DNA from: a virus | Lineage: Duplodnaviria; Caudoviricetes | Strand: one strand, 5' to 3' | Virus record (IMG/VR): IMGVR_UViG_3300035670_000009 | Location: 32,001 to 96,000 of that record | Length of the DNA stretch: 64,000 bases | Shown here: positions 1 to 64,000 of the stretch, piece after piece | How the letters are laid out: every line of letters starts with the position of its first letter | How positions within the stretch are numbered: position 1 is the first letter of the stretch | Made by a program: the position numbers and the translations under genes | Notes under the pieces: model-generated | Told to the model about the DNA's origin: nothing | The model's input: the letters and a program-made list of their open reading frames with translations, nothing else | The model's database searches: none

Positions 1-675
1 CGCCGCGATTCGTGCGCGAGCCTGACCCGCGATTTGCGCTGCCTGGCGCGCAGCGCGAGCTTTGGCTTTTGTTTCTTTTATCATTTGGCTGACTTCTTGC
101 AAGCGATTCCGCGCGGCGTGTACGTAGAGCCGCAACTGATAGAACCGCGCTGCAGAGGTAACAGCGAGCAGATCGCCGTCCAATTGCATCAAAATCTTAC
201 GCGCGCGGGCGGCGGCTTCAATACCGCGGTCGCTTAGTAGTGTCAGCAGCTCGCTAGCTGTGCAAATGACGTCAGCGACAGCGATGATCTGCGTTTTTAC
301 AGTGCTTGCGCTAAGCCGCCCGCGATATTCCATATCGCGTTTGGTTTCCACCAGGCGAAAATCACGACTTAAATCGGCTACAGTGGCGGCAATCTGCACA
401 GTCGTGTGTTCGGCGATTTGCTCAAACGGACAACGACTAACGTTGATCACATCATGCAGCAGAGCGCTGTGCACGACAATCGCCACACTCTCCTGCGTTT
501 CTTCGCAAATCAAGTCTTTGCGAACGTCATAATAAACTTTGGTGGCAATCGTCTCGGCCATACGGGCTACGGCGACTGCGTGTTCCAACAGTGTCTGTCC
601 GTGGACAGACGGCTTGTCCTGGTAGTGCTGCCGGGCGAAAGCCATGGTTGCACTAATCGTCTGTTCGACGTTCAT
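1..675 (-). CDS. HD-domain protein, RelA/SpoT-hydrolase (Mesh1)-like, 3'-truncated by the window edge
   Basis: Not in the ORF track; translated by hand. RBS AAGGAGG, then ATG at 675: MNVEQTISATMAFARQHYQDK...LEHAVAVA...SALLHDVINVS...IIAVAD. Frame stays open to position 1. Confidence 0.7.
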   Translation of the reverse strand, partial: MNVEQTISATMAFARQHYQDKPSVHGQTLLEHAVAVARMAETIATKVYYDVRKDLICEETQESVAIVVHSALLHDVINVSRCPFEQIAEHTTVQIAATVADLSRDFRLVETKRDMEYRGRLSASTVKTQIIAVADVICTASELLTLLSDRGIEAAARARKILMQLDGDLLAVTSAARFYQLRLYVHAARNRLQEVSQMIKETKAKARAARQAAQIAGQARARIAA

Positions 676-697
676 CGGCACCTCCTTGTGCCTATGC

Positions 698-1738
698 TTA
701 CAAGTTCAACAGCTTTCGCCAGCTAGCCTCAAACACGTCCCGGCGCGCCTGCAGATTGTACGAAACTTTCTTTTGCATTGTGCTGATGTGCCGCGGATCG
801 GCGATCAGTTCTTGGAGCGCGGCGGCGTACCGGCCATAATCGGCGACAGCGTGCGGCACGCCGTTGTCGTCGTAATCGATTTTGGTCTTGACCAGAGTCG
901 CGTTGACGTCCGGATAGAGAAATTCAGTCTGCGGCGGAACGGCCAGACTCAGCAGCGGCGTACCCGCTGCCAAACTGCTCAAAGCACAATATCCGTAGTT
1001 ATCGCACTCGGCAGGCCACAGGGTTAAATCGGCGTTTGTATACAGGTTAAATCGCTTGATCAAGGGTACGTTGCGCACCAAAGTCACTCGACCGCCCACG
1101 CGTTTTCCAAGCCGCGTGAAATAACGGGCAACTGCGGGACCAAAACGGCTCGAACTCACCGCCACGGTTAGGTGCGGCTCTTCCATCCGCTCGAGGATAT
1201 AGCCCAGCGCGCCGATAAAAATGCGGGTCGCGCAGCGCGCATTTCTGTCAAACCACGGGAGAAACAGTCGAATGTGCCGGAAATCGAGTGGTTGACTTTT
1301 GCGCGTGATTGGCAGACCCGCGTCAAAAGGAATGAGCTCGACACGATTGAGTCTGTAAACGTCAACAAACAAATCACGGCACTCGTTCGACATAGCGACG
1401 ATGTGATCTGCGCGCTTCAACGTTTTTTTAAATGGCGGCACCAGCTCTTGCCACATCGGCACAATAATGGTTTTTATGCCGCGGCGCGCAGCGTAATTTA
1501 CTTGCTCGACCCGCGGCGCGTGCGTCCAAATAATCGCGGAACGGTTTTTAGCCCAGTCAGTGAACTTGCAGTTACCTCGAAAAAGCACGCTGTGGTCGAA
1601 CGACAGCCGCAATTTACCGGGCGAGTTGTCGGAATAGATGTCGCACGGCTCGCCCAGTCCGCGCAATAGCCCTGCCAGGCGCACTGCGAGATAGGCCTGG
1701 TCGCAATGTGCGTAGTGGGTGTAGATCCCAACACACAT
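698..1738 (-). CDS. Glycosyltransferase, GT-B/GT4-like
   Basis: 346 aa; C-terminal YTNADLTLWPAECDNYGYCALSSLAAGTPLL resembles the GT4 ExFGxxxxEAxAxGxP region. Confidence 0.75.
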   Translation of the reverse strand: MCVGIYTHYAHCDQAYLAVRLAGLLRGLGEPCDIYSDNSPGKLRLSFDHSVLFRGNCKFTDWAKNRSAIIWTHAPRVEQVNYAARRGIKTIIVPMWQELVPPFKKTLKRADHIVAMSNECRDLFVDVYRLNRVELIPFDAGLPITRKSQPLDFRHIRLFLPWFDRNARCATRIFIGALGYILERMEEPHLTVAVSSSRFGPAVARYFTRLGKRVGGRVTLVRNVPLIKRFNLYTNADLTLWPAECDNYGYCALSSLAAGTPLLSLAVPPQTEFLYPDVNATLVKTKIDYDDNGVPHAVADYGRYAAALQELIADPRHISTMQKKVSYNLQARRDVFEASWRKLLNL

Positions 1739-1744
1739 TGTGGT

Positions 1745-3652
1745 TTACCCGGGGGGCTGACCCTGCCCAAACTGCTGCGCCATCATCATGGCGCCGCCCT
1801 GGGTTTTCGCCTGTTGTCGAATGTCGTCAATAATGCTCGACACCAGCGCGTGCGTTGTTGGGTCGGTGCGTTTGAGCTTAATCAGTTCAGAATCTTTTTG
1901 CGCTTCGGGCAGCGCAAGAATCTGCTGCGCAAGCAGCTGCGCCTGAGACTGCATATCTTCTGGCGTAATGGGAACATTGGGAGAATTTTGTCGCTGCATC
2001 ATAAATGCGTCGACAGGGCTTCCACCGCCCATACCTGGTTGCATTGGCGCGCCCGCAGGGGCCGCGCCGGGCTGCCCTGTCGCGCTGGCACCTGGATTGC
2101 CCGCGCCCTGCATCATCTCGGCCTGCTGCGACAGATCCTGCATGCTTTGAGCTTGCTCCATCTCTTTTTGCATGCGGCCCTGTTCCTCGGCGTAAATCCG
2201 CTCTTCTTCGAGCATTCGCTTTGTTTCTTCCTCGTAGTCCAGGCCCACGCTCTTGAGCCCCGTGGTCTTGGAGACCATTTGACCCTGCATGAGCTGGAGC
2301 TTGGCCATCTGGCGGTTGAGATCGTCTGCGTGAGTGACCCGCTGCAGTTTGATCGAGATCGGCTCCCACGATTGAACGCGCGAAAGCGCCTGGCCCAAAT
2401 TACGAAGAAAGTTGTTCAAGCAATGCGGCAGATGGCTCCAATTGGCCTCGAACAGTCGCAACGCTGCGGGCGCCGCCTGGAAGCTGAGCGTGCCGTTCAT
2501 CAATTCGACCGGCATGCCGATGCATTTCATAAGCGTGTCGAACGCCTGCTCAATAAGATCACGCGGCGCCAGCGCCGTGGCGTCGCCGCCCAGCGCCTGG
2601 TATTCAACGGGAAACGGAAGAATGTTCCAGCGCGCGGGGTCAACGCGACGGGCGCGAAGCATTGCCTGGACGCGCGCCGTGAAGCTGCCCAGATTAATCG
2701 CGTGAACCGGGTCGCCGGACGCTGGATCTCCACCGCGAGGCGCGGGCGTGATCACGCGGAAGGGAATCACGTAATCCAACGCGATCGCTTCGTTGTAGCG
2801 CTGGAGAATTTGGTAGTACCACGCCTGCCGGAAATTCACCAACACGCGCGAAATGCCCCAACCTCGGTTGCGCATTCCAGACAGCGCGTCTTCTTTGGCG
2901 TGATAAATGACGGCCTTATCAAACATCAAATCCTTGCCGTCCTTAATCGCCTGAATCACTTCCCAGCTGGCGTGCTCTAGGTGGTGAAGGTGCCCGGCTT
3001 TGATCAGGTTTCGGTAGTCCTCGGGAATTTTCCAGACGTAGGTGCATTCCTCGCTGTACGGGTCCCAAAGAATGTCGATCTCGTGCGGGTTCCAACGTTT
3101 AATGCGCAGGCCGTCTTCGCTGGAACGGCGATCGATGTGATTGAATCGGCCGCTGTAATGGCACTGCGGGCAGGTCGCGTGAAAGTCGAATTCTTCCCAC
3201 TTAAATTTGTAAGCAGACGAGCTGTGCATTTTGACGAGCGGCGCTTCAAGCCCGCATTTTTTGCACGCGAGATACCTGCGAAAAGGAACAAGCAAACTGG
3301 TGAAGCTGTTTCCGTAGGTGAGCATGTCCATCGCAACGGTTTTGAGAACCGTTTTGATGCCCAGCGTTTCCTCGAGAAACACCCGGTACTTTTCCTTCTC
3401 CTCGCGGCCGATCGTGTTTTCGCCGAGATCGCCTACCTCGACGTCAGTGATGAAGTACGAAACGACGCGGTCAATGGCCTGCCGGTAAGGGCCATTGGCG
3501 TTCATGATGTACTCGCACCACCGTAGCGCGACCTGGATGCTCTCCGGCATCGACAGGCTGGCGACGTCGCAAAACGGGTCGGGAAAACGCTCGTCGGCCA
3601 AGGCGCCGCGACCAAGATTGCCGAATCCGGCGGAGCCAGAAGGAGTTAACAC
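1745..3652 (-). CDS. Putative phage portal protein with CxxC...CxxC Zn-ribbon insertion and Q/G/M/P-rich C-terminal tail
   Basis: 635 aa; FPDPFCDVASLSMP...LRWCEYI N-terminus of the kind I associate with large-phage portals; CKKC and CPQC; low-complexity tail. Family recalled, not searched. Confidence 0.55.
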   Translation of the reverse strand: MLTPSGSAGFGNLGRGALADERFPDPFCDVASLSMPESIQVALRWCEYIMNANGPYRQAIDRVVSYFITDVEVGDLGENTIGREEKEKYRVFLEETLGIKTVLKTVAMDMLTYGNSFTSLLVPFRRYLACKKCGLEAPLVKMHSSSAYKFKWEEFDFHATCPQCHYSGRFNHIDRRSSEDGLRIKRWNPHEIDILWDPYSEECTYVWKIPEDYRNLIKAGHLHHLEHASWEVIQAIKDGKDLMFDKAVIYHAKEDALSGMRNRGWGISRVLVNFRQAWYYQILQRYNEAIALDYVIPFRVITPAPRGGDPASGDPVHAINLGSFTARVQAMLRARRVDPARWNILPFPVEYQALGGDATALAPRDLIEQAFDTLMKCIGMPVELMNGTLSFQAAPAALRLFEANWSHLPHCLNNFLRNLGQALSRVQSWEPISIKLQRVTHADDLNRQMAKLQLMQGQMVSKTTGLKSVGLDYEEETKRMLEEERIYAEEQGRMQKEMEQAQSMQDLSQQAEMMQGAGNPGASATGQPGAAPAGAPMQPGMGGGSPVDAFMMQRQNSPNVPITPEDMQSQAQLLAQQILALPEAQKDSELIKLKRTDPTTHALVSSIIDDIRQQAKTQGGAMMMAQQFGQGQPPG

Positions 3653-3673
3653 AATAGCGCCTCGTCCTTGAAG

Positions 3674-3856
3674 TTAACGAAGCGACTTTTTGGTCGCCTC
3701 GGCCGCAGCCTTGCGAAAATCACTATCCAGCTGGCGAACGATTTCACGCCCGGCTTCAGTCGTTTCACACGGTTGTGTGATACTGGCCGCGGTTTTGGCC
3801 GTATCGCCGTCTTCGGGCGGCGTGGTGTGAGGCGCGATGATTCCTTGTTTTTCCAT
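3674..3856 (-). CDS. Hypothetical protein (60 aa)
   Basis: ATG at 3856 overlaps the upstream TGA (TGATG coupling). Confidence 0.5.
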   Translation of the reverse strand: MEKQGIIAPHTTPPEDGDTAKTAASITQPCETTEAGREIVRQLDSDFRKAAAEATKKSLR

Positions 3857-4812
3857 CACTGGTCGGATCCTTCCAACGCCCAAAGCGCCTTTTCGACGCG
3901 AAGTACACAATACTCCCGAGAATCGTAAATGTACTGAAAACCAGTGGTATGGACAAGATATAACCGGTTGTCGTCGCTAATCTTAGCGGCCCAGGGACGC
4001 GCGTAAGGATCGTTGCTAGGCGGAAACCACCTGGCGGCAGACTGTTCAAATCGCACGTCATAAACCAGCACAATAAACCCCATTTCTTCCGGACTGTCTG
4101 GCTCAGGCCGGGCCACGTGAACCAGCACGTCGTGGAAGAAAGCCGGGACCGTGCCGATTCCTTCTTTCTCGAAATAGACGAGTTTCTGTGGCGGGCCATT
4201 GGTTGCGCTTTTTGCAACCACTGGAACAGTGTTGGCGGCCATAGAGCCTTTCTTCAGGCCGAAAGCGGCCATGGGACTGTAGCCCCGGTCGATTTTATCA
4301 ATGGGCGGCGCAGCTGGGCGCAGAACAGGCTGCGCGAATCTGCGGATGGCTTCGACTTCTTCTTCCAGCTCAGCGACGACGTCTTGCTCTTCAGTGTCGT
4401 AAGAAACCGCTACAGGCGCTGGGGGCACGGGCGGCGGAGTTTGTTTGATCGGCACCCGTTTCACGCCCGACTTAGATATCTTTGCCAATTCCTCGAATGC
4501 CACGGCAGCGCGCTCCCGGATTGAATTAATGTCGTTTCCCTGTACAGCTTGCCGTGCGGTCGCCAGGGCGTGCGCCACGGCGTCACCGGTAATTTTGTCC
4601 ATAGTCAAAACGGCGTTACCCCCGTCGGGTTCTACGTGGATCTCCAAATGCGCGCGGTCATGCGGATCGTAATTCTCCGGCAACCCGCCTGGCGTCGAGG
4701 GCGCAACCACAACACCGCGGATGCCACCTGGCCCGCGCCGCATTAAATCGGCCAAGGAGCGGCCGTTGTCCATACGGACTTGGGACGGATCAAGATAGTT
4801 TGTTGTGCTCAT
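3856..4812 (-). CDS. Hypothetical protein
   Basis: 318-aa ORF coupled to the downstream gene. Confidence 0.75.
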   Translation of the reverse strand: MSTTNYLDPSQVRMDNGRSLADLMRRGPGGIRGVVVAPSTPGGLPENYDPHDRAHLEIHVEPDGGNAVLTMDKITGDAVAHALATARQAVQGNDINSIRERAAVAFEELAKISKSGVKRVPIKQTPPPVPPAPVAVSYDTEEQDVVAELEEEVEAIRRFAQPVLRPAAPPIDKIDRGYSPMAAFGLKKGSMAANTVPVVAKSATNGPPQKLVYFEKEGIGTVPAFFHDVLVHVARPEPDSPEEMGFIVLVYDVRFEQSAARWFPPSNDPYARPWAAKISDDNRLYLVHTTGFQYIYDSREYCVLRVEKALWALEGSDQ

Positions 4813-4872
4813 AAGCGCTGATATCTAAAGAAGAGCGTAGGCCCGGGGCTTGCGCCCCGAGCTTAGCTCTTC

Positions 4873-5151
4873 TCACTCAAAGGCGGCCGAGGTCAACTCC
4901 GGGCACGTACTATATAGCGCAGATCTTGCAATCTGGAAATACAGCCGCCCCAGCGGAAACCCCGGGCCGCAGACTTCTTTAAGGTGGTCCGCGGAAAGGA
5001 CTACCTCAGCTAATACCTCACCGCTTATCAAATGCGCACACACCAGTCCTTTGTCTTTCTCTGCTGGAAAGAAGGGGAGCACGTGTGGATGGCCGTCTTG
5101 AGCGAGCAGCCACGCAAGCGTTTTCCCCGGAGGACGAAGTATGTAACGCAC
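4873..5151 (-). CDS. Hypothetical protein (about 92 aa)
   Basis: GTG start at 5151, just after the upstream stop at 5157; C-terminal part of the 4873..5379 ORF. Confidence 0.55.
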   Translation of the reverse strand: MRYILRPPGKTLAWLLAQDGHPHVLPFFPAEKDKGLVCAHLISGEVLAEVVLSADHLKEVCGPGFPLGRLYFQIARSALYSTCPELTSAAFE

Positions 5152-5156
5152 TTGAT

Positions 5157-6353
5157 TTACGCCGCGTTGGCGCCCACGCTGCGCGTCTTTGTCGGCGGAC
5201 GCCAATCCGGCGGCGGGAGAAAATCGCCCGCGTACGGCGCTGGCAACGCCGTCAAGCTTTCCGCCGTGACGATCTGTGTCGCCGACAGCCGAGAGAGCAA
5301 CAACGGACCGCGCGGATTTTGCGCTGCCCGCAGGAGATCCTCGTCCGAGGCCTCCCAAGCAGCGCGACTGTTGCCGCACGCGTGCCGCATTGCCAAAGCG
5401 ACGCGGTGTGGTTCAAACCCTTCGAATCCCGCCGCGCAATTCACTTGCTCAGAAGGATTACAAAGGGCGTCAAAGAGCTCCTCTTCGGTGAGGCGCTCGC
5501 CGAGTGGAACAGCCGCGCGGAACTCGTGGGCCAGCCGGTCGAGCGTTTCCGCCGAGACTGCTTCCAGATCCGTGACGCCGTATTTGGCCAGCACGTCGGT
5601 CGCCGGGTTCGGCATTTCGTGCAGAGCTGCTGCGGGGTTCCAGTGAGGAACTCCAAGCACCGGCGCGAAATCCTGATACCCAGTTTCTTGATCGATCGCC
5701 TCGGCGACGATCGCGTCAGGCACAATGGCGCTGTTGACCAGCGTCATCCCGCGCACAGACGTGCTATCGCAGAGATCTTCGCGCAGCCTCTCGGCGTACG
5801 CTTCGATCAAAGCGGGCTGCATCCCTGCAGTGAGTGCGCGCAGTTTTGTCATATCGATTTCCTCGCGTCCCGTGAAAAACGGAACAAGGAAACTTGGGTG
5901 CCGCGGAAGCGCCGGTCGGACGCTTCTTGGCTGACTCACGGCCCGCTCACCATATCGCACCAGAGCGCGGAGCATGCCGACTGCACGCCGAGCTAACACG
6001 AGGTTATCTGCGGGCAGGCACGCGCCGCGGGCGCCGATCGTCATGGGTTGCGTGAACTCGTAGCGGAAAATTCCGCCGTAGACCATCTTGCCGTGCCGGG
6101 GACGCGCGACGGCGCCCGAAAACGACAGCCCGCCGGTATCGGTCACTTCCATCTTCACCGCGATCGGCCGCCGCAGCCGGTCTTGGCTCGATCCACCGAT
6201 CCGCCGCGGTCCACTGAAACGCTGCTGGCGACCGGGCAGCCACATAAGAGCGACAAGGCCCGTTACTGCCGCCGCGACCCGAGAAAATCTTCTAAGCTCC
6301 ACGACCTGCTGGTTGATCAGATCGTTGACTTCGTTTTCCTGGTGCGTGCTCAT
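5157..6353 (-). CDS. Hypothetical protein
   Basis: 398-aa ORF in operon order. Confidence 0.7.
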   Translation of the reverse strand: MSTHQENEVNDLINQQVVELRRFSRVAAAVTGLVALMWLPGRQQRFSGPRRIGGSSQDRLRRPIAVKMEVTDTGGLSFSGAVARPRHGKMVYGGIFRYEFTQPMTIGARGACLPADNLVLARRAVGMLRALVRYGERAVSQPRSVRPALPRHPSFLVPFFTGREEIDMTKLRALTAGMQPALIEAYAERLREDLCDSTSVRGMTLVNSAIVPDAIVAEAIDQETGYQDFAPVLGVPHWNPAAALHEMPNPATDVLAKYGVTDLEAVSAETLDRLAHEFRAAVPLGERLTEEELFDALCNPSEQVNCAAGFEGFEPHRVALAMRHACGNSRAAWEASDEDLLRAAQNPRGPLLLSRLSATQIVTAESLTALPAPYAGDFLPPPDWRPPTKTRSVGANAA

Positions 6354-6603
6354 CCCAATGCTCCTTCTTAGGTGGTTGTTTCGTAAACAAATCCAATCGT
6401 CCAGCCGCGAAAGCAGCGTAAGCGGCCTGCCGGGTCATTTTGGTGCCGTCATACACAACGAACACCTTCTCTTTTTGCCAAACTTGTCCTTCGATTGGCA
6501 CGAACTTTTGCGTGTTCGCAAATTTCACAAACACTTTGGTTTTGTCGGGCGCGCCGTACTGCTGTACGACAACGCGCCCCCTGTACGTCAGAAACTGCGC
6601 CAC
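6292..6603 (-). CDS. Hypothetical protein (about 103 aa)
   Basis: RBS AAGGAGGAG upstream of GTG at 6603 (MAQFLTYRGRVVVQQYG...). Confidence 0.55.
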   Translation of the reverse strand: MAQFLTYRGRVVVQQYGAPDKTKVFVKFANTQKFVPIEGQVWQKEKVFVVYDGTKMTRQAAYAAFAAGRLDLFTKQPPKKEHWDEHAPGKRSQRSDQPAGRGA

Positions 6604-6702
6604 AGCACGTTGGCTCCTCCTTCGGGCATAAGCCCGGCTAAATGTGCCCCGGGCTAAACACAGCACACTGGGCACGTAATATGCCCGCAAAACGCGCACA
6701 AT

Positions 6703-7146
6703 TTAGCTGTCCGGATCAGGAAGCACGTCGTCAAATACACCAAGGCCATCGCCGCTGTCGTCGAACGGATCTACAGCTGCAGCGCGGTGATTTACCGCTG
6801 GCATTTTTAATTGCGGCGGATCCTCGAGATTGATGGGATCAACGCCCAGGTAGCCGGTCTCGTCTTCTTCAAATTCAGTCGGCGAGTCAAACAACGGGAT
6901 TGGTTCTTGCCCGGGCACAAGCAGGTGGCGCATGGGCGGCTTGGAGATCTTCAACCGCTCGCCACGAAATGCGAACACAGAAACGTCCTGATTAATGCGG
7001 GTTTTGAGATACGCTGTCAGCTCTTCCAGCGTTTTAAATGCCTGCGTGAAATACGTACCGTCATGGTTTAAGACGGCTACGTGGAAAGATATCTTTTGAA
7101 CCTCGGCCGTGGCGGGTGCGGCAAGTTCCTTCTTTTCTTTTGTCAT
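6703..7146 (-). CDS. Hypothetical protein
   Basis: 147 aa with acidic C-terminus; coupled to the upstream ORF. Confidence 0.7.
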   Translation of the reverse strand: MTKEKKELAAPATAEVQKISFHVAVLNHDGTYFTQAFKTLEELTAYLKTRINQDVSVFAFRGERLKISKPPMRHLLVPGQEPIPLFDSPTEFEEDETGYLGVDPINLEDPPQLKMPAVNHRAAAVDPFDDSGDGLGVFDDVLPDPDS

Positions 7147-7784
7147 CAGTCACCCTCCCTCATCTGCAACGGGTCGCGCTTGGGCACGCCGCCAAGAAAA
7201 TTGGCGCGCGGAATATCGGCGGGCAAAACGCCGCCATGCAGTCCCACATTCCGCGCCAGGGGTCGAAACGGCGATCGGTCTTGCATGTAGGCGACAAACG
7301 TGTTCGCCAGCACGCCAAAAATCTTCACCGACAAAACCTCATGTTTTCGTGAGGTCGGATCGGGAATGAGCAAATCGTAGCTCATCGTGTTTGCGAACAC
7401 GCCGCGGCTTTGATCGGAAAAAGCGATGCCGCCAATGAACTCAAAACAATCTCCGGCGTACTCCTCGTCGATGGCGTACAGGCGCTGATCCCAGTTCACC
7501 TTGGGGTGGCCAGGAATCTGCACAACGCCCAGGCCGTCGAAGAACCGCTCTGCGTCTTTCTTGAGCTGGATGCAGAACGGGCGGTAATCCGGCGGCAAGT
7601 TATACCGCGCGTCAAACTCCTGCACCGGATCGCGGTCAAAGCCGCCGTGCGTAATCAGAAGCGCAGGCGTGAACAAACAAAACTTCTTGCCTTTGTTGCG
7701 CAAGGCTTCTGCGCAAGAGATCTGCCGAACAGCGTCGGCGTTAGTGATCGGCTCGACGGGCTGAAATGTGCTCGGGCGGATCAT
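7146..7784 (-). CDS. Hypothetical protein
   Basis: 212 aa; start overlaps the RuvC stop. Confidence 0.7.
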   Translation of the reverse strand: MIRPSTFQPVEPITNADAVRQISCAEALRNKGKKFCLFTPALLITHGGFDRDPVQEFDARYNLPPDYRPFCIQLKKDAERFFDGLGVVQIPGHPKVNWDQRLYAIDEEYAGDCFEFIGGIAFSDQSRGVFANTMSYDLLIPDPTSRKHEVLSVKIFGVLANTFVAYMQDRSPFRPLARNVGLHGGVLPADIPRANFLGGVPKRDPLQMREGD

Positions 7785-8422
7785 GGTTTGACCTTCAGCG
7801 GCGCAGCATTTCGTACGTTCTGCAACAAAAGCAAAAGAACAAAAGCGGCGTCTGCTACGTTATCTAGACCGTCCGACTTGTATTTAGACTGGTCGAACGC
7901 CGTGCCAAGTTTCTTGTTGGCGGCCGCAATCATGTCTTCCTTGTTCGCCCGCCCGTTGCCGGTTGCGAATTTCTTAATCGTGGCGATCGCGTAGCCGTTC
8001 GAGAGAATGTTGTTTTCCTGCGCCCAGGTCGCCACGGTCACCTTGAGCCCGCCCAACACTTCGCTCGCAGTGGCCACGCGAGCGAGTACGGCCGGAATGC
8101 CGAATTTCTTGTTCATGAAAAACTCTTTGGGCGGAGAGTATTTCACGTCTTCGTAGGCCACCGCGTCTGGTTTCACGGCATTGAGAAAAGCACGTAACCG
8201 CACAAACCGCGCTGCGCCGCTCTCTAACCCCTGCGTGGACAGGTCCCATTGAAAAAGCTGGAGTTTTTCCTGAAGCAGTTTTTGGCCTGCGACGTAGTCA
8301 TAAATGGCCACGCCGCAATTGCTCCCCAAGTCGAGACCTAGGCAACGAATTGCATCTTCAGGCGCTTTTCCTAGTTTCCCCGAAAACTCACCGGGGTCTT
8401 TGTACATCCTGTACTTGGCCAC
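7781..8422 (-). CDS. ruvC: RuvC-like Holliday junction resolvase
   Basis: LGLDLGSNCG (D1), VAYEDV (E), IKKFATGNGRANKEDM, DNVADA (D-x2-D) RNase H-fold motifs. Confidence 0.85.
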   Translation of the reverse strand: MAKYRMYKDPGEFSGKLGKAPEDAIRCLGLDLGSNCGVAIYDYVAGQKLLQEKLQLFQWDLSTQGLESGAARFVRLRAFLNAVKPDAVAYEDVKYSPPKEFFMNKKFGIPAVLARVATASEVLGGLKVTVATWAQENNILSNGYAIATIKKFATGNGRANKEDMIAAANKKLGTAFDQSKYKSDGLDNVADAAFVLLLLLQNVRNAAPLKVKP

Positions 8423-9067
8423 TTAATTCTCCCGAATGCCGATAAGTTGTTTCCACCAGGGTCGCCGCTCGGACGTCTTGAGCCGGACAAGCTGCGCTTC
8501 AGCCTCGAGCGCGCGGCTGCGCCATGTAATGCGATCGGTCTGCATCAAATCCAATCGCGTGCGCAATAGATCGCACTGTAAACGCAAGTGTTCAGCCGTA
8601 ACGTTGGCGTTAATCACTGGCGCGCCCATGCGGGCTGTAAAATCGCGCACAGCCGCCGCAAACCGGCACATTTCGTTCTGCGACGGAGAATCTTCGCCCA
8701 CCTCGGTCACCTCGCGAACGGCCTTGAACCAGGCGCCCAGAATGACCTCTCCGACGGTTGCGAGCAGGTAGAGCCGCACAGTTAACCGCGTCGAAAACCA
8801 ATCACGGCGGGCGAGCGCTTTTTCAAGCGAGTCCACAGGGTCGGCGCCGTTAACGAAATCACGCTGCGCGTCGGCGAGAACGTTCACGACGGCAATAATT
8901 TCTGCCTCGCTGATCTCGTTGTTTTCTTTCCACTGCTGCAGCTCGGGCGTTGGCGCGTCTAAGTTTTCAATCGCTGTCTTCAGCAGCGTCGGCGTAATGT
9001 ACGCGTAGTCGCGTTCCGGGTGGTAAAGCGGACCGTGGCTGTCCTTTTTCTTATAGCCAATCGTCAT
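8423..9067 (-). CDS. Hypothetical protein with C-terminal coiled coil
   Basis: ATG at 9067 overlaps the upstream TGA (ATGA); 214 aa. Confidence 0.65.
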   Translation of the reverse strand: MTIGYKKKDSHGPLYHPERDYAYITPTLLKTAIENLDAPTPELQQWKENNEISEAEIIAVVNVLADAQRDFVNGADPVDSLEKALARRDWFSTRLTVRLYLLATVGEVILGAWFKAVREVTEVGEDSPSQNEMCRFAAAVRDFTARMGAPVINANVTAEHLRLQCDLLRTRLDLMQTDRITWRSRALEAEAQLVRLKTSERRPWWKQLIGIREN

Positions 9068-9744
9068 GATCGCCTCTGAGTCGAGGGGTTTTGCGCTTCC
9101 TGCGGCCGCGGATGCCACTGGTGAAAAAAACCGGGCACCCGTTCCCGCACAATCTCCATTTTCTGATAGGCGCGCCAATACACGTCGTCATCTTCTCGAC
9201 CGTAGCGCGCGCCCCAACGCTGTCCGTTCCAACCGCCTAGATCGTAAAAATCTTCGGCAACAAAACCGCAATTGCCGCGGCCGCTGTCGCGCCACCAGCC
9301 GTTCGCCGTCGAGCCTGGCGCGCGAGTGAACGGGCGACCGTTGTCGCGCACTGCCATTGGCGCGTGCTCGTAGAGCGAGTAACAGATTGGAAAATAGGCT
9401 TGTCCGGTGTTGACATAGCGGCGCACGCGGGCGGAAAAGTCCGGTGGCAGCACCATATCACAGTCGACAAAAAACACCAGGTCATCTGCGCAGGGTTGCG
9501 CGAATCGCATCGCCTGGTTGCGCGCGTGAGCGCGATTGATGTGCCCGTACTCATGCCCGGCGACATAACGGACGCGCCGCGACGACGCGGAATAGATATC
9601 TTTCCCGCTACCGTCCCAGTCGTAGACGTGAAGAAGATCGGTCTCGTTGTCAGGCTGCGCCGCCAAGCGTAAGTAACTGTCCCGCAGAACGGCAAAGGTG
9701 TCCCAGCGATTGTAAACCGCTGTGCAGTAATGAATTCGGCTCAT
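9064..9744 (-). CDS. Glycosyltransferase GT-A (GT2/GT7-like)
   Basis: RAHARNQA, FFVDCDMV (DxD), GGWNGQRWGARYGREDDDVYWR. Confidence 0.85.
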   Translation of the reverse strand: MSRIHYCTAVYNRWDTFAVLRDSYLRLAAQPDNETDLLHVYDWDGSGKDIYSASSRRVRYVAGHEYGHINRAHARNQAMRFAQPCADDLVFFVDCDMVLPPDFSARVRRYVNTGQAYFPICYSLYEHAPMAVRDNGRPFTRAPGSTANGWWRDSGRGNCGFVAEDFYDLGGWNGQRWGARYGREDDDVYWRAYQKMEIVRERVPGFFHQWHPRPQEAQNPSTQRRS

Positions 9745-9759
9745 GCGGCGCCTCGCGCG

Positions 9760-10593
9760 TCATTGGGGATGCGTGCCGCGGCAGTTTAGGCATACCGTGC
9801 CATCGTCGTCGTGTTCGAAGAATCCCATATTAACGCACTGTGTGCATTCGCGCTGGACAAGGCTTTTGGGATAAATGCCCGCGGGGCACTCATCTTGCCC
9901 AACCCAGCATTTATCGCAGTCATGCTGGTAGCCGCGCGGACACGGCTTCGCCCGGCAGCGAACCTCGATCTTTGGTTTGTTTTGCGCAAGCAGCCCGCTG
10001 GAATTGCTCACTGTCTGAAAATAGGGCGCGTCCGTACTGCGGCCTGCCTCGATGTGGGCGAAAAACATCAATCCCATAAAATACGTCGGCGACTTGTAGG
10101 GGTAGAGCCCGCGCGACGAAGAAAAGCCGAGCGTGCGCGAAATTGCGCGACAGCTGCGCAAGCTGAAGAACTGCGAGAACACCATCGGACAAGGCGTGCC
10201 CGCCAGTGCCCGCACATCCATAATGTAGCCCAGGCTATTACGCCGTTTGTCTGGGCGCATACGCTCTACGCGCACCGGTACGATCTCGTCTTTAATTTGT
10301 CGCGTCCATGGAAGCACCCGTTCGCCGCGGACAAGACTATCAACGTTTCCGGCCAGCCGCCAGGCGAGGTCCCGCGCCTCCCGGTGGCTGAGCGTTGTGC
10401 CCGCGAGAACACGCAATGACTCAAAAAGCGCGTGACGCGAGGCGGTCTCTGGGAGCTCGCGCAAAATGTCGTTACAAACATCCGTGACGGTCTCGCCCAC
10501 GAGTCGCGCGCCTACGTACGGCCGCAGCGCATGAGCAAAAAGACGGTCACGCCGGAGCCGCACGCGAGAGAAGCTGAACCCTTTGACTTTCAT
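9760..10593 (-). CDS. Hypothetical protein with C-terminal Cys clusters (Zn-binding)
   Basis: 277 aa; CRAKPCP...CDKC...C, CTQC...CLNC. Confidence 0.65.
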   Translation of the reverse strand: MKVKGFSFSRVRLRRDRLFAHALRPYVGARLVGETVTDVCNDILRELPETASRHALFESLRVLAGTTLSHREARDLAWRLAGNVDSLVRGERVLPWTRQIKDEIVPVRVERMRPDKRRNSLGYIMDVRALAGTPCPMVFSQFFSLRSCRAISRTLGFSSSRGLYPYKSPTYFMGLMFFAHIEAGRSTDAPYFQTVSNSSGLLAQNKPKIEVRCRAKPCPRGYQHDCDKCWVGQDECPAGIYPKSLVQRECTQCVNMGFFEHDDDGTVCLNCRGTHPQ

Positions 10594-11024
10594 GATGCAC
10601 CGTTGCGTTGGGCGTTTACGGCGTACTGCGCACGGCTACAGACTGCTTCAATGACCTCAGCTGCCTCGCGAGCACGCGCAGCCTGATCGCGGATAAGCGC
10701 GATTAGGCGATCGGTTTCCTGTGAAAGCAACGGTGCAAGATCGCCTACACGTTTTACTGCGCGGAGCACGGCTGTAGTTTCCTTGCCGTTTACCTGAAAC
10801 GCGATAGTGATCTTGTTAATATCGACGTGATCTGGAATCGGGTCACTGTCGTGCAACCCGTTGAGCTGGCTAGTCAGCGCGCGCAGCGCGTCGTATGCCT
10901 GATAGGCGTCAACGATCCGAGGGCCTGCCGCGGAAATTGCGCTGGCTGGGTCGTTGGCTGCGGGAGCCGCTGCGCTTGCAGTTTCCAGCGCCGAAGCAGG
11001 CAAAGAAAGCGGAATCTTGACCAT
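10590..11024 (-). CDS. Hypothetical protein
   Basis: 144 aa; coupled to its neighbours. Confidence 0.65.
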   Translation of the reverse strand: MVKIPLSLPASALETASAAAPAANDPASAISAAGPRIVDAYQAYDALRALTSQLNGLHDSDPIPDHVDINKITIAFQVNGKETTAVLRAVKRVGDLAPLLSQETDRLIALIRDQAARAREAAEVIEAVCSRAQYAVNAQRNGAS

Positions 11025-11027
11025 GGT

Positions 11028-11429
11028 TCACTCCGTGATGATGGCAAATCCGACCCAGTTGCAAATGCTGACGCACTCCTGCGTGTCAGGGTCGTAACGC
11101 AGTTCAACCGGAACGCCGGTCACGATGTACAACTCGGTGATCGGCGTCGGCAAATAGCTGGCGCAGGACAACCCCAGCTGCAACATGAACGCCAAGGCCT
11201 TGTCGCCTTTGGGGCTGAGCGTGTACGGAAACAGGGGAATCCGAATGTACTCGTCGTGCTCAGTTTTGGCCCAATGCGGCGCGGTGCCGGACACCAACGG
11301 GTCTGCGAGCACCACCCATTTGCGTTTATCTTCTTTGCGCGACCGAATCAGCGCAGGGCGAAAGGGCTGCTCACGCGGCCAGCGCTCGCGCGTCTCGATA
11401 AGGTCGACGGTTTCGACTGTCAGTTTCAT
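11028..11429 (-). CDS. Hypothetical protein
   Basis: 133 aa; coupled to its neighbours. Confidence 0.65.
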   Translation of the reverse strand: MKLTVETVDLIETRERWPREQPFRPALIRSRKEDKRKWVVLADPLVSGTAPHWAKTEHDEYIRIPLFPYTLSPKGDKALAFMLQLGLSCASYLPTPITELYIVTGVPVELRYDPDTQECVSICNWVGFAIITE

Positions 11430-11614
11430 GATTTGACCTTCGTGCTACCGCGCCTGTACCGCGGTTCATAAGGGCAGTTCTGACAGCCAGAGCCGCAGCA
11501 CTTACCTTGGGCCAGAAGCGCCTGGCGTGGGAGCGGGCGAGGGCCGATAGCGAAAGCCGATCGGCGCCTCGTTGTGCCCGCGGCGGGGCGCTTTGCTTTC
11601 GACCCCTTTTTCAT
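11426..11614 (-). CDS. DUF5522-like small Cys-rich protein, overlapping the upstream glycosyltransferase in the +1 frame
   Basis: LPRQALLAQGKCCGSGCQNCPYEPRY motif; nearest in-frame ATG (11614) lies inside the upstream gene. Confidence 0.5.
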   Translation of the reverse strand: MKKGSKAKRPAAGTTRRRSAFAIGPRPLPRQALLAQGKCCGSGCQNCPYEPRYRRGSTKVKS

Positions 11615-12269
11615 TGGCGTTAATCCAAACTGAGTCACGAAAGTGAGAAATCGGCACGTCTTGCTGGCCGCATAGCGCGCCCAGCATAACGTCGCCTCCT
11701 CGATGCCGCAGGTCTCGCGGCGGCCAGTCGTGCAACAAAAGCAGACTAGAACGCGCCACCCACCAGCCGCCCGTAATAAACTTGACATACGGCGGAATGG
11801 CCCTTCCCGTATACCATGGCTGGTCTTTAATCCACCGCGGTTGGTCGCCTAACAGCCGCTGCCTGTAAAGCGATCCGACCATGGCGTACGTGTCGAGCAA
11901 ATTCTTAACCCTTGGCCACCACGTTGCCACGTCGCAGTTCGGCGCCAGACAAGAGTCGTCGTCGAACCACATCGTAAGCGGCGCACGAAGCGGCCGGTCA
12001 TACAGCATCCGGCGCATGATGGGGTATTTGAAAATGTTGCCGTCGGGCTCGACCCACACGTGTGTGTGAAAGTCGCGCTCTGCGGCCTCGCGCACGTACG
12101 CCTTGGTCTTCTCGCCGACAGCGTTGAAGCCAAACCGGAACTCGACGTTTTGCTTAGCCAGGGCGCGCATCGGTGCATTAAGCACTCTTTGTGCGAGCGG
12201 CAGGCAAATGTCATCTTCTCCGTAGAAGAGCACGCACACGCAAAGTTCAGGAGTTGCGTCACACGCCAT
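11502..12269 (-). CDS. Glycosyltransferase GT-A-like
   Basis: MWFDDDS (DxD), FITGGWW, HRGGDVMLG. Confidence 0.7.
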   Translation of the reverse strand: MACDATPELCVCVLFYGEDDICLPLAQRVLNAPMRALAKQNVEFRFGFNAVGEKTKAYVREAAERDFHTHVWVEPDGNIFKYPIMRRMLYDRPLRAPLTMWFDDDSCLAPNCDVATWWPRVKNLLDTYAMVGSLYRQRLLGDQPRWIKDQPWYTGRAIPPYVKFITGGWWVARSSLLLLHDWPPRDLRHRGGDVMLGALCGQQDVPISHFRDSVWINANEKGVESKAPRRGHNEAPIGFRYRPSPAPTPGASGPR

Positions 12270-12303
12270 CGTGGCCGTCCTTGGCTAAATTCGCGCGGGG
12301 ACG

Positions 12304-12852
12304 CTAAATGCGCGCGTTTTGTAGTTTGCTTTTAGCAATTGCTACAGGAAGCACCACAGGCTGCACGCGAGAGCGACTGAGAAGGTTTACCGCTTCCGTC
12401 ATGTCCGTTTTGGCAACGGAACCACCCTCCCGAACCGCCTTCACCATGTTCTGCATTAGCGTTACAAACTTGTTGCGATCCTTGGCTACGCTAAAACAAA
12501 ACCGCACAGAAAACTGCGTTACAGACTTGCCCGCGTGCTCGTCAATGACAGCATGACGTTCCCACGCTTGGCCTTTCTTATCGCGGGTGTAAACCAGCGA
12601 AAGGCGGCCGAGCAAATCGTACACCAATAACAGCGGCGATTTATCCACGTCGTCGTTGAGCGAAAAGACGTGCGGATGCTCGGTCGTTGGCACGAGCGGC
12701 AAACTAGGCGCGGTCTTCTCGTCCAGCGGAACACGGAAAAAGTGCGTCGCGACAGTTCGCTCGCCCGCGACGTCATTGTTGACGAGCATGCTCGCCTCCA
12801 ACACGTTGACGCCGGGCTCGATGACCACAGGGATTTCACGAACAAAGAACAT
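12304..12852 (-). CDS. Hypothetical protein
   Basis: 182-aa ORF. Confidence 0.65.
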   Translation of the reverse strand: MFFVREIPVVIEPGVNVLEASMLVNNDVAGERTVATHFFRVPLDEKTAPSLPLVPTTEHPHVFSLNDDVDKSPLLLVYDLLGRLSLVYTRDKKGQAWERHAVIDEHAGKSVTQFSVRFCFSVAKDRNKFVTLMQNMVKAVREGGSVAKTDMTEAVNLLSRSRVQPVVLPVAIAKSKLQNARI

Positions 12853-12861
12853 GAGGAAGCC

Positions 12862-13836
12862 TCAGCGGGTGATTTTGTTTTTGCGCCGAGTCGCGGCGGC
12901 GGCCGCTGCGGCGCGCCGTGCACTAGTCGTAAGATCTGAATCGCTCTCCTCTTCTTCGTCCTGCTCAGCAGGTTCCAGGGCCTCGCAAGCCTTGTTGAAC
13001 ATGCCAACGTGATCGCCCACTACGTCTGAGAGCTTGGTAAGCATCTCACCAATTTCTTCCCAGTGTTGCTGGGCCACGCCGTCTCGCTTGGTGGGCGAGG
13101 TGTTTACGTAGTCGTCGTAGATGTTCTCGTCACCCAACCAGAGGCTTTCAGAACGGCCAATAAACCGCCGCAAATGCTGCAGCAGGTCGTGGAGCTGGTT
13201 TTTGATGCCCTTGGGCGCCTGGTGGTTCCGGCCACCCTTGCTCTTCTTGCCGCGCACTTCCTGCAGTTCAACGGCAAGCGTTTTGGCCGGAAGAGCCTCT
13301 TCTGCGCACTTTTCTTCGAGAGCCGCGCGCTTGTCGTCGTCTGAAATTTGGCTGAGCAGCTGGACGTGCGACATCGTCAAACGCCACCGCGGCGCGGACG
13401 GGCAACGCATTTCCAGCAGGCGCTGCAGCTGTCGTTCACCTGCGTACCGCTCGTAAAACGTTTCCGCCGACCGCATTTGATCTGCGGTGTAAATCGGAGC
13501 AAAAACAGAGATCAGCAGCGATGCGGCGTCGACATGCGCCGTCTTCTGTTCAGCTGTAAGGTACGTGTCGGGGTTTTCCGATACCTCACGAATAAGCCGC
13601 CCGATATTCCAGAATGACGTCAGGCTTACGGCGTGCGCCTCGCCGAACAACCCTTCGATCTGGCGAACGACTGTCTGCATGTTGGGCGCCAAATCAGGCG
13701 CATTTGCGATACGCGTGGCCGCCGCCGTTTGTGCAACAACCATTGCATTAGATTTACGAGCCATAGAAACCTCCTTTAATGAATAACCCGTTTCTACTTC
13801 TTGCTCTGATAAAGTCAAGACAATTTTCAAGATCAA
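12862..13836 (-). CDS. DUF1016/YhcG N-terminal-like putative DNA-binding protein
   Basis: SFWNIGRLI...AETFYERY...LTMSHVQLLSQISDDDKR pattern; true start may be 13764 (MARKS). Confidence 0.45.
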   Translation of the reverse strand: MILKIVLTLSEQEVETGYSLKEVSMARKSNAMVVAQTAAATRIANAPDLAPNMQTVVRQIEGLFGEAHAVSLTSFWNIGRLIREVSENPDTYLTAEQKTAHVDAASLLISVFAPIYTADQMRSAETFYERYAGERQLQRLLEMRCPSAPRWRLTMSHVQLLSQISDDDKRAALEEKCAEEALPAKTLAVELQEVRGKKSKGGRNHQAPKGIKNQLHDLLQHLRRFIGRSESLWLGDENIYDDYVNTSPTKRDGVAQQHWEEIGEMLTKLSDVVGDHVGMFNKACEALEPAEQDEEEESDSDLTTSARRAAAAAAATRRKNKITR

Positions 13837-14996
13837 GCAGAATCGCCCGGTTTTCGACCCTTCCGAATTTTTGGCGTCATCATTTCCATTGCTGCCATCT
13901 GCAATCGATCTCGCGAGGCGGCGGGCTCGTCGCGAGCGAAGCGCAGCAACGAACAGACCAGGTCATAGGCTGTGCGCGCACCAAGAACACTGTGCGTATA
14001 GACCTCAGTCGGGTCGCGAGGATCCAGATCTGCGCCGACCATTGCTGCGTTTTTAACGATTGTTTTGGCGTCGTCGCGCAGCAGGCCACGCCGTACAAGC
14101 TGTTCCACCCACTGGCCGACAACGTCGTTGAACTTCTCCGTGTCGTCAGTCAGCCCGAGCGGCGTTGCTTGTAGCTTGCCCAGTTGCGCCACAATACGCG
14201 GCATATCCAGCTCGCGAACGACGGCCTTGGCGACAAGCATGTTTGTACGCCCGGCCAAATCTGCGCCCACGTGGCTCATACGGGCGTTGTTTCTGGGCCG
14301 TTCCAACGCAGGGCCAAAACGCGTCAGCAAGCAAAGCACGGCGCTAATCGCTTTGTGTCGGTCTTCGCTATTGTTGAAAGACCAGCCCGCGGCAATCGTG
14401 TGCCGTGAATCTCGATAGATATCTTTCCGCTGACTGGTCGGGTCGATGTAGAACACGCGCAACGCGCGGCCAACAAGCTCGGCTCGCTGAAAACGGGCCG
14501 TCGGCTGCTGGGCCTGCATCTCGTTAACGACAATCTCCAAGAACGCGCTATTGTCGAGCATGCGATGATTCAAACCCAAGAACCCCTCGACGACGCGTTC
14601 GCGGTGATCGACCAGAAGCGTCCGCTCACGCACGGCGTCAATTCGAGTGCGGGCAACAAGGTTAAACAGACTGACCGCGGCTTGCAGGCTCGGCTCTGCT
14701 TCTTGATTTGCACTAATGCGCTGCTCGCCCGCCACTTCGCTGAAAACGCTGGCAAGGCCTGGCGCTAAACCGGTCGCCAGCGCCTGAAAGCCCAGGTAGT
14801 TAAACCGGTAGCCGTTTTCTGCCAGGCGGCCGTCAGGCGCCATGAGAAGCTGCTCGACATCTGAGATGGGCACGCAGTCCGTGTGCTCGCTGCGCTGCGC
14901 AAGAAACTGTTGCAGATCGTTCAGCTGCTGGGAGTTAAAAGCCAGCGCCGTGACGGGCGCAAAAATCGATCGGTTACGAATTGTAGCGCCAGCCAT
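13833..14996 (-). CDS. DUF932-like phage protein
   Basis: HRMLDNSAFLE...GWSFNNSED pattern resembles the DUF932 family; weak. Confidence 0.4.
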   Translation of the reverse strand: MAGATIRNRSIFAPVTALAFNSQQLNDLQQFLAQRSEHTDCVPISDVEQLLMAPDGRLAENGYRFNYLGFQALATGLAPGLASVFSEVAGEQRISANQEAEPSLQAAVSLFNLVARTRIDAVRERTLLVDHRERVVEGFLGLNHRMLDNSAFLEIVVNEMQAQQPTARFQRAELVGRALRVFYIDPTSQRKDIYRDSRHTIAAGWSFNNSEDRHKAISAVLCLLTRFGPALERPRNNARMSHVGADLAGRTNMLVAKAVVRELDMPRIVAQLGKLQATPLGLTDDTEKFNDVVGQWVEQLVRRGLLRDDAKTIVKNAAMVGADLDPRDPTEVYTHSVLGARTAYDLVCSLLRFARDEPAASRDRLQMAAMEMMTPKIRKGRKPGDSA

Positions 14997-15010
14997 CCAT
15001 GCGCCTTCAG

Positions 15011-15553
15011 TTAGAGCGAGAACCAGTCTAACCCGATGGTTTTGAATAAGTGTTTAGTGGGGCACGTTGCAATTTCGAGGCGGCCGTCTTCGTCTCGCAA
15101 TTGAAACGACGGGCCGGACACGTTGTAGTCCAAATTGTGAGCACAATAGAACGTACGCACCACTGGAAACACGAAAATCCAACGATTATCTGTGCCGTTA
15201 ACGGCGTCTGTGGCCAGCGATTTAGTCACCGCTTTTACAAGTCGATTCTTGTCATGCGGCCTAAAAAGTGCCTGAAAATCCAGCTCGTGAAGTCGAGGAA
15301 CCCGCCGCCCGTGAAGCCGCCCTGGAAATCCGCGAAACGTATGATTAAACCAAGCAAAGTTCAGTTTGTTCTGACCTGTTTCGCGACGACACGCGTTCGC
15401 CATAAAACTCCAGCCAGTAATCTTGATGCCGCATTCGGCAAAAACGCGTTTGATGACGCGCTCTTCGTAGTCGAGCTGCCGTTGTTGGCGGCGGAGCTCG
15501 TCCTGCGCAGTGTCCTCACGGCGGAGGTTGTCAAAGAAGTTGTCACGGTTCAT
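15011..15553 (-). CDS. Hypothetical protein
   Basis: 180 aa. Confidence 0.65.
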   Translation of the reverse strand: MNRDNFFDNLRREDTAQDELRRQQRQLDYEERVIKRVFAECGIKITGWSFMANACRRETGQNKLNFAWFNHTFRGFPGRLHGRRVPRLHELDFQALFRPHDKNRLVKAVTKSLATDAVNGTDNRWIFVFPVVRTFYCAHNLDYNVSGPSFQLRDEDGRLEIATCPTKHLFKTIGLDWFSL

Positions 15554-15885
15554 CAGGTCGCCTGCGCGGGTTGCTCCGGTTCCTTCTTCAGCAGCTCGCC
15601 CTGTGGTTTCTCGGACTTGTGTTGGCGTTCACGCCGGACACGCCGCTTGAGCGTTTCGATTTCGCGCTGCAGCGCATTCACCTTCGTCGCCATAGTCCAA
15701 AGCGCGAACTTGATGTCGGCTATGTGCGGAATTTCAGGCCCGTCCTCAATGTCCATTTCAAACTGCTCAAGCATGAGCCCGCGACACACGCCAATAATCA
15801 AATCCGGTTCTGCGTCTTTCCGCAGCAAATGACTCAGCTGCTGATACGGAGTCATCTCGTGCGACTTGTGCTTTGTGGTTGCCAT
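15553..15885 (-). CDS. Hypothetical protein
   Basis: 110 aa from ATG 15885 (MATTK). Confidence 0.6.
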   Translation of the reverse strand: MATTKHKSHEMTPYQQLSHLLRKDAEPDLIIGVCRGLMLEQFEMDIEDGPEIPHIADIKFALWTMATKVNALQREIETLKRRVRRERQHKSEKPQGELLKKEPEQPAQAT

Positions 15886-15901
15886 ACAAACCTTTCTATA
15901 A

Positions 15902-17275
15902 CTAACTGACCTGCCCCAGAGGATCAAAATCCGCCGGAATCACATCTTCGGTCATGCGAGATTCGCTCGCGCGCAACTCGGGCTCATCGACGATGTTTTG
16001 CTTGGCCAGTTCGGCCATCACCTGTTCGCGATAACGCACTGCTGGGTCGCACACCAGATAGTCATTTACACCCAGAAGCCCGTGAAGCACGCCCATTACC
16101 TTGGTGTTCTTCTCGAGCACCATGGCGATGTCGACCTCAGACAGGGCTTCTTGTTTGGATACGCCCAAAGCCTCGGACCAGACCAGCGGCACGTCGGCGT
16201 TTTTGGTGCCGTGCTTGTACTCCAGATCACACACCTGCCGGAGCAGCGCCGGAAGCTTGGGGTCCATGCCCGCCGGGAGCTTCTTGTTGTTCTCGTCCTG
16301 CAGCTCTATGAGGAGCCGGATCGTGGCGGTGTGCCAGTCCCAGTAGTGGAACTGCTGATTCTTGAACGTGTCCTCGCCGTTTTTGTCTTTAGCGGGCACG
16401 ATCTCGTTGTACCACATGAGATTAACTACAACTTTGCGCCCAGGCGCGCCGAGATTGTTTTTGGTCGCCGTGATGCGCACCGCCTGGCCTTCGGCCCGGC
16501 CGAACTGAAGCGTCTTGCTCGAGGTGCGTTGCATATCAAGAATCAAGGTCGGATAGTAGTCGAGACTGGCGCCGCCGGGAGCGTATTTCTTGGGCGGGCC
16601 AAACCCCATGGAGTTGATTTCCTCCTTGAGGTGGTTGGTAGCCACGAACGCGATCGGGTAATGCCGCAGGGTGGGCACCAGCGCCGTGCGCATAAAATCC
16701 GATAGGTTGCGGGCCAGGTACGGGTGACCTGCCGCCGCGTGCCCCTCTTCGGCCACCTTGTCGACGCGACGATCGACCTCCACGGCCGAGATCGAGTCGA
16801 TGCCGATGCACACGGGAAAAGCCTTGTCGGCGTTGTCGGCCTGCGCGTGGATCTTCTGGCAGAAACCCATGTACTTCTTTTGCCAGTCTTCGACCGACTG
16901 CGCTTTCACGCAGAACGTGCGCTTCTTGTAGTCGGCGTTGTGCCCCATGATGCCCTCGAGCATCGTCTCGGAGTTCTTGTTCTCCGTGTCAATCAGGATT
17001 GCGCCGCCGCCGTAGACGTTAAACCAGCGCATGATCTCCATGAGCAACGCAGACTTACCGGCAGAGAACTCGCCGCGAAGCTGTGTAAACCGCGAGAGCG
17101 GAAAGATGTTGGCCTGAAGCAAGTACCGCGCAGCCAACGACGGCAACGGCAAACCGATTAGTGGATCCTGGTCCTCGGCATTCGCCTTGAGAACTTCCGT
17201 GATCGCGGGGTGCTCCCCGTTCCTCGTTTGAAGGCTAATTCCTTCTTCTTCCGTCGCCTTTTTACGTTTTGCCAT
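15902..17275 (-). CDS. RecA/UvsX-like recombinase
   Basis: Walker A GEFSAGKS, LIDTE, Walker B IGIDSIS, NHLKE, YAPGGASLDYY, KNNLGAP; RBS GAGGAG. Confidence 0.9.
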   Translation of the reverse strand: MAKRKKATEEEGISLQTRNGEHPAITEVLKANAEDQDPLIGLPLPSLAARYLLQANIFPLSRFTQLRGEFSAGKSALLMEIMRWFNVYGGGAILIDTENKNSETMLEGIMGHNADYKKRTFCVKAQSVEDWQKKYMGFCQKIHAQADNADKAFPVCIGIDSISAVEVDRRVDKVAEEGHAAAGHPYLARNLSDFMRTALVPTLRHYPIAFVATNHLKEEINSMGFGPPKKYAPGGASLDYYPTLILDMQRTSSKTLQFGRAEGQAVRITATKNNLGAPGRKVVVNLMWYNEIVPAKDKNGEDTFKNQQFHYWDWHTATIRLLIELQDENNKKLPAGMDPKLPALLRQVCDLEYKHGTKNADVPLVWSEALGVSKQEALSEVDIAMVLEKNTKVMGVLHGLLGVNDYLVCDPAVRYREQVMAELAKQNIVDEPELRASESRMTEDVIPADFDPLGQVS

Positions 17276-17316
17276 AACTCCCTCAAAAACCGCCGCGCAC
17301 TACACAGTGCTGACAG

Positions 17317-17366
17317 TAGGCTGTGAAAAACACCAACACAGTGCCCGCGCGGGACCGCTGTGTCTA
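17317..17366 (-). terminator. Putative intrinsic terminator after the SSB-like gene
   Basis: Minus-strand hairpin ACACAG-cggt-CCCGCGCGGG-ca-CTGTGT followed by TGGTGTTTTT. Confidence 0.4.
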
Positions 17367-17375
17367 ATCAGACGT

Positions 17376-18824
17376 TCAGCGCTTACGGGCCGAAGCTGCC
17401 TGCCGCGCTTTAGCGATGATGTCTTGAACATTCGCAACCGGGCGCGGAGTTGCCGCGGGCGTCGACGGAGGCGTTGCGTCAGCCGCAGAAGAGAACATCT
17501 CATCAACGCCTGCAGCTTCATCGTCAGTCAGCTCGCCCGGCACATTAAACGGCACAGACTGGGCGGTAGCGGCGGCGGGCGCGACGCCAGTCGCTTTGGT
17601 TTGATTCACCGGCGGCGAGAACGGCTGGACTGCCGCACGGCGTGGCGCGACTTCCGGTTCCTCCAGATTCTCGACGTCGCAGTCGCTCATATCGACCGTC
17701 GTCGTACCGCGCGGGAGCGTCCGCAGATACTGCGGGAACTCCTGCCAAGCGAACTGCAACGCCTCTCTGGGAAACGCCTTGGACAGCATTTCAGCCTGCT
17801 CTTCGTACGTGGGAATAAACATGTATTCGTCCCACGACTGCGTCTCGGTAACAAGCTGCTCGGCGTAGGGCTCGAGCGACACCGGGTGCCCGTTGTAGGC
17901 ATCGTGAATCACCACACGGTGCGTCATTGAGCTCGGCTGCGCGCAGCTGCCCACAATCACAGGCGTTTGCTGCTGCGCGTACTTCGGAATCTGCACGCCC
18001 GTGAGACCCTGAACCGACATCGCCGTAGCGTTCTTGACGTTGTGCCCGTTTGTGAAACCCTCGGGCACAAATGTGATCAGTTTGGCGGCCCCAAAGCTGA
18101 GCATGTCACCCGTGAGGTACTCGCCGGTCGCTTCGTCACGAACGGCCAATGCCGAGTAAAGCGCTTGAGCGGCCGAGGTCTTCAGGCCGATAATCCGGGC
18201 GTTCTTCTTCTGGTCTTCGCCGAACGTCAGCAGTGTGGGACGGCCCATTTCATCGAGGCCCACGGCCGAGGCCGACACGAACAACGTCTTCTCCGGCTTG
18301 CGGAGCGAACCGACGTGCGACTTGGGCACAAAGTTTTTCGACAGCAGTTCGGCGTAGAGCCGACCGATGCCCGGGGTGTCCTGATTCTTGTACGCCGTGT
18401 TGCGCAGGACGTGATAAGGCGACTCATACATGTCCAGATCGGGGTTGCCGTCGTGGATGATGAAGCACACGCCCGGGTTGCCGACCCAGTTGGCGCAGGT
18501 ATAGAGTCGCGACCAGTCGCCGAATGCGGCGTCGTCTCGACCTTCACGAAAATTGACAAACTGCCGATTACCGGCAGCGTCCTTGTTGGTCTCGTCATAA
18601 ATCGGCAAAAGACGAATGGTGAAGCCGTTGGCGAACAAATCCGCGCCCTGAGCTACCAGGACGTTGTTCTGCTTGCCGTATGCGTAGCGGCGTTTGGCTG
18701 GGTCGCCGCCACCGCCGCCCGAGCCGATACCGTGCGCCTTGCGGTACTCCGGATCGATGGCGGCCAGATTTTGAGAAGCGTATCGGGGCATATGTGCCAC
18801 TCCTTCGAGAATGCCATGTTTCAA
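17376..18824 (-). CDS. Putative single-stranded DNA-binding protein (gp32-like by position)
   Basis: 482 aa between PolA and RecA; disordered acidic/Pro-rich tail ending VQDIIAKARQAASARKR. Positional inference. Confidence 0.45.
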   Translation of the reverse strand: MKHGILEGVAHMPRYASQNLAAIDPEYRKAHGIGSGGGGGDPAKRRYAYGKQNNVLVAQGADLFANGFTIRLLPIYDETNKDAAGNRQFVNFREGRDDAAFGDWSRLYTCANWVGNPGVCFIIHDGNPDLDMYESPYHVLRNTAYKNQDTPGIGRLYAELLSKNFVPKSHVGSLRKPEKTLFVSASAVGLDEMGRPTLLTFGEDQKKNARIIGLKTSAAQALYSALAVRDEATGEYLTGDMLSFGAAKLITFVPEGFTNGHNVKNATAMSVQGLTGVQIPKYAQQQTPVIVGSCAQPSSMTHRVVIHDAYNGHPVSLEPYAEQLVTETQSWDEYMFIPTYEEQAEMLSKAFPREALQFAWQEFPQYLRTLPRGTTTVDMSDCDVENLEEPEVAPRRAAVQPFSPPVNQTKATGVAPAAATAQSVPFNVPGELTDDEAAGVDEMFSSAADATPPSTPAATPRPVANVQDIIAKARQAASARKR

Positions 18825-18875
18825 ATGGCGGTGTGAAATCGCAGTCTAACTCGGAAAACCAGAAAGTCCAGATGA

Positions 18876-21800
18876 TCAGTCCGCGCAAAGCCAACCCAAG
18901 CCCAAAGCCCTTGCCTGGTCTGGCTTTAGCTTTTCTCCCCAACTGACAAACACCTCTCGATCAGCGCCGAAGTGGTACGGCTGCTTGATCGGAATCAGTG
19001 ACCCGTCAAGGTAACGAGGCCAAAACGGGACATCGTCGACCATGCATTTAGGCACCACGTGCTTGTACACGTGCTCAGCGTGTTCAACTGGCACGATAAG
19101 CATGATTGCGTCGTGGATCTGCAGCGCAATGTCGTATTGCACTTCGGGATGCGCGCGACGGTATTGATAGAAGTTGTTTAACGCGATCGATACAGCGTCC
19201 GCCACGCCGCCTTGAATCGGAAAGTTCTGCGCCTGGCGCTGTTGTTCCCCGATCACGGCGCGGTCAGTCGACGGCATAAACCGCCGGTAGCGACCGTACG
19301 GACCCACGAGCCAGCCTGGCATTTGGCTACGTTCGCGGCACTCGGCCAGAAAATCTTTGGTGCGGGGATACGTGTCGAAGTAGGCGTCGATCATCAATTG
19401 GCACTCTTCGGCCGTGACCTCGACGCCCTCCTCTTTGCACTGCCGCGCGATAGCCTCGGCGCCGCGGCCGTAAGGAATTCCAAAATTCACGTTCTTGGCC
19501 GCCACCCGAAGGCCTTTCTTACCGGCCTTCTTCATGCCGCCCTTGGTCGGCTCAATGCCAGTCAAGGCAAAAGCCTTTACAGCCTGCCGAGAATGGATGT
19601 CGTAGTGGTCAGGGTGCTCCTCGGGCAGGAGATTCCGCCTTACGTGTTCGATAAAATTCTGGTCCTGGCTCAACCACGCGAGGACCGCCAGTTCCGCACC
19701 TGTGAGGTCCGTCTCGATGCCAACGCAGCCCTCGGGTACACGAAGGATCGAGCGGACGGGATGCCGGTAGGACTCTCCGAGGATTCGCCCGTAGTCGTCT
19801 TCGCGGCGGGAGCTGAGGTTTTGCAGCGGGGGCCGGGAGCTGCTGGCGCGGCCGGTTTCCTTGGTCTGAAAAAGATGCGTGCGCACTTTGCCATCTGCAT
19901 GCATAGCGCCAATAAGGCCTTTTTCATATTGGTAGTGGCCGCCTTCATCGGTTTCAAAATCTCCATCTTCGTTAATGGCTGGTTTCCGCAACACGGAAAC
20001 GAGCACCTGGCTGATGAACTTGTAATCGCGGATTTTAGCGGCCGTAACGTTCTGGTGTCCAAGAATGCCGAGGCTTTCTTTGTCGGTACTGGGAACGGCC
20101 GACTCCCTTCGCGTTTTGTAGTTCAATTCGCGCCAGAGCGCGGGCCGTTTGCCCGTTGTCTTGATGGGCGTAAGCCCAAGCGGTTGCGCGTCGTCAGGAA
20201 CCTGAACCGCTGCGGCGTAACGGTTTAGGAACTGCCTCCCAAACAGCGCCACGGAAAGCTGCGGCTGACTTTTGGGATTAAACGCAGGCCAGTTTAAGTC
20301 TGCGCGAAGCTCTGCCAGCAACCGGTCCTGCGCGTTCATGAAGATGGTCGTTAATTCGTCGGCCCGCGCGCGATCCACGACCAAACCGGTTCGCTCCATT
20401 TCCAGAAAGGCGAGACTGGCCTGATGAGCCGTCCAGTATGGCAGCCAGCAGTCGTTTCCATAGATATCTTTGGCGATCAACCCGTCGGTTCCGTCGGTGC
20501 CGTAAAAGCGCAGCATGATCCGCCGAGTAACGTCGGCGTCGTAGCTGGCATAAGGGTGAAGAACAGAACACGGAATCACGCCGTAGCCCGCCATCTCGCT
20601 GGCCTTGATCTTCTTTCGCTTCTCGTAGCGTTTCTTCCACTTGTCCAGCGCGACCCAGTAGGTCGGCGCGGTAGTGAACCGCATTGAGCACTCGTCCAGG
20701 CCGAACTTCGCGGTCTCGTTGACTGCGTGATACATCAAGCTGGTGTCCCAGCCGCCCTCGGTACGAATGTCGGGAGAAGCCGCCGGGGCGTACTCGTCGC
20801 GGCAATCTACGCCGAAGTCGATGAGCCACGGCAAATCGGCGCGGAGGAAATGGCCGCCCACCCGGACCTTGCGGTCTGGGCTGCTCTTGAGGAGCCGGTT
20901 CAGCTGAACGCGAGCTGCTTCAAGATTGGGCCGGAACGCCTCCGCGCCGTTGTCGTAGCGAAGGACGACGGTCCGCGCCCACTTGTCGCGGTTGCTGACC
21001 TGAATCGTCCTAAGATAAGCGCCAGCCTCCGTCGGGTAATCGCCGTGCCATTCGCAGTCCACGGCGATGATGTTTGCGTTTGGGTCAGGGTCCGAGAGCA
21101 TCTCATCGACCATCTCGGTGAGCGCCTCTTCGGTGTAAACGTCGGCATGGTCGACCAGTTCTTGCTCAGGCATGCGGTCATGAATGAGATCCACGAACCG
21201 CCGAACCTGGCCGCGTAAGTCTTCGTAAGCCTCGGGCTTACGCAACAAGTACGCGGGGTTCATGGCCGTCATCACCTTGATTTCGCGTTCGCCTGCACCG
21301 TCGGGGACCTTGATCGTCATCACCCGCCCCGAAAGATTGGAGACGTTGCCGGTCGTGTTTAACACGGCCTTAGCGGCCTCTTGGCCCAAGCAGAGAACAT
21401 AGTCCGGCCGGACAAGCTGCAGTTCTTGGTGCAAGAGCGGCGCGCAATCTTTGAGCCACGCAGCCGGGGTCGTGCTCGAGTCGGGCGTCGGCGAGCCGAA
21501 CTTGCAAGCGAAAGTAACGTACCAGCTGTGATATTCCTCCTCGGGCACGTTCAGGTCGGCCAGCACGTTTTCAAATTCCTCGCCGATTCGGCCGGTCATT
21601 ACGCGCTGCGCGGCCATCTCGTCTCGTCCAGGTATTTTCGAGACGACCATCACCCGCGCCGCTTTGGGGCCGTACGTGCCTTCGTCTGCTAGGCCCCAGA
21701 TGTGCCCGGGGACGAACTGCGAAACCTTCGAACCGTTCTTGAGTTTGATTGGTAACGAAAAAGTCGGCTCGTACAGCGCGAGGCGGTAGAGATAGACAAG

Positions 21801-22016
21801 ATGTTTTCCGGGGTCGACTTTCTTTTTCTTAACCTGCGCCGGGTCAATCGAGTCGCCCAACATGGTGGCGTGCTCGATGAAATTCGGCCCTGGTTGCGGC
21901 ATGCCTGGGCCGGTCATGTCTAGAAACGGGTAGAGAGCGTCGGCCAGGGCGGCGCTCTCCTCGTCGCCGTCCAGGGCCCGAGACAACAGGTGCGTAAACG
22001 TCAGCGTGGCCGTCAT
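18876..22016 (-). CDS. polA: DNA polymerase family A with N-terminal UDG family-4-like domain and 3'-5' exonuclease
   Basis: ExoI VDCE, ExoIII YASYDAD; motif A ETDLTGAELAVLA, motif B AAKNVNFGIPYG, motif C LQIHDAI; UDG-like SKIPGRDE...ELQLVRPDYVLCLG...MNPAYLLR. Start 22016 by ATGA coupling. Confidence 0.92.
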   Translation of the reverse strand: MTATLTFTHLLSRALDGDEESAALADALYPFLDMTGPGMPQPGPNFIEHATMLGDSIDPAQVKKKKVDPGKHLVYLYRLALYEPTFSLPIKLKNGSKVSQFVPGHIWGLADEGTYGPKAARVMVVSKIPGRDEMAAQRVMTGRIGEEFENVLADLNVPEEEYHSWYVTFACKFGSPTPDSSTTPAAWLKDCAPLLHQELQLVRPDYVLCLGQEAAKAVLNTTGNVSNLSGRVMTIKVPDGAGEREIKVMTAMNPAYLLRKPEAYEDLRGQVRRFVDLIHDRMPEQELVDHADVYTEEALTEMVDEMLSDPDPNANIIAVDCEWHGDYPTEAGAYLRTIQVSNRDKWARTVVLRYDNGAEAFRPNLEAARVQLNRLLKSSPDRKVRVGGHFLRADLPWLIDFGVDCRDEYAPAASPDIRTEGGWDTSLMYHAVNETAKFGLDECSMRFTTAPTYWVALDKWKKRYEKRKKIKASEMAGYGVIPCSVLHPYASYDADVTRRIMLRFYGTDGTDGLIAKDIYGNDCWLPYWTAHQASLAFLEMERTGLVVDRARADELTTIFMNAQDRLLAELRADLNWPAFNPKSQPQLSVALFGRQFLNRYAAAVQVPDDAQPLGLTPIKTTGKRPALWRELNYKTRRESAVPSTDKESLGILGHQNVTAAKIRDYKFISQVLVSVLRKPAINEDGDFETDEGGHYQYEKGLIGAMHADGKVRTHLFQTKETGRASSSRPPLQNLSSRREDDYGRILGESYRHPVRSILRVPEGCVGIETDLTGAELAVLAWLSQDQNFIEHVRRNLLPEEHPDHYDIHSRQAVKAFALTGIEPTKGGMKKAGKKGLRVAAKNVNFGIPYGRGAEAIARQCKEEGVEVTAEECQLMIDAYFDTYPRTKDFLAECRERSQMPGWLVGPYGRYRRFMPSTDRAVIGEQQRQAQNFPIQGGVADAVSIALNNFYQYRRAHPEVQYDIALQIHDAIMLIVPVEHAEHVYKHVVPKCMVDDVPFWPRYLDGSLIPIKQPYHFGADREVFVSWGEKLKPDQARALGLGWLCAD

Positions 22017-22387
22017 GGCGAACTCGTAGCTTCCTGACTTTTCTTGAACTCTTCGCTCAGGTCTTTCACGTAAATGCGCATTAACTTGAGCATCTTCTCG
22101 AAGAACACCGGGTGCTCCCGCATTATCCGCCTGGTGTCGGAGCTGTAAGGGCTCATTTCGCAAACCGTGTTGCCCGCGTGAACATAGGTCGTCATGTTGT
22201 CGGCGTGCCGGACAGGCTGAACCTTGATGAGGTTGCAAAAGTTGCCTAGGCCGATCGTCGTCGGACCCGAGACAGCGTTGCTGGCTGCATACACGGCGTC
22301 GGCGAATTCCTGCGCATGCGTGCGAATCAGGTCAATGCCGTCGTTGTAAATTGTCAGTGTGGTCAGGTTACCCATGGGGCTCCTCAA
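22013..22387 (-). CDS. Hypothetical protein
   Basis: 124 aa; coupled on both sides. Confidence 0.65.
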   Translation of the reverse strand: MRSPMGNLTTLTIYNDGIDLIRTHAQEFADAVYAASNAVSGPTTIGLGNFCNLIKVQPVRHADNMTTYVHAGNTVCEMSPYSSDTRRIMREHPVFFEKMLKLMRIYVKDLSEEFKKSQEATSSP

Positions 22388-23409
22388 AGAACTTGAGAGA
22401 TCAACGCGTGGATATCCTCACGTGAATAATCCGCCGGATCGCGTTCGTCCGGCAGATAGGCCAACCGGACGTCGGCGCCGCGGGCCTTGAGCAGCTCGGC
22501 GGCCTGCGCCATCTCGTTGCGGGCATCATAGTCGAGCATCAGGACTACGGGCTTGCTCATCCAGGTTGTGGCGAGCGTGATCTGCTGCCACAGACTCATT
22601 GTCTTGCCAAACAGGCAAACGGCCGGAGCCCCGATCCGCCAGACACTCGGCACGCCCTCAACCACAACGACATACGGCTCTTCGCGCGCCCGATCGTAGT
22701 TGTAGAGCATGCGGCTCTTCGAGCTGCCCGGGCAGTTGAAATACTTGGGCGCCCCAGTTCCGCCGAGCACGCGCCCTTGCCAACTCACCAGCTGCCCGTT
22801 GAACGTAATTGGAATGTAAATTCGGTTGAACATCACGCGATAAGCAGGTTCTTTGACATACGTGCAAACGCCAATCTGAAATTCGCGGTCAAGCGCCGTC
22901 GTGTCGAAATCTCGCGACCGCAGGTATTGCACGGCCGGATGAAAATCTGGCAGTCCGGCAACCGAACAAATTTCGCCCGGAGGCGCCACAGCCTTGTGAA
23001 CGAACTCTGCCGTGGCGGCTTTGATCGTGGCGCGTTTAATCAACCGCTTGCCGCCCCCGAAGATCAAGTCCTCGAGCTGTTCGCGCTTGCCAGGTTGGTC
23101 GATGCAGTTCTCGTTGTAGCAGACGGCCAGGTGCGTGTGTGTTCGTCGGTTGTTCTTGTAGTCTGCGCCGTAAAGATGGTTAATCCAAAGCCGCTGTCGG
23201 GTGTCTTTGCAAAACGGACAATTAACGCAATAGTATTCGCCCCAGGTATGTGCGCGCTCAATTACACGTCCCGGACGCAGCGGGTCGTTCATGCGCTGAA
23301 TGTGTGCAGAGACCCCCTCGTTGGCTATCTTCACCTCGCCGAATTTGTGCTCTAGCAGCGAGTAAAGCATGGAATTTAAAGGGTCAACGGCAGGCGCGGT
23401 CATTGTCAT
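22384..23409 (-). CDS. DnaG-type DNA primase
   Basis: Zn finger CPFC...C; PKYFNCP; TOPRIM VVVEGV and LMLDYD. Confidence 0.9.
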   Translation of the reverse strand: MTMTAPAVDPLNSMLYSLLEHKFGEVKIANEGVSAHIQRMNDPLRPGRVIERAHTWGEYYCVNCPFCKDTRQRLWINHLYGADYKNNRRTHTHLAVCYNENCIDQPGKREQLEDLIFGGGKRLIKRATIKAATAEFVHKAVAPPGEICSVAGLPDFHPAVQYLRSRDFDTTALDREFQIGVCTYVKEPAYRVMFNRIYIPITFNGQLVSWQGRVLGGTGAPKYFNCPGSSKSRMLYNYDRAREEPYVVVVEGVPSVWRIGAPAVCLFGKTMSLWQQITLATTWMSKPVVLMLDYDARNEMAQAAELLKARGADVRLAYLPDERDPADYSREDIHALISQVL

Positions 23410-23420
23410 GGTGGTCCTTT

Positions 23421-25112
23421 CTAGAAGCCGTCCGCAAAAGTATCAGTGTCCCACCCACGACGGCGATTGTTGTCTTCACGGCCTTCGCGCACGGGGGTCG
23501 CTACGCGAACTTCGTTTCGGCGCAAAATTGCGCGACTTGCCGAGTCAGCGATGTATTCATCGTTGACTAGGTGGACGTCCACAAGATGGTCATCCATGCG
23601 AATCAATCCGTGAGGCGTACCGCAAGGCGGAAGCCCTAGACGGATTTTGGACCAGTAAATCGTCGAAACCAACGTGGAAACATCCCGAATGTTAATGCAC
23701 ATGCAGGAATGAACGTTCTCGGCGAAACTTTTGGAACCAGACGCATCTAGGTGCGAAATGTATTCAAACGGTTTAATTTTCTTGCACTCGCCCGGCGCAA
23801 GCTGGTGCGCCAACACAACCGTGCACCGCATTGGAACCGCAATCGTCGTGCGAAGTTCGTCGGGGACTTTCTTAATCGGCCTAGTAATGGCGTTTTGTTC
23901 CGTCATCGCGCGTGTGTTTCCGGACGCCGAAATTTCGCGCTCAACAAGAATGCCCGCGTAATCCACACTAACACAACCAATCTCCATTCCGCGCTCATCC
24001 GATAACCGTTCCAGCGCAGATTTGATCTCTACTACGCCGCCAGCACCGCGACCACCCGTCGCCTCGTTGTAACTGAAATCAAGAAACACGAAGTTCCGAT
24101 TGAACCAATGCATGGCCGCTTCCCAGCGCTCTCGCTCTCCAAACATAATTTCGCCATTGCGGTTTTCCGGAAGGTTTCGGTCGTAGTCTTTAAGCTGGTT
24201 GCGGTCAGATAGCTCTGCCCAGAATCGTTCTCCCGCTGAAGTAAAAAGATTGCGGTCAATTCGCGCAGCAGCAGACCAAAAAAGCGGGCCCATACGCTCG
24301 GCGCCGTCTTCGTAACCCACAAACACTGAAAGCTTATTTTCACCCAGATTGGCGTAGAGCTCCGCCATGCGCACAGCGAAAGTAGCCAGAATCGTCGTCT
24401 TGCCGCCTGCATACGGACCAAGTACGCCAATCACGTCGCCGGGGCGAACGCCGCTGATGTACTGATCTATCCAAGGCAATCCGGTTGTAACCGCTGGCGG
24501 TGGCAACACAATAGGAGAGCCAAAACTCGGCATCGCTGCCGAATTCAATGTCGGCGTACCGATGTGGTCTACCCGCTGCGCCGCCCGGCCAAACCGCTCG
24601 AGCAGATTTTTGATCTGCGCTGGAACGGTATCTTCCGTAGACCGGTTCAGGATATTCTGCAGTTGCGGCTTGATGTACCGCACATTCATGAATCGTTTGA
24701 GCACGCTCTCGAGAAACTGGCGCTCTGCGCGCTGACCCGCGGCGTCAGGCAGCGGCGCGTCGAACGCCTCGTCGATAACGCCCTGCCCTTCGGCGGCTCC
24801 GAACAAGAAAACGATTTCCTGCGGGCTGAGAATGACAGCTTCTGTTTCGATCCACGATCCGATCTTAGTGAGCATCATGTCCTTGGTCACCGAGCGGAAC
24901 TCGTTGTAGAGGTCCCGCGCGGCTGAGAAAAGGACCAGGAACACCTGCTCGGTGTGCTTGAAATGCGACGCATTAAAATCCAGCTGCAGCGCCTCCTTGA
25001 GCAAGGAGGGATACCGCAAAAAGCCCTTGAAGAGCGAAAGGATTTCGTCACGCGTCAGCGCTGCGTCTTCTTGTTCAAATTGTCGCTGATCCGTCATGCG
25101 AACGCTCTCCAA
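23421..25112 (-). CDS. DnaB-like (SF4) replicative helicase
   Basis: Walker A GPYAGGKTT, YEDG, Walker B VSVDYAG, LAHQL; adjacent to the primase. Confidence 0.85.
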   Translation of the reverse strand: MESVRMTDQRQFEQEDAALTRDEILSLFKGFLRYPSLLKEALQLDFNASHFKHTEQVFLVLFSAARDLYNEFRSVTKDMMLTKIGSWIETEAVILSPQEIVFLFGAAEGQGVIDEAFDAPLPDAAGQRAERQFLESVLKRFMNVRYIKPQLQNILNRSTEDTVPAQIKNLLERFGRAAQRVDHIGTPTLNSAAMPSFGSPIVLPPPAVTTGLPWIDQYISGVRPGDVIGVLGPYAGGKTTILATFAVRMAELYANLGENKLSVFVGYEDGAERMGPLFWSAAARIDRNLFTSAGERFWAELSDRNQLKDYDRNLPENRNGEIMFGERERWEAAMHWFNRNFVFLDFSYNEATGGRGAGGVVEIKSALERLSDERGMEIGCVSVDYAGILVEREISASGNTRAMTEQNAITRPIKKVPDELRTTIAVPMRCTVVLAHQLAPGECKKIKPFEYISHLDASGSKSFAENVHSCMCINIRDVSTLVSTIYWSKIRLGLPPCGTPHGLIRMDDHLVDVHLVNDEYIADSASRAILRRNEVRVATPVREGREDNNRRRGWDTDTFADGF

Positions 25113-25825
25113 TGCTGCCTAATTTCTAATGCGGCTGCGCGCAACGCAGGTGTGACGCACCACGACTCAACAGCCGTGTCGTAAATGCGCTGCTGCGCCT
25201 CGTAATCCAGCGCGGCGAGCCATAGATATCTTTCCACGCCGCGCGAGTTTTCCAGCTGATGCGCAAAGGCATGCCGGAAAAACGGGCTGGCCGAGACGTA
25301 GCCCTCGTCGCAAAGAACGTAGAAAACCTGGTCGTCAGGGGCCAGGTTTAGCGCCTGCGTGCCGCGGATGCGATTAGCGATCGTCGCTCCGGCTACGTCA
25401 AAGCTGTACTTGAGCATCTTCGGCAAGGCCTGAAGATACTCTTGGTAAATTGCGGGAGATTGCGCGCCATACAACCGGCTTGGCCGCATGTCCGGAACAA
25501 TATGCGTCTGCGCAACCTGTCGCGCATACTGCACGCCTGAAAAGTGCGCAGCCACGTAAAGCCCGGGGTCGGCTCGCGACGCGCGCACCGCGTCCGCGAT
25601 CTTTTGCCATACAGCTGTACGTTTAACGCCGTACGCGTCTTTACCGCCATCCCAACTGACGCGCCGTCGATTATGAACTGGCGCATCCCAATCCGGCTCA
25701 TTTTCGTAATGCCGGACAAACTGATACCGCAGATAGGCAGTCAGTTGATGTGCTTGAAGCGTTAAATGCCAATCCGGGGATAGGTCAATCTCCGCCAATG
25801 CCGCGCCAGCTTCTCTGCGCTTCAT
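25094..25825 (-). CDS. Hypothetical protein in the replication block
   Basis: 243 aa from ATG 25825. Confidence 0.65.
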   Translation of the reverse strand: MKRREAGAALAEIDLSPDWHLTLQAHQLTAYLRYQFVRHYENEPDWDAPVHNRRRVSWDGGKDAYGVKRTAVWQKIADAVRASRADPGLYVAAHFSGVQYARQVAQTHIVPDMRPSRLYGAQSPAIYQEYLQALPKMLKYSFDVAGATIANRIRGTQALNLAPDDQVFYVLCDEGYVSASPFFRHAFAHQLENSRGVERYLWLAALDYEAQQRIYDTAVESWCVTPALRAAALEIRQHWRAFA

Positions 25826-28331
25826 GCCAATTCTGCTCCCATCCCAATAGCTTGTAGCTGTTTCGACGACCAAGGCTTTTTCGATAAAAAGTTGGGTCGA
25901 ACGTGTCCATGCAGTCGAGTACTTCTCCGTACTCCTTGCGGGTTCCATCCGGCGCTGTGTAAATGCGGCTCACGCGGCCCGGCCCCTGAACGTCGACGAT
26001 ATCGCTGTCGCGGTCGTCGGCGCGGACCAGTACGTTGAGCTGCTCAAAGTCGACGCCCGTAGACCACACATCCGTAGCGATGACACGACGCAGTTCGCCC
26101 GACTCGAACTGGGCGCGCATGTTGTGCTTTTCGATTTCACTGAGCGGCGTGTAATTTTCGGGCAACAGTTTGTGCTTTCTGTACGCCGCGCAATCAGCGG
26201 GCGACATCGAGCCGTAGACCAGCCGAAAATCCGGTAACTGCGCGCCCAGGTGAACTGCATGTTCAATCGTTTCAACCAAGATCAAGATCTGATGCGTGTC
26301 GGGATAGTCCCGAACGGCGGCGGCGATGATAGAGTTGCGCTCGTGGTTTGTCCAGATTCCGTGTCGCTTGCGGGCTACACGGTTGCTGAATCGCTCAGCT
26401 GGGTTGGTCAACAACCGCATCGGCAGCCACTTGACCCGCACCGGCACGACCAGCCCCAGATCAACGGCCTGCTGATATGTGAGCTCAAACACCATCGGCC
26501 CAAAGAGCGGCTCGAGCACGTTGTGCGCGTTGTCCATCCGAGCATAGGGCGTAGCCGACATGCCAAAGTTCCGCGAATTGCGGTAGCGACTGGCGAGCGT
26601 TGTCGAAAAATTGATCGTCGCCAGCTGGTGAACTTCGTCGGCAAACAGAAAGTCTGCGTCGCCATCGGCGTGCTGCAACGAACCCGCGGTGATAATCGTT
26701 ACTCGTTGTCGCTCGCGCCAGCCGTCGCCAATCATGCCGACCTTGGGAACAAATCGCCGCAAACTGCGCTTGATCCGCTCGGCCACGTCGACGCTTTTGG
26801 TCACAACGTCAATGCGGGCCTCGGGGAAAAGCAGCGCGGCAGCGCCGATCAAAGTTGTATTGTGCGTGACGGTGTAGTCGCGCGTAAGGTACAACCCGTC
26901 GTCGGCGCTGACAGAAATGCAAGCGCACGGCATTTGACCTGCGGGGCGGATGGCCACAATTGCCTTGGTCTTGCCCTGCTTAGTTTTTGCGCGCCAATGT
27001 TTCGCTTTGCGCGGCAACCAAAAGGGATTTACGGGCAAATTCACGGCCACGCGCCAGTACGTTTTGCCAGGCTGTGCCGCGTATTCTTGTGATTTGACCC
27101 GCGTCACGCCGCCCAGCGACCGCACAAGGTCGCAGACGTCCTCGGCTAACTGTTTGGACGCGACGGGACCAAACTCGACGTGATAATTGCGTTTACGCAA
27201 CGTGCCGTCCGTGTCCATCAGGCCGCGCAACAGTTCAAGCCGCTGCTCGTAGCTGGCGTGCTTGTAAATTTCCGGGATCTTCTTGTCATGCGACAAAACG
27301 CACACGCCGAGCTGTTCAAGCGCTGTCTTGAGAAGATTTTCGCGTTTCTTGATGCCGTGCGTAATTCGCCAGTCGTGTCCGGCAATGTACGCCGTAAACA
27401 AATCAAACGGCGCCACAAGTTGCTCAACACGATCGACAATTTCGGGATCGTCGGTGCTGAACCGAACGCCGCTTTGCGTCAACCCGCCATCCCCCAGCAA
27501 AACGCCGAGAAGATACGGATCGACCGGCAACTCGCGCCGCTGAAAACGGACGGGGCCGGTCACCGGGACAAACCACTTCTTGTTGCCCTGGTTATCAAAC
27601 AGGTCGTCGACCAACTCGCCAATAGCAACGGCGCAAAAGCCCTGTTTCCGGTGCTTTTGCGTTTTGGTTTGCACGTTCCACAGATGCTCTTTGCAGCACT
27701 GCACCACAGAACCATCCGAAAATTCAACCTCGACGATATCCTTCACGCCTTGCGGGTAGACGCCCGTCACTTCTGTGGGGTATCCGTTCGCGCCGATGAC
27801 GTAGTCGCCCGGCTGAAGGGCACCGAGCGGCACAGGACCAATGGGCGTATACACGGTTTCGGTGAGCGGTTGCGCTTTCCCGAACCCGGTGACGGCCTTG
27901 ATAACGCCGCACGGCACGCGAGCGATCGTTTGAAGGCACTCTTCCTGGCGGGCGCGAAACTCGATGCGGCTGCGCAGGTTGTCCCACTGCGGCACGAAAC
28001 AATTGGGCCGTTTACGTTCAGGTGAGATGTCTCGTAATGACGTCTGACACCCGAGCTTTCTGAGCCGCCCGACCATCCGCGCTAAATAACCAGCCAAAAC
28101 GATCACTTTGCCATTCTCGATCCGGTGCAGCTTGTACTCTTTAGTCTGGTAGTACATCTTCTGCCCGGTAATTGGGTCGCGGCGGCCCTGCCCGCCCTGG
28201 ACCGCCTCCATATGCTCGTACCGCAAGTCGAACGTGAGGCGTTTGATCAACGCCTGTTCGAGCGGTCCGCCGTCAGAACCCGACAGAGTGAGCACGTTGC
28301 CGCTACGAGTAATCAGCACAGGTTGCTGCAT
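25785..28331 (-). CDS. SF2 (UvsW/XPB-like) helicase containing an intein
   Basis: Walker A VTGFGK|TT split by an intein; FADEVHQ, GMSATP, VIATDVWSTGVD, QGPGRVSR. Start 28331 directly follows the RAMP stop. Confidence 0.9.
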   Translation of the reverse strand: MQQPVLITRSGNVLTLSGSDGGPLEQALIKRLTFDLRYEHMEAVQGGQGRRDPITGQKMYYQTKEYKLHRIENGKVIVLAGYLARMVGRLRKLGCQTSLRDISPERKRPNCFVPQWDNLRSRIEFRARQEECLQTIARVPCGVIKAVTGFGKAQPLTETVYTPIGPVPLGALQPGDYVIGANGYPTEVTGVYPQGVKDIVEVEFSDGSVVQCCKEHLWNVQTKTQKHRKQGFCAVAIGELVDDLFDNQGNKKWFVPVTGPVRFQRRELPVDPYLLGVLLGDGGLTQSGVRFSTDDPEIVDRVEQLVAPFDLFTAYIAGHDWRITHGIKKRENLLKTALEQLGVCVLSHDKKIPEIYKHASYEQRLELLRGLMDTDGTLRKRNYHVEFGPVASKQLAEDVCDLVRSLGGVTRVKSQEYAAQPGKTYWRVAVNLPVNPFWLPRKAKHWRAKTKQGKTKAIVAIRPAGQMPCACISVSADDGLYLTRDYTVTHNTTLIGAAALLFPEARIDVVTKSVDVAERIKRSLRRFVPKVGMIGDGWRERQRVTIITAGSLQHADGDADFLFADEVHQLATINFSTTLASRYRNSRNFGMSATPYARMDNAHNVLEPLFGPMVFELTYQQAVDLGLVVPVRVKWLPMRLLTNPAERFSNRVARKRHGIWTNHERNSIIAAAVRDYPDTHQILILVETIEHAVHLGAQLPDFRLVYGSMSPADCAAYRKHKLLPENYTPLSEIEKHNMRAQFESGELRRVIATDVWSTGVDFEQLNVLVRADDRDSDIVDVQGPGRVSRIYTAPDGTRKEYGEVLDCMDTFDPTFYRKSLGRRNSYKLLGWEQNWHEAQRSWRGIGGD
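26859..27875 (-). mobile_element. Intein (339 aa) with LAGLIDADG homing endonuclease; Ala1 plus W/C/T triplet (class 3 type)
   Basis: Begins AQPLTETVYTP, ends VTHN followed by Thr+1; block B EHLW, block F CACISV, block G VTHN; LAGLIDADG motifs LLGVLLGDG and LLRGLMDTDG. Confidence 0.92.
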
Positions 28332-28332
28332 G

Positions 28333-37149: not shown

Positions 37150-37755
37150 TTAGGCCTCGGCAGGCCTTGATTCAACGCTCACCGGTCGCTGGAAATTGAC
37201 AAAAGCGCGCGCGACTTCCAAACAGGCGCGGGTATCAGCCATGGCGTTATGCGCACCCTCGAGCGGAATACCCAAGTATTCACACACCTCGACAAGGTTG
37301 CATCGGCAATTGAGCGCGCCAGTCGCGTTAAAGAACTGCGCAAGAATGGCCGTGTCGAGCGCAGGATACGTGACGTACTTTCGCCACTCGTCAGCGAAAA
37401 TGAGCTGGTCGTAAATGAAGTCCAAATCGAACGCAAGGTTGTGCCCTGCAGGAATCATCTTTCGACCGCCGCTCATTTGATAGCCACGGTTGAGAAACTC
37501 AGCAAAGATCTGCTGCGCGTCTTCAATTTTCACGCCGCGCGCGCTGTGGTGAATTAAATCGATGCGATTGATCGTGATCGCCTCGGGAGTGACGATGTAC
37601 GTGGGGTGGCGGATTTCCAAGTAAAGCGTATCGTCAGAGGTTCCGCCGCGAATGGGCTGAAAATCGCGGTCTACCACAATCGCTGCTACCGTGAGCAGGC
37701 TATTGTGACTTTCAAGGCCGCCCGTTTCACAGTCCAAAAACAAATACATGGTCAT
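37150..37755 (-). CDS. DEDDh 3'-5' exonuclease (DnaQ-like)
   Basis: FLDCETGG, GHNLAFD, HNAMADT. Confidence 0.9.
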   Translation of the reverse strand: MTMYLFLDCETGGLESHNSLLTVAAIVVDRDFQPIRGGTSDDTLYLEIRHPTYIVTPEAITINRIDLIHHSARGVKIEDAQQIFAEFLNRGYQMSGGRKMIPAGHNLAFDLDFIYDQLIFADEWRKYVTYPALDTAILAQFFNATGALNCRCNLVEVCEYLGIPLEGAHNAMADTRACLEVARAFVNFQRPVSVESRPAEA

Positions 37756-37756
37756 C

Positions 37757-37774
37757 CCTGTGTTTGATGCCGCT
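37757..37774. repeat. 18-bp direct repeat, copy 1 (CCTGTGTTTGATGCCGCT)
   Basis: Identical copy at 38469-38486. Confidence 0.9.
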
Positions 37775-37788
37775 GATCCTGCGCGTTC

Positions 37789-38151
37789 TCAGCCCAATCG
37801 CGCTAACAACCCACGCAGCGTGTCGGCTGCGGTGTGTTCGTACCATTGCTCGGCAGCGTAGGCCGCCCAGTCAATTGCCTCTCGTTCCGCGGCGGTGAGC
37901 CGCATAGCGTCGCGCTGTTGTGCCACCGTCACCAGCTGTTGCTCCAGCCTGTCGCCAGCCTCCAACAGCAGGTTTTCCTTTTTCTGCAGCCGCTCAATCT
38001 CGTCGGCCGCGTCTCCGCAAAGAATGTCCCCGCTCTCGTAGTTCATTCTCAGAGTCTCAAGCAGGCGTTCCGGCGAAACCTTTGGGAATGGCCGAGAACC
38101 AGCGGATGCAGGAGACGGCTCGGCAGCGTCTCGCGTGTTGTCATCGCTCAT
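37789..38151 (-). CDS. Hypothetical protein (DEIERL-type), paralog of 38180..38461
   Basis: Shares SAGSRPFPKVSPERLLETLRMNYESGDILCGDAADEIERL with its neighbour. Confidence 0.7.
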   Translation of the reverse strand: MSDDNTRDAAEPSPASAGSRPFPKVSPERLLETLRMNYESGDILCGDAADEIERLQKKENLLLEAGDRLEQQLVTVAQQRDAMRLTAAEREAIDWAAYAAEQWYEHTAADTLRGLLARLG

Positions 38152-38433
38152 AGTTCGCCGCTCCTGATCCTTGTCGTTCTCACTTGGTCCGCTCCAGCAG
38201 GCCGAGCAGCGTCTGCCGAATATGCTGCGCTCGGCCTCCAGGGTCTTGGTGGTAGAGGTAGTCGCCTGCGGCCAACTCAATCGCCTCCCGCTCCTCGTCG
38301 GTGAGCCGCAGCCGCTCAATCTCATCCGCCGCATCCCCGCACAGAATGTCCCCGCTCTCGTAGTTCATTCTCAGAGTCTCAAGCAAGCGTTCCGGCGAAA
38401 CCTTTGGGAATGGCCGAGAACCAGCGGATGCAG
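37986..38433. repeat. About 126-bp near-identical direct repeat (37986-38111 and 38308-38433)
   Basis: Visible sequence duplication with mostly synonymous differences. Confidence 0.9.
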
Positions 38434-38461
38434 CAGACATTTCATTAACCTCGTTTGTCAT
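38180..38461 (-). CDS. Hypothetical protein, paralog of 37789..38151
   Basis: 93 aa; shared 40-aa block plus LTDEEREAI. Confidence 0.7.
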   Translation of the reverse strand: MTNEVNEMSAASAGSRPFPKVSPERLLETLRMNYESGDILCGDAADEIERLRLTDEEREAIELAAGDYLYHQDPGGRAQHIRQTLLGLLERTK

Positions 38462-38468
38462 AACCGCT

Positions 38469-38486
38469 CCTGTGTTTGATGCCGCT
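38469..38486. repeat. 18-bp direct repeat, copy 2
   Basis: Identical to 37757-37774. Confidence 0.9.
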
Positions 38487-38497
38487 AGTCGTTGACG

Positions 38498-38881
38498 TTA
38501 TCCAGTCCGAATCCATTCCCCGGCAATGTGCAGGTGGCGACACGCCACGAGCATGTCGGCCTCGCATATCTCGGCCGCCTTTCTCCTCGCCATCCTGCAA
38601 CTCCGAAGAATCCTCCACGATGCAATCGGGAACGTCTTAGCGAAATCCTGCATCCGTTTTTCGGCGTCTTGCGAAATGCCGATCTTCCAGTAGGTCTGCT
38701 CTCCGCAGGTTGCCTCAATCCAATACACTTCGCACCCGAGCCTGTCGCAATTGGCAGTCGCTCTGCTCGCAACGTATGCGTCCCAGCAAGCTTCCGGCGA
38801 CCCCAGCCATTTGGCTTGGTTTTCTTCGATACAGATACCCGCATCAAGTGCCGCAAACGCAACCTGTGATCGCGTGCTCAT
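38498..38881 (-). CDS. T5orf172/GIY-YIG-like protein
   Basis: VYWIE...YWKIGISQDAEKRM...GEW. Confidence 0.65.
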   Translation of the reverse strand: MSTRSQVAFAALDAGICIEENQAKWLGSPEACWDAYVASRATANCDRLGCEVYWIEATCGEQTYWKIGISQDAEKRMQDFAKTFPIASWRILRSCRMARRKAAEICEADMLVACRHLHIAGEWIRTG

Positions 38882-38924
38882 TAGACAACCAACAAATAAA
38901 GCTGGCAGCTTGACGTATTACGTG

Positions 38925-39194
38925 TCATAGTGAGTCATCGCTGCGTTCGCGAATAGACACAAAACGCCCGCCATCTACATCAAACACGATGCCCGGCACG
39001 CCGCCATGCTGCGCGGCCACTGTATTTGCGATTCGCACCAGAGAATCGTAAATCTTTTTGCCGCGCGTATAACCAACAACGGCTACCAGCACACCGTAAG
39101 GGGAAAGACTAAATACGTCGTTTGAGTTGAAATCTCGCGGCGCAACGTCAGCGTGGTCTTCGATATGACCGCCAAAATCAAAATTGTCAGGCAT
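38925..39194 (-). CDS. Hypothetical protein
   Basis: 89 aa; overlaps the hldE stop. Confidence 0.6.
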   Translation of the reverse strand: MPDNFDFGGHIEDHADVAPRDFNSNDVFSLSPYGVLVAVVGYTRGKKIYDSLVRIANTVAAQHGGVPGIVFDVDGGRFVSIRERSDDSL

Positions 39195-40704
39195 GTTTCA
39201 GTTTCTCGAGAATCTGCGTGGTGCTCACGTTGTCCACCATGGGACAACGCCAAATTCGGCCTGGAGGGTCGCGATTTATCATCTCTTCAAGGCCGATGAT
39301 TTCCTCCTCTTTGTACTGCGCGCCTTTGACCAATACGTCTGGGACAAACGCGTCGATCATGCCACGCAGCGCAGGTTGTGCGACAAAATCTTCTTCTTCG
39401 AGCGCAACAACTGCGTCCACGCATCCCAAGCTCGCGAGGACCCGGGAGCGCGTTTCAAAATCCTGCACGGGCCGGTTTGGCCCCTTGAGCAGGCGAACAC
39501 TCATGTCGCTGTTTACAGCCACAATGAGGCGCTTACCTTGTTGTTTTGCCTGTTCGAGCAGCTGCAGATGCCCGCGATGTAAAAGGTCAAAACAACCATT
39601 GGCAAGCACAATCGGCTCATTGATCGTGCGCCACGCAGTAGAAAGAGCCACACCTATAGCAAATGGAACAATCTTCGCTTCCGAAGACGTTTCTACCTGC
39701 TTGGCGTACCGCGCCAGAAACGGCGTGGCTGGGTCCAGCTGCGGATACCCTCGCGCCAGGTATTGCGCTGCCGCAGCGTTACCGGCAGCGATCATCAAAT
39801 GCGCACGCGCTGTATCCGGCGGCGCTTTGACCATTGGCGACAACATCAATTCAGCCACAATTCCGGCAAGAAACGCGTCTCCCGCGCCAACACAGTTGGC
39901 AATCGCGGGGAAACACGATTTTGCCGGTGCCTGATAACTCTTAATCGTCTCGTCCGGTTGGCGCACGGCGTACACAGCACCGTTTCTACCGCCGGTAATA
40001 ATTGCAACCTGCGCCTCGGCAGTCTCGAGCACAGCTTGCACAGTCTCGTGACGATCTGGCGACCAGGTTTTGTCGTTCAGCTCCAGATATTCTTTCGCTT
40101 CCGCGGCGTTCATTTTGACGATGTCGGCGCCCTTGTATGCGTTGAGCAAGGCGGGTTTCGCGCTAACCACCGACAACACGCCATAGTAGCGCGCGGCTTC
40201 GATAATCTTTTGCCCGTAAAACTGGCAATACCCTTTGCCGTAGTCGGCGATAACCAGCGCATTCGCCAACGGAATATGCTGCATATACCGCTCGATGTTG
40301 AAATCGCGCGAAGCGTGTGCAACATACTGATCGGACGTTTCTTCTTCGTCGTAGCGAAATGCGACAATGCCGTGATTATTGACAAACCGCATTTTGGCGG
40401 GCGTAACAAACAGCCCGCTGAATGTCACGTTTTTACAAGACAGGCCAGATTCGTGAAGCAACGCATGCACGGTCTGGCCCGGCGTATCGTCGCCCAGTCG
40501 GCTCATGAGCTTGATTCGCATATTCAGACTGCGCAACAACGCGGCCACCAATCCGGCGCCGCCAAGCGACGCTTGCCGGTCGTCTCCCTTTCCAGTGGCA
40601 ATGACCGCGGCACCTTCAGGATTCGCGTAGCGCGGCCCCGCTTGAATCCAAAGATCAAGCAACAGGTCGCCTAAAACGAGCACTTTCGGTCCGCGGTATC
40701 CCAT
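39187..40704 (-). CDS. hldE: Bifunctional heptose-7-phosphate kinase / heptose-1-phosphate adenylyltransferase
   Basis: VLVLGDLLLD, GGAG, VGAGDAFLAG (PfkB); NGCFDLLHRGH, VAVNSD, KGPNRP, LVKG (nucleotidyltransferase). Confidence 0.88.
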   Translation of the reverse strand: MGYRGPKVLVLGDLLLDLWIQAGPRYANPEGAAVIATGKGDDRQASLGGAGLVAALLRSLNMRIKLMSRLGDDTPGQTVHALLHESGLSCKNVTFSGLFVTPAKMRFVNNHGIVAFRYDEEETSDQYVAHASRDFNIERYMQHIPLANALVIADYGKGYCQFYGQKIIEAARYYGVLSVVSAKPALLNAYKGADIVKMNAAEAKEYLELNDKTWSPDRHETVQAVLETAEAQVAIITGGRNGAVYAVRQPDETIKSYQAPAKSCFPAIANCVGAGDAFLAGIVAELMLSPMVKAPPDTARAHLMIAAGNAAAAQYLARGYPQLDPATPFLARYAKQVETSSEAKIVPFAIGVALSTAWRTINEPIVLANGCFDLLHRGHLQLLEQAKQQGKRLIVAVNSDMSVRLLKGPNRPVQDFETRSRVLASLGCVDAVVALEEEDFVAQPALRGMIDAFVPDVLVKGAQYKEEEIIGLEEMINRDPPGRIWRCPMVDNVSTTQILEKLKHA

Positions 40705-41846
40705 CAGAGCACAATCAGCCCGACGGCTGTCTCCGGGAGCGGGAAAAGATAAACGCCAAGCGGACTAAACTGCCTGGGCGTATCAAGCCGCATCACCACG
40801 TTTTCATTGGCGTCGCGCAGTTGGGCGGTCACGTAAGGACCCGTCTTGGAAGTGCGAGCGTCCAGCGTAACGGAATATGGACTTCCGTCAACACTAAGCG
40901 TGACCGAAACTGAGTTGCCAGCGGGGTAGTTGCCAGGTCGATCGAAAACATCCTGGATCGCCGAGATGTGATTCTGCCGATACATTTCGAACAGCACAGG
41001 TTTCGTAAAACGCCCAAAGCGCGCGTCATACAACTGCTCCATTTCGGCGCCAGCGCCCCAGCATGCGGGTGCGTAGACCCTTGCTGCGGCCATTAGATAC
41101 GGCGGCACGTTAACGTAGTCCTCGGGCTGCGCCTTGGCCAGCAAAAACGTCTGCTCGGGGAGACAGACAAACTCGCCGGTCTCCGTGAGAATTTTCATCT
41201 CGCCGCTGTCCGTAGAAGGCAGCGCGATCGCTCCCAGCTGCGGCCCCATACCCGCGCCGTCAGGATATTCGCTCTGCCAATCGAGCAGCTCCGTAACGGG
41301 GCTGCCGTGCGGCGAAAACTTGGCCGGAGAGAAGACCGCCTGCAGGTGCGTGTTCTGCACCAGCGCCGGAGCTTTCTTGCCGGGCGTTGGCAGAGGTTGG
41401 GGCGCAGGGGCAGTCGTGACGGGCCACTGCGTCGGCTCAGCTGCCTGCACAGCAGCCTCGGCCACAAGCTGGTTAAACAGATCCTGGCTGGAGACTTCGG
41501 GCTCGAGCTGCACCACGTTCACAAACTGACGCAGCGCCTCCAGGATAATGGCGTCCCGACGATCAGGCGGAGTGTTCGCATACTCAAAGATATCTTTGAG
41601 CGCGTCGCTGCGAGTCGCCCGTGTCAGCGAAAAATTCAGGCCCGAGAAATCAAAACGGGCCAGCTGCTCAGCCGCTGTGACCAGTTTCGCTCGCGCCATC
41701 AGCGGTTGTTTGGCTTCGCTGCCTGCCAGCCGAAGAACCTCTAGCAATGCTGCAGCGAGCATCAGGCGGTGGCTGTCCTTAGACTTGGGCGCCGCCACCA
41801 TAAGAAAATCATCCAAAACGTTACTTGCGACGCATTCGTCGGACAT
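40704..41846 (-). CDS. Hypothetical protein
   Basis: 380 aa from ATG 41846 (MSDEC). Confidence 0.65.
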   Translation of the reverse strand: MSDECVASNVLDDFLMVAAPKSKDSHRLMLAAALLEVLRLAGSEAKQPLMARAKLVTAAEQLARFDFSGLNFSLTRATRSDALKDIFEYANTPPDRRDAIILEALRQFVNVVQLEPEVSSQDLFNQLVAEAAVQAAEPTQWPVTTAPAPQPLPTPGKKAPALVQNTHLQAVFSPAKFSPHGSPVTELLDWQSEYPDGAGMGPQLGAIALPSTDSGEMKILTETGEFVCLPEQTFLLAKAQPEDYVNVPPYLMAAARVYAPACWGAGAEMEQLYDARFGRFTKPVLFEMYRQNHISAIQDVFDRPGNYPAGNSVSVTLSVDGSPYSVTLDARTSKTGPYVTAQLRDANENVVMRLDTPRQFSPLGVYLFPLPETAVGLIVL

Positions 41847-42960
41847 CGTCTGCAGTCCCATCGTAAACGGCATCACAGGCAGACAATAAAGCGGGGAAGG
41901 TGTGCCGATACTCCCTGCCGATCGTAATTTGAATCGCCTCGTCGCTTGGTAGCGACCGATCAGTCTGGTACGCAGCCAGCACGTTGTTGAAAAGCCGAGT
42001 GCTTTGCGCGCCGTCATCGGCGGCGATAAATATGCCGCCAGGCGAGCCCGCCATCTGCCGAACCTCTGCGGCAAAAACCAGCATGTCGACGTAACTAGCT
42101 GCGCCCAGCGCGGCCCCCAACGTCGCGGCGTGCGTGGCGGGAAACAAATGGTGCATGCTGTCTCCCAATGTCAAATGAACCGTAGCGGGCCGCTGTAATT
42201 CGTATGCGCGAGCGAGCACGCTCGCCGACCGATTGGACGAGAGCGGAAAGCTCCAACGCCCCAGCGCCTCGCCGTAACCCATGCCGCTCGCGGCCGCGCG
42301 AAGCGCCGCGACATTAAGCGGCGCGAGCTCGCGAAGCCGGTCGTCGTGTGAAGAACGACCGCCTAAAATGGCGCGCTCAAAGTCCCGCATTGCCGCAGCG
42401 CTGGAGAGCGCCACGCCGGTGATATAGCCCTTTTCAAGCATTGTGTTGACGAGGGGCCCGACGTTTTCGGCAATAACCGCGTGCCCCAGAAAAAGCACGA
42501 CGGGCTTGTTGGCACTTCGTGCCGCGTGAATCAACCGCGCGCGCGCAATGTCGTCTTTGCCGGGCGGCACGTCGGCAATAGTCGGAATTGGCGCCGCGCG
42601 AGGCAGCGCGTATTGCACCTGAAACGTGTCAAGGTGCTGGTGCGAGCTGACGATGTCGGTTGCCAGCGTCAACGGCGGAGCAGCCGCCGGATCTTCTGCT
42701 GGCTGCATGGGCCCAGTACCGCAAAACAACCACTCGGCCCGCGCAAAACCCAGCTTCACAACGCGCAGCAGAACGGGCATCCCAAAAGAATGCTCGCCAG
42801 CCAACGCGTCACGAAAACGATATTTTTGCACCCCGACGCGTTTGCCGAATGCTGAAATGTTGCCGCCAAACGCGAACTCACACAAGTAATTCATCCGCAG
42901 TCGAATCGCGTTTGTCCCCTCCAGCTTGTTCGGGCGATAAGGTGCTCGACGCCTCACCAT
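41821..42960 (-). CDS. N-terminal XRE/CI-like HTH fused to a deoxyhypusine-synthase-like domain
   Basis: GGNISAFGKRVGV...EWLFCGTGPM; then KPVVLFLGHAVI...ITGVALSSAAAMRDFE...PATVHLTLGDSMHH. Confidence 0.55.
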   Translation of the reverse strand: MVRRRAPYRPNKLEGTNAIRLRMNYLCEFAFGGNISAFGKRVGVQKYRFRDALAGEHSFGMPVLLRVVKLGFARAEWLFCGTGPMQPAEDPAAAPPLTLATDIVSSHQHLDTFQVQYALPRAAPIPTIADVPPGKDDIARARLIHAARSANKPVVLFLGHAVIAENVGPLVNTMLEKGYITGVALSSAAAMRDFERAILGGRSSHDDRLRELAPLNVAALRAAASGMGYGEALGRWSFPLSSNRSASVLARAYELQRPATVHLTLGDSMHHLFPATHAATLGAALGAASYVDMLVFAAEVRQMAGSPGGIFIAADDGAQSTRLFNNVLAAYQTDRSLPSDEAIQITIGREYRHTFPALLSACDAVYDGTADDVRRMRRK

Positions 42961-43786
42961 GCTTTTTGTCTTTCTTAAAAGCCCGCAAAAGTCCGTCGCC
43001 GCAGGTGCGAAACACGCCAGTTCCACTCAACAAGCGCAGACTATATCCGGCCTGCAGATAAACACCTGTCAACTCCAGATACGACGTCAGCAACCCGGCC
43101 GGATACTCGACGAACCGCCCGAGTAATTCACAGAGCGCGGTGTCGTCTTCTAGTTTTGCAGAAGAAAAGAACACTGTCTTGGACCCGCGCCACTTGACCC
43201 ACGGAAGTGCTTTCTTAGAAGGCCGAGTTAGGATGAGCTGCCGAACCTCGACATTCCACCCTGCATCCTGCGGGTCAACGACGACGCGCCAGCTTGAACC
43301 GGTCGTTTTGCGCTGCAACGCTTTTGTCAGCTGTTGGTACGCCTGTTTCTGCTGCGTTAACACGGCGTGTAACGCGCGAGCATGTGCGCGAATTTCTTCG
43401 TCATTGAAACCGTTCGCCGAATGAAATCCGCGAGCTGGCACAAAATACGAGATTACCCGGCAGAACAAAACCAAGTCGTCTTGCGTCTTGCGCGCGCAGC
43501 TTAACCGCCGTTTGATGCGCCGATAGATAAAAGAAGACAGGCGCCCCCAACAAAATGGACAGACCTTGTGTTGTTTACAAGGTCGAATGCGCCGCGTGTT
43601 TCCGTTCTTGAAATACACACTCGTCGGTCGACAGTTCATCACGCGACGCAGTGTCAGCAATCGCGACGTGCGCGTGGCGTCTGCGCCGCCCGGGATCCAC
43701 ATGCGATAAATTGCCAGCTGTTTCACGCGCGTGAACCAAAGCCAATGCAATTTGTTAATCATCCGGATGACGAAACCATATTCCAT
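42878..43786 (-). CDS. Hypothetical protein with CxxxxxCPFC motif
   Basis: About 302 aa from ATG 43786. Confidence 0.6.
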   Translation of the reverse strand: MEYGFVIRMINKLHWLWFTRVKQLAIYRMWIPGGADATRTSRLLTLRRVMNCRPTSVYFKNGNTRRIRPCKQHKVCPFCWGRLSSFIYRRIKRRLSCARKTQDDLVLFCRVISYFVPARGFHSANGFNDEEIRAHARALHAVLTQQKQAYQQLTKALQRKTTGSSWRVVVDPQDAGWNVEVRQLILTRPSKKALPWVKWRGSKTVFFSSAKLEDDTALCELLGRFVEYPAGLLTSYLELTGVYLQAGYSLRLLSGTGVFRTCGDGLLRAFKKDKKHGEASSTLSPEQAGGDKRDSTADELLV

Positions 43787-43936
43787 TTCACGTTGATGCC
43801 GCCGTTTTCCGGATGCCGGATAAAGCACGTGCCGAATGGAAAACTGCTGACTTGCGCGCGTGCTCATACGAACGATGCGCCAATCCTGCATCCGGTCTTG
43901 TTCCATACCAAACAGCACACAGCCTCCTTGCTATTT

Positions 43937-44209
43937 TCAATCAGGATAACACGCGCGAATCTCTTCCAGTTCCTTTACGGCGCGAGACATCAAACCGTGT
44001 TGTTCGTTTTCGTCCGCGGTATCGTTTCGGCTGCCCGCAGACCCGCGGCACTGCAACCAAGGCCAGTCCCAGACGTAGTCTTCGTATATTTCGCTTTCGT
44101 AACGCGATACGCCGTCACGAACCTCGACTAATACCAATCGCGTGCGAACAATCCAGCGTTTCTTGGGCCACGGTTGATGCGGCCGCGAAGTGATGCAACA
44201 CAGGCTCAT
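43937..44209 (-). CDS. Hypothetical protein
   Basis: 90 aa downstream of the tRNA. Confidence 0.45.
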   Translation of the reverse strand: MSLCCITSRPHQPWPKKRWIVRTRLVLVEVRDGVSRYESEIYEDYVWDWPWLQCRGSAGSRNDTADENEQHGLMSRAVKELEEIRACYPD

Positions 44210-44234
44210 AGCTATTCCTTGCTGCGCCAGGTTG

Positions 44235-44303
44235 TGCCCAGCCGGGAATCGAACCCGGGGCCTCCGACTTACAATGTCGGACTCTGCCACTGAGCTACTG
44301 GGC
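44235..44303 (-). tRNA. tRNA-Thr(TGT), atypical
   Basis: GCCCAG-TA-GCTC-AGTGGCA-GAGT-CCGAC-ATTGTAA-GTCGG-AGGCC-CCGGG-TTCGATT-CCCGG-CTGGGC-A; no encoded CCA. Confidence 0.75.
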
Positions 44304-44340
44304 GCGCCTGGTCAAACGCATTTATCGCGCCTGCTGCGCG

Positions 44341-44847
44341 CTAGTCGGCCGCGGCTTGGCCGCCGTCGTGGTTGTGCGGGCCAGATTCTTGGTTTTGCTG
44401 CTCATCTTCGAGTCCTTCTTTTGATGCAAGCTCTGCCTGTCGCGCTGTAATTCGTTCCTGAATCAACGTCACGCCAGTTTCAATACTCGAAACTTCGACG
44501 TACGGCAGAATTTCACACAGGTGCTTGAATTTTGACGCACCTACTGCGGCGACGTTGATTTCGCCTGGTTCTTGATTGGAAAACTCTGCCATGTTAGCGA
44601 TCGCAAACGCTACGGCCTTGTCAGTGAACACCAGAATTTTGTTGTCTTTGTCCGAGAAGAAACTGGTGCCGCGGGCGTTAGTTATGACCCACCGCGCGGC
44701 TTCCTCACCGTCGTCGATATAGCCGACAGATCGAACATGGGCCGCCGGAGCTGCGCCAGCTGAGCAGCACTTTTTAAACTTCAAACCGCTGCCACACGGA
44801 CAGCGTTCATTGCGGCGGGGAATGTCGAATCGTCTGCGAATGGTCAT
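44341..44847 (-). CDS. SEC-C motif protein
   Basis: RNERCPCGSGLKFKKCC. Confidence 0.8.
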   Translation of the reverse strand: MTIRRRFDIPRRNERCPCGSGLKFKKCCSAGAAPAAHVRSVGYIDDGEEAARWVITNARGTSFFSDKDNKILVFTDKAVAFAIANMAEFSNQEPGEINVAAVGASKFKHLCEILPYVEVSSIETGVTLIQERITARQAELASKEGLEDEQQNQESGPHNHDGGQAAAD

Positions 44848-45116
44848 GTGGGCCTCTTGATAAACAAAGGACCGTTTTCGCCCACGTAGGCGCCCAGCGT
44901 GTTAAAACACAAAAACTCGTCGGCTTCTTCGTCGCTAATTCCGTCGCGCTCGCAAAGCAGCGCGATGCACCGGTCGTAGTCGTAAACGGCCACGACTGCG
45001 TGGTGCTGATTGAGCGTGAATCCGAGATAGGCGTCTTCGAGCCCGTCGGCGAGCAAAGCCTCGGGATGCGCTTCACGCAATTCGGCGAACGGATCAGCTT
45101 CCGGCTGACAAGCCAT
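44844..45116 (-). CDS. Conserved hypothetical phage protein
   Basis: LLADGLEDAYLG...AVYDYDRC...FNTLGAYVGE. Confidence 0.7.
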   Translation of the reverse strand: MACQPEADPFAELREAHPEALLADGLEDAYLGFTLNQHHAVVAVYDYDRCIALLCERDGISDEEADEFLCFNTLGAYVGENGPLFIKRPT

Positions 45117-45278
45117 GGGAGTCCTTCCGTGGAGAGTTGATGATCCTACCGCGCCGGATTTGCGCGTCAAGTTTTGCAAGCAACAGGCGGGCAAAATTCC
45201 GGCGCATTCTTCTGGCCGCGACCGAAAGCCCCGCGTTGGTATTTGCTAGTCGGGCGCGGGCGCTCTTGCGCAACGCCA

Positions 45279-45521
45279 TCAGTCGTCGTCCTCGGCGAAT
45301 ACTTCAACATCGTCCCACTCAAACTGGTCAAAAAGCCAATCAGGCCCGTCGTTTTCGTCGAAAGCCAACATCGGCCGATCGTAGCCATTGTCGTCAGCTG
45401 CGCTTTCAGCCAGTTCGTAATGCTCGCCGTTGTCGTAAGCAGATTGCGTGCACTCGACTTTACAAGCGAAAAAACCAGGTCCGTCTGTGGTCATAGCAGC
45501 GACCACGCATTTGATGGTCAT
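45279..45521 (-). CDS. Hypothetical acidic protein
   Basis: 80 aa. Confidence 0.6.
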   Translation of the reverse strand: MTIKCVVAAMTTDGPGFFACKVECTQSAYDNGEHYELAESAADDNGYDRPMLAFDENDGPDWLFDQFEWDDVEVFAEDDD

Positions 45522-45835
45522 GACGCAATGTTCTCCATGTGTCTGCGCCAGCGAGTGGCGCTGTGGTTGTTGTAGTCCGGCGTAGCGGTGCCGGAAACGC
45601 GCGGATAGATATCAATCGGCGAGGCACAAAACGGACGTGTCATCGATTCTGCAAGAAAAAACACGCCGCAAATCCTTGAAGGCGCTCAAGTTGCGGCGCA
45701 ACCCTTACAAAAATGTTGTCCGATTTGACCTGACCTCGTTGACTCACTTCGTGAGTCATAAAGGGTTAAGACTGGGAAGGGAAAGGCAGGGTGTGAAAAC
45801 CCTGCCTATTCCCCCCACCCTATTAGACAAGACAA
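45522..45835. promoter_or_regulatory. Large intergenic control region
   Basis: Hairpins TGACTCAC-TTC-GTGAGTCA (45740-45758) and AGGCAGGGT/ACCCTGCCT (45784-45807); palindrome variant at 45605; AGACAA repeats. Confidence 0.4.
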
Positions 45836-46780
45836 TCAAGACAATCTGCTGTGTCCCCAGTATTTCTCGATGCCTTTGGACAGCGACAAGAATTCTTTGG
45901 TGTACCCTGCTGCTCGCAGTCGAGTTAGGCTAGCTTGCGTGCGAAACTGATACTGGTTGCGAAGTTCTTTTGGCATCGGAATCCAAGCGCACTCAGCGCC
46001 GAATTTGTTGCGCTGCTGCACTGAAATAGCGTTGAAGGCCAACTCATCGAATAAATCGTAAAACGATTGCGCCTGACCAGTTCCAACGTTGTAGATCCCC
46101 GAGGGCGCCTCTTTCAGTGCCCACAGGACGACTTGTACAACGTCGTCGATATAGACAAAATCCCGAAAGATATCTTTGCTCCCTGCGAAAAGCGTTGGTT
46201 TTTCGCCGTTGTTTACTTGCTGGATCAAGTGGTACGCCACGCTGGCTAGCCGACCTTTGTGTTCTTCGCCTGGACCGTACACATTAAAGTACCGCAGGCC
46301 GACCACTCTGTTGACCGCCTGTGTCAATCGACCGCGGACGTACTCGTCAAACGCCCACTTCGAGATAGCGTAAGGCGTTGTCGGGTGTTCGTATTCAGGC
46401 GATTCGATGCACTGGGGTCTACCAGGACCATAAACCGCAGCGCTCGAAGCGTAGATCAGCGGACAATTTGACGCCTGCGCCAGGTCGAACAGATCCACCG
46501 AAAAACTGTAATTGGCCAGCATGATGTTGCGACCGTTTGACTCGGTGGTGTCCGAGTTTGCGCCCTGGTGAATAATCGCACTAAGCTCGGCTTCGCGCGT
46601 TTTACCTTTTCCCAGGTCGCGATAGTCGCAATAGTAGTAAAACTTACTACCGGCGAGGTTTTGCATCTTGCGCCCATCGGTCAAATCGTCGACGCAAATA
46701 ATGTCGTCGCGACCTTGATCGTTGAGGGCCTTCAAGATATTTGAGCCAATAAAGCCAGCAGCTCCGGTGAGTAGGATCAT
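45836..46780 (-). CDS. hldD: ADP-L-glycero-D-manno-heptose 6-epimerase
   Basis: TGAAGFIGS, HQGANSDT, YASSAAVYG, YAISK, RYFNVYGPGE.HKG, RDFVYI. Confidence 0.92.
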   Translation of the reverse strand: MILLTGAAGFIGSNILKALNDQGRDDIICVDDLTDGRKMQNLAGSKFYYYCDYRDLGKGKTREAELSAIIHQGANSDTTESNGRNIMLANYSFSVDLFDLAQASNCPLIYASSAAVYGPGRPQCIESPEYEHPTTPYAISKWAFDEYVRGRLTQAVNRVVGLRYFNVYGPGEEHKGRLASVAYHLIQQVNNGEKPTLFAGSKDIFRDFVYIDDVVQVVLWALKEAPSGIYNVGTGQAQSFYDLFDELAFNAISVQQRNKFGAECAWIPMPKELRNQYQFRTQASLTRLRAAGYTKEFLSLSKGIEKYWGHSRLS

Positions 46781-46801
46781 TTTTTCTCCGCGTCAAACAA
46801 C

Positions 46802-47035
46802 TCAAATTTCTGCCATTTCATTGTCGTTTTCTTCATTGTCGTCTTCAGTTTCTGCGTCATCCTCGAGCTCTGTCGTGTCAAACAGCTCGCACGCGGTGAG
46901 CATGTCGTTGTCGCTCAAATCGTCCAATCGTGCAAGCAGCGCGTTGCGCAAATCCAGCCCAGAAAGATCTAAACCGTCTTCTCTGGCGCTGACGATTTCA
47001 AAAGACAACGTGTACGTGTGTTCAAACTTTGGCAT
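46802..47035 (-). CDS. Hypothetical acidic protein
   Basis: 77 aa. Confidence 0.6.
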   Translation of the reverse strand: MPKFEHTYTLSFEIVSAREDGLDLSGLDLRNALLARLDDLSDNDMLTACELFDTTELEDDAETEDDNEENDNEMAEI

Positions 47036-47474
47036 TGGTGTCCTCTTCTAACGACGGCAACATTTTGGCCATGTAATCGACAAAATGATCGCGAAGGTCT
47101 TCGGCTTTGTAATAGTCACCGCAAATACGCGCTCGGCCGCCAACAACAAAACGCACAGCGCCTTTGTCAGTGACTGTTACATACCACGCGACTTTTATTG
47201 CGCCGTCCCAGTCGGTGAGATAAAGAGACGTTGGCGTGACCTGTATAGCGTGCGCTTCAAGCGGCACAAGCGGGCGATTATCGTTGTGCTCTCGGCTGCC
47301 GCTGCCGCGCCAGTCTGGTACTTTTAAGTGCTTGATCTGTTCCCAGATATTCAAAATTTCTGTGGCAGCAAACCCGTCAATACCGGCCTGTTCGCGTTCT
47401 TTGGCCAGCTTTTCCGCCGCGGCTTTGGCCGCTGCCAGTTCGCGTTGCTTATTCCGAATTAGTTCAATGCTCAT
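47022..47474 (-). CDS. Hypothetical protein
   Basis: 150 aa. Confidence 0.65.
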   Translation of the reverse strand: MSIELIRNKQRELAAAKAAAEKLAKEREQAGIDGFAATEILNIWEQIKHLKVPDWRGSGSREHNDNRPLVPLEAHAIQVTPTSLYLTDWDGAIKVAWYVTVTDKGAVRFVVGGRARICGDYYKAEDLRDHFVDYMAKMLPSLEEDTNAKV

Positions 47475-47794
47475 ACGTAAGTGTTTCCGGCTGCGCGCTC
47501 TGCTAGCACGTTGTTTACGCTGCGGGCAAATTCGCTATGCGGCGGCAAAATGTCCCAGATTTTCATTTCGACATCGATAGCGAAATAGTCGCCCGCGTGG
47601 TCGAAAACGCAACGTACATGCGGCGCACAGCGCTCGCCCGCTTTGTGCTCGTGCAGGAGCGTGTACTTAGGTGTGTAGAACCCGTCGGGCAGGTTTGCGA
47701 GAAACGATACGCTAGTCGCGCGGTTGTAGCCCAGCTCAAGTGCGCGCGCATTGGCGCGCTCAAGTAGGCCTTTAGTGAAAACACGGGGCTCCAT
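47471..47794 (-). CDS. Hypothetical protein
   Basis: 107 aa; ATG overlaps a palindrome variant. Confidence 0.65.
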   Translation of the reverse strand: MEPRVFTKGLLERANARALELGYNRATSVSFLANLPDGFYTPKYTLLHEHKAGERCAPHVRCVFDHAGDYFAIDVEMKIWDILPPHSEFARSVNNVLAERAAGNTYV

Positions 47795-47800
47795 AGATAT

Positions 47801-48265
47801 TTATTCCGCCGTCTGGGCGGCCTCCTTTTTCTTCTTGGCTTCTTCTTCCCACAGCTTCTTGAGCTGGTCGCGGACTACCAGGTCGTGCCCGGCCTGTATC
47901 TGCGCCAGCTCACGCAGCGTCTCTTTTTCCCAGGGCGTGTTGACCGAAAGATTGTCTGGCCAACTGGCGTACTCTTCAGCGTTTTCAGGGCTGAATCCGT
48001 TCGCGATGAGAATGCGCTGCACGTTGTTGCAAAACAACCGCTCGGCGTGCTGCGCGTTTTTAACGAACTCTTTGTCGACGTCCAGGTTGTCTTCAGCAGC
48101 AATTCTGTAACGGTAGATTGCCTCAGCGAGAGCGTTGACAATTTCGGCCGTGCTGCCGCAGTCGTTTTCAAATGCCCCGGCAAACAGGTCATAGATGATC
48201 TCGCGCGTGTGCTCGGGATCGAATTCGTTATCGTGTCGCATGATGTAAGCAAGTCGGGCGGTCAT
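47801..48265 (-). CDS. Hypothetical protein
   Basis: 154 aa. Confidence 0.65.
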   Translation of the reverse strand: MTARLAYIMRHDNEFDPEHTREIIYDLFAGAFENDCGSTAEIVNALAEAIYRYRIAAEDNLDVDKEFVKNAQHAERLFCNNVQRILIANGFSPENAEEYASWPDNLSVNTPWEKETLRELAQIQAGHDLVVRDQLKKLWEEEAKKKKEAAQTAE

Positions 48266-48648
48266 GCAACCTCCATTGGTTGTTCAACTAAAGTCAAGTT
48301 TTCTTCAGCCAGCACAACGTTTACGATCCGCATAATATGCGGGTCGCGCCGTTCGCACTCCATACGGACTTGATCAGCCAGCATTAAAATGCGTTTTTCG
48401 CTGTACCTTTTGGCTTCTGAAATAAGCGCTTTTCGGCCATGAAACAACAGCGTCTTTTCGATTGTGCTGCCCTGATACTCTTCTGTTTCAATTGGCGTAA
48501 AGTGCATGTAAAAACCGCGCGCGTTGTTGCGATTGTCGAAATAATTAACGCCGCCGTCTTCGTAGCCGACAGATACCTTGATGAATTTGATCGGTTCTGT
48601 GGTTGGAAAACGGTGCACGGTAATACTTCGTTTGCCGCTGCGGGCCAT
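48262..48648 (-). CDS. Hypothetical protein
   Basis: 128 aa. Confidence 0.65.
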   Translation of the reverse strand: MARSGKRSITVHRFPTTEPIKFIKVSVGYEDGGVNYFDNRNNARGFYMHFTPIETEEYQGSTIEKTLLFHGRKALISEAKRYSEKRILMLADQVRMECERRDPHIMRIVNVVLAEENLTLVEQPMEVA

Positions 48649-48680
48649 CGTGAGTTTCTCCTAGCGCGTGTCGTCGTTGC

Positions 48681-48992
48681 TCAAACGGGGGCGGACTGCG
48701 AGCATTCCGTATTCTCAGGCGCTACGGCCACGATTGGCGGAGCCATCTGCGCACGAAACGTCTCTACGATTGGCGTCAATTTGTCGTAGAGCGCCAATAC
48801 TTCATCGTAGTTCATAAACACGCGAACACTCGTTGGGCCGTCGTATTTGCCTTCGGATAACACGATGTAGTTGTAGCGTGGCCCGACTTTTGAATTTTGT
48901 GACGCGCGCACATCAGGATTAAAGTTGTGAATGTCATATGCGGTTTGTGTTGCATCAGATTTGACATACACGCTCAACGGCATGATCGGCAT
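48681..48992 (-). CDS. Hypothetical protein
   Basis: 103 aa; RBS AGGAGG. Confidence 0.65.
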   Translation of the reverse strand: MPIMPLSVYVKSDATQTAYDIHNFNPDVRASQNSKVGPRYNYIVLSEGKYDGPTSVRVFMNYDEVLALYDKLTPIVETFRAQMAPPIVAVAPENTECSQSAPV

Positions 48993-49105
48993 AAAACCTC
49001 CTAGTGGCTCGTGTAAACGGGTTCGGCGCGGGTGTAGTCTTTGGCGCAGGCCGCGTACACACGGGCCCGGCCAAAGATATCTATCGCGGACGGCGTCCTC
49101 AAGAC

Positions 49106-49687
49106 TCAGTCGAGAACGCGCTGAATGCGCTGCGCTTCGTCAAGCGTGCGCTGAAAGATGACGCGATACGTGCCGCAGGGCAACTGCCAGTCTCCGTGTT
49201 CGGGATGAACCACGGTGTTGGGCTGCGACAGCTTGAAAATGGGACCAGCCATCAGCACGGCCTCTTCAAGCGCCGCGCGCTCTTCGCTGTAATCAAGCCG
49301 CCAGCTCATGATCTGACCGGAACGGGGCATCTTGACGCCGTGCTTGGCGTAAACGTGCTTTGCGACAGCTTCGTCGGTCTGTACGGGGAGCCACATCTCG
49401 ACTCCGTCGGCGCTTGCCAGGCAGTGCCGTGAGCCCTTGGTATTGCCCGGAGCCAGCTGAAGAACCGGCTGGTCGACACGAGCGTAGATATGCGCAGGGA
49501 TCTGGACATCGTCGCTGCCCAGAAACTGGATTACGACGTCGCCCTGGCGGACCGCGTCGCCGACGCTGGCGGCATCTGAAAAAATCTGCAGGCCGTCATT
49601 CTTGACGGCTTCAACAGCCCTGGCGATATCGCTGAGGGTTTTGGTAATAGCTGTAGTCTTCTTCTTGGACAGAGTTGCAGTGGCCAT
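49106..49687 (-). CDS. Conserved phage protein (RQGDV...HPEH family), partner of the DUF6745 protein
   Basis: VRQGDVVI...LAPGNTKGSRH...VHPEHGDWQLPCGTYRVIFQR. Confidence 0.65.
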   Translation of the reverse strand: MATATLSKKKTTAITKTLSDIARAVEAVKNDGLQIFSDAASVGDAVRQGDVVIQFLGSDDVQIPAHIYARVDQPVLQLAPGNTKGSRHCLASADGVEMWLPVQTDEAVAKHVYAKHGVKMPRSGQIMSWRLDYSEERAALEEAVLMAGPIFKLSQPNTVVHPEHGDWQLPCGTYRVIFQRTLDEAQRIQRVLD

Positions 49688-49712
49688 GGGTAGGCTTTCC
49701 TTGTAAGAGTGC

Positions 49713-51221
49713 TCAGGACGCGCCAAGCAGGCGCACGGGGTAGTTCATTAGTTCCACGACATCCGTTGACGCACCAGCGTGTAGCCATCGCTGGCCTTCT
49801 TCGCATGTGTTGATATCTTCAGGCACAGCTAGAAAATATTGCCGCGCGGTTGATCGACAAGCTAACACCAGCTTGCGGCGTTTGAACGGCGTGTTTTCTC
49901 TGACTACTCGCCCGTTAGCCCATCCGGTTGTTTCGAGCGTGTCATCAATTTCAACCAGCGCTTCAATCGTGTTGTCCACGTCATTTTCGCGACTGTCGAC
50001 GATTCTTGCGCCGATTTCTTCGAGGTATCGACTCCATCCGTAAACTTCAATCGCGATTCGTTTAACTTCTTCGTTTTGCTCGCGCTGGATATCGGCAAGT
50101 GTCAACGTTTCAGGCTTGTCGACGATCTTCTCGCCGAGCATTCCCAACTGGTGTCCGTCGACCCAATACTGTTTTGCGCCGTCTGGGTAGACGACCGCGG
50201 GGCCTTCGTCGTTGTGTAGCTCGCCGTCTTGATTGCAGTGAACAGTCGGCCGCCCCAGTAACACCAGCGCCTGTGTTCTGAACGTCATCACCATAGACGC
50301 GGCATGGACTAGTTCGCGCTGCCACGTAAAGTCGGGGCGCGTAAATTGCATTCCAGTGCACAGCACTTCGGCGTCAATGTAGTTTGTGCCCCAAGAACTA
50401 TCGATCCCCGAAGCGTCAACTCTGCAGTGCGTTGCGGTGCGGGCGCGGCTGCTGTTGGGAATGTCGGCGAGGCGCGCTGACGCTTTGGTGCCGCTGTCAT
50501 CGCGCTGCCAGAAATTGCCTAACGTAACTACATCGCCAAACCGCTGACTGCGCTGGTGTTTGGATTGCGTAACATTGAAAACATTGCTGTTTTCCAGGTT
50601 GCGCAAAATAACATTGCGCGACACGGGTGGCAGGTCACCAAACGCGTCGGCAAAAAGTGCGCGATGTTTTTCAAGTTCGTTTTCGTTTTCGCGGCGTCGT
50701 CGCCGCCGCATTGCCGATGTTTGCACGTCGTCGCTGTTTTCGCTAAACACTGCCGCAATGGCGCCGCGGATTGGCTTTTCGAGCGTCTTTTCCCAGGCTT
50801 CTGCGAGGGCTGAACTAGACCGATACCAGTGCGGGTCGTTTCGGGTGTGAAGGACGGCTTCTCGACGCAAATTGTTGATAAACCCGTCGTTGATGCCGTA
50901 GGCGGCGCACATTTCTTTGGCGGCAATCTTGGAAAGATAACCGCGCAAAACGCCCTCGGCAATGCGAAACGCCAGTGGCGAATGAACAATGTGCAACTTG
51001 GGCGGACTCAGCTTGTATGTCTTCCAGACCCAGGTCGCATTCTTGTTCTTCTTTTTGCTTTTGTGTTTGAAAACGCGGCTGACCTTCGTTCGGCGATAAA
51101 CCGGATCAAGAATTTTCTGAACGCGCTCTGCGCTTTCAGGAACGGCGCCCGCCATAGTGCGAGCCCAGCGGCTTACAACATCAACAATCAGCTTTTTGTT
51201 ACGTTTAGCCAGTCGGGGCAT
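49713..51221 (-). CDS. DUF6745 domain protein
   Basis: GELHNDEGPAVVYPDG...YWVDG...EQNEEVKRIAIE.YGW. Confidence 0.7.
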   Translation of the reverse strand: MPRLAKRNKKLIVDVVSRWARTMAGAVPESAERVQKILDPVYRRTKVSRVFKHKSKKKNKNATWVWKTYKLSPPKLHIVHSPLAFRIAEGVLRGYLSKIAAKEMCAAYGINDGFINNLRREAVLHTRNDPHWYRSSSALAEAWEKTLEKPIRGAIAAVFSENSDDVQTSAMRRRRRRENENELEKHRALFADAFGDLPPVSRNVILRNLENSNVFNVTQSKHQRSQRFGDVVTLGNFWQRDDSGTKASARLADIPNSSRARTATHCRVDASGIDSSWGTNYIDAEVLCTGMQFTRPDFTWQRELVHAASMVMTFRTQALVLLGRPTVHCNQDGELHNDEGPAVVYPDGAKQYWVDGHQLGMLGEKIVDKPETLTLADIQREQNEEVKRIAIEVYGWSRYLEEIGARIVDSRENDVDNTIEALVEIDDTLETTGWANGRVVRENTPFKRRKLVLACRSTARQYFLAVPEDINTCEEGQRWLHAGASTDVVELMNYPVRLLGAS

Positions 51222-51240
51222 TTGTCTTTCTGTTGCGTGG

Positions 51241-51483
51241 TTAGTTGTGGTCTAGGGCTTGTTGCACGGCTTCGTCGTATGCGCTGTCCAACTCTTGAGC
51301 AATTGCGCAGTGACTGGTTTTTAAAGAGCTGGTCAACCGCGGCGGACGCGTAAAATCTGCAGGCGCCGCGGGTGTTCCCACCATAATTCCCGCCGCGACC
51401 GTTTCAGCTGCGTTGCGGTCGATACAATCGACTACAAATTCTTTGTTGTGTGTTTCGGAAACTTGAATGCGAAAAGTTGCCAT
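51241..51483 (-). CDS. Hypothetical protein
   Basis: 80 aa from ATG 51483. Confidence 0.55.
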   Translation of the reverse strand: MATFRIQVSETHNKEFVVDCIDRNAAETVAAGIMVGTPAAPADFTRPPRLTSSLKTSHCAIAQELDSAYDEAVQQALDHN

Positions 51484-51569
51484 CGCGCCTCTGGGTGTAA
51501 AAACCACGAGGACGCACAAGTACGTACCTGTGCGCCCTCCGTGGCGACAAAACTGACAATCAAACCGGT

Positions 51570-51938
51570 TTAACGAACCGGCTTGACAACTGTGCGGTTG
51601 TTGTTGCGGATCACAACGCCGCCAAACAGCCGCCGACGCACAGTCTCGACCGCGTTTTCCTTCACGGCGTACTGGCAGTTCGGGCCGATGCAGGTGCTTT
51701 GCGCACTGCTGGCGCAGCGGCCGCCGGGGCAACGGCGCGGGCCTTCCACAATCACGACCTGCCGCGCGGGTTGGCTGTCCACGACGACCGCACCGCGGGC
51801 TGCGGGGGCCTGTGTGGGCGCCGGAACCGCTGCGGAAGCCGCGGCAGGCGCCGCGCCGTGATTAACGACGCTCACCGGCTCGTTGGCCGCGACAACGCTG
51901 CAAAAAATCGCCACGAGGGCAAAAAGAACAGATTTCAT
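51570..51938 (-). CDS. Small secreted protein (signal peptide), planctomycete-like
   Basis: MKSVLFALVAIFCSVVAA signal; Ala-rich linker; CPGGRC; RRRLFGG. Confidence 0.7.
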   Translation of the reverse strand: MKSVLFALVAIFCSVVAANEPVSVVNHGAAPAAASAAVPAPTQAPAARGAVVVDSQPARQVVIVEGPRRCPGGRCASSAQSTCIGPNCQYAVKENAVETVRRRLFGGVVIRNNNRTVVKPVR

Positions 51939-52049
51939 TCTTCACTCCTTTACAAGTAACAAACCAAAAGCCAGAGCGTACAAGTGCTCTTAGCTGTATT
52001 GCCGTGCGCGCTCATTCCGTTGAACGCGCGCAGTAATTGTGACAGGCAG

Positions 52050-52811
52050 TTATTTCTGCGCCATCACACTGTCAATCCATTCTCGAATATCTGCGTCACT
52101 AAGACGCGTGTGCCAGGATTCGTGCCCGTAGCGGCTGATGTTAGTTTCGCCGCGACCGTGCACCACGCTGGAATGGATCCCGCAAAGTTCATTGCCGATA
52201 AAAAGGCCGCCGCCACTATCGCCCGGGCCGATCAAGAATTCGAGACTTGTGCGCTTTCCTTTTGACACTGAGCACACTAGTTTGCCGCCTGCTGCGGCGT
52301 CAACAATGTTGCTGCCTGCGCGTTTGTGGCCGTCGCTAATCGTTGCGCCGGTCGAAAACGTGCCGGTGATACCGTACCCCGCGATGCTCACAACCTTACC
52401 GGCTTCGTCGTTTTTTGAATAGAGTGGCGGATAGAAATCGAGCTGAATTTCTCGAACCGAGCGGCCGACTGCAACATCCGTCGTTTTGAGCGCATCTTCG
52501 CCAAAAGACGGATGCGCGGCCATGGCAGCAAGCGGAAAGCTTTCTCCGGTATCCAGCTTGATTTCAAATTCGTCGCATTCGCCAACGGCGTGGGCGGCGG
52601 TGAGTACGTAGTGGGGCGCGATAATCACGCAAGACGCAATATGCTGCAATTTGCTTTCTTTGCGGCAAATAATGCGCGCAACGCAACGAAATTTGGCCCC
52701 GTATTCCAGATGTTTGTGATCGGGAACGTTAGGATCGCGCGTTCCGCCGTAAGCGGTCGTGGCTGTTAATGCACAGCTGAGCGTTGCCAAGCACAGTAGG
52801 CGAGCAAACAT
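52050..52811 (-). CDS. Secreted trypsin-like serine protease (S1)
   Basis: Signal peptide; VLTAAH, DVAV, GDSGGGL catalytic triad. Confidence 0.9.
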   Translation of the reverse strand: MFARLLCLATLSCALTATTAYGGTRDPNVPDHKHLEYGAKFRCVARIICRKESKLQHIASCVIIAPHYVLTAAHAVGECDEFEIKLDTGESFPLAAMAAHPSFGEDALKTTDVAVGRSVREIQLDFYPPLYSKNDEAGKVVSIAGYGITGTFSTGATISDGHKRAGSNIVDAAAGGKLVCSVSKGKRTSLEFLIGPGDSGGGLFIGNELCGIHSSVVHGRGETNISRYGHESWHTRLSDADIREWIDSVMAQK

Positions 52812-52886
52812 TGTGCGGCTCCGGATGAGGGAACAGCACCAGTTTACAAACTACAGGCCGGTGACGTCACGTTCGCGCTGGCGGCG

Positions 52887-53159
52887 TTACGTGTTCAAAG
52901 CGTCTTTTACGGTTACAGGCCCGTTGGCCAGGCGCGTGTCGAGCCACGCTATTTCGGCAGCAAGCGCCTCGCTGCGTTTAACAAATGGTCCGAGCACGGG
53001 CCCGCCCACGGGCCTGAGATCAGCTGTCCAACCGGCGCCTGATGCCGCAGGCTCGACGTGAGAGGCGCGCCGGATATACACGTCACCAAGCGCACTCAGA
53101 TCAATTGCTTCGTCATAAATTGCCTGAATCGTCCCGTTTGGTCGAACAAACAAGTTCAT
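52887..53159 (-). CDS. Small conserved protein of the Ycf46/DUF1257 cluster
   Basis: IYDEAIDLSALG...IRRASHVEP...WTADL.PVGGPVLGPF. Confidence 0.65.
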   Translation of the reverse strand: MNLFVRPNGTIQAIYDEAIDLSALGDVYIRRASHVEPAASGAGWTADLRPVGGPVLGPFVKRSEALAAEIAWLDTRLANGPVTVKDALNT

Positions 53160-54175
53160 GTTCGCTCCATGCGCATGATTCGGCGTTGTCGCACAGCCTC
53201 GAGGTTTGGTTCTGGTCGCGCCAATATCGGTCCTCTGCTTGTTGGCGCGGGCGCGGTATTTGGATTGAGCACGCGCTGTACCATGTTGTGAATGTCGGCT
53301 GGGCTGCGCAAAACAAAATCAACAATAGATCGAGTGACAAGACTGTCAAGCGCCGCGCTAACTGTGTCGTCAAATACTACGCAGTACATTCTTGTGTTTA
53401 AAAAAGTGGTCCCGTTGTGCAAGACCCATCGCGGCGTGTTTACATGGGAATTGATAAATAGTCCCATTATGGAGATAAGTGTGGCTTCAACCGGCCCTGG
53501 AAGCTCAATGTTGGTGTTCGTTTGTCGCGCGTGATACTCGTTTGGCACAAACGTTGTAATGTATGAATTTACAATACGCGCGTTACCGTCTGCCAGAACG
53601 TTGGTCAGTTCTGAATTTTCAGCAACAGTTGTACCGCTGATTCCCAAATAGCCGTTACAACGACAATTAAATAGCCGCGCGTTACCGTAAATTCGCGCCC
53701 AAAAATAGGCTTCTGGGCCGACAATATTGGTATTGACAATAATTGCGTTTTGAGAAATTTCTGTGTTGCGAGATACACGAGACGAGCCAAAAACTTTAGC
53801 GTTGCCGCTAACGCGAGCAAAGCCGTTCAACACGCCGTCATCAAAAAGTATCGCATCGCCGCCGAGTTTTGCGTGTTGGTCGACGTGCGCGCGGTCGAAC
53901 ATTTTTGATCGGCCGCAAACATGTCCGCGGCCAGAAACTCGACATCTGTCATGAACGCGCGCAAAGTCATAAACTTGCGCGTTTCGCGTGACGTTTGCAG
54001 TGGGCGCAACCCAGGCTGTGTCGGCTACCCAGCCGCCGCCGTTATCGTGACGATGGGCGAATACGCGCCCTTTGCCGTCTTTAAAATCGTGTTTGGGTGC
54101 GCGCTTTATGCGAACTTTTGGCGGGTTTGCAAAATCGGGCACCATTGGGTCGACGAGTTTATCAACCACGGTCAT
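53156..54175 (-). CDS. Hexapeptide-repeat (left-handed beta-helix) protein
   Basis: NGGGWVADTAWVAPTANVTRNAQVYDFARVHDRCRVSG... hexapeptide repeats. Confidence 0.7.
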   Translation of the reverse strand: MTVVDKLVDPMVPDFANPPKVRIKRAPKHDFKDGKGRVFAHRHDNGGGWVADTAWVAPTANVTRNAQVYDFARVHDRCRVSGRGHVCGRSKMFDRAHVDQHAKLGGDAILFDDGVLNGFARVSGNAKVFGSSRVSRNTEISQNAIIVNTNIVGPEAYFWARIYGNARLFNCRCNGYLGISGTTVAENSELTNVLADGNARIVNSYITTFVPNEYHARQTNTNIELPGPVEATLISIMGLFINSHVNTPRWVLHNGTTFLNTRMYCVVFDDTVSAALDSLVTRSIVDFVLRSPADIHNMVQRVLNPNTAPAPTSRGPILARPEPNLEAVRQRRIMRMERT

Positions 54176-55137
54176 CAGTCAAGCCGCATCACGCGACGAC
54201 GCGGCTGGTTTGCAAGCACCGTGTCGAGCGCTTCGCGCACTTCTCCCATTTGTGTGGAAAGCGTCTGCCGAAGATCGCCGTTGGCTTTCACGGCCTTGGA
54301 GTCAACACCGGCAACAATGGACTGCGCGCGATTGATGAGCGCTTCCAACTGCGTGTTGCCGCGCACGTTCATCTTACGAAACTCATCAGCAAACTCGGCG
54401 AAATTTTCCACCGTAGAGTTGCTGAATCGTTTTGTGTCGCCCGAGTCGACACCGCGCAGCCGTTCGAGCAGATGGTCAATCAACTCTTGGAGCCGCTCGC
54501 CGAACGCGTTTTCAGCGAGAATTACCGCCTGTTCAAACCGCTCCTGGACGCGCGCCTGCTGCTGGCGATAGAGCGCCGGATTGTAATTTAACAAGTACTG
54601 CGGCGGCTCGATGCTGGGGTACTCCCAGCTCAGGCCGAACACGCCCTCCAGGCTAGTCGGGTAGTCGGCGGCGTTGTACAGCTCGCCCAGCCGTTCCCGG
54701 GCGTCGGCTTTGATCGCCTCGTAGTGGTCTTGAAGCGTGGTGACGGCGTCGTTGAGCCGGTTGCGAAACGACTGCATCTGTTCTTCGAAACGTTCAATGT
54801 CGTCGAACTTGATCAGCCGGACGCCCTCCTGTGGATACGGCAGACTGATTCCGCGCAAGAACGCGCGGGCCTGGCTGCGCACCGCGGTGGCCGCCTTATA
54901 GGCGGGGTGCTTGGTATCGATCAAAACCTTACTGGCGCGCAGGTTTCTGGCGTCGGCGTGGAACGCGTCAGCAGCTTGTCGCGTCTGACTGTCGGCGAGC
55001 TTCCGCTGGGTGCCGAGCCACGTGAAGCTCAGCTCTACGGCGCCCATCGAAGCCCGCATCTCCTGCGCGGCTTCTGCGACGGGAGCGCCGTCGCCAACCG
55101 GAACTTCTGGCGGGGCCATGTCGAGCGTTGCGCTCAT
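54175..55137 (-). CDS. DUF3150-like protein
   Basis: GAVELSFTWLG...ASKVLID...SLPYPQEGVRLI...LYNAADYP; lies in the Ycf46 cluster. Confidence 0.55.
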   Translation of the reverse strand: MSATLDMAPPEVPVGDGAPVAEAAQEMRASMGAVELSFTWLGTQRKLADSQTRQAADAFHADARNLRASKVLIDTKHPAYKAATAVRSQARAFLRGISLPYPQEGVRLIKFDDIERFEEQMQSFRNRLNDAVTTLQDHYEAIKADARERLGELYNAADYPTSLEGVFGLSWEYPSIEPPQYLLNYNPALYRQQQARVQERFEQAVILAENAFGERLQELIDHLLERLRGVDSGDTKRFSNSTVENFAEFADEFRKMNVRGNTQLEALINRAQSIVAGVDSKAVKANGDLRQTLSTQMGEVREALDTVLANQPRRRVMRLD

Positions 55138-55152
55138 GCAATGTCCTTTCTT

Positions 55153-55434
55153 TTAACTCTCGAACGGAAGTAAACGACGACGAATACCGCTTATCGTAAA
55201 TCCAGGCACTGGCACGGACGTTTGCGCTGGCGGTGGCGAATGAACTGGCGTCGCAGGTTGTTCTGTTGCAACCACGACGATCTGCCCTTCTGCAGCGAGT
55301 TGATGGATTTCGCCGCCCGGGCCGCCGATGTACAGCGCGCGGTCAGCAAAATTGTAAGCCAGCTCGCCCGTTGCCAAAGTTTGTGGCACGGCGCCGGGCT
55401 GACCTGAGCGTTTGATGCGAATGATTGCGGGCAT
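55153..55434 (-). CDS. Small protein with a tail-fibre-type N-terminal motif
   Basis: IIRIKRSGQPGAVPQTLATGELAYNFADRALYIG. Confidence 0.55.
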   Translation of the reverse strand: MPAIIRIKRSGQPGAVPQTLATGELAYNFADRALYIGGPGGEIHQLAAEGQIVVVATEQPATPVHSPPPAQTSVPVPGFTISGIRRRLLPFES

Positions 55435-55496
55435 GGTTAGCGCGCGCGACTACACAGTCGCGGGGCGACGATTCTCCTGGCTGGATAGATATCTAT

Positions 55497-56990
55497 TCAG
55501 TTTGCGCTGGGCGCGACGCGGCGCCGCGAAGTCGCATCGGCGGCTTTGACAGCGGCCTTCTTGAAGTATCCCTTGGTGTCTGCGCTGAGACATCGGCCGT
55601 CGGCCCAAGTGCGCAGGTTGGCGATCGCTTCAGCGTTAGTTACAGCGACCGGCACCACGTTGTGCGAAGCTTCCATGAGCGAGACGTCGAGCAGGGCCGC
55701 CAAACGGCAGCAGCTCTTGATCTCGGCGCCCGTCCAATTGCTGTCATCAGGGCGCGGCTGCGTTTTGTCCAGGCCAAACTTATCCAAGTAAAGGCCCCAG
55801 ATGTATTCGCGGGCTTCCTTGGTCGGGAGGTCCACGAAAAATACACCATCGAAGCGTTCCGCGCGGGTGAACTCAGGCGGGAGCTTACTGGCGTCGTTGC
55901 AGGTGCCGATGAAAAACACGTCGCTCTTGTGGTCATTGAGCCATGTCAGAAACGTGCCGAACAGGCGGGCCGTCACGCCGGAGTCAGTCTGGCCCGAGTT
56001 GCCCACGCCGGAGAGACCTTTTTCGATCTCGTCGGCAAACAGAATGCAGGGGCTCATGGCGTCGACCAGCGCGAGCGCGCGGCGAATATTCGCCTCGCTC
56101 TCGCCCACGAACTTACCCATGAGCGAGCCGAAGTCGAGGACTACCGTCGGACGACCCACTTCGTTGCCGAGTGCCTTGGCAAACTGAGATTTGCCGCAGC
56201 CCGGCGGGGAGAGCAGCAGCACGCCGCGCGGGCGCCGCTCGGGATCAATGGCGCCCTGCCGCTTCATGGCCCGCATACAGAACGTCTTGAGATTGTCGAG
56301 ACCGCCTAGGCCGTCAAACGACGCATCGCCGCGGTAAAGCGAGAGCGTGCCAGCCTTTTCCAGCGTTTGCGCCTTGAGCGACCAGATCACGTCCGGGTGG
56401 AGCGTGTTGTGGCGCACCAGGCTGAGAGCAAACGCATTCTCGGCTTCCAGCCGGGTCATGCCCGACGCGGCGTCGACCACCGACGAGATCTGCTCTTCAG
56501 GCGGCTTTTCGAAGGTGTTCCCCTCTCCGCCAAACAGCTCGTTGGCAATCGTTGTCAGCTGCGCGCGGTCCGGAAGCTCGTGGTGGACGAGTGTAAAAAG
56601 CTTCTCGATCTCGGGCTGCAGCTGCAGCACCGGGCTGAGCACGACGATGTGCTGCCCGATCGCCTTGCCGGTGATGACGCGGTTCTGAAGAACCTGCATC
56701 ACCTCCGGATTAGGCAGATACTTGTGAAAATTCTTGAGCAAAAGCAACTGCGTGCTCTTGGCGCGGGCGTCGGGTGTGTCGAGCCAGCGCAGCGCCTGAA
56801 CAGGACCAGGCGCTGACGTGGCGTTGTGCACACAGAGCTGGCGGTCGAGATCCCAGACTTCGAAACCCCAGTCCCGCTCTTCGCAGAGCCGCTTGATAGT
56901 AGCGACGGCGTCATCCGACTCTTGAGTGTCAACCCAAAGACCGGAGAAACCAGCGCAAACCAATTCTTTGATTTTCTGAGAAAGACTCAT
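55497..56990 (-). CDS. Ycf46-like AAA+ ATPase
   Basis: GGLDNLK, SPPGCGKS, FADEIEK, RAERFD; degenerate N-terminal AAA domain. Confidence 0.88.
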   Translation of the reverse strand: MSLSQKIKELVCAGFSGLWVDTQESDDAVATIKRLCEERDWGFEVWDLDRQLCVHNATSAPGPVQALRWLDTPDARAKSTQLLLLKNFHKYLPNPEVMQVLQNRVITGKAIGQHIVVLSPVLQLQPEIEKLFTLVHHELPDRAQLTTIANELFGGEGNTFEKPPEEQISSVVDAASGMTRLEAENAFALSLVRHNTLHPDVIWSLKAQTLEKAGTLSLYRGDASFDGLGGLDNLKTFCMRAMKRQGAIDPERRPRGVLLLSPPGCGKSQFAKALGNEVGRPTVVLDFGSLMGKFVGESEANIRRALALVDAMSPCILFADEIEKGLSGVGNSGQTDSGVTARLFGTFLTWLNDHKSDVFFIGTCNDASKLPPEFTRAERFDGVFFVDLPTKEAREYIWGLYLDKFGLDKTQPRPDDSNWTGAEIKSCCRLAALLDVSLMEASHNVVPVAVTNAEAIANLRTWADGRCLSADTKGYFKKAAVKAADATSRRRVAPSAN

Positions 56991-57004
56991 TGTGGCTCCT
57001 TGCT

Positions 57005-57196
57005 TCAGGCTTGAACGTCGATCTGATTAGCGTCTGTCGCGGCGTAGTACTCGCCTGTAAGCGTTTCGCCCGTCTTAGCGCCGAGCGCCTGTTCTAGAGC
57101 TCGTGTGGCTTCTTGGCACCCGGCGCCTTCAAAGCCGCGGGTTTCAAGCTTGGTCTCACCCTTCGGGTTGACAATGATCTCGATGATCTTGGTCAT
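57005..57196 (-). CDS. DUF2997 protein
   Basis: IIVNPKGETKLETRGFEGAGCQEATRALEQALG. Confidence 0.8.
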   Translation of the reverse strand: MTKIIEIIVNPKGETKLETRGFEGAGCQEATRALEQALGAKTGETLTGEYYAATDANQIDVQA

Positions 57197-57201
57197 GTTT
57201 T

Positions 57202-57564
57202 TCAGGCCTCCACAGTAACAGTGAGCTTGATCGAACCATCGGCCATCGTCTCTTCATAAACCGAATGTCCCATCTTGGCGGCCTCAAGTTTGGCCTTCTC
57301 GATGGTGTACGCCTGGAGAAACTGATCGAGCGTGTCCTGCTTGCCCCAATAGCCGTTGTAGTTGTCGTAGTCAACCGCGCCGGTTTCAAGATTGCAGACA
57401 ACCGGATAATTCCAGCCAGGAAGCTTTACACCCAAGCCGGTGCGGTTGACGCTGAACACGCGGAAGTCGCCAAAAGTCGGCTGCTCCCACTTGAGACGCA
57501 GACAGGCAGCGCGCACCGCCATTTCATCGTTAACTTGCGTTTTGATCTGCACAATGTGCGACAT
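57202..57564 (-). CDS. DUF1257 (Ycf35-like) protein
   Basis: MSHIVQIKTQV...WNYPVV...YDNYNGYWG...LQAY...HSVYEE.MADGSIKLTV. Confidence 0.8.
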   Translation of the reverse strand: MSHIVQIKTQVNDEMAVRAACLRLKWEQPTFGDFRVFSVNRTGLGVKLPGWNYPVVCNLETGAVDYDNYNGYWGKQDTLDQFLQAYTIEKAKLEAAKMGHSVYEETMADGSIKLTVTVEA

Positions 57565-57570
57565 GAGTTG

Positions 57571-57882
57571 TTACTCCTTGTTAATGGGTCGAGTTTCGCG
57601 ATAGTCGTTGAGCGCGTACTGCGCAATCAGAGCCGGGTCGCCGCAGGGATTGTCGACAAAGGCCCTGAGAATATGGACGATCTCGTCGCGGCTGCAGACG
57701 TCGCCGATAAGCTGCGGTCCTTTGGTCGTGTCCAGAGCGATGGCCATTACGTCTTGGATTGTGACCACCTCGGGAATAGCGAGCACGTCGCCAAAGTTTT
57801 CGCGAATCTGGTCAAGGTACTGCAGCGCGTTTTTCAAGTTGCCAAGGTCTTCTTCGAGCTGTACTGCGTGATAACGGCTCAT
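57571..57882 (-). CDS. Hypothetical protein
   Basis: 103 aa from ATG 57882. Confidence 0.6.
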   Translation of the reverse strand: MSRYHAVQLEEDLGNLKNALQYLDQIRENFGDVLAIPEVVTIQDVMAIALDTTKGPQLIGDVCSRDEIVHILRAFVDNPCGDPALIAQYALNDYRETRPINKE

Positions 57883-58115
57883 AAAAGTTCTACCTCCGCG
57901 CGGGTCTCGATCCAGATTCGGGCGCCGCAAGACAACGGCGCGGTCATTCGTTGTTTGACCGTGCTTTCGCCTTTGATAGCCACATCTCGTCCAACGTAAC
58001 TCTTGCCCTTCCATTGCACGGTGCAGGCGGGCGCGTCGAGCTGGTTCTTAAAGTTGTGTTTGATAATGTGCTGGTTTACATGAATGCGTTTTATGGTCCC
58101 CGCGGGCATCTTCAT
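57879..58115 (-). CDS. Conserved hypothetical phage protein
   Basis: KRIHVNQHII...PLSCGARIWIET. Confidence 0.7.
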   Translation of the reverse strand: MKMPAGTIKRIHVNQHIIKHNFKNQLDAPACTVQWKGKSYVGRDVAIKGESTVKQRMTAPLSCGARIWIETRAEVELL

Positions 58116-58130
58116 GGCTGTGTAGCCATG

Positions 58131-58310
58131 ACAAGGGCGCAGGGAGCACGCTGTGGGCATAGAACCTCCGTGAGCGGCGCAGCCAGATAACCTGCGCGGC
58201 GGGCTAAAGCGCCCAAATAGAAGCCTGCGGAGCCGGGCCCGGATGGGGCAGCGACGTGCGGTGACACGTCCCGGGACACCGGCTCCGCGAGGCGACAGGA
58301 AGGACGCTTT
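58131..58310. ncRNA. Structured GC-rich intergenic RNA candidate
   Basis: Nested stems GCGGAGCCGG/CCGGCTCCGC, CCCGG/CCGGG, GACGTG/CACGTC; second domain GGGCGC/GCGCCC enclosing GCGCAG/CTGCGC. Confidence 0.4.
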
Positions 58311-58312
58311 GC

Positions 58313-59032
58313 TCAACCCGCTGGATTGAACAGCTTGGCGTATGCGTCAAGCAGGTTCTTGGCCTGCTCCAAACCGCCGTGAGTTTTCACGAACGACGCC
58401 GCCGCCTCGAGCGCCGTGTAAGACGGCTCGCTGGCAGCACGCGTGTTTTTCTCAGAAATAGCGCTCACCTTGGCCGCCGAACGCTTAGACGACTTTTCGG
58501 CATTTTTTGCTGCGGTGGCGGGTTTGTTCGCCTTCGCGGGCTTTGCGCCTGCAGGCTTGTTAAAATCTCGCAGCGTCACCGAAACTTGCGGGGCTGTGAC
58601 CTTCACGCCCTGCTCCTCGAGTGCCGCAATGATGTCGCGCGGACGAATGTTTTCTTCGCCCTGTGCTTTGCGCCGCGTAATCTCGTCACGAATTGCCTCA
58701 GCTTTGGTCTTCTCGGCCATTTTCTTCTGCCTCTTCTTTTGAGCCGCCACGGTAGCGACAGCTCGGTCACGGTCCTCGAGGTCAACAGCGACCTCGATTG
58801 GAGCAGTAGGATCCTGCTCCTCAAGCGCGGAGATATCGTCTTCACTGCCGTCGATGATCTCGCCCGGCTCTTGCGGCACTGGCGCGAACGTCTCGTCGGG
58901 CTCAGGTAAGTCGATTTCGGCCTCCGTGCCTAAGTTCTTCTTCCGTGATTTCTTTGTTTTGGGCGCGGGCCGTTCTTGATTCTCGAACGGCGCGGTCGAA
59001 TCCCAAAGTTTGTCAGCTTCGGTGCTGGGCAT
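58313..59032 (-). CDS. Planctomycete-type small DNA-binding protein with acidic N-terminal extension
   Basis: KTKAEAIRD...RPRDIIAALEEQGVKVTAPQVSVTL; K/A-rich linker; AASFVKTHGGLEQAKNLLD. Confidence 0.65.
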   Translation of the reverse strand: MPSTEADKLWDSTAPFENQERPAPKTKKSRKKNLGTEAEIDLPEPDETFAPVPQEPGEIIDGSEDDISALEEQDPTAPIEVAVDLEDRDRAVATVAAQKKRQKKMAEKTKAEAIRDEITRRKAQGEENIRPRDIIAALEEQGVKVTAPQVSVTLRDFNKPAGAKPAKANKPATAAKNAEKSSKRSAAKVSAISEKNTRAASEPSYTALEAAASFVKTHGGLEQAKNLLDAYAKLFNPAG

Positions 59033-59075
59033 ATTTGGTCCTTTTGGCGTGATTCACGCGCCTATGTGATTTATC

Positions 59076-59576
59076 TCACGATTGAATGAGCGGGTCAACA
59101 ATCTGCTCCAGTTCGCCGAGCATTTTCTTGGCCTGTGCGATACCGCCGCAAGTCTTGGCGAACTGCGCCGCCATGATGAACTGGGCCGCCAGGATTAAGC
59201 TGGCGTTGTTTTTCTTTGGTGGGCAGACGCTGCTACCGTTCTTTGACACCTTGGCGCCGTTGCGTGGAGAAGTTGCGCCGCCGCGACGTCGCTTGTTGAA
59301 CTTGCGCAGCACGACGGACGCCTGGCCACTGGAAATCGTGATTCCCTTCTTTTCCATCTCGGCCTGGATATCGACGGGGCGAACGTTTTTGCCCTCGGCG
59401 CGACATTGGGCAATGAACGCCCGCATGAGGTCGGCCTTAGTCGGGTCATAAGTCTTGAATGCCACGGGTATGCTCCTGATGACAACCGTTGTGGTTTTGA
59501 ACAAAACGCCGCGCACGTGCGCAGCGCAGGCGTGGATGCCACGATAGTGCGTGAAATCCAAAATGCAACGCGCCAA
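59076..59576 (-). CDS. Paralogous planctomycete-type DNA-binding protein
   Basis: PTKADLMR...RPVDIQAEMEKKGITISSGQASVVL...AQFAKTCGGIAQAKKML; true start may be GTG 59465. Confidence 0.65.
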   Translation of the reverse strand: MARCILDFTHYRGIHACAAHVRGVLFKTTTVVIRSIPVAFKTYDPTKADLMRAFIAQCRAEGKNVRPVDIQAEMEKKGITISSGQASVVLRKFNKRRRGGATSPRNGAKVSKNGSSVCPPKKNNASLILAAQFIMAAQFAKTCGGIAQAKKMLGELEQIVDPLIQS

Positions 59577-59619
59577 AAAATTCAGCGCGAATTATCAACC
59601 GACCGTGTGAAAACGCGGC

Positions 59620-60087
59620 TTAGGTCGCGCCGCCGTTGGAGCCTAGGGCTTTGTTTCGCATGGCTTCCAAACGTTCGTTCACTTCGGCTTTGGTCAAAGA
59701 TATCTTTTCACCACTGGCTCGTGGTTTGACCGCGGCGGGCGGGCAACTACAGCCTGGTCCCCGCAGCAGGCCCTCGTTCAATTCCGGCCACTTCTCGAGC
59801 GAATGAATCGCGCCGATCACATTCCAGGCAGCGTGCCCAAGATGATCCTCTGAGCGGTCTCCCCCGAGAAAGTCATAGAGGTGCGCGATCGCGTGGTTCA
59901 GCAAATCGGTCACGGGCATTCCGTTTTCCCAATTCGCCGCACCGCGCTTAGCGGCGCCTTCAGCGTACGTCTTGGCGAGCGCCTTGAGCCCGATCGGGCT
60001 GATTAAATCCCAGCGTTCATCGTCGCGGTCTGCGCTGCGCACGGCGCCGGTCTCAAAGTGATGGCTCGCCTCTTCGCTGTTCTTCAT
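59620..60087 (-). CDS. dATP/dGTP diphosphohydrolase-domain protein (DUF5664)
   Basis: FETGAVRS...RWDLISP...YAEGAAKRGAANWENG...EDHLGHAAWN. Confidence 0.85.
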   Translation of the reverse strand: MKNSEEASHHFETGAVRSADRDDERWDLISPIGLKALAKTYAEGAAKRGAANWENGMPVTDLLNHAIAHLYDFLGGDRSEDHLGHAAWNVIGAIHSLEKWPELNEGLLRGPGCSCPPAAVKPRASGEKISLTKAEVNERLEAMRNKALGSNGGAT

Positions 60088-60385
60088 GTGGCTCGGTTTT
60101 GGGGTTGAAAAGAAAATAGAACCGCGGCGTGTCCACATAGAGCAGCGTGCCGAGCTGCCCGGTTTCCTTGTTGACCACGCTGACATACGGCGGCGTGGTT
60201 TCTATCAAGTCGAACGTGTGGTCAAATTCCGTTTCATTCCAGACGGCAGAATAGGTCTGCTCCAGAGCTGCGCGAACTTCGCCCGTTTCGTAGCGGCTAT
60301 AGAGATTGTGGAGCAGCTGCTGGAGCGTTTCATTGTCAGCCGCAATGCTGACTTCGGTCGTGGAAGCTTTGTCTTTTTCAGCCAT
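60053..60385 (-). CDS. Hypothetical protein
   Basis: 110 aa. Confidence 0.65.
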   Translation of the reverse strand: MAEKDKASTTEVSIAADNETLQQLLHNLYSRYETGEVRAALEQTYSAVWNETEFDHTFDLIETTPPYVSVVNKETGQLGTLLYVDTPRFYFLFNPKTEPHEEQRRGEPSL

Positions 60386-60767
60386 TAACGTTACTGTCCG
60401 GCGGTGTTTGCGGAGACGCAGTCAGCTCTTCTTGGCGCGCTTTGATTTGCCGCGCCAGTTCTGCCGCATAGTTGTCGTACATCTGCAATTGGTTGACGAG
60501 ATCTCGATTTACTTCGACATTGAACGCGGCAAGACGCTTGAGCAGCCCAAGCAGGCTGCCTGCATAGGGCGGTTGCGGATTGCGCAGACGCAGCAACCCG
60601 GACGGAATGTCTTGGATCTGCGTGTTCCAGATCGGCACAATTGCCACGCCGTGCAGTTCAGGCACAGCGGCTAGCAACGATGTGCAGAATTCGTCAGCGC
60701 GTTTGAACAGCTCTACGTCAAAAGGCAGGCGTTCCGACTGGACTTCTAATTTTGGTTCTTCACTCAT
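60378..60767 (-). CDS. Hypothetical protein
   Basis: 129 aa from ATG 60767. Confidence 0.6.
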   Translation of the reverse strand: MSEEPKLEVQSERLPFDVELFKRADEFCTSLLAAVPELHGVAIVPIWNTQIQDIPSGLLRLRNPQPPYAGSLLGLLKRLAAFNVEVNRDLVNQLQMYDNYAAELARQIKARQEELTASPQTPPDSNVNG

Positions 60768-61122
60768 GATCGACTCCTTCGATAGGCGACACGTAGCGCA
60801 TGCGCGGCGGCAACAGGCCGTCGAGCACGTTTGAAAGCCGCGTCGCAGCCAGCGCATAAACCACTAGCCGAACGCAAGCGGTGATCGTAGCGCCAAACCA
60901 ATCGCTCGCCAAGAGTGCCACCATAAGCCAGAATGGCACGTGGTAGCTTTTGCAAAACGGACACATCAGCAGTTCCAGCGCGCGGCCTTTGAGCGAATCA
61001 GGATCCGTCGTGTCCTGGTGCGCCTCAGCCAGCGCGCGAAGATTGGCGAAGATCGATCCGCGGTGCCATGCTTCAATAATGGCGCCGGTTGCTAACACAA
61101 CAGCGAGAAAGTCCAGCAGCAT
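60760..61122 (-). CDS. Membrane protein, DUF1360-like
   Basis: Hydrophobic helices with LLMCPFCKSYHV. Confidence 0.6.
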   Translation of the reverse strand: MLLDFLAVVLATGAIIEAWHRGSIFANLRALAEAHQDTTDPDSLKGRALELLMCPFCKSYHVPFWLMVALLASDWFGATITACVRLVVYALAATRLSNVLDGLLPPRMRYVSPIEGVDHE

Positions 61123-61135
61123 AACGTTTCCCGCG

Positions 61136-61348
61136 TTATCGCCGGGCACGTTGCTCGCCCCTGTCGAGGCTGTTGCAGAGCACGAGCGTCGCGTAAGTCG
61201 CCAACAGCGCAGCGACCATTCCGCCCCAACCAATAGTGCCGATTAATAGGCAGATAATTGCGCCGATAGTTATGGCGCCGCCGGTTGCAAGAAACAAACT
61301 TCCAAAATCGGTTTCGTTCACGGTGCGTGTGCGTCTCCGTGCGGCCAC
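61136..61348 (-). CDS. Small two-TM membrane protein
   Basis: Two hydrophobic segments; start uncertain. Confidence 0.5.
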   Translation of the reverse strand: MAARRRTRTVNETDFGSLFLATGGAITIGAIICLLIGTIGWGGMVAALLATYATLVLCNSLDRGEQRARR

Positions 61349-61551
61349 ACCTGAGTCAAACCAGTGTCGGTCGGCGGGCAGCCGTTCACGTCTTGCTGGT
61401 ATTCAGGTAGCGGCAGTGGTGGTTCAAGAGTCAAATGATGCGCCATGTTCTGCCACAGAGACACTTGTGGCCCAGGACCGCGCAACGTGGTCCGAATATC
61501 TGGTTGTCGCCGCTCTTGGTAGAGCTTTGCGCTGTGTCCAACAGTTGCCAT
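61318..61551 (-). CDS. Hypothetical protein
   Basis: 77 aa from ATG 61551. Confidence 0.45.
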   Translation of the reverse strand: MATVGHSAKLYQERRQPDIRTTLRGPGPQVSLWQNMAHHLTLEPPLPLPEYQQDVNGCPPTDTGLTQVWPHGDAHAP

Positions 61552-61748
61552 TGTCTTCTCCCGTGTGCAACCCAGCAGAGCCACCTTCTAGTATACTCTG
61601 CCAGGCTGCGGGCTCTAGTTCAGTCATCTTGACCGAGACTGGAGAGAAGCCGGAACACGCCGTAAAAAAGTCTTGTCGCACAGTGCAGGCCGTGAGCGGC
61701 GATAATGTTTACGCCGTCTTCTAGCCATTCCAGTTCGGCAATTTCTTC

Positions 61749-63719
61749 GTGTTCCTGACCGCTGTCACGGGATTGATACTGGGACATATGGCACCAGAGA
61801 TAAAAGAGCGGGTGGTGAATCCGCTGGAATCAGCAGCTAGCGAGGTCGCCCACGCGGGCGTTCGTTCGCTGCTCACAGAACTGACATCGATTGACGTGAC
61901 GGACCAGGCGTCTGCGCGTGAGCGAATGCACGTACTCAAAGCGCTGGCCGAACAACGGGCTTTTCCGTCGCTCGAGCCAATCTTGCCGCTGGTGTTAAAC
62001 CTGAACGGCAAACCGTATTCCATTCACGATCATTTTCCCTTTGCGCCTTTGTTCAGGGTGCTCATGCCAAAGTCGCAGGTCTGGAAAACCGGTCGGCAGC
62101 TCTCGAAATCCACCTCGTTGGCGGCGCATGGTGTTGTGGTAGCCAATAGTATTCCGTTCTTTAAAACGCTGTACGTAACACCGCTTTTTGAACAGATACG
62201 TCGGTTCAGCAACAACTACGTGCGGAGCTTTATCGAGCAGTCTCCCATCAAGAACCAGTGGTGCGGTACTGAAACAGACAACAACGTGCTCCAAAGGTCA
62301 TTTCGCAACAAGAGCATGATGTTGTTTTCGTACGCAATGCTCGACGCTGATCGCGTGCGAGGTGTTTCTAGCGATCGGATGTGTATCGACGAGGTCCAAG
62401 ACATGGACCCAGACCACATTCCGATTATTCAAGAGACGATGTCGTATTCCCGGTTTGCGATGAGCCATTTCACCGGAACGCCGAAGACCCTAGATAACCC
62501 TTTAGAGGGGCTATACCAGCGAAGCTCGGCAGCAGAGTGGTTTATTCCATGCGCAGCTGGCGGGTGCGGGCATTGGAATATTCCGTCGCGGGAGCACGAC
62601 CTTGACGCGATGATCGGCCCATACCGAGACGATATCAGCGAGAAAGCGCCTGCCACAATTTGCGCTAAGTGTCAAAAGCCTATTAACCCAAGGCACGGCC
62701 GATGGGTCCATCGGCATCCGGATCGCCGATGGGTCTTTGCCGGTTATCACGTGCCGCAGATTTTGTTGCCGCTTCATTACGCCGACCCGGATAAGTGGGC
62801 GACGCTCCTCATGAAGCGGGAAGGCTTCAACTACACTCCGGCCCAGTTCTATAACGAGGTGCTCGGCGAATCGATTGACGCCGGGCAGAAGCTCGTCACG
62901 GAGACCGACTTGCGCAACGCCTGCCTGCTCCCGTGGGAGAACAAACGCGAGCCAGAACCGGAGTGTTTTAAACACATAGACCAGTACAAGCAACGCATTT
63001 TGGCGATCGACTGGGGTGGCGGCGGAGAAGCGGGAATCTCTTTTACAGTGATCTCGATTCTCGGTTTTCGCCACGACGGCGTGATCGACGTACTCTGGGG
63101 CAAACGCCTGATGATGGGCGGCGAACATCTCGCCGAAGCTGTCGAATGCATGAAATATTCGCAGTTGTTTAAGTGCGATTTCGTCTGTCACGACTACACC
63201 GGTGCAGGCACAGTGCGCGAAACAGTAATGGTCCAGGCTGGATTTAACCTAGACCGCGTATTAGCTATTCGCCTGTGTCGTTCGGCTGCGCAAGATCTCA
63301 TGGTGTACAAGGAACCAACCGCGTTCAATCACCGCGCGCACTACAGCTTGGATAAGACTAGATCACTGCTCTACACCTGCCAGGCAATCAAACTCAAACA
63401 GGTCCGGTTTTTTCAATACGACTGGTTATCGCAGGACAACCCTGGCCTAATCGCTGATTTCTTGGCGCTCATTGAGAACAAAACAGAAAGCCGCAGCTCG
63501 GGGGATATTTACACGATTACGAGAAACGTGTTGTTGTCAGACGACTTTGCACAGTCGGTGAACTTCGGCACGAACGCGCTGTGGCACATCAACCAGGCGT
63601 TGCCCAACTTCGCTGAAATCGCCGGACTGGGCCGAATTAGCGCGAAGCTGGCTGCTCAAGAAGCCACAGGCGACTGGGCCGACGACGACCTGGGCGACCG
63701 GTTCTTCAGCGGTTACTGA
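61749..63719 (+). CDS. terL: Terminase large subunit (GpA-like, with Zn finger)
   Basis: KTGRQLSKST (Walker A variant), MCIDEVQD (Walker B), GTPKT, EWFIPC...C...CAKC, NEVLGE, nuclease LAIDWG. Confidence 0.88.
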   Translation: MFLTAVTGLILGHMAPEIKERVVNPLESAASEVAHAGVRSLLTELTSIDVTDQASARERMHVLKALAEQRAFPSLEPILPLVLNLNGKPYSIHDHFPFAPLFRVLMPKSQVWKTGRQLSKSTSLAAHGVVVANSIPFFKTLYVTPLFEQIRRFSNNYVRSFIEQSPIKNQWCGTETDNNVLQRSFRNKSMMLFSYAMLDADRVRGVSSDRMCIDEVQDMDPDHIPIIQETMSYSRFAMSHFTGTPKTLDNPLEGLYQRSSAAEWFIPCAAGGCGHWNIPSREHDLDAMIGPYRDDISEKAPATICAKCQKPINPRHGRWVHRHPDRRWVFAGYHVPQILLPLHYADPDKWATLLMKREGFNYTPAQFYNEVLGESIDAGQKLVTETDLRNACLLPWENKREPEPECFKHIDQYKQRILAIDWGGGGEAGISFTVISILGFRHDGVIDVLWGKRLMMGGEHLAEAVECMKYSQLFKCDFVCHDYTGAGTVRETVMVQAGFNLDRVLAIRLCRSAAQDLMVYKEPTAFNHRAHYSLDKTRSLLYTCQAIKLKQVRFFQYDWLSQDNPGLIADFLALIENKTESRSSGDIYTITRNVLLSDDFAQSVNFGTNALWHINQALPNFAEIAGLGRISAKLAAQEATGDWADDDLGDRFFSGY

Positions 63720-63731
63720 ATAGATATCTAT

Positions 63732-64000
63732 TCACACCTGCATGACCCGACGGCGTCTCACGGCGCCAAAATCAACCACCGCTCGGGCCAGGTGCGTTGT
63801 CACCGCTGACGGCGCTGCCGTCTCCGGCGCGGTTGACCTGACGACTCGTTGTTCTGTTCGCGGAATGAAACCGGCAGAACGAATTACATATGACAAGTTG
63901 TCTCCCGCAGAATGATAACCTTCGTCTAAATACACAACGAACAGCTCAAGCAAAGCACAAGGCAATTTAACAATGTTGTCTGCCGGGCACAGAATTCGTG
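63732..64000 (-). CDS. Hypothetical protein, 5'-truncated by the window edge
   Basis: Frame of the 63732..63965 ORF stays open to 64000; converges on terL. Confidence 0.5.
   Translation of the reverse strand, partial: RILCPADNIVKLPCALLELFVVYLDEGYHSAGDNLSYVIRSAGFIPRTEQRVVRSTAPETAAPSAVTTHLARAVVDFGAVRRRRVMQV

What the first reader, a model, noticed from the sequence alone, without database searches (positions are those of the whole stretch)
4472..63731. Genome-wide, evenly spaced 12-bp palindrome AWAGATATCTWT written into coding genes in all three frames
Seen: 13 exact copies (7085, 9592, 14415, 20460, 25222, 33100, 36238, 41586, 46166, 49073, 55485, 59696, 63720). Every AGATATCT core I found carries A/T flanks, including 4472 (TTAGATATCTTT). 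Variants occur at 28829, 45605 and 47793. At about 58% GC my hand estimate is about 0.004 copies expected per 64 kb. Gaps between the 14 core sites run 2.5-7.9 kb (mean about 4.6 kb, CV about 0.35 by hand versus 1 for random placement), and the largest gap is split by the 28829 variant. In genes the motif is read as K-D-I-Y/F, E-R-Y-L and K-I-S, i.e. all three frames, forcing ATA/AGA/CTA codons, so a peptide motif does not explain it. Two copies extend to 18-bp perfect palindromes (41583-41600, 63717-63734). Two sit directly after TGA stops (AAA ATPase, terminase), and two variants overlap start codons (RAMP gene; 47794). Inference: a grid of sites for a dimeric DNA-binding protein, analogous to matS/MatP, SlmA or Noc sites, organising, compacting, segregating or packaging the phage chromosome. 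I know of no described phage equivalent with this sequence.
Basis: partly seen in the sequence, partly recalled or inferred. Interest (0 to 1): 0.92.

Follow-up and report, generated by a model that had tools for sequence, protein, structure and literature searches.

The report
Evenly spaced palindrome grid in jumbo phage
A 204-kb uncultivated jumbo phage carries about 42 copies of a 12-16 bp palindrome spaced roughly every 5 kb, mostly inside genes; the sites are conserved in relatives and symmetrically rewritten in a sister lineage, which points to sites for an unidentified dimeric DNA-binding protein.

Summary
The window is part of a 203,910-bp IMG/VR jumbo phage. It has 13 AWAGATATCTWT copies in the window, 39 in the genome, and 42 AGATATCT cores, against about 0 expected. 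Enrichment survives a synonymous-codon shuffle (26 coding copies vs mean 0.9). Spacing is more even than random (CV 0.55; 0.33 over the first 111 kb; none of 20,000 random placements as even).

- **Conservation:** close relatives keep the sites at orthologous positions, although the flanks are only about 76% identical.
- **Specificity switch:** a sister lineage (terminase 79% identical) instead has 31 copies of cATTGATATCAATg. At four or more exactly orthologous positions both half-sites are swapped.
- **Other lineages:** one relative has a relaxed WGATATCW (44 copies). Two others lack the motif.
- **Not a hairpin:** variable positions in the two halves vary independently.
- **Not the promoter:** a separate GCTAAA-N17-GGCATAT promoter-like motif exists.
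- **Enzymes:** Pfam finds no DNA methyltransferase, ParB, topoisomerase or integrase.

Best reading: cognate sites of a two-fold symmetric protein, probably phage-encoded, that marks or organises the chromosome. The binder and the function are not identified. Three small basic proteins (g129, g130, g136) share the motif's phyletic pattern. Other first-stage readers of this scan flagged the same motif in overlapping windows of this genome.

The parts
4472..4483 (.). site TTAGATATCTTT (core intact, outer A replaced by T), inside an ORF
   Evidence: PWM score 18.3 vs about 25 for full sites
7085..7096 (.). site AAAGATATCTTT, inside an ORF 56 nt from its start
9592..9603 (.). site ATAGATATCTTT inside a glycosyltransferase ORF. 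The exactly orthologous G006 position reads CAATGATATCAATG
14415..14426 (.). site inside an ORF. The orthologous G006 position reads AATGATATCATT, and G004 has ATAGATATCTGT
20460..20471 (.). site in the middle of the UDG-PolA DNA polymerase gene
25222..25233 (.). site inside an ORF; a site is retained at the orthologous G001 position with one W changed (ATAGATATCTTT vs AAAGATATCTTT)
28829..28840 (.). hybrid variant ATAGATATCAAT: one G000-type half and one G006-type half
33100..33111 (.). site inside an ORF, conserved in G001
36238..36249 (.). site inside an ORF, conserved in G001
41583..41600 (.). site extended to an 18-bp perfect palindrome CTCAAAGATATCTTTGAG, conserved in G001
45605..45616 (.). 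hybrid variant ATAGATATCAAT
46166..46177 (.). site inside an NAD-dependent epimerase ORF, conserved in G001
47793..47804 (.). variant ATAGATATTTAT; a G001 AGATATCT site maps about 5 bp away
49073..49084 (.). intergenic site, 22 nt after one gene's stop and 81 nt before the next start. G006 has its own site within about 20 bp
55485..55496 (.). intergenic site directly after a TGA stop, 51 nt before the next start
59696..59707 (.). site near the 3' end of an ORF
63717..63734 (.). 18-bp palindrome TGAATAGATATCTATTCA that supplies the TGA stops of the two convergent genes (large terminase on +, its neighbour on -)

Best explanation
The motif (consensus S-V-A-W-A-G-A-T-A-T-C-T-W-T-B-S) is the cognate recognition site of a two-fold symmetric, sequence-specific DNA-binding protein. 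Each subunit reads one half-site.

The protein is most likely encoded by the phage and has co-evolved with its sites. The ancestral form was GATATC with A/T-rich flanks. It is relaxed in one lineage (WGATATCW), sharpened to AWAGAT|ATCTWT in the window's lineage, and sharpened to CATTGAT|ATCAATG in a sister lineage.

Selection keeps about one site per 4-6 kb wherever coding allows. I infer that the bound protein marks or organises the whole phage chromosome (looping, compaction, or telling self from non-self DNA), rather than controlling individual genes.

Shown here: the enrichment, the even spacing, the orthologous conservation, the symmetric switch, and the independence of the half-sites. 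Inferred: protein binding, phage origin of the binder, and the chromosome-wide role. The binder is not identified. Weak candidates are g129/g130 (G000 98677-99161) and g136 (G000 104331-104663).
For: - **Enrichment:** 13 in the window and 39-42 in the genome, against about 0 expected. It survives a codon-preserving shuffle, 26 vs 0.9.
- **Spacing:** CV 0.55, and 0.33 over the first 111 kb; none of 20,000 random placements was as even; no two sites are closer than 610 bp. Spacing is also more even than random in G001 (P=0.018; 0.0001 for WGATATCW). In G006 it is significant only for WGATATCW (P=0.006); the strict TGATATCA set is borderline (P=0.051).
- **Conservation:** 12 of 20 alignable G001 sites are identical in G000, against 0.84 expected from 77% flank identity. 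19 of 30 G001 sites map within 50 bp of a G000 site.
- **Specificity switch:** G006 has 31 WTGATATCAW copies. Six of 29 mapped sites fall within 50 bp of a G000 site. Four are at exactly the same position with both halves swapped, for example GGAAAGATATCTTTTCGCG vs GGTTTGATATCAAATCGCG inside otherwise near-identical flanks.
- **Intermediates:** 6 of 7 sub-optimal G000 sites are A-type/T-type hybrids. G004 has 44 WGATATCW.
- **Symmetry without pairing:** complementary pairs at variable positions match the expectation from independent halves, 21 observed vs 19.0 expected of 42.
- **Independence from genes:** all three frames are used, at any depth inside ORFs.
- **Island:** the 14.6-kb gap without sites includes a block of genes that have no homologues in the relatives, four of them on the plus strand.
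- **Phyletic pattern:** g129, g130 and g136 (all pI about 10.5) occur only in motif-bearing lineages.
Against: - No binder was identified. No Pfam DNA-binding domain was found in the candidates.
- The g136 model has low confidence and no fold match.
- g130 is only weakly BAH/SH3-like, at Z 8.3, which the tool rates as borderline.
- The phyletic pattern is confounded by relatedness. A g136 homologue at 53% identity sits in a stretch that has the unchanged A-type motif.
- Sites are 2.2-fold enriched within 150 nt upstream of gene starts (KS p=0.013). One abuts a -35-like element. This fits a transcriptional role at least for a subset.
- No ParB or SMC-type partner was found other than SbcC/Rad50-like.
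- The host is unknown, so a host-encoded binder cannot be excluded.
Confidence: 0.5

Rival explanations
1. The sites form a genome-wide operator or roadblock network. A phage repressor or regulator would bind them to silence or time transcription of the almost unidirectional genome, as with mycobacteriophage stoperators, P1 C1 operators or phiC31 CIR sites.
For: - 38% of sites lie within 150 nt upstream of a gene start, against 17% of genome positions.
- The intergenic sites sit between a stop or terminator and the next RBS.
- One site is 3 nt upstream of a GCTAAA-N17-GGCATAT promoter-like element, and another lies about 90 nt downstream of one.
- 231 of 241 genes share one strand, so roadblocks could gate long transcripts.
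- The phage has its own RNAP beta/beta' and a sigma factor.
- Stoperators likewise number about 30 per genome and diverge along with the repressor (PMC6550527, PMC9283540).
Against: - About half the sites are hundreds to 1,600 nt inside ORFs.
- The sites are palindromic, whereas stoperators are asymmetric and oriented (PMC6550527).
- Even spacing is not needed for gene control.
- No integrase or lysogeny module was seen.
- The intergenic excess may simply reflect weaker coding constraint.
Confidence: 0.2
2. The sites are substrates of a symmetric enzyme: a site-specific nickase or endonuclease, a recombinase, or a replication or clamp-loading initiator. This would create regularly spaced nicks, breaks or entry points, comparable to the T5 nicks or T4 nick-dependent late-transcription enhancers.
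For: - Palindromic 12-16 bp sites with a GATATC core are typical of dimeric nucleases (own knowledge).
- Even spacing suits a distance-limited process.
- The phage encodes PD-(D/E)XK-type proteins (DUF1016_N, PDDEXK_5), SbcCD, a RecA-like protein and primase/helicase.
Against: - The PDDEXK_5 gene is missing from G001 and G006, which have the motif. The DUF1016-like gene is present in G009, which lacks it.
- No raw reads were available to look for ends; all holding runs are kept as contigs only.
- Cutting both strands of a palindrome would fragment the genome.
Confidence: 0.12
3. The sites bind a host protein, such as a nucleoid-associated or global regulator dimer. Lineages with different motifs would infect hosts whose orthologous factor has a different specificity.
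For: - No phage DNA-binding domain was found by Pfam.
- Relatives G003 and G009 lack the motif altogether, as would be expected after a host change.
Against: - Hybrid sites and a relaxed-specificity lineage suggest gradual cis-trans co-evolution within one genome.
- A host jump would require retuning about 30 sites at once.
- The motif matches no known bacterial factor consensus that I can recall (own knowledge).
- The host is unknown, so this was not tested.
Confidence: 0.1
4. The motif is a promoter, an RNA/ssDNA hairpin, or a restriction-modification or methylation target.
For: - It is AT-rich in a 58% GC genome and often lies just upstream of genes.
- It contains the EcoRV hexamer.
- It could fold as a 4-6 bp stem with an ATAT loop.
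Against: - A distinct bipartite promoter-like motif exists.
- There is no orientation bias beyond coding constraint.
- Half of the sites have a non-complementary W pair, so a stem is not maintained.
- GATATC outside the motif occurs at about the expected frequency: 25 of the 80 copies lie outside WGATATCW, and codon-shuffled coding sequence gives about 32.
- No DNA methyltransferase was found.
- Restriction pressure would deplete a site, not enrich it.
Confidence: 0.05

Closest known systems
Mycobacteriophage Cluster A stoperators and immunity repressor (L5, Bxb1; PMC6550527, PMC9283540)
   Same: Tens of copies (up to about 30) of a 13-bp site for one phage protein are dispersed over the whole genome. 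Each genome has its own cognate motif version, and motif distance tracks repressor distance. Sites persist while the motif drifts.
   Different: Stoperators are asymmetric, bound by a monomer, oriented with transcription, and belong to temperate 50-kb phages. Here the site is a palindrome with independent half-sites, mostly inside ORFs, evenly spaced, in a 204-kb phage with no lysogeny genes found. No repressor homologue was detected.
KorB-OB system of plasmid RK2 (ParB-family CTP-dependent sliding clamp; PMC11790492)
   Same: A palindromic site is repeated at roughly 5-kb intervals around a mobile replicon (12 copies on 60 kb, from memory). Some copies are next to promoters and others far from any. 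This allows action at a distance.
   Different: No ParB_N domain is present in the phage. The sequence is unrelated. Nothing indicates sliding or CTP use.
Chromosomal site grids matS/MatP, SBS/SlmA and NBS/Noc (own knowledge)
   Same: Short palindromes for dimeric proteins are scattered through coding DNA to organise or position a chromosome.
   Different: Those are cellular, restricted to chromosome macrodomains, and not evenly spaced. No MatP, SlmA (TetR) or Noc (ParB) homologue was detected by Pfam.
phiC31 conserved inverted repeats (CIR) and P1 C1 operators (own knowledge, not checked in a paper here)
   Same: Many copies of one repressor site are spread over a phage genome. The CIRs are palindromic.
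   Different: Those are fewer, mostly near promoters, in temperate phages. The only hint of homology is a non-significant Pfam hit of g100 to Phage_Repressor_c (E=0.12).

Membership tests
ParB/parS, KorB/OB, Noc/NBS | A ParB_N (CTPase) domain protein encoded with the sites | tested here: not met
   PF02195 search of the whole genome found no candidate, while the controls were positive
ParB/parS, KorB/OB, Noc/NBS | Palindromic 13-16 bp site repeated over the replicon | tested here: met
   Symmetric 16-bp consensus, 42 copies
Mycobacteriophage stoperators | Asymmetric site with one orientation relative to transcription | tested here: not met
   The site is a palindrome, and its flanks are symmetric
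Mycobacteriophage stoperators | Motif diverges between lineages while site positions persist | tested here: met
   G000 vs G006 orthologous swaps
Mycobacteriophage stoperators | Cognate immunity repressor that binds the sites | not testable with these tools
   No homologue was recognised, and binding needs EMSA or DAP-seq
Type II restriction-modification target (EcoRV-like GATATC) | A cognate DNA methyltransferase or endonuclease in the genome, and depletion of unprotected sites | tested here: not met
   No DNA MTase family turned up in Pfam scans of nearly all ORFs. The motif is enriched, and GATATC outside it is near expectation
Hairpin or cruciform element (N4-type hairpin promoter, ssDNA initiation signal) | Base-pair covariation that maintains a stem | tested here: not met
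   At the variable position flanking the core, complementary pairs are 21 observed vs 19.0 expected of 42. 21 sites have a mismatched W pair
Sigma-dependent promoter | Oriented element at a fixed distance upstream of genes | tested here: not met
   Half of the sites are deep inside ORFs. A separate GCTAAA-N17-GGCATAT motif occupies promoter positions
Chi-like recombination hotspot | Short asymmetric sequence, oriented, and abundant in the host genome | tested here: inconclusive
   The motif is symmetric and 12-16 bp long, which is not Chi-like. Host frequency is untestable because the host is unknown

The most novel reading that the evidence does not exclude
This could be a phage-encoded chromosome-marking system. 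Small basic proteins of no known family (the g129 Cys-rich, possibly zinc-binding protein with the g130 BAH-like barrel, or g136) would bind an evenly spaced, fast co-evolving grid of palindromic 'self' sites. The grid would loop, compact or protect a jumbo-phage genome. That would be a viral counterpart of matS, NBS or parS grids, with lineage-specific addresses that could also discriminate between co-infecting relatives.
Probability: 0.25. Interest if true: 0.88.

Novelty: new variant of a known kind. Interest (0 to 1): 0.72.

Why it matters
If it holds, this is a clear natural example of a cis-trans recognition code being rewritten across a whole viral genome. About 40 sites, most embedded in coding sequence, changed in step at conserved positions. 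A relaxed lineage and hybrid sites survive as intermediates.

The even 5-kb spacing inside genes points to a distance-dependent process on the phage chromosome, such as organisation, protection, or loading of a tracking machine. I know of no such process described for phages with a palindromic intragenic grid.

It also gives a direct handle for finding a new DNA-binding protein family by synthesis-based assays, because the cognate sites and a natural specificity switch are already known. The phage is uncultivated and its host is unknown, so in vivo tests are limited.

Tried and rejected
- **ParB_N search:** none found.
- **Pfam and PHROGs on lineage-restricted ORFs:** only sugar-modifying enzymes and unknowns.
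- **Pooled Pfam scans of about 206 ORFs:** no HTH, MTase, topoisomerase or integrase.
- **g100:** a non-significant hit to Phage_Repressor_c (E=0.12). The sequence does not look like an HTH, and the Atlas search was uninformative.
- **g136:** the model has pLDDT 60 and there are no fold or PDB-sequence matches.
- **g130:** a confident model, but only borderline BAH-like matches and no PDB sequence match.
- **g130 homodimer prediction:** returned no verdict, so it counts neither for nor against.
- **Sequencing runs:** 10 DNA runs hold the stretch or part of it (subsurface, freshwater, marine). All are kept as contigs, so molecule ends, nicks and RNA could not be examined.
- **14-mer scan of viral contigs:** only scattered single hits.
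- **Literature string search for the motif:** only primers.
- **Positional equivalence with other motifs:** I tested whether the different motifs of distant relatives G011 and G012 sit at G000 site positions. One reliably anchored coincidence was found (G011; a second near-hit in G012 rests on an anchor 3.5 kb away), so I rejected this as a general pattern.
- **Palindrome as promoter:** rejected after finding GCTAAA-N17-GGCATAT.


Full report
**Observation**

The pattern AWAGATATCTWT occurs 13 times in the window, and the core AGATATCT 14 times. Dinucleotide-preserving shuffles give 0.00 and 0.12.

The window is G000:32001-96000 of a 203,910-bp IMG/VR virus record. IMG/VR classes the ends as direct terminal repeats; I find 73 bp identical at the two ends. 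GC is 57.7%. Genome-wide there are 39 12-mers and 42 cores.

My own ORF caller gives 241 genes, 231 of them on the minus strand, covering 92.4% of the genome. Thirteen of the 42 sites are intergenic or overlap a stop codon. The other 29 lie inside ORFs, at any relative depth and in all three frames.

**Is it more than chance or coding?**

I permuted synonymous codons within each gene. This keeps every protein and each gene's codon usage, including the very codons that build the motif. It gives a mean of 0.9 coding 12-mers (max 4 in 300 shuffles), against 26 observed. For the 8-mer it gives 2.3 against 29.

The spacing is regular:
- Gap CV is 0.55 for the genome, against 0.96 +/- 0.14 for random placement. 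None of 20,000 simulations was as low.
- CV is 0.33 over the first 111 kb.
- The smallest gap is 610 bp (P=0.004).
- Spacing is also more even than random in relative G001 (P=0.018; 0.0001 for WGATATCW). In G006 it is significant only for WGATATCW (P=0.006); the strict TGATATCA set is borderline (P=0.051). It is not in G004.
- The largest gap (109.9-124.4 kb) includes a block of genes, four of them on the plus strand, that have no homologues in any relative. This is what one expects if sites accumulate only in long-resident DNA.

**Relatives**

The large terminase finds 79 related stretches in IMG/VR. They belong to a family of jumbo phages of about 200 kb.

| Genome | Terminase identity | Motif content |
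|---|---|---|
| G001 | 91% | 26 12-mers in 154 kb |
| G002 | 82% | 16 12-mers in 119 kb |
| G003, G004 | 77%, 74% | 0 12-mers |
| G005 | 73% | 1 12-mer |

- 19 of 30 G001 sites map within 50 bp of a G000 site.
- Of 20 alignable G001 sites, 12 are identical over all 12 bases in G000. Only 0.84 would be expected from the 77% identity of the flanks.
- Several perfect G001 sites correspond to sub-optimal G000 sites.

**A specificity switch**

G006 (terminase 79% identical, 197 kb) has no A-type enrichment. Instead it has 31 copies of WTGATATCAW, with the extended consensus c-T-C-A-T-TGATATCA-A-T-G-a-G.

Six of 29 mapped G006 sites fall within 50 bp of a G000 site. The median nearest distance is 732 bp against 1,311 bp for random placement (P=0.01).

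At four positions the two motifs occupy exactly the same place:
- G000:46417 and G000:41594, both inside ORFs.
- G000:31640, at a gene boundary.
- G000:192107, in a conserved non-coding block. G000, G001 and G002 read GGAAAGATATCTTTTCGCG (the G002 copy differs in the flanking bases). G006 reads GGTTTGATATCAAATCGCG, within flanks that are otherwise almost identical.

Both half-sites changed in the same way.

Intermediates exist:
- Six of the seven sub-optimal G000 sites are hybrids, with one A-type and one T-type half, such as ATAGATATCAAT.
- G004 has 44 copies of a relaxed WGATATCW with A/T-rich flanks. Some of them sit at G000 site positions.
- G003 and G009 have only 6-8 WGATATCW and half as many GATATC hexamers.

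**What kind of element?**

The consensus is symmetric over 16 bp. The variable positions of the two halves vary independently. At the W position, 21 of 42 sites are complementary against 19.0 expected from the marginals, and the other 21 carry a mismatch. The same holds further out, and in G001 and G006.

A hairpin or cruciform would require covariation. Independent half-sites are what a two-fold symmetric protein dimer predicts.

The excess of one asymmetric form on the coding strand is explained by coding. ATAG would place an in-frame TAG in one frame. Intergenic sites are mostly the symmetric ATAGATATCTAT.

The palindrome is not the promoter. Intergenic regions carry a separate bipartite motif, GCTAAA-N17-GGCATAT, in at least nine copies.

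It is not a restriction-modification signature:
- The motif is enriched rather than depleted.
- GATATC outside it is near expectation.
- Pfam scans of nearly all ORFs found no DNA methyltransferase.

**Genome context**

The phage encodes:
- an RNA polymerase beta/beta' fusion;
- a sigma-70 family protein that is conserved across the whole family;
- a family A DNA polymerase with an N-terminal UDG-like domain;
- primase, DnaB-like helicase, a RecA-like protein and SbcCD-like proteins;
- a tmRNA and four tRNAs;
- CsrA;
- many sugar-modifying enzymes.

No ParB_N domain, topoisomerase or integrase was found.

**Relation to genes**

Sites are enriched just upstream of gene starts: 38% lie within 150 nt, against 17% of genome positions (KS p=0.013). 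The intergenic ones lie between a stop or terminator and the next RBS. One abuts a -35-like GCTAAA element.

This can be read two ways. It may be a transcriptional role for a subset of sites. Or, more simply, a 12-mer may be easiest to place where coding constraint is weakest, while spacing is what selection acts on. I favour the second reading, because half the sites are hundreds to 1,600 nt inside ORFs and the spacing is regular. The first is kept as the main rival.

**Search for the binder**

I compared gene content between genomes with and without the motif. I also compared 44 terminase-region stretches. Three small, very basic proteins stand out (pI about 10.5).

| Protein | Size | G000 position | Notes |
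|---|---|---|---|
| g129 | 54 aa | 98677-98841 | CxCx3Cx2C motif |
| g130 | 107 aa | 98838-99161 | overlaps g129 by 4 bp |
| g136 | 110 aa | 104331-104663 | Lys-Thr repeat N-tail, RKKAVRRR C-tail |

- **Distribution:** they occur in every stretch with a strong motif (G002's g136 could not be assessed). g129 and g136 occur in none of the motif-poor stretches. g130 alone has one more copy, in L015, which holds two A-type cores and five hybrids.
- **g136:** a site lies about 45 nt upstream of its start. It is only 39% identical between G000 and G006, against 63-70% within the A-type lineage.
- **A further stretch:** That supports co-occurrence. It also shows that g136 sequence change does not by itself predict the motif type.
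- **Structure:** g130 folds confidently (pLDDT 93) into a beta-barrel. Its best structural neighbours are all BAH domains, at a borderline Z of 8.3. g136 folds poorly.
- **Domain searches:** neither g130 nor g136 has Pfam or PDB sequence matches, and g129 has no Pfam match.
- **Confounding:** the phyletic signal is confounded by relatedness.

These three are leads, not findings.

- The 29195 gene is absent from all relatives.
- The DUF1016-like and 41821 genes also occur in genomes that lack the motif.
- The 58313 and 59076 genes also occur in terminase-region stretches with no or almost no copies of the motif.

**Comparison with known systems**

- **Stoperators.** The closest phage precedent is the stoperator network of Cluster A mycobacteriophages. 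As many as 30 13-bp sites for the immunity repressor are spread over the genome, with motif versions that diverge along with the repressor (PMC6550527, PMC9283540). Those sites are asymmetric, oriented, and read by a monomer.
- **KorB-OB on plasmid RK2.** This resembles the geometry here: a palindrome repeated around the replicon (every ~5 kb, from memory), both near and far from promoters (PMC11790492). It depends on a ParB-family protein, which this phage lacks.
- **matS, SBS and NBS grids.** These share the idea of palindromes embedded in coding DNA. They are cellular and not evenly spaced (own knowledge).

The present case combines palindromic symmetry, mostly intragenic placement, regular spacing, and a documented genome-wide switch of specificity. 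I did not find a description of this combination. The literature searches returned nothing relevant.

**Verdict**

The feature is real, strongly selected and lineage-specific. A dimeric protein reading the sites is well supported. The identity of that protein and the process it serves remain inferred.

Noticed in passing
window 6640-6690 (G000 about 38640-38690); also G000 12317, 16550, 16961, 17822/17832, 18474, 27604, 107541, 151069: A bipartite promoter-like motif, GCTAAA-N17-GGCATAT, occurs in at least nine intergenic copies on the coding strand. It is probably the real promoter class for a subset of genes. Whether the host or the phage sigma reads it is unknown.
   Followed up: partly
L168:1995-2290 (G000 191995-192290): A non-coding block of about 290 nt is conserved at 79-88% in G000, G001, G002 and G006, which is better than most neighbouring genes. 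RNAalifold predicts helices, and 9 pairs show compensatory changes. It has no Rfam match and contains one palindrome site. It is a candidate structured RNA or a cis element such as an origin.
   Followed up: partly
G011 (L131-L139), e.g. G011:27722, 40174, 65389, 119763: A distant relative (terminase 58%) has 10 copies of a different, non-palindromic 15-mer, cGGTAAATAAGAACc. It occurs in both orientations, mostly intergenic. Three copies lie 16-25 nt upstream of gene starts, one of them at the position orthologous to G000:31640.
   Followed up: partly
G012 (L150-L157) and G014 (L141-L149): G012 (flagged as a provirus, GC 65%) has 10 copies of the 17-bp palindrome CGtTACGCnGCGTAaCG, against 0.1 expected. 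G014 has 19 TACCGGTA, against about 2.6 expected. Dispersed lineage-specific motifs may be a general trait of this phage family.
   Followed up: partly
L166:17104-19998 and L167:1-1471 (G000 167101-171471); L170 (G000 132270-133082): A single 1,456-aa protein combines RNA polymerase beta (Rpb2 domains 2, 3, 6) and beta' (Rpb1 domains 1, 2). A separate protein carries Rpb1 domain 5, and a sigma-70 family protein (regions 3 and 4) is conserved across the whole phage family.
   Followed up: partly
window 18876-22016 and 25785-28385: The family A DNA polymerase has an N-terminal UDG-superfamily domain. A helicase-like 866-aa protein contains a LAGLIDADG_3 domain, which may be an intein or a homing endonuclease insertion.
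   Followed up: no
L162:3131-3661; L168:1221-1293; window 44234-44304: The phage encodes a tmRNA (tag peptide GAPLALAA) next to tRNA-Lys(UUU) and tRNA-Thr(UGU), plus tRNA-Asn(GUU) and one more tRNA.
   Followed up: no
G000 109850-124411 (partly beyond the window): A 14.6-kb stretch has no palindrome site. It includes a block of genes that are unique to this genome, four of them on the plus strand, and looks like a recent insertion.
   Followed up: partly
L163:8841-9161 (G000 98838-99161): g130, a 107-aa basic protein restricted to this phage clade, folds with high confidence (pLDDT 93) into a beta-barrel. Its top structural neighbours are all eukaryotic BAH domains (Z up to 8.3).
   Followed up: partly
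window, one ORF among 15905-61787 (pooled Pfam scan A1); also G000 outside the window: Nucleotide-pool enzymes are present: a dATP/dGTP diphosphohydrolase N-terminal domain, MazG, an HD domain, thymidylate kinase and thymidine kinase. They hint at altered nucleotide metabolism or a DNA modification. No PurZ-like gene was seen.
   Followed up: no
L169 (G000 189577-191167): A PD-(D/E)XK endonuclease of the PDDEXK_5 family sits next to a UDP-galactopyranose mutase. Both lie in a variable island whose genes have homologues only in G002.
   Followed up: partly
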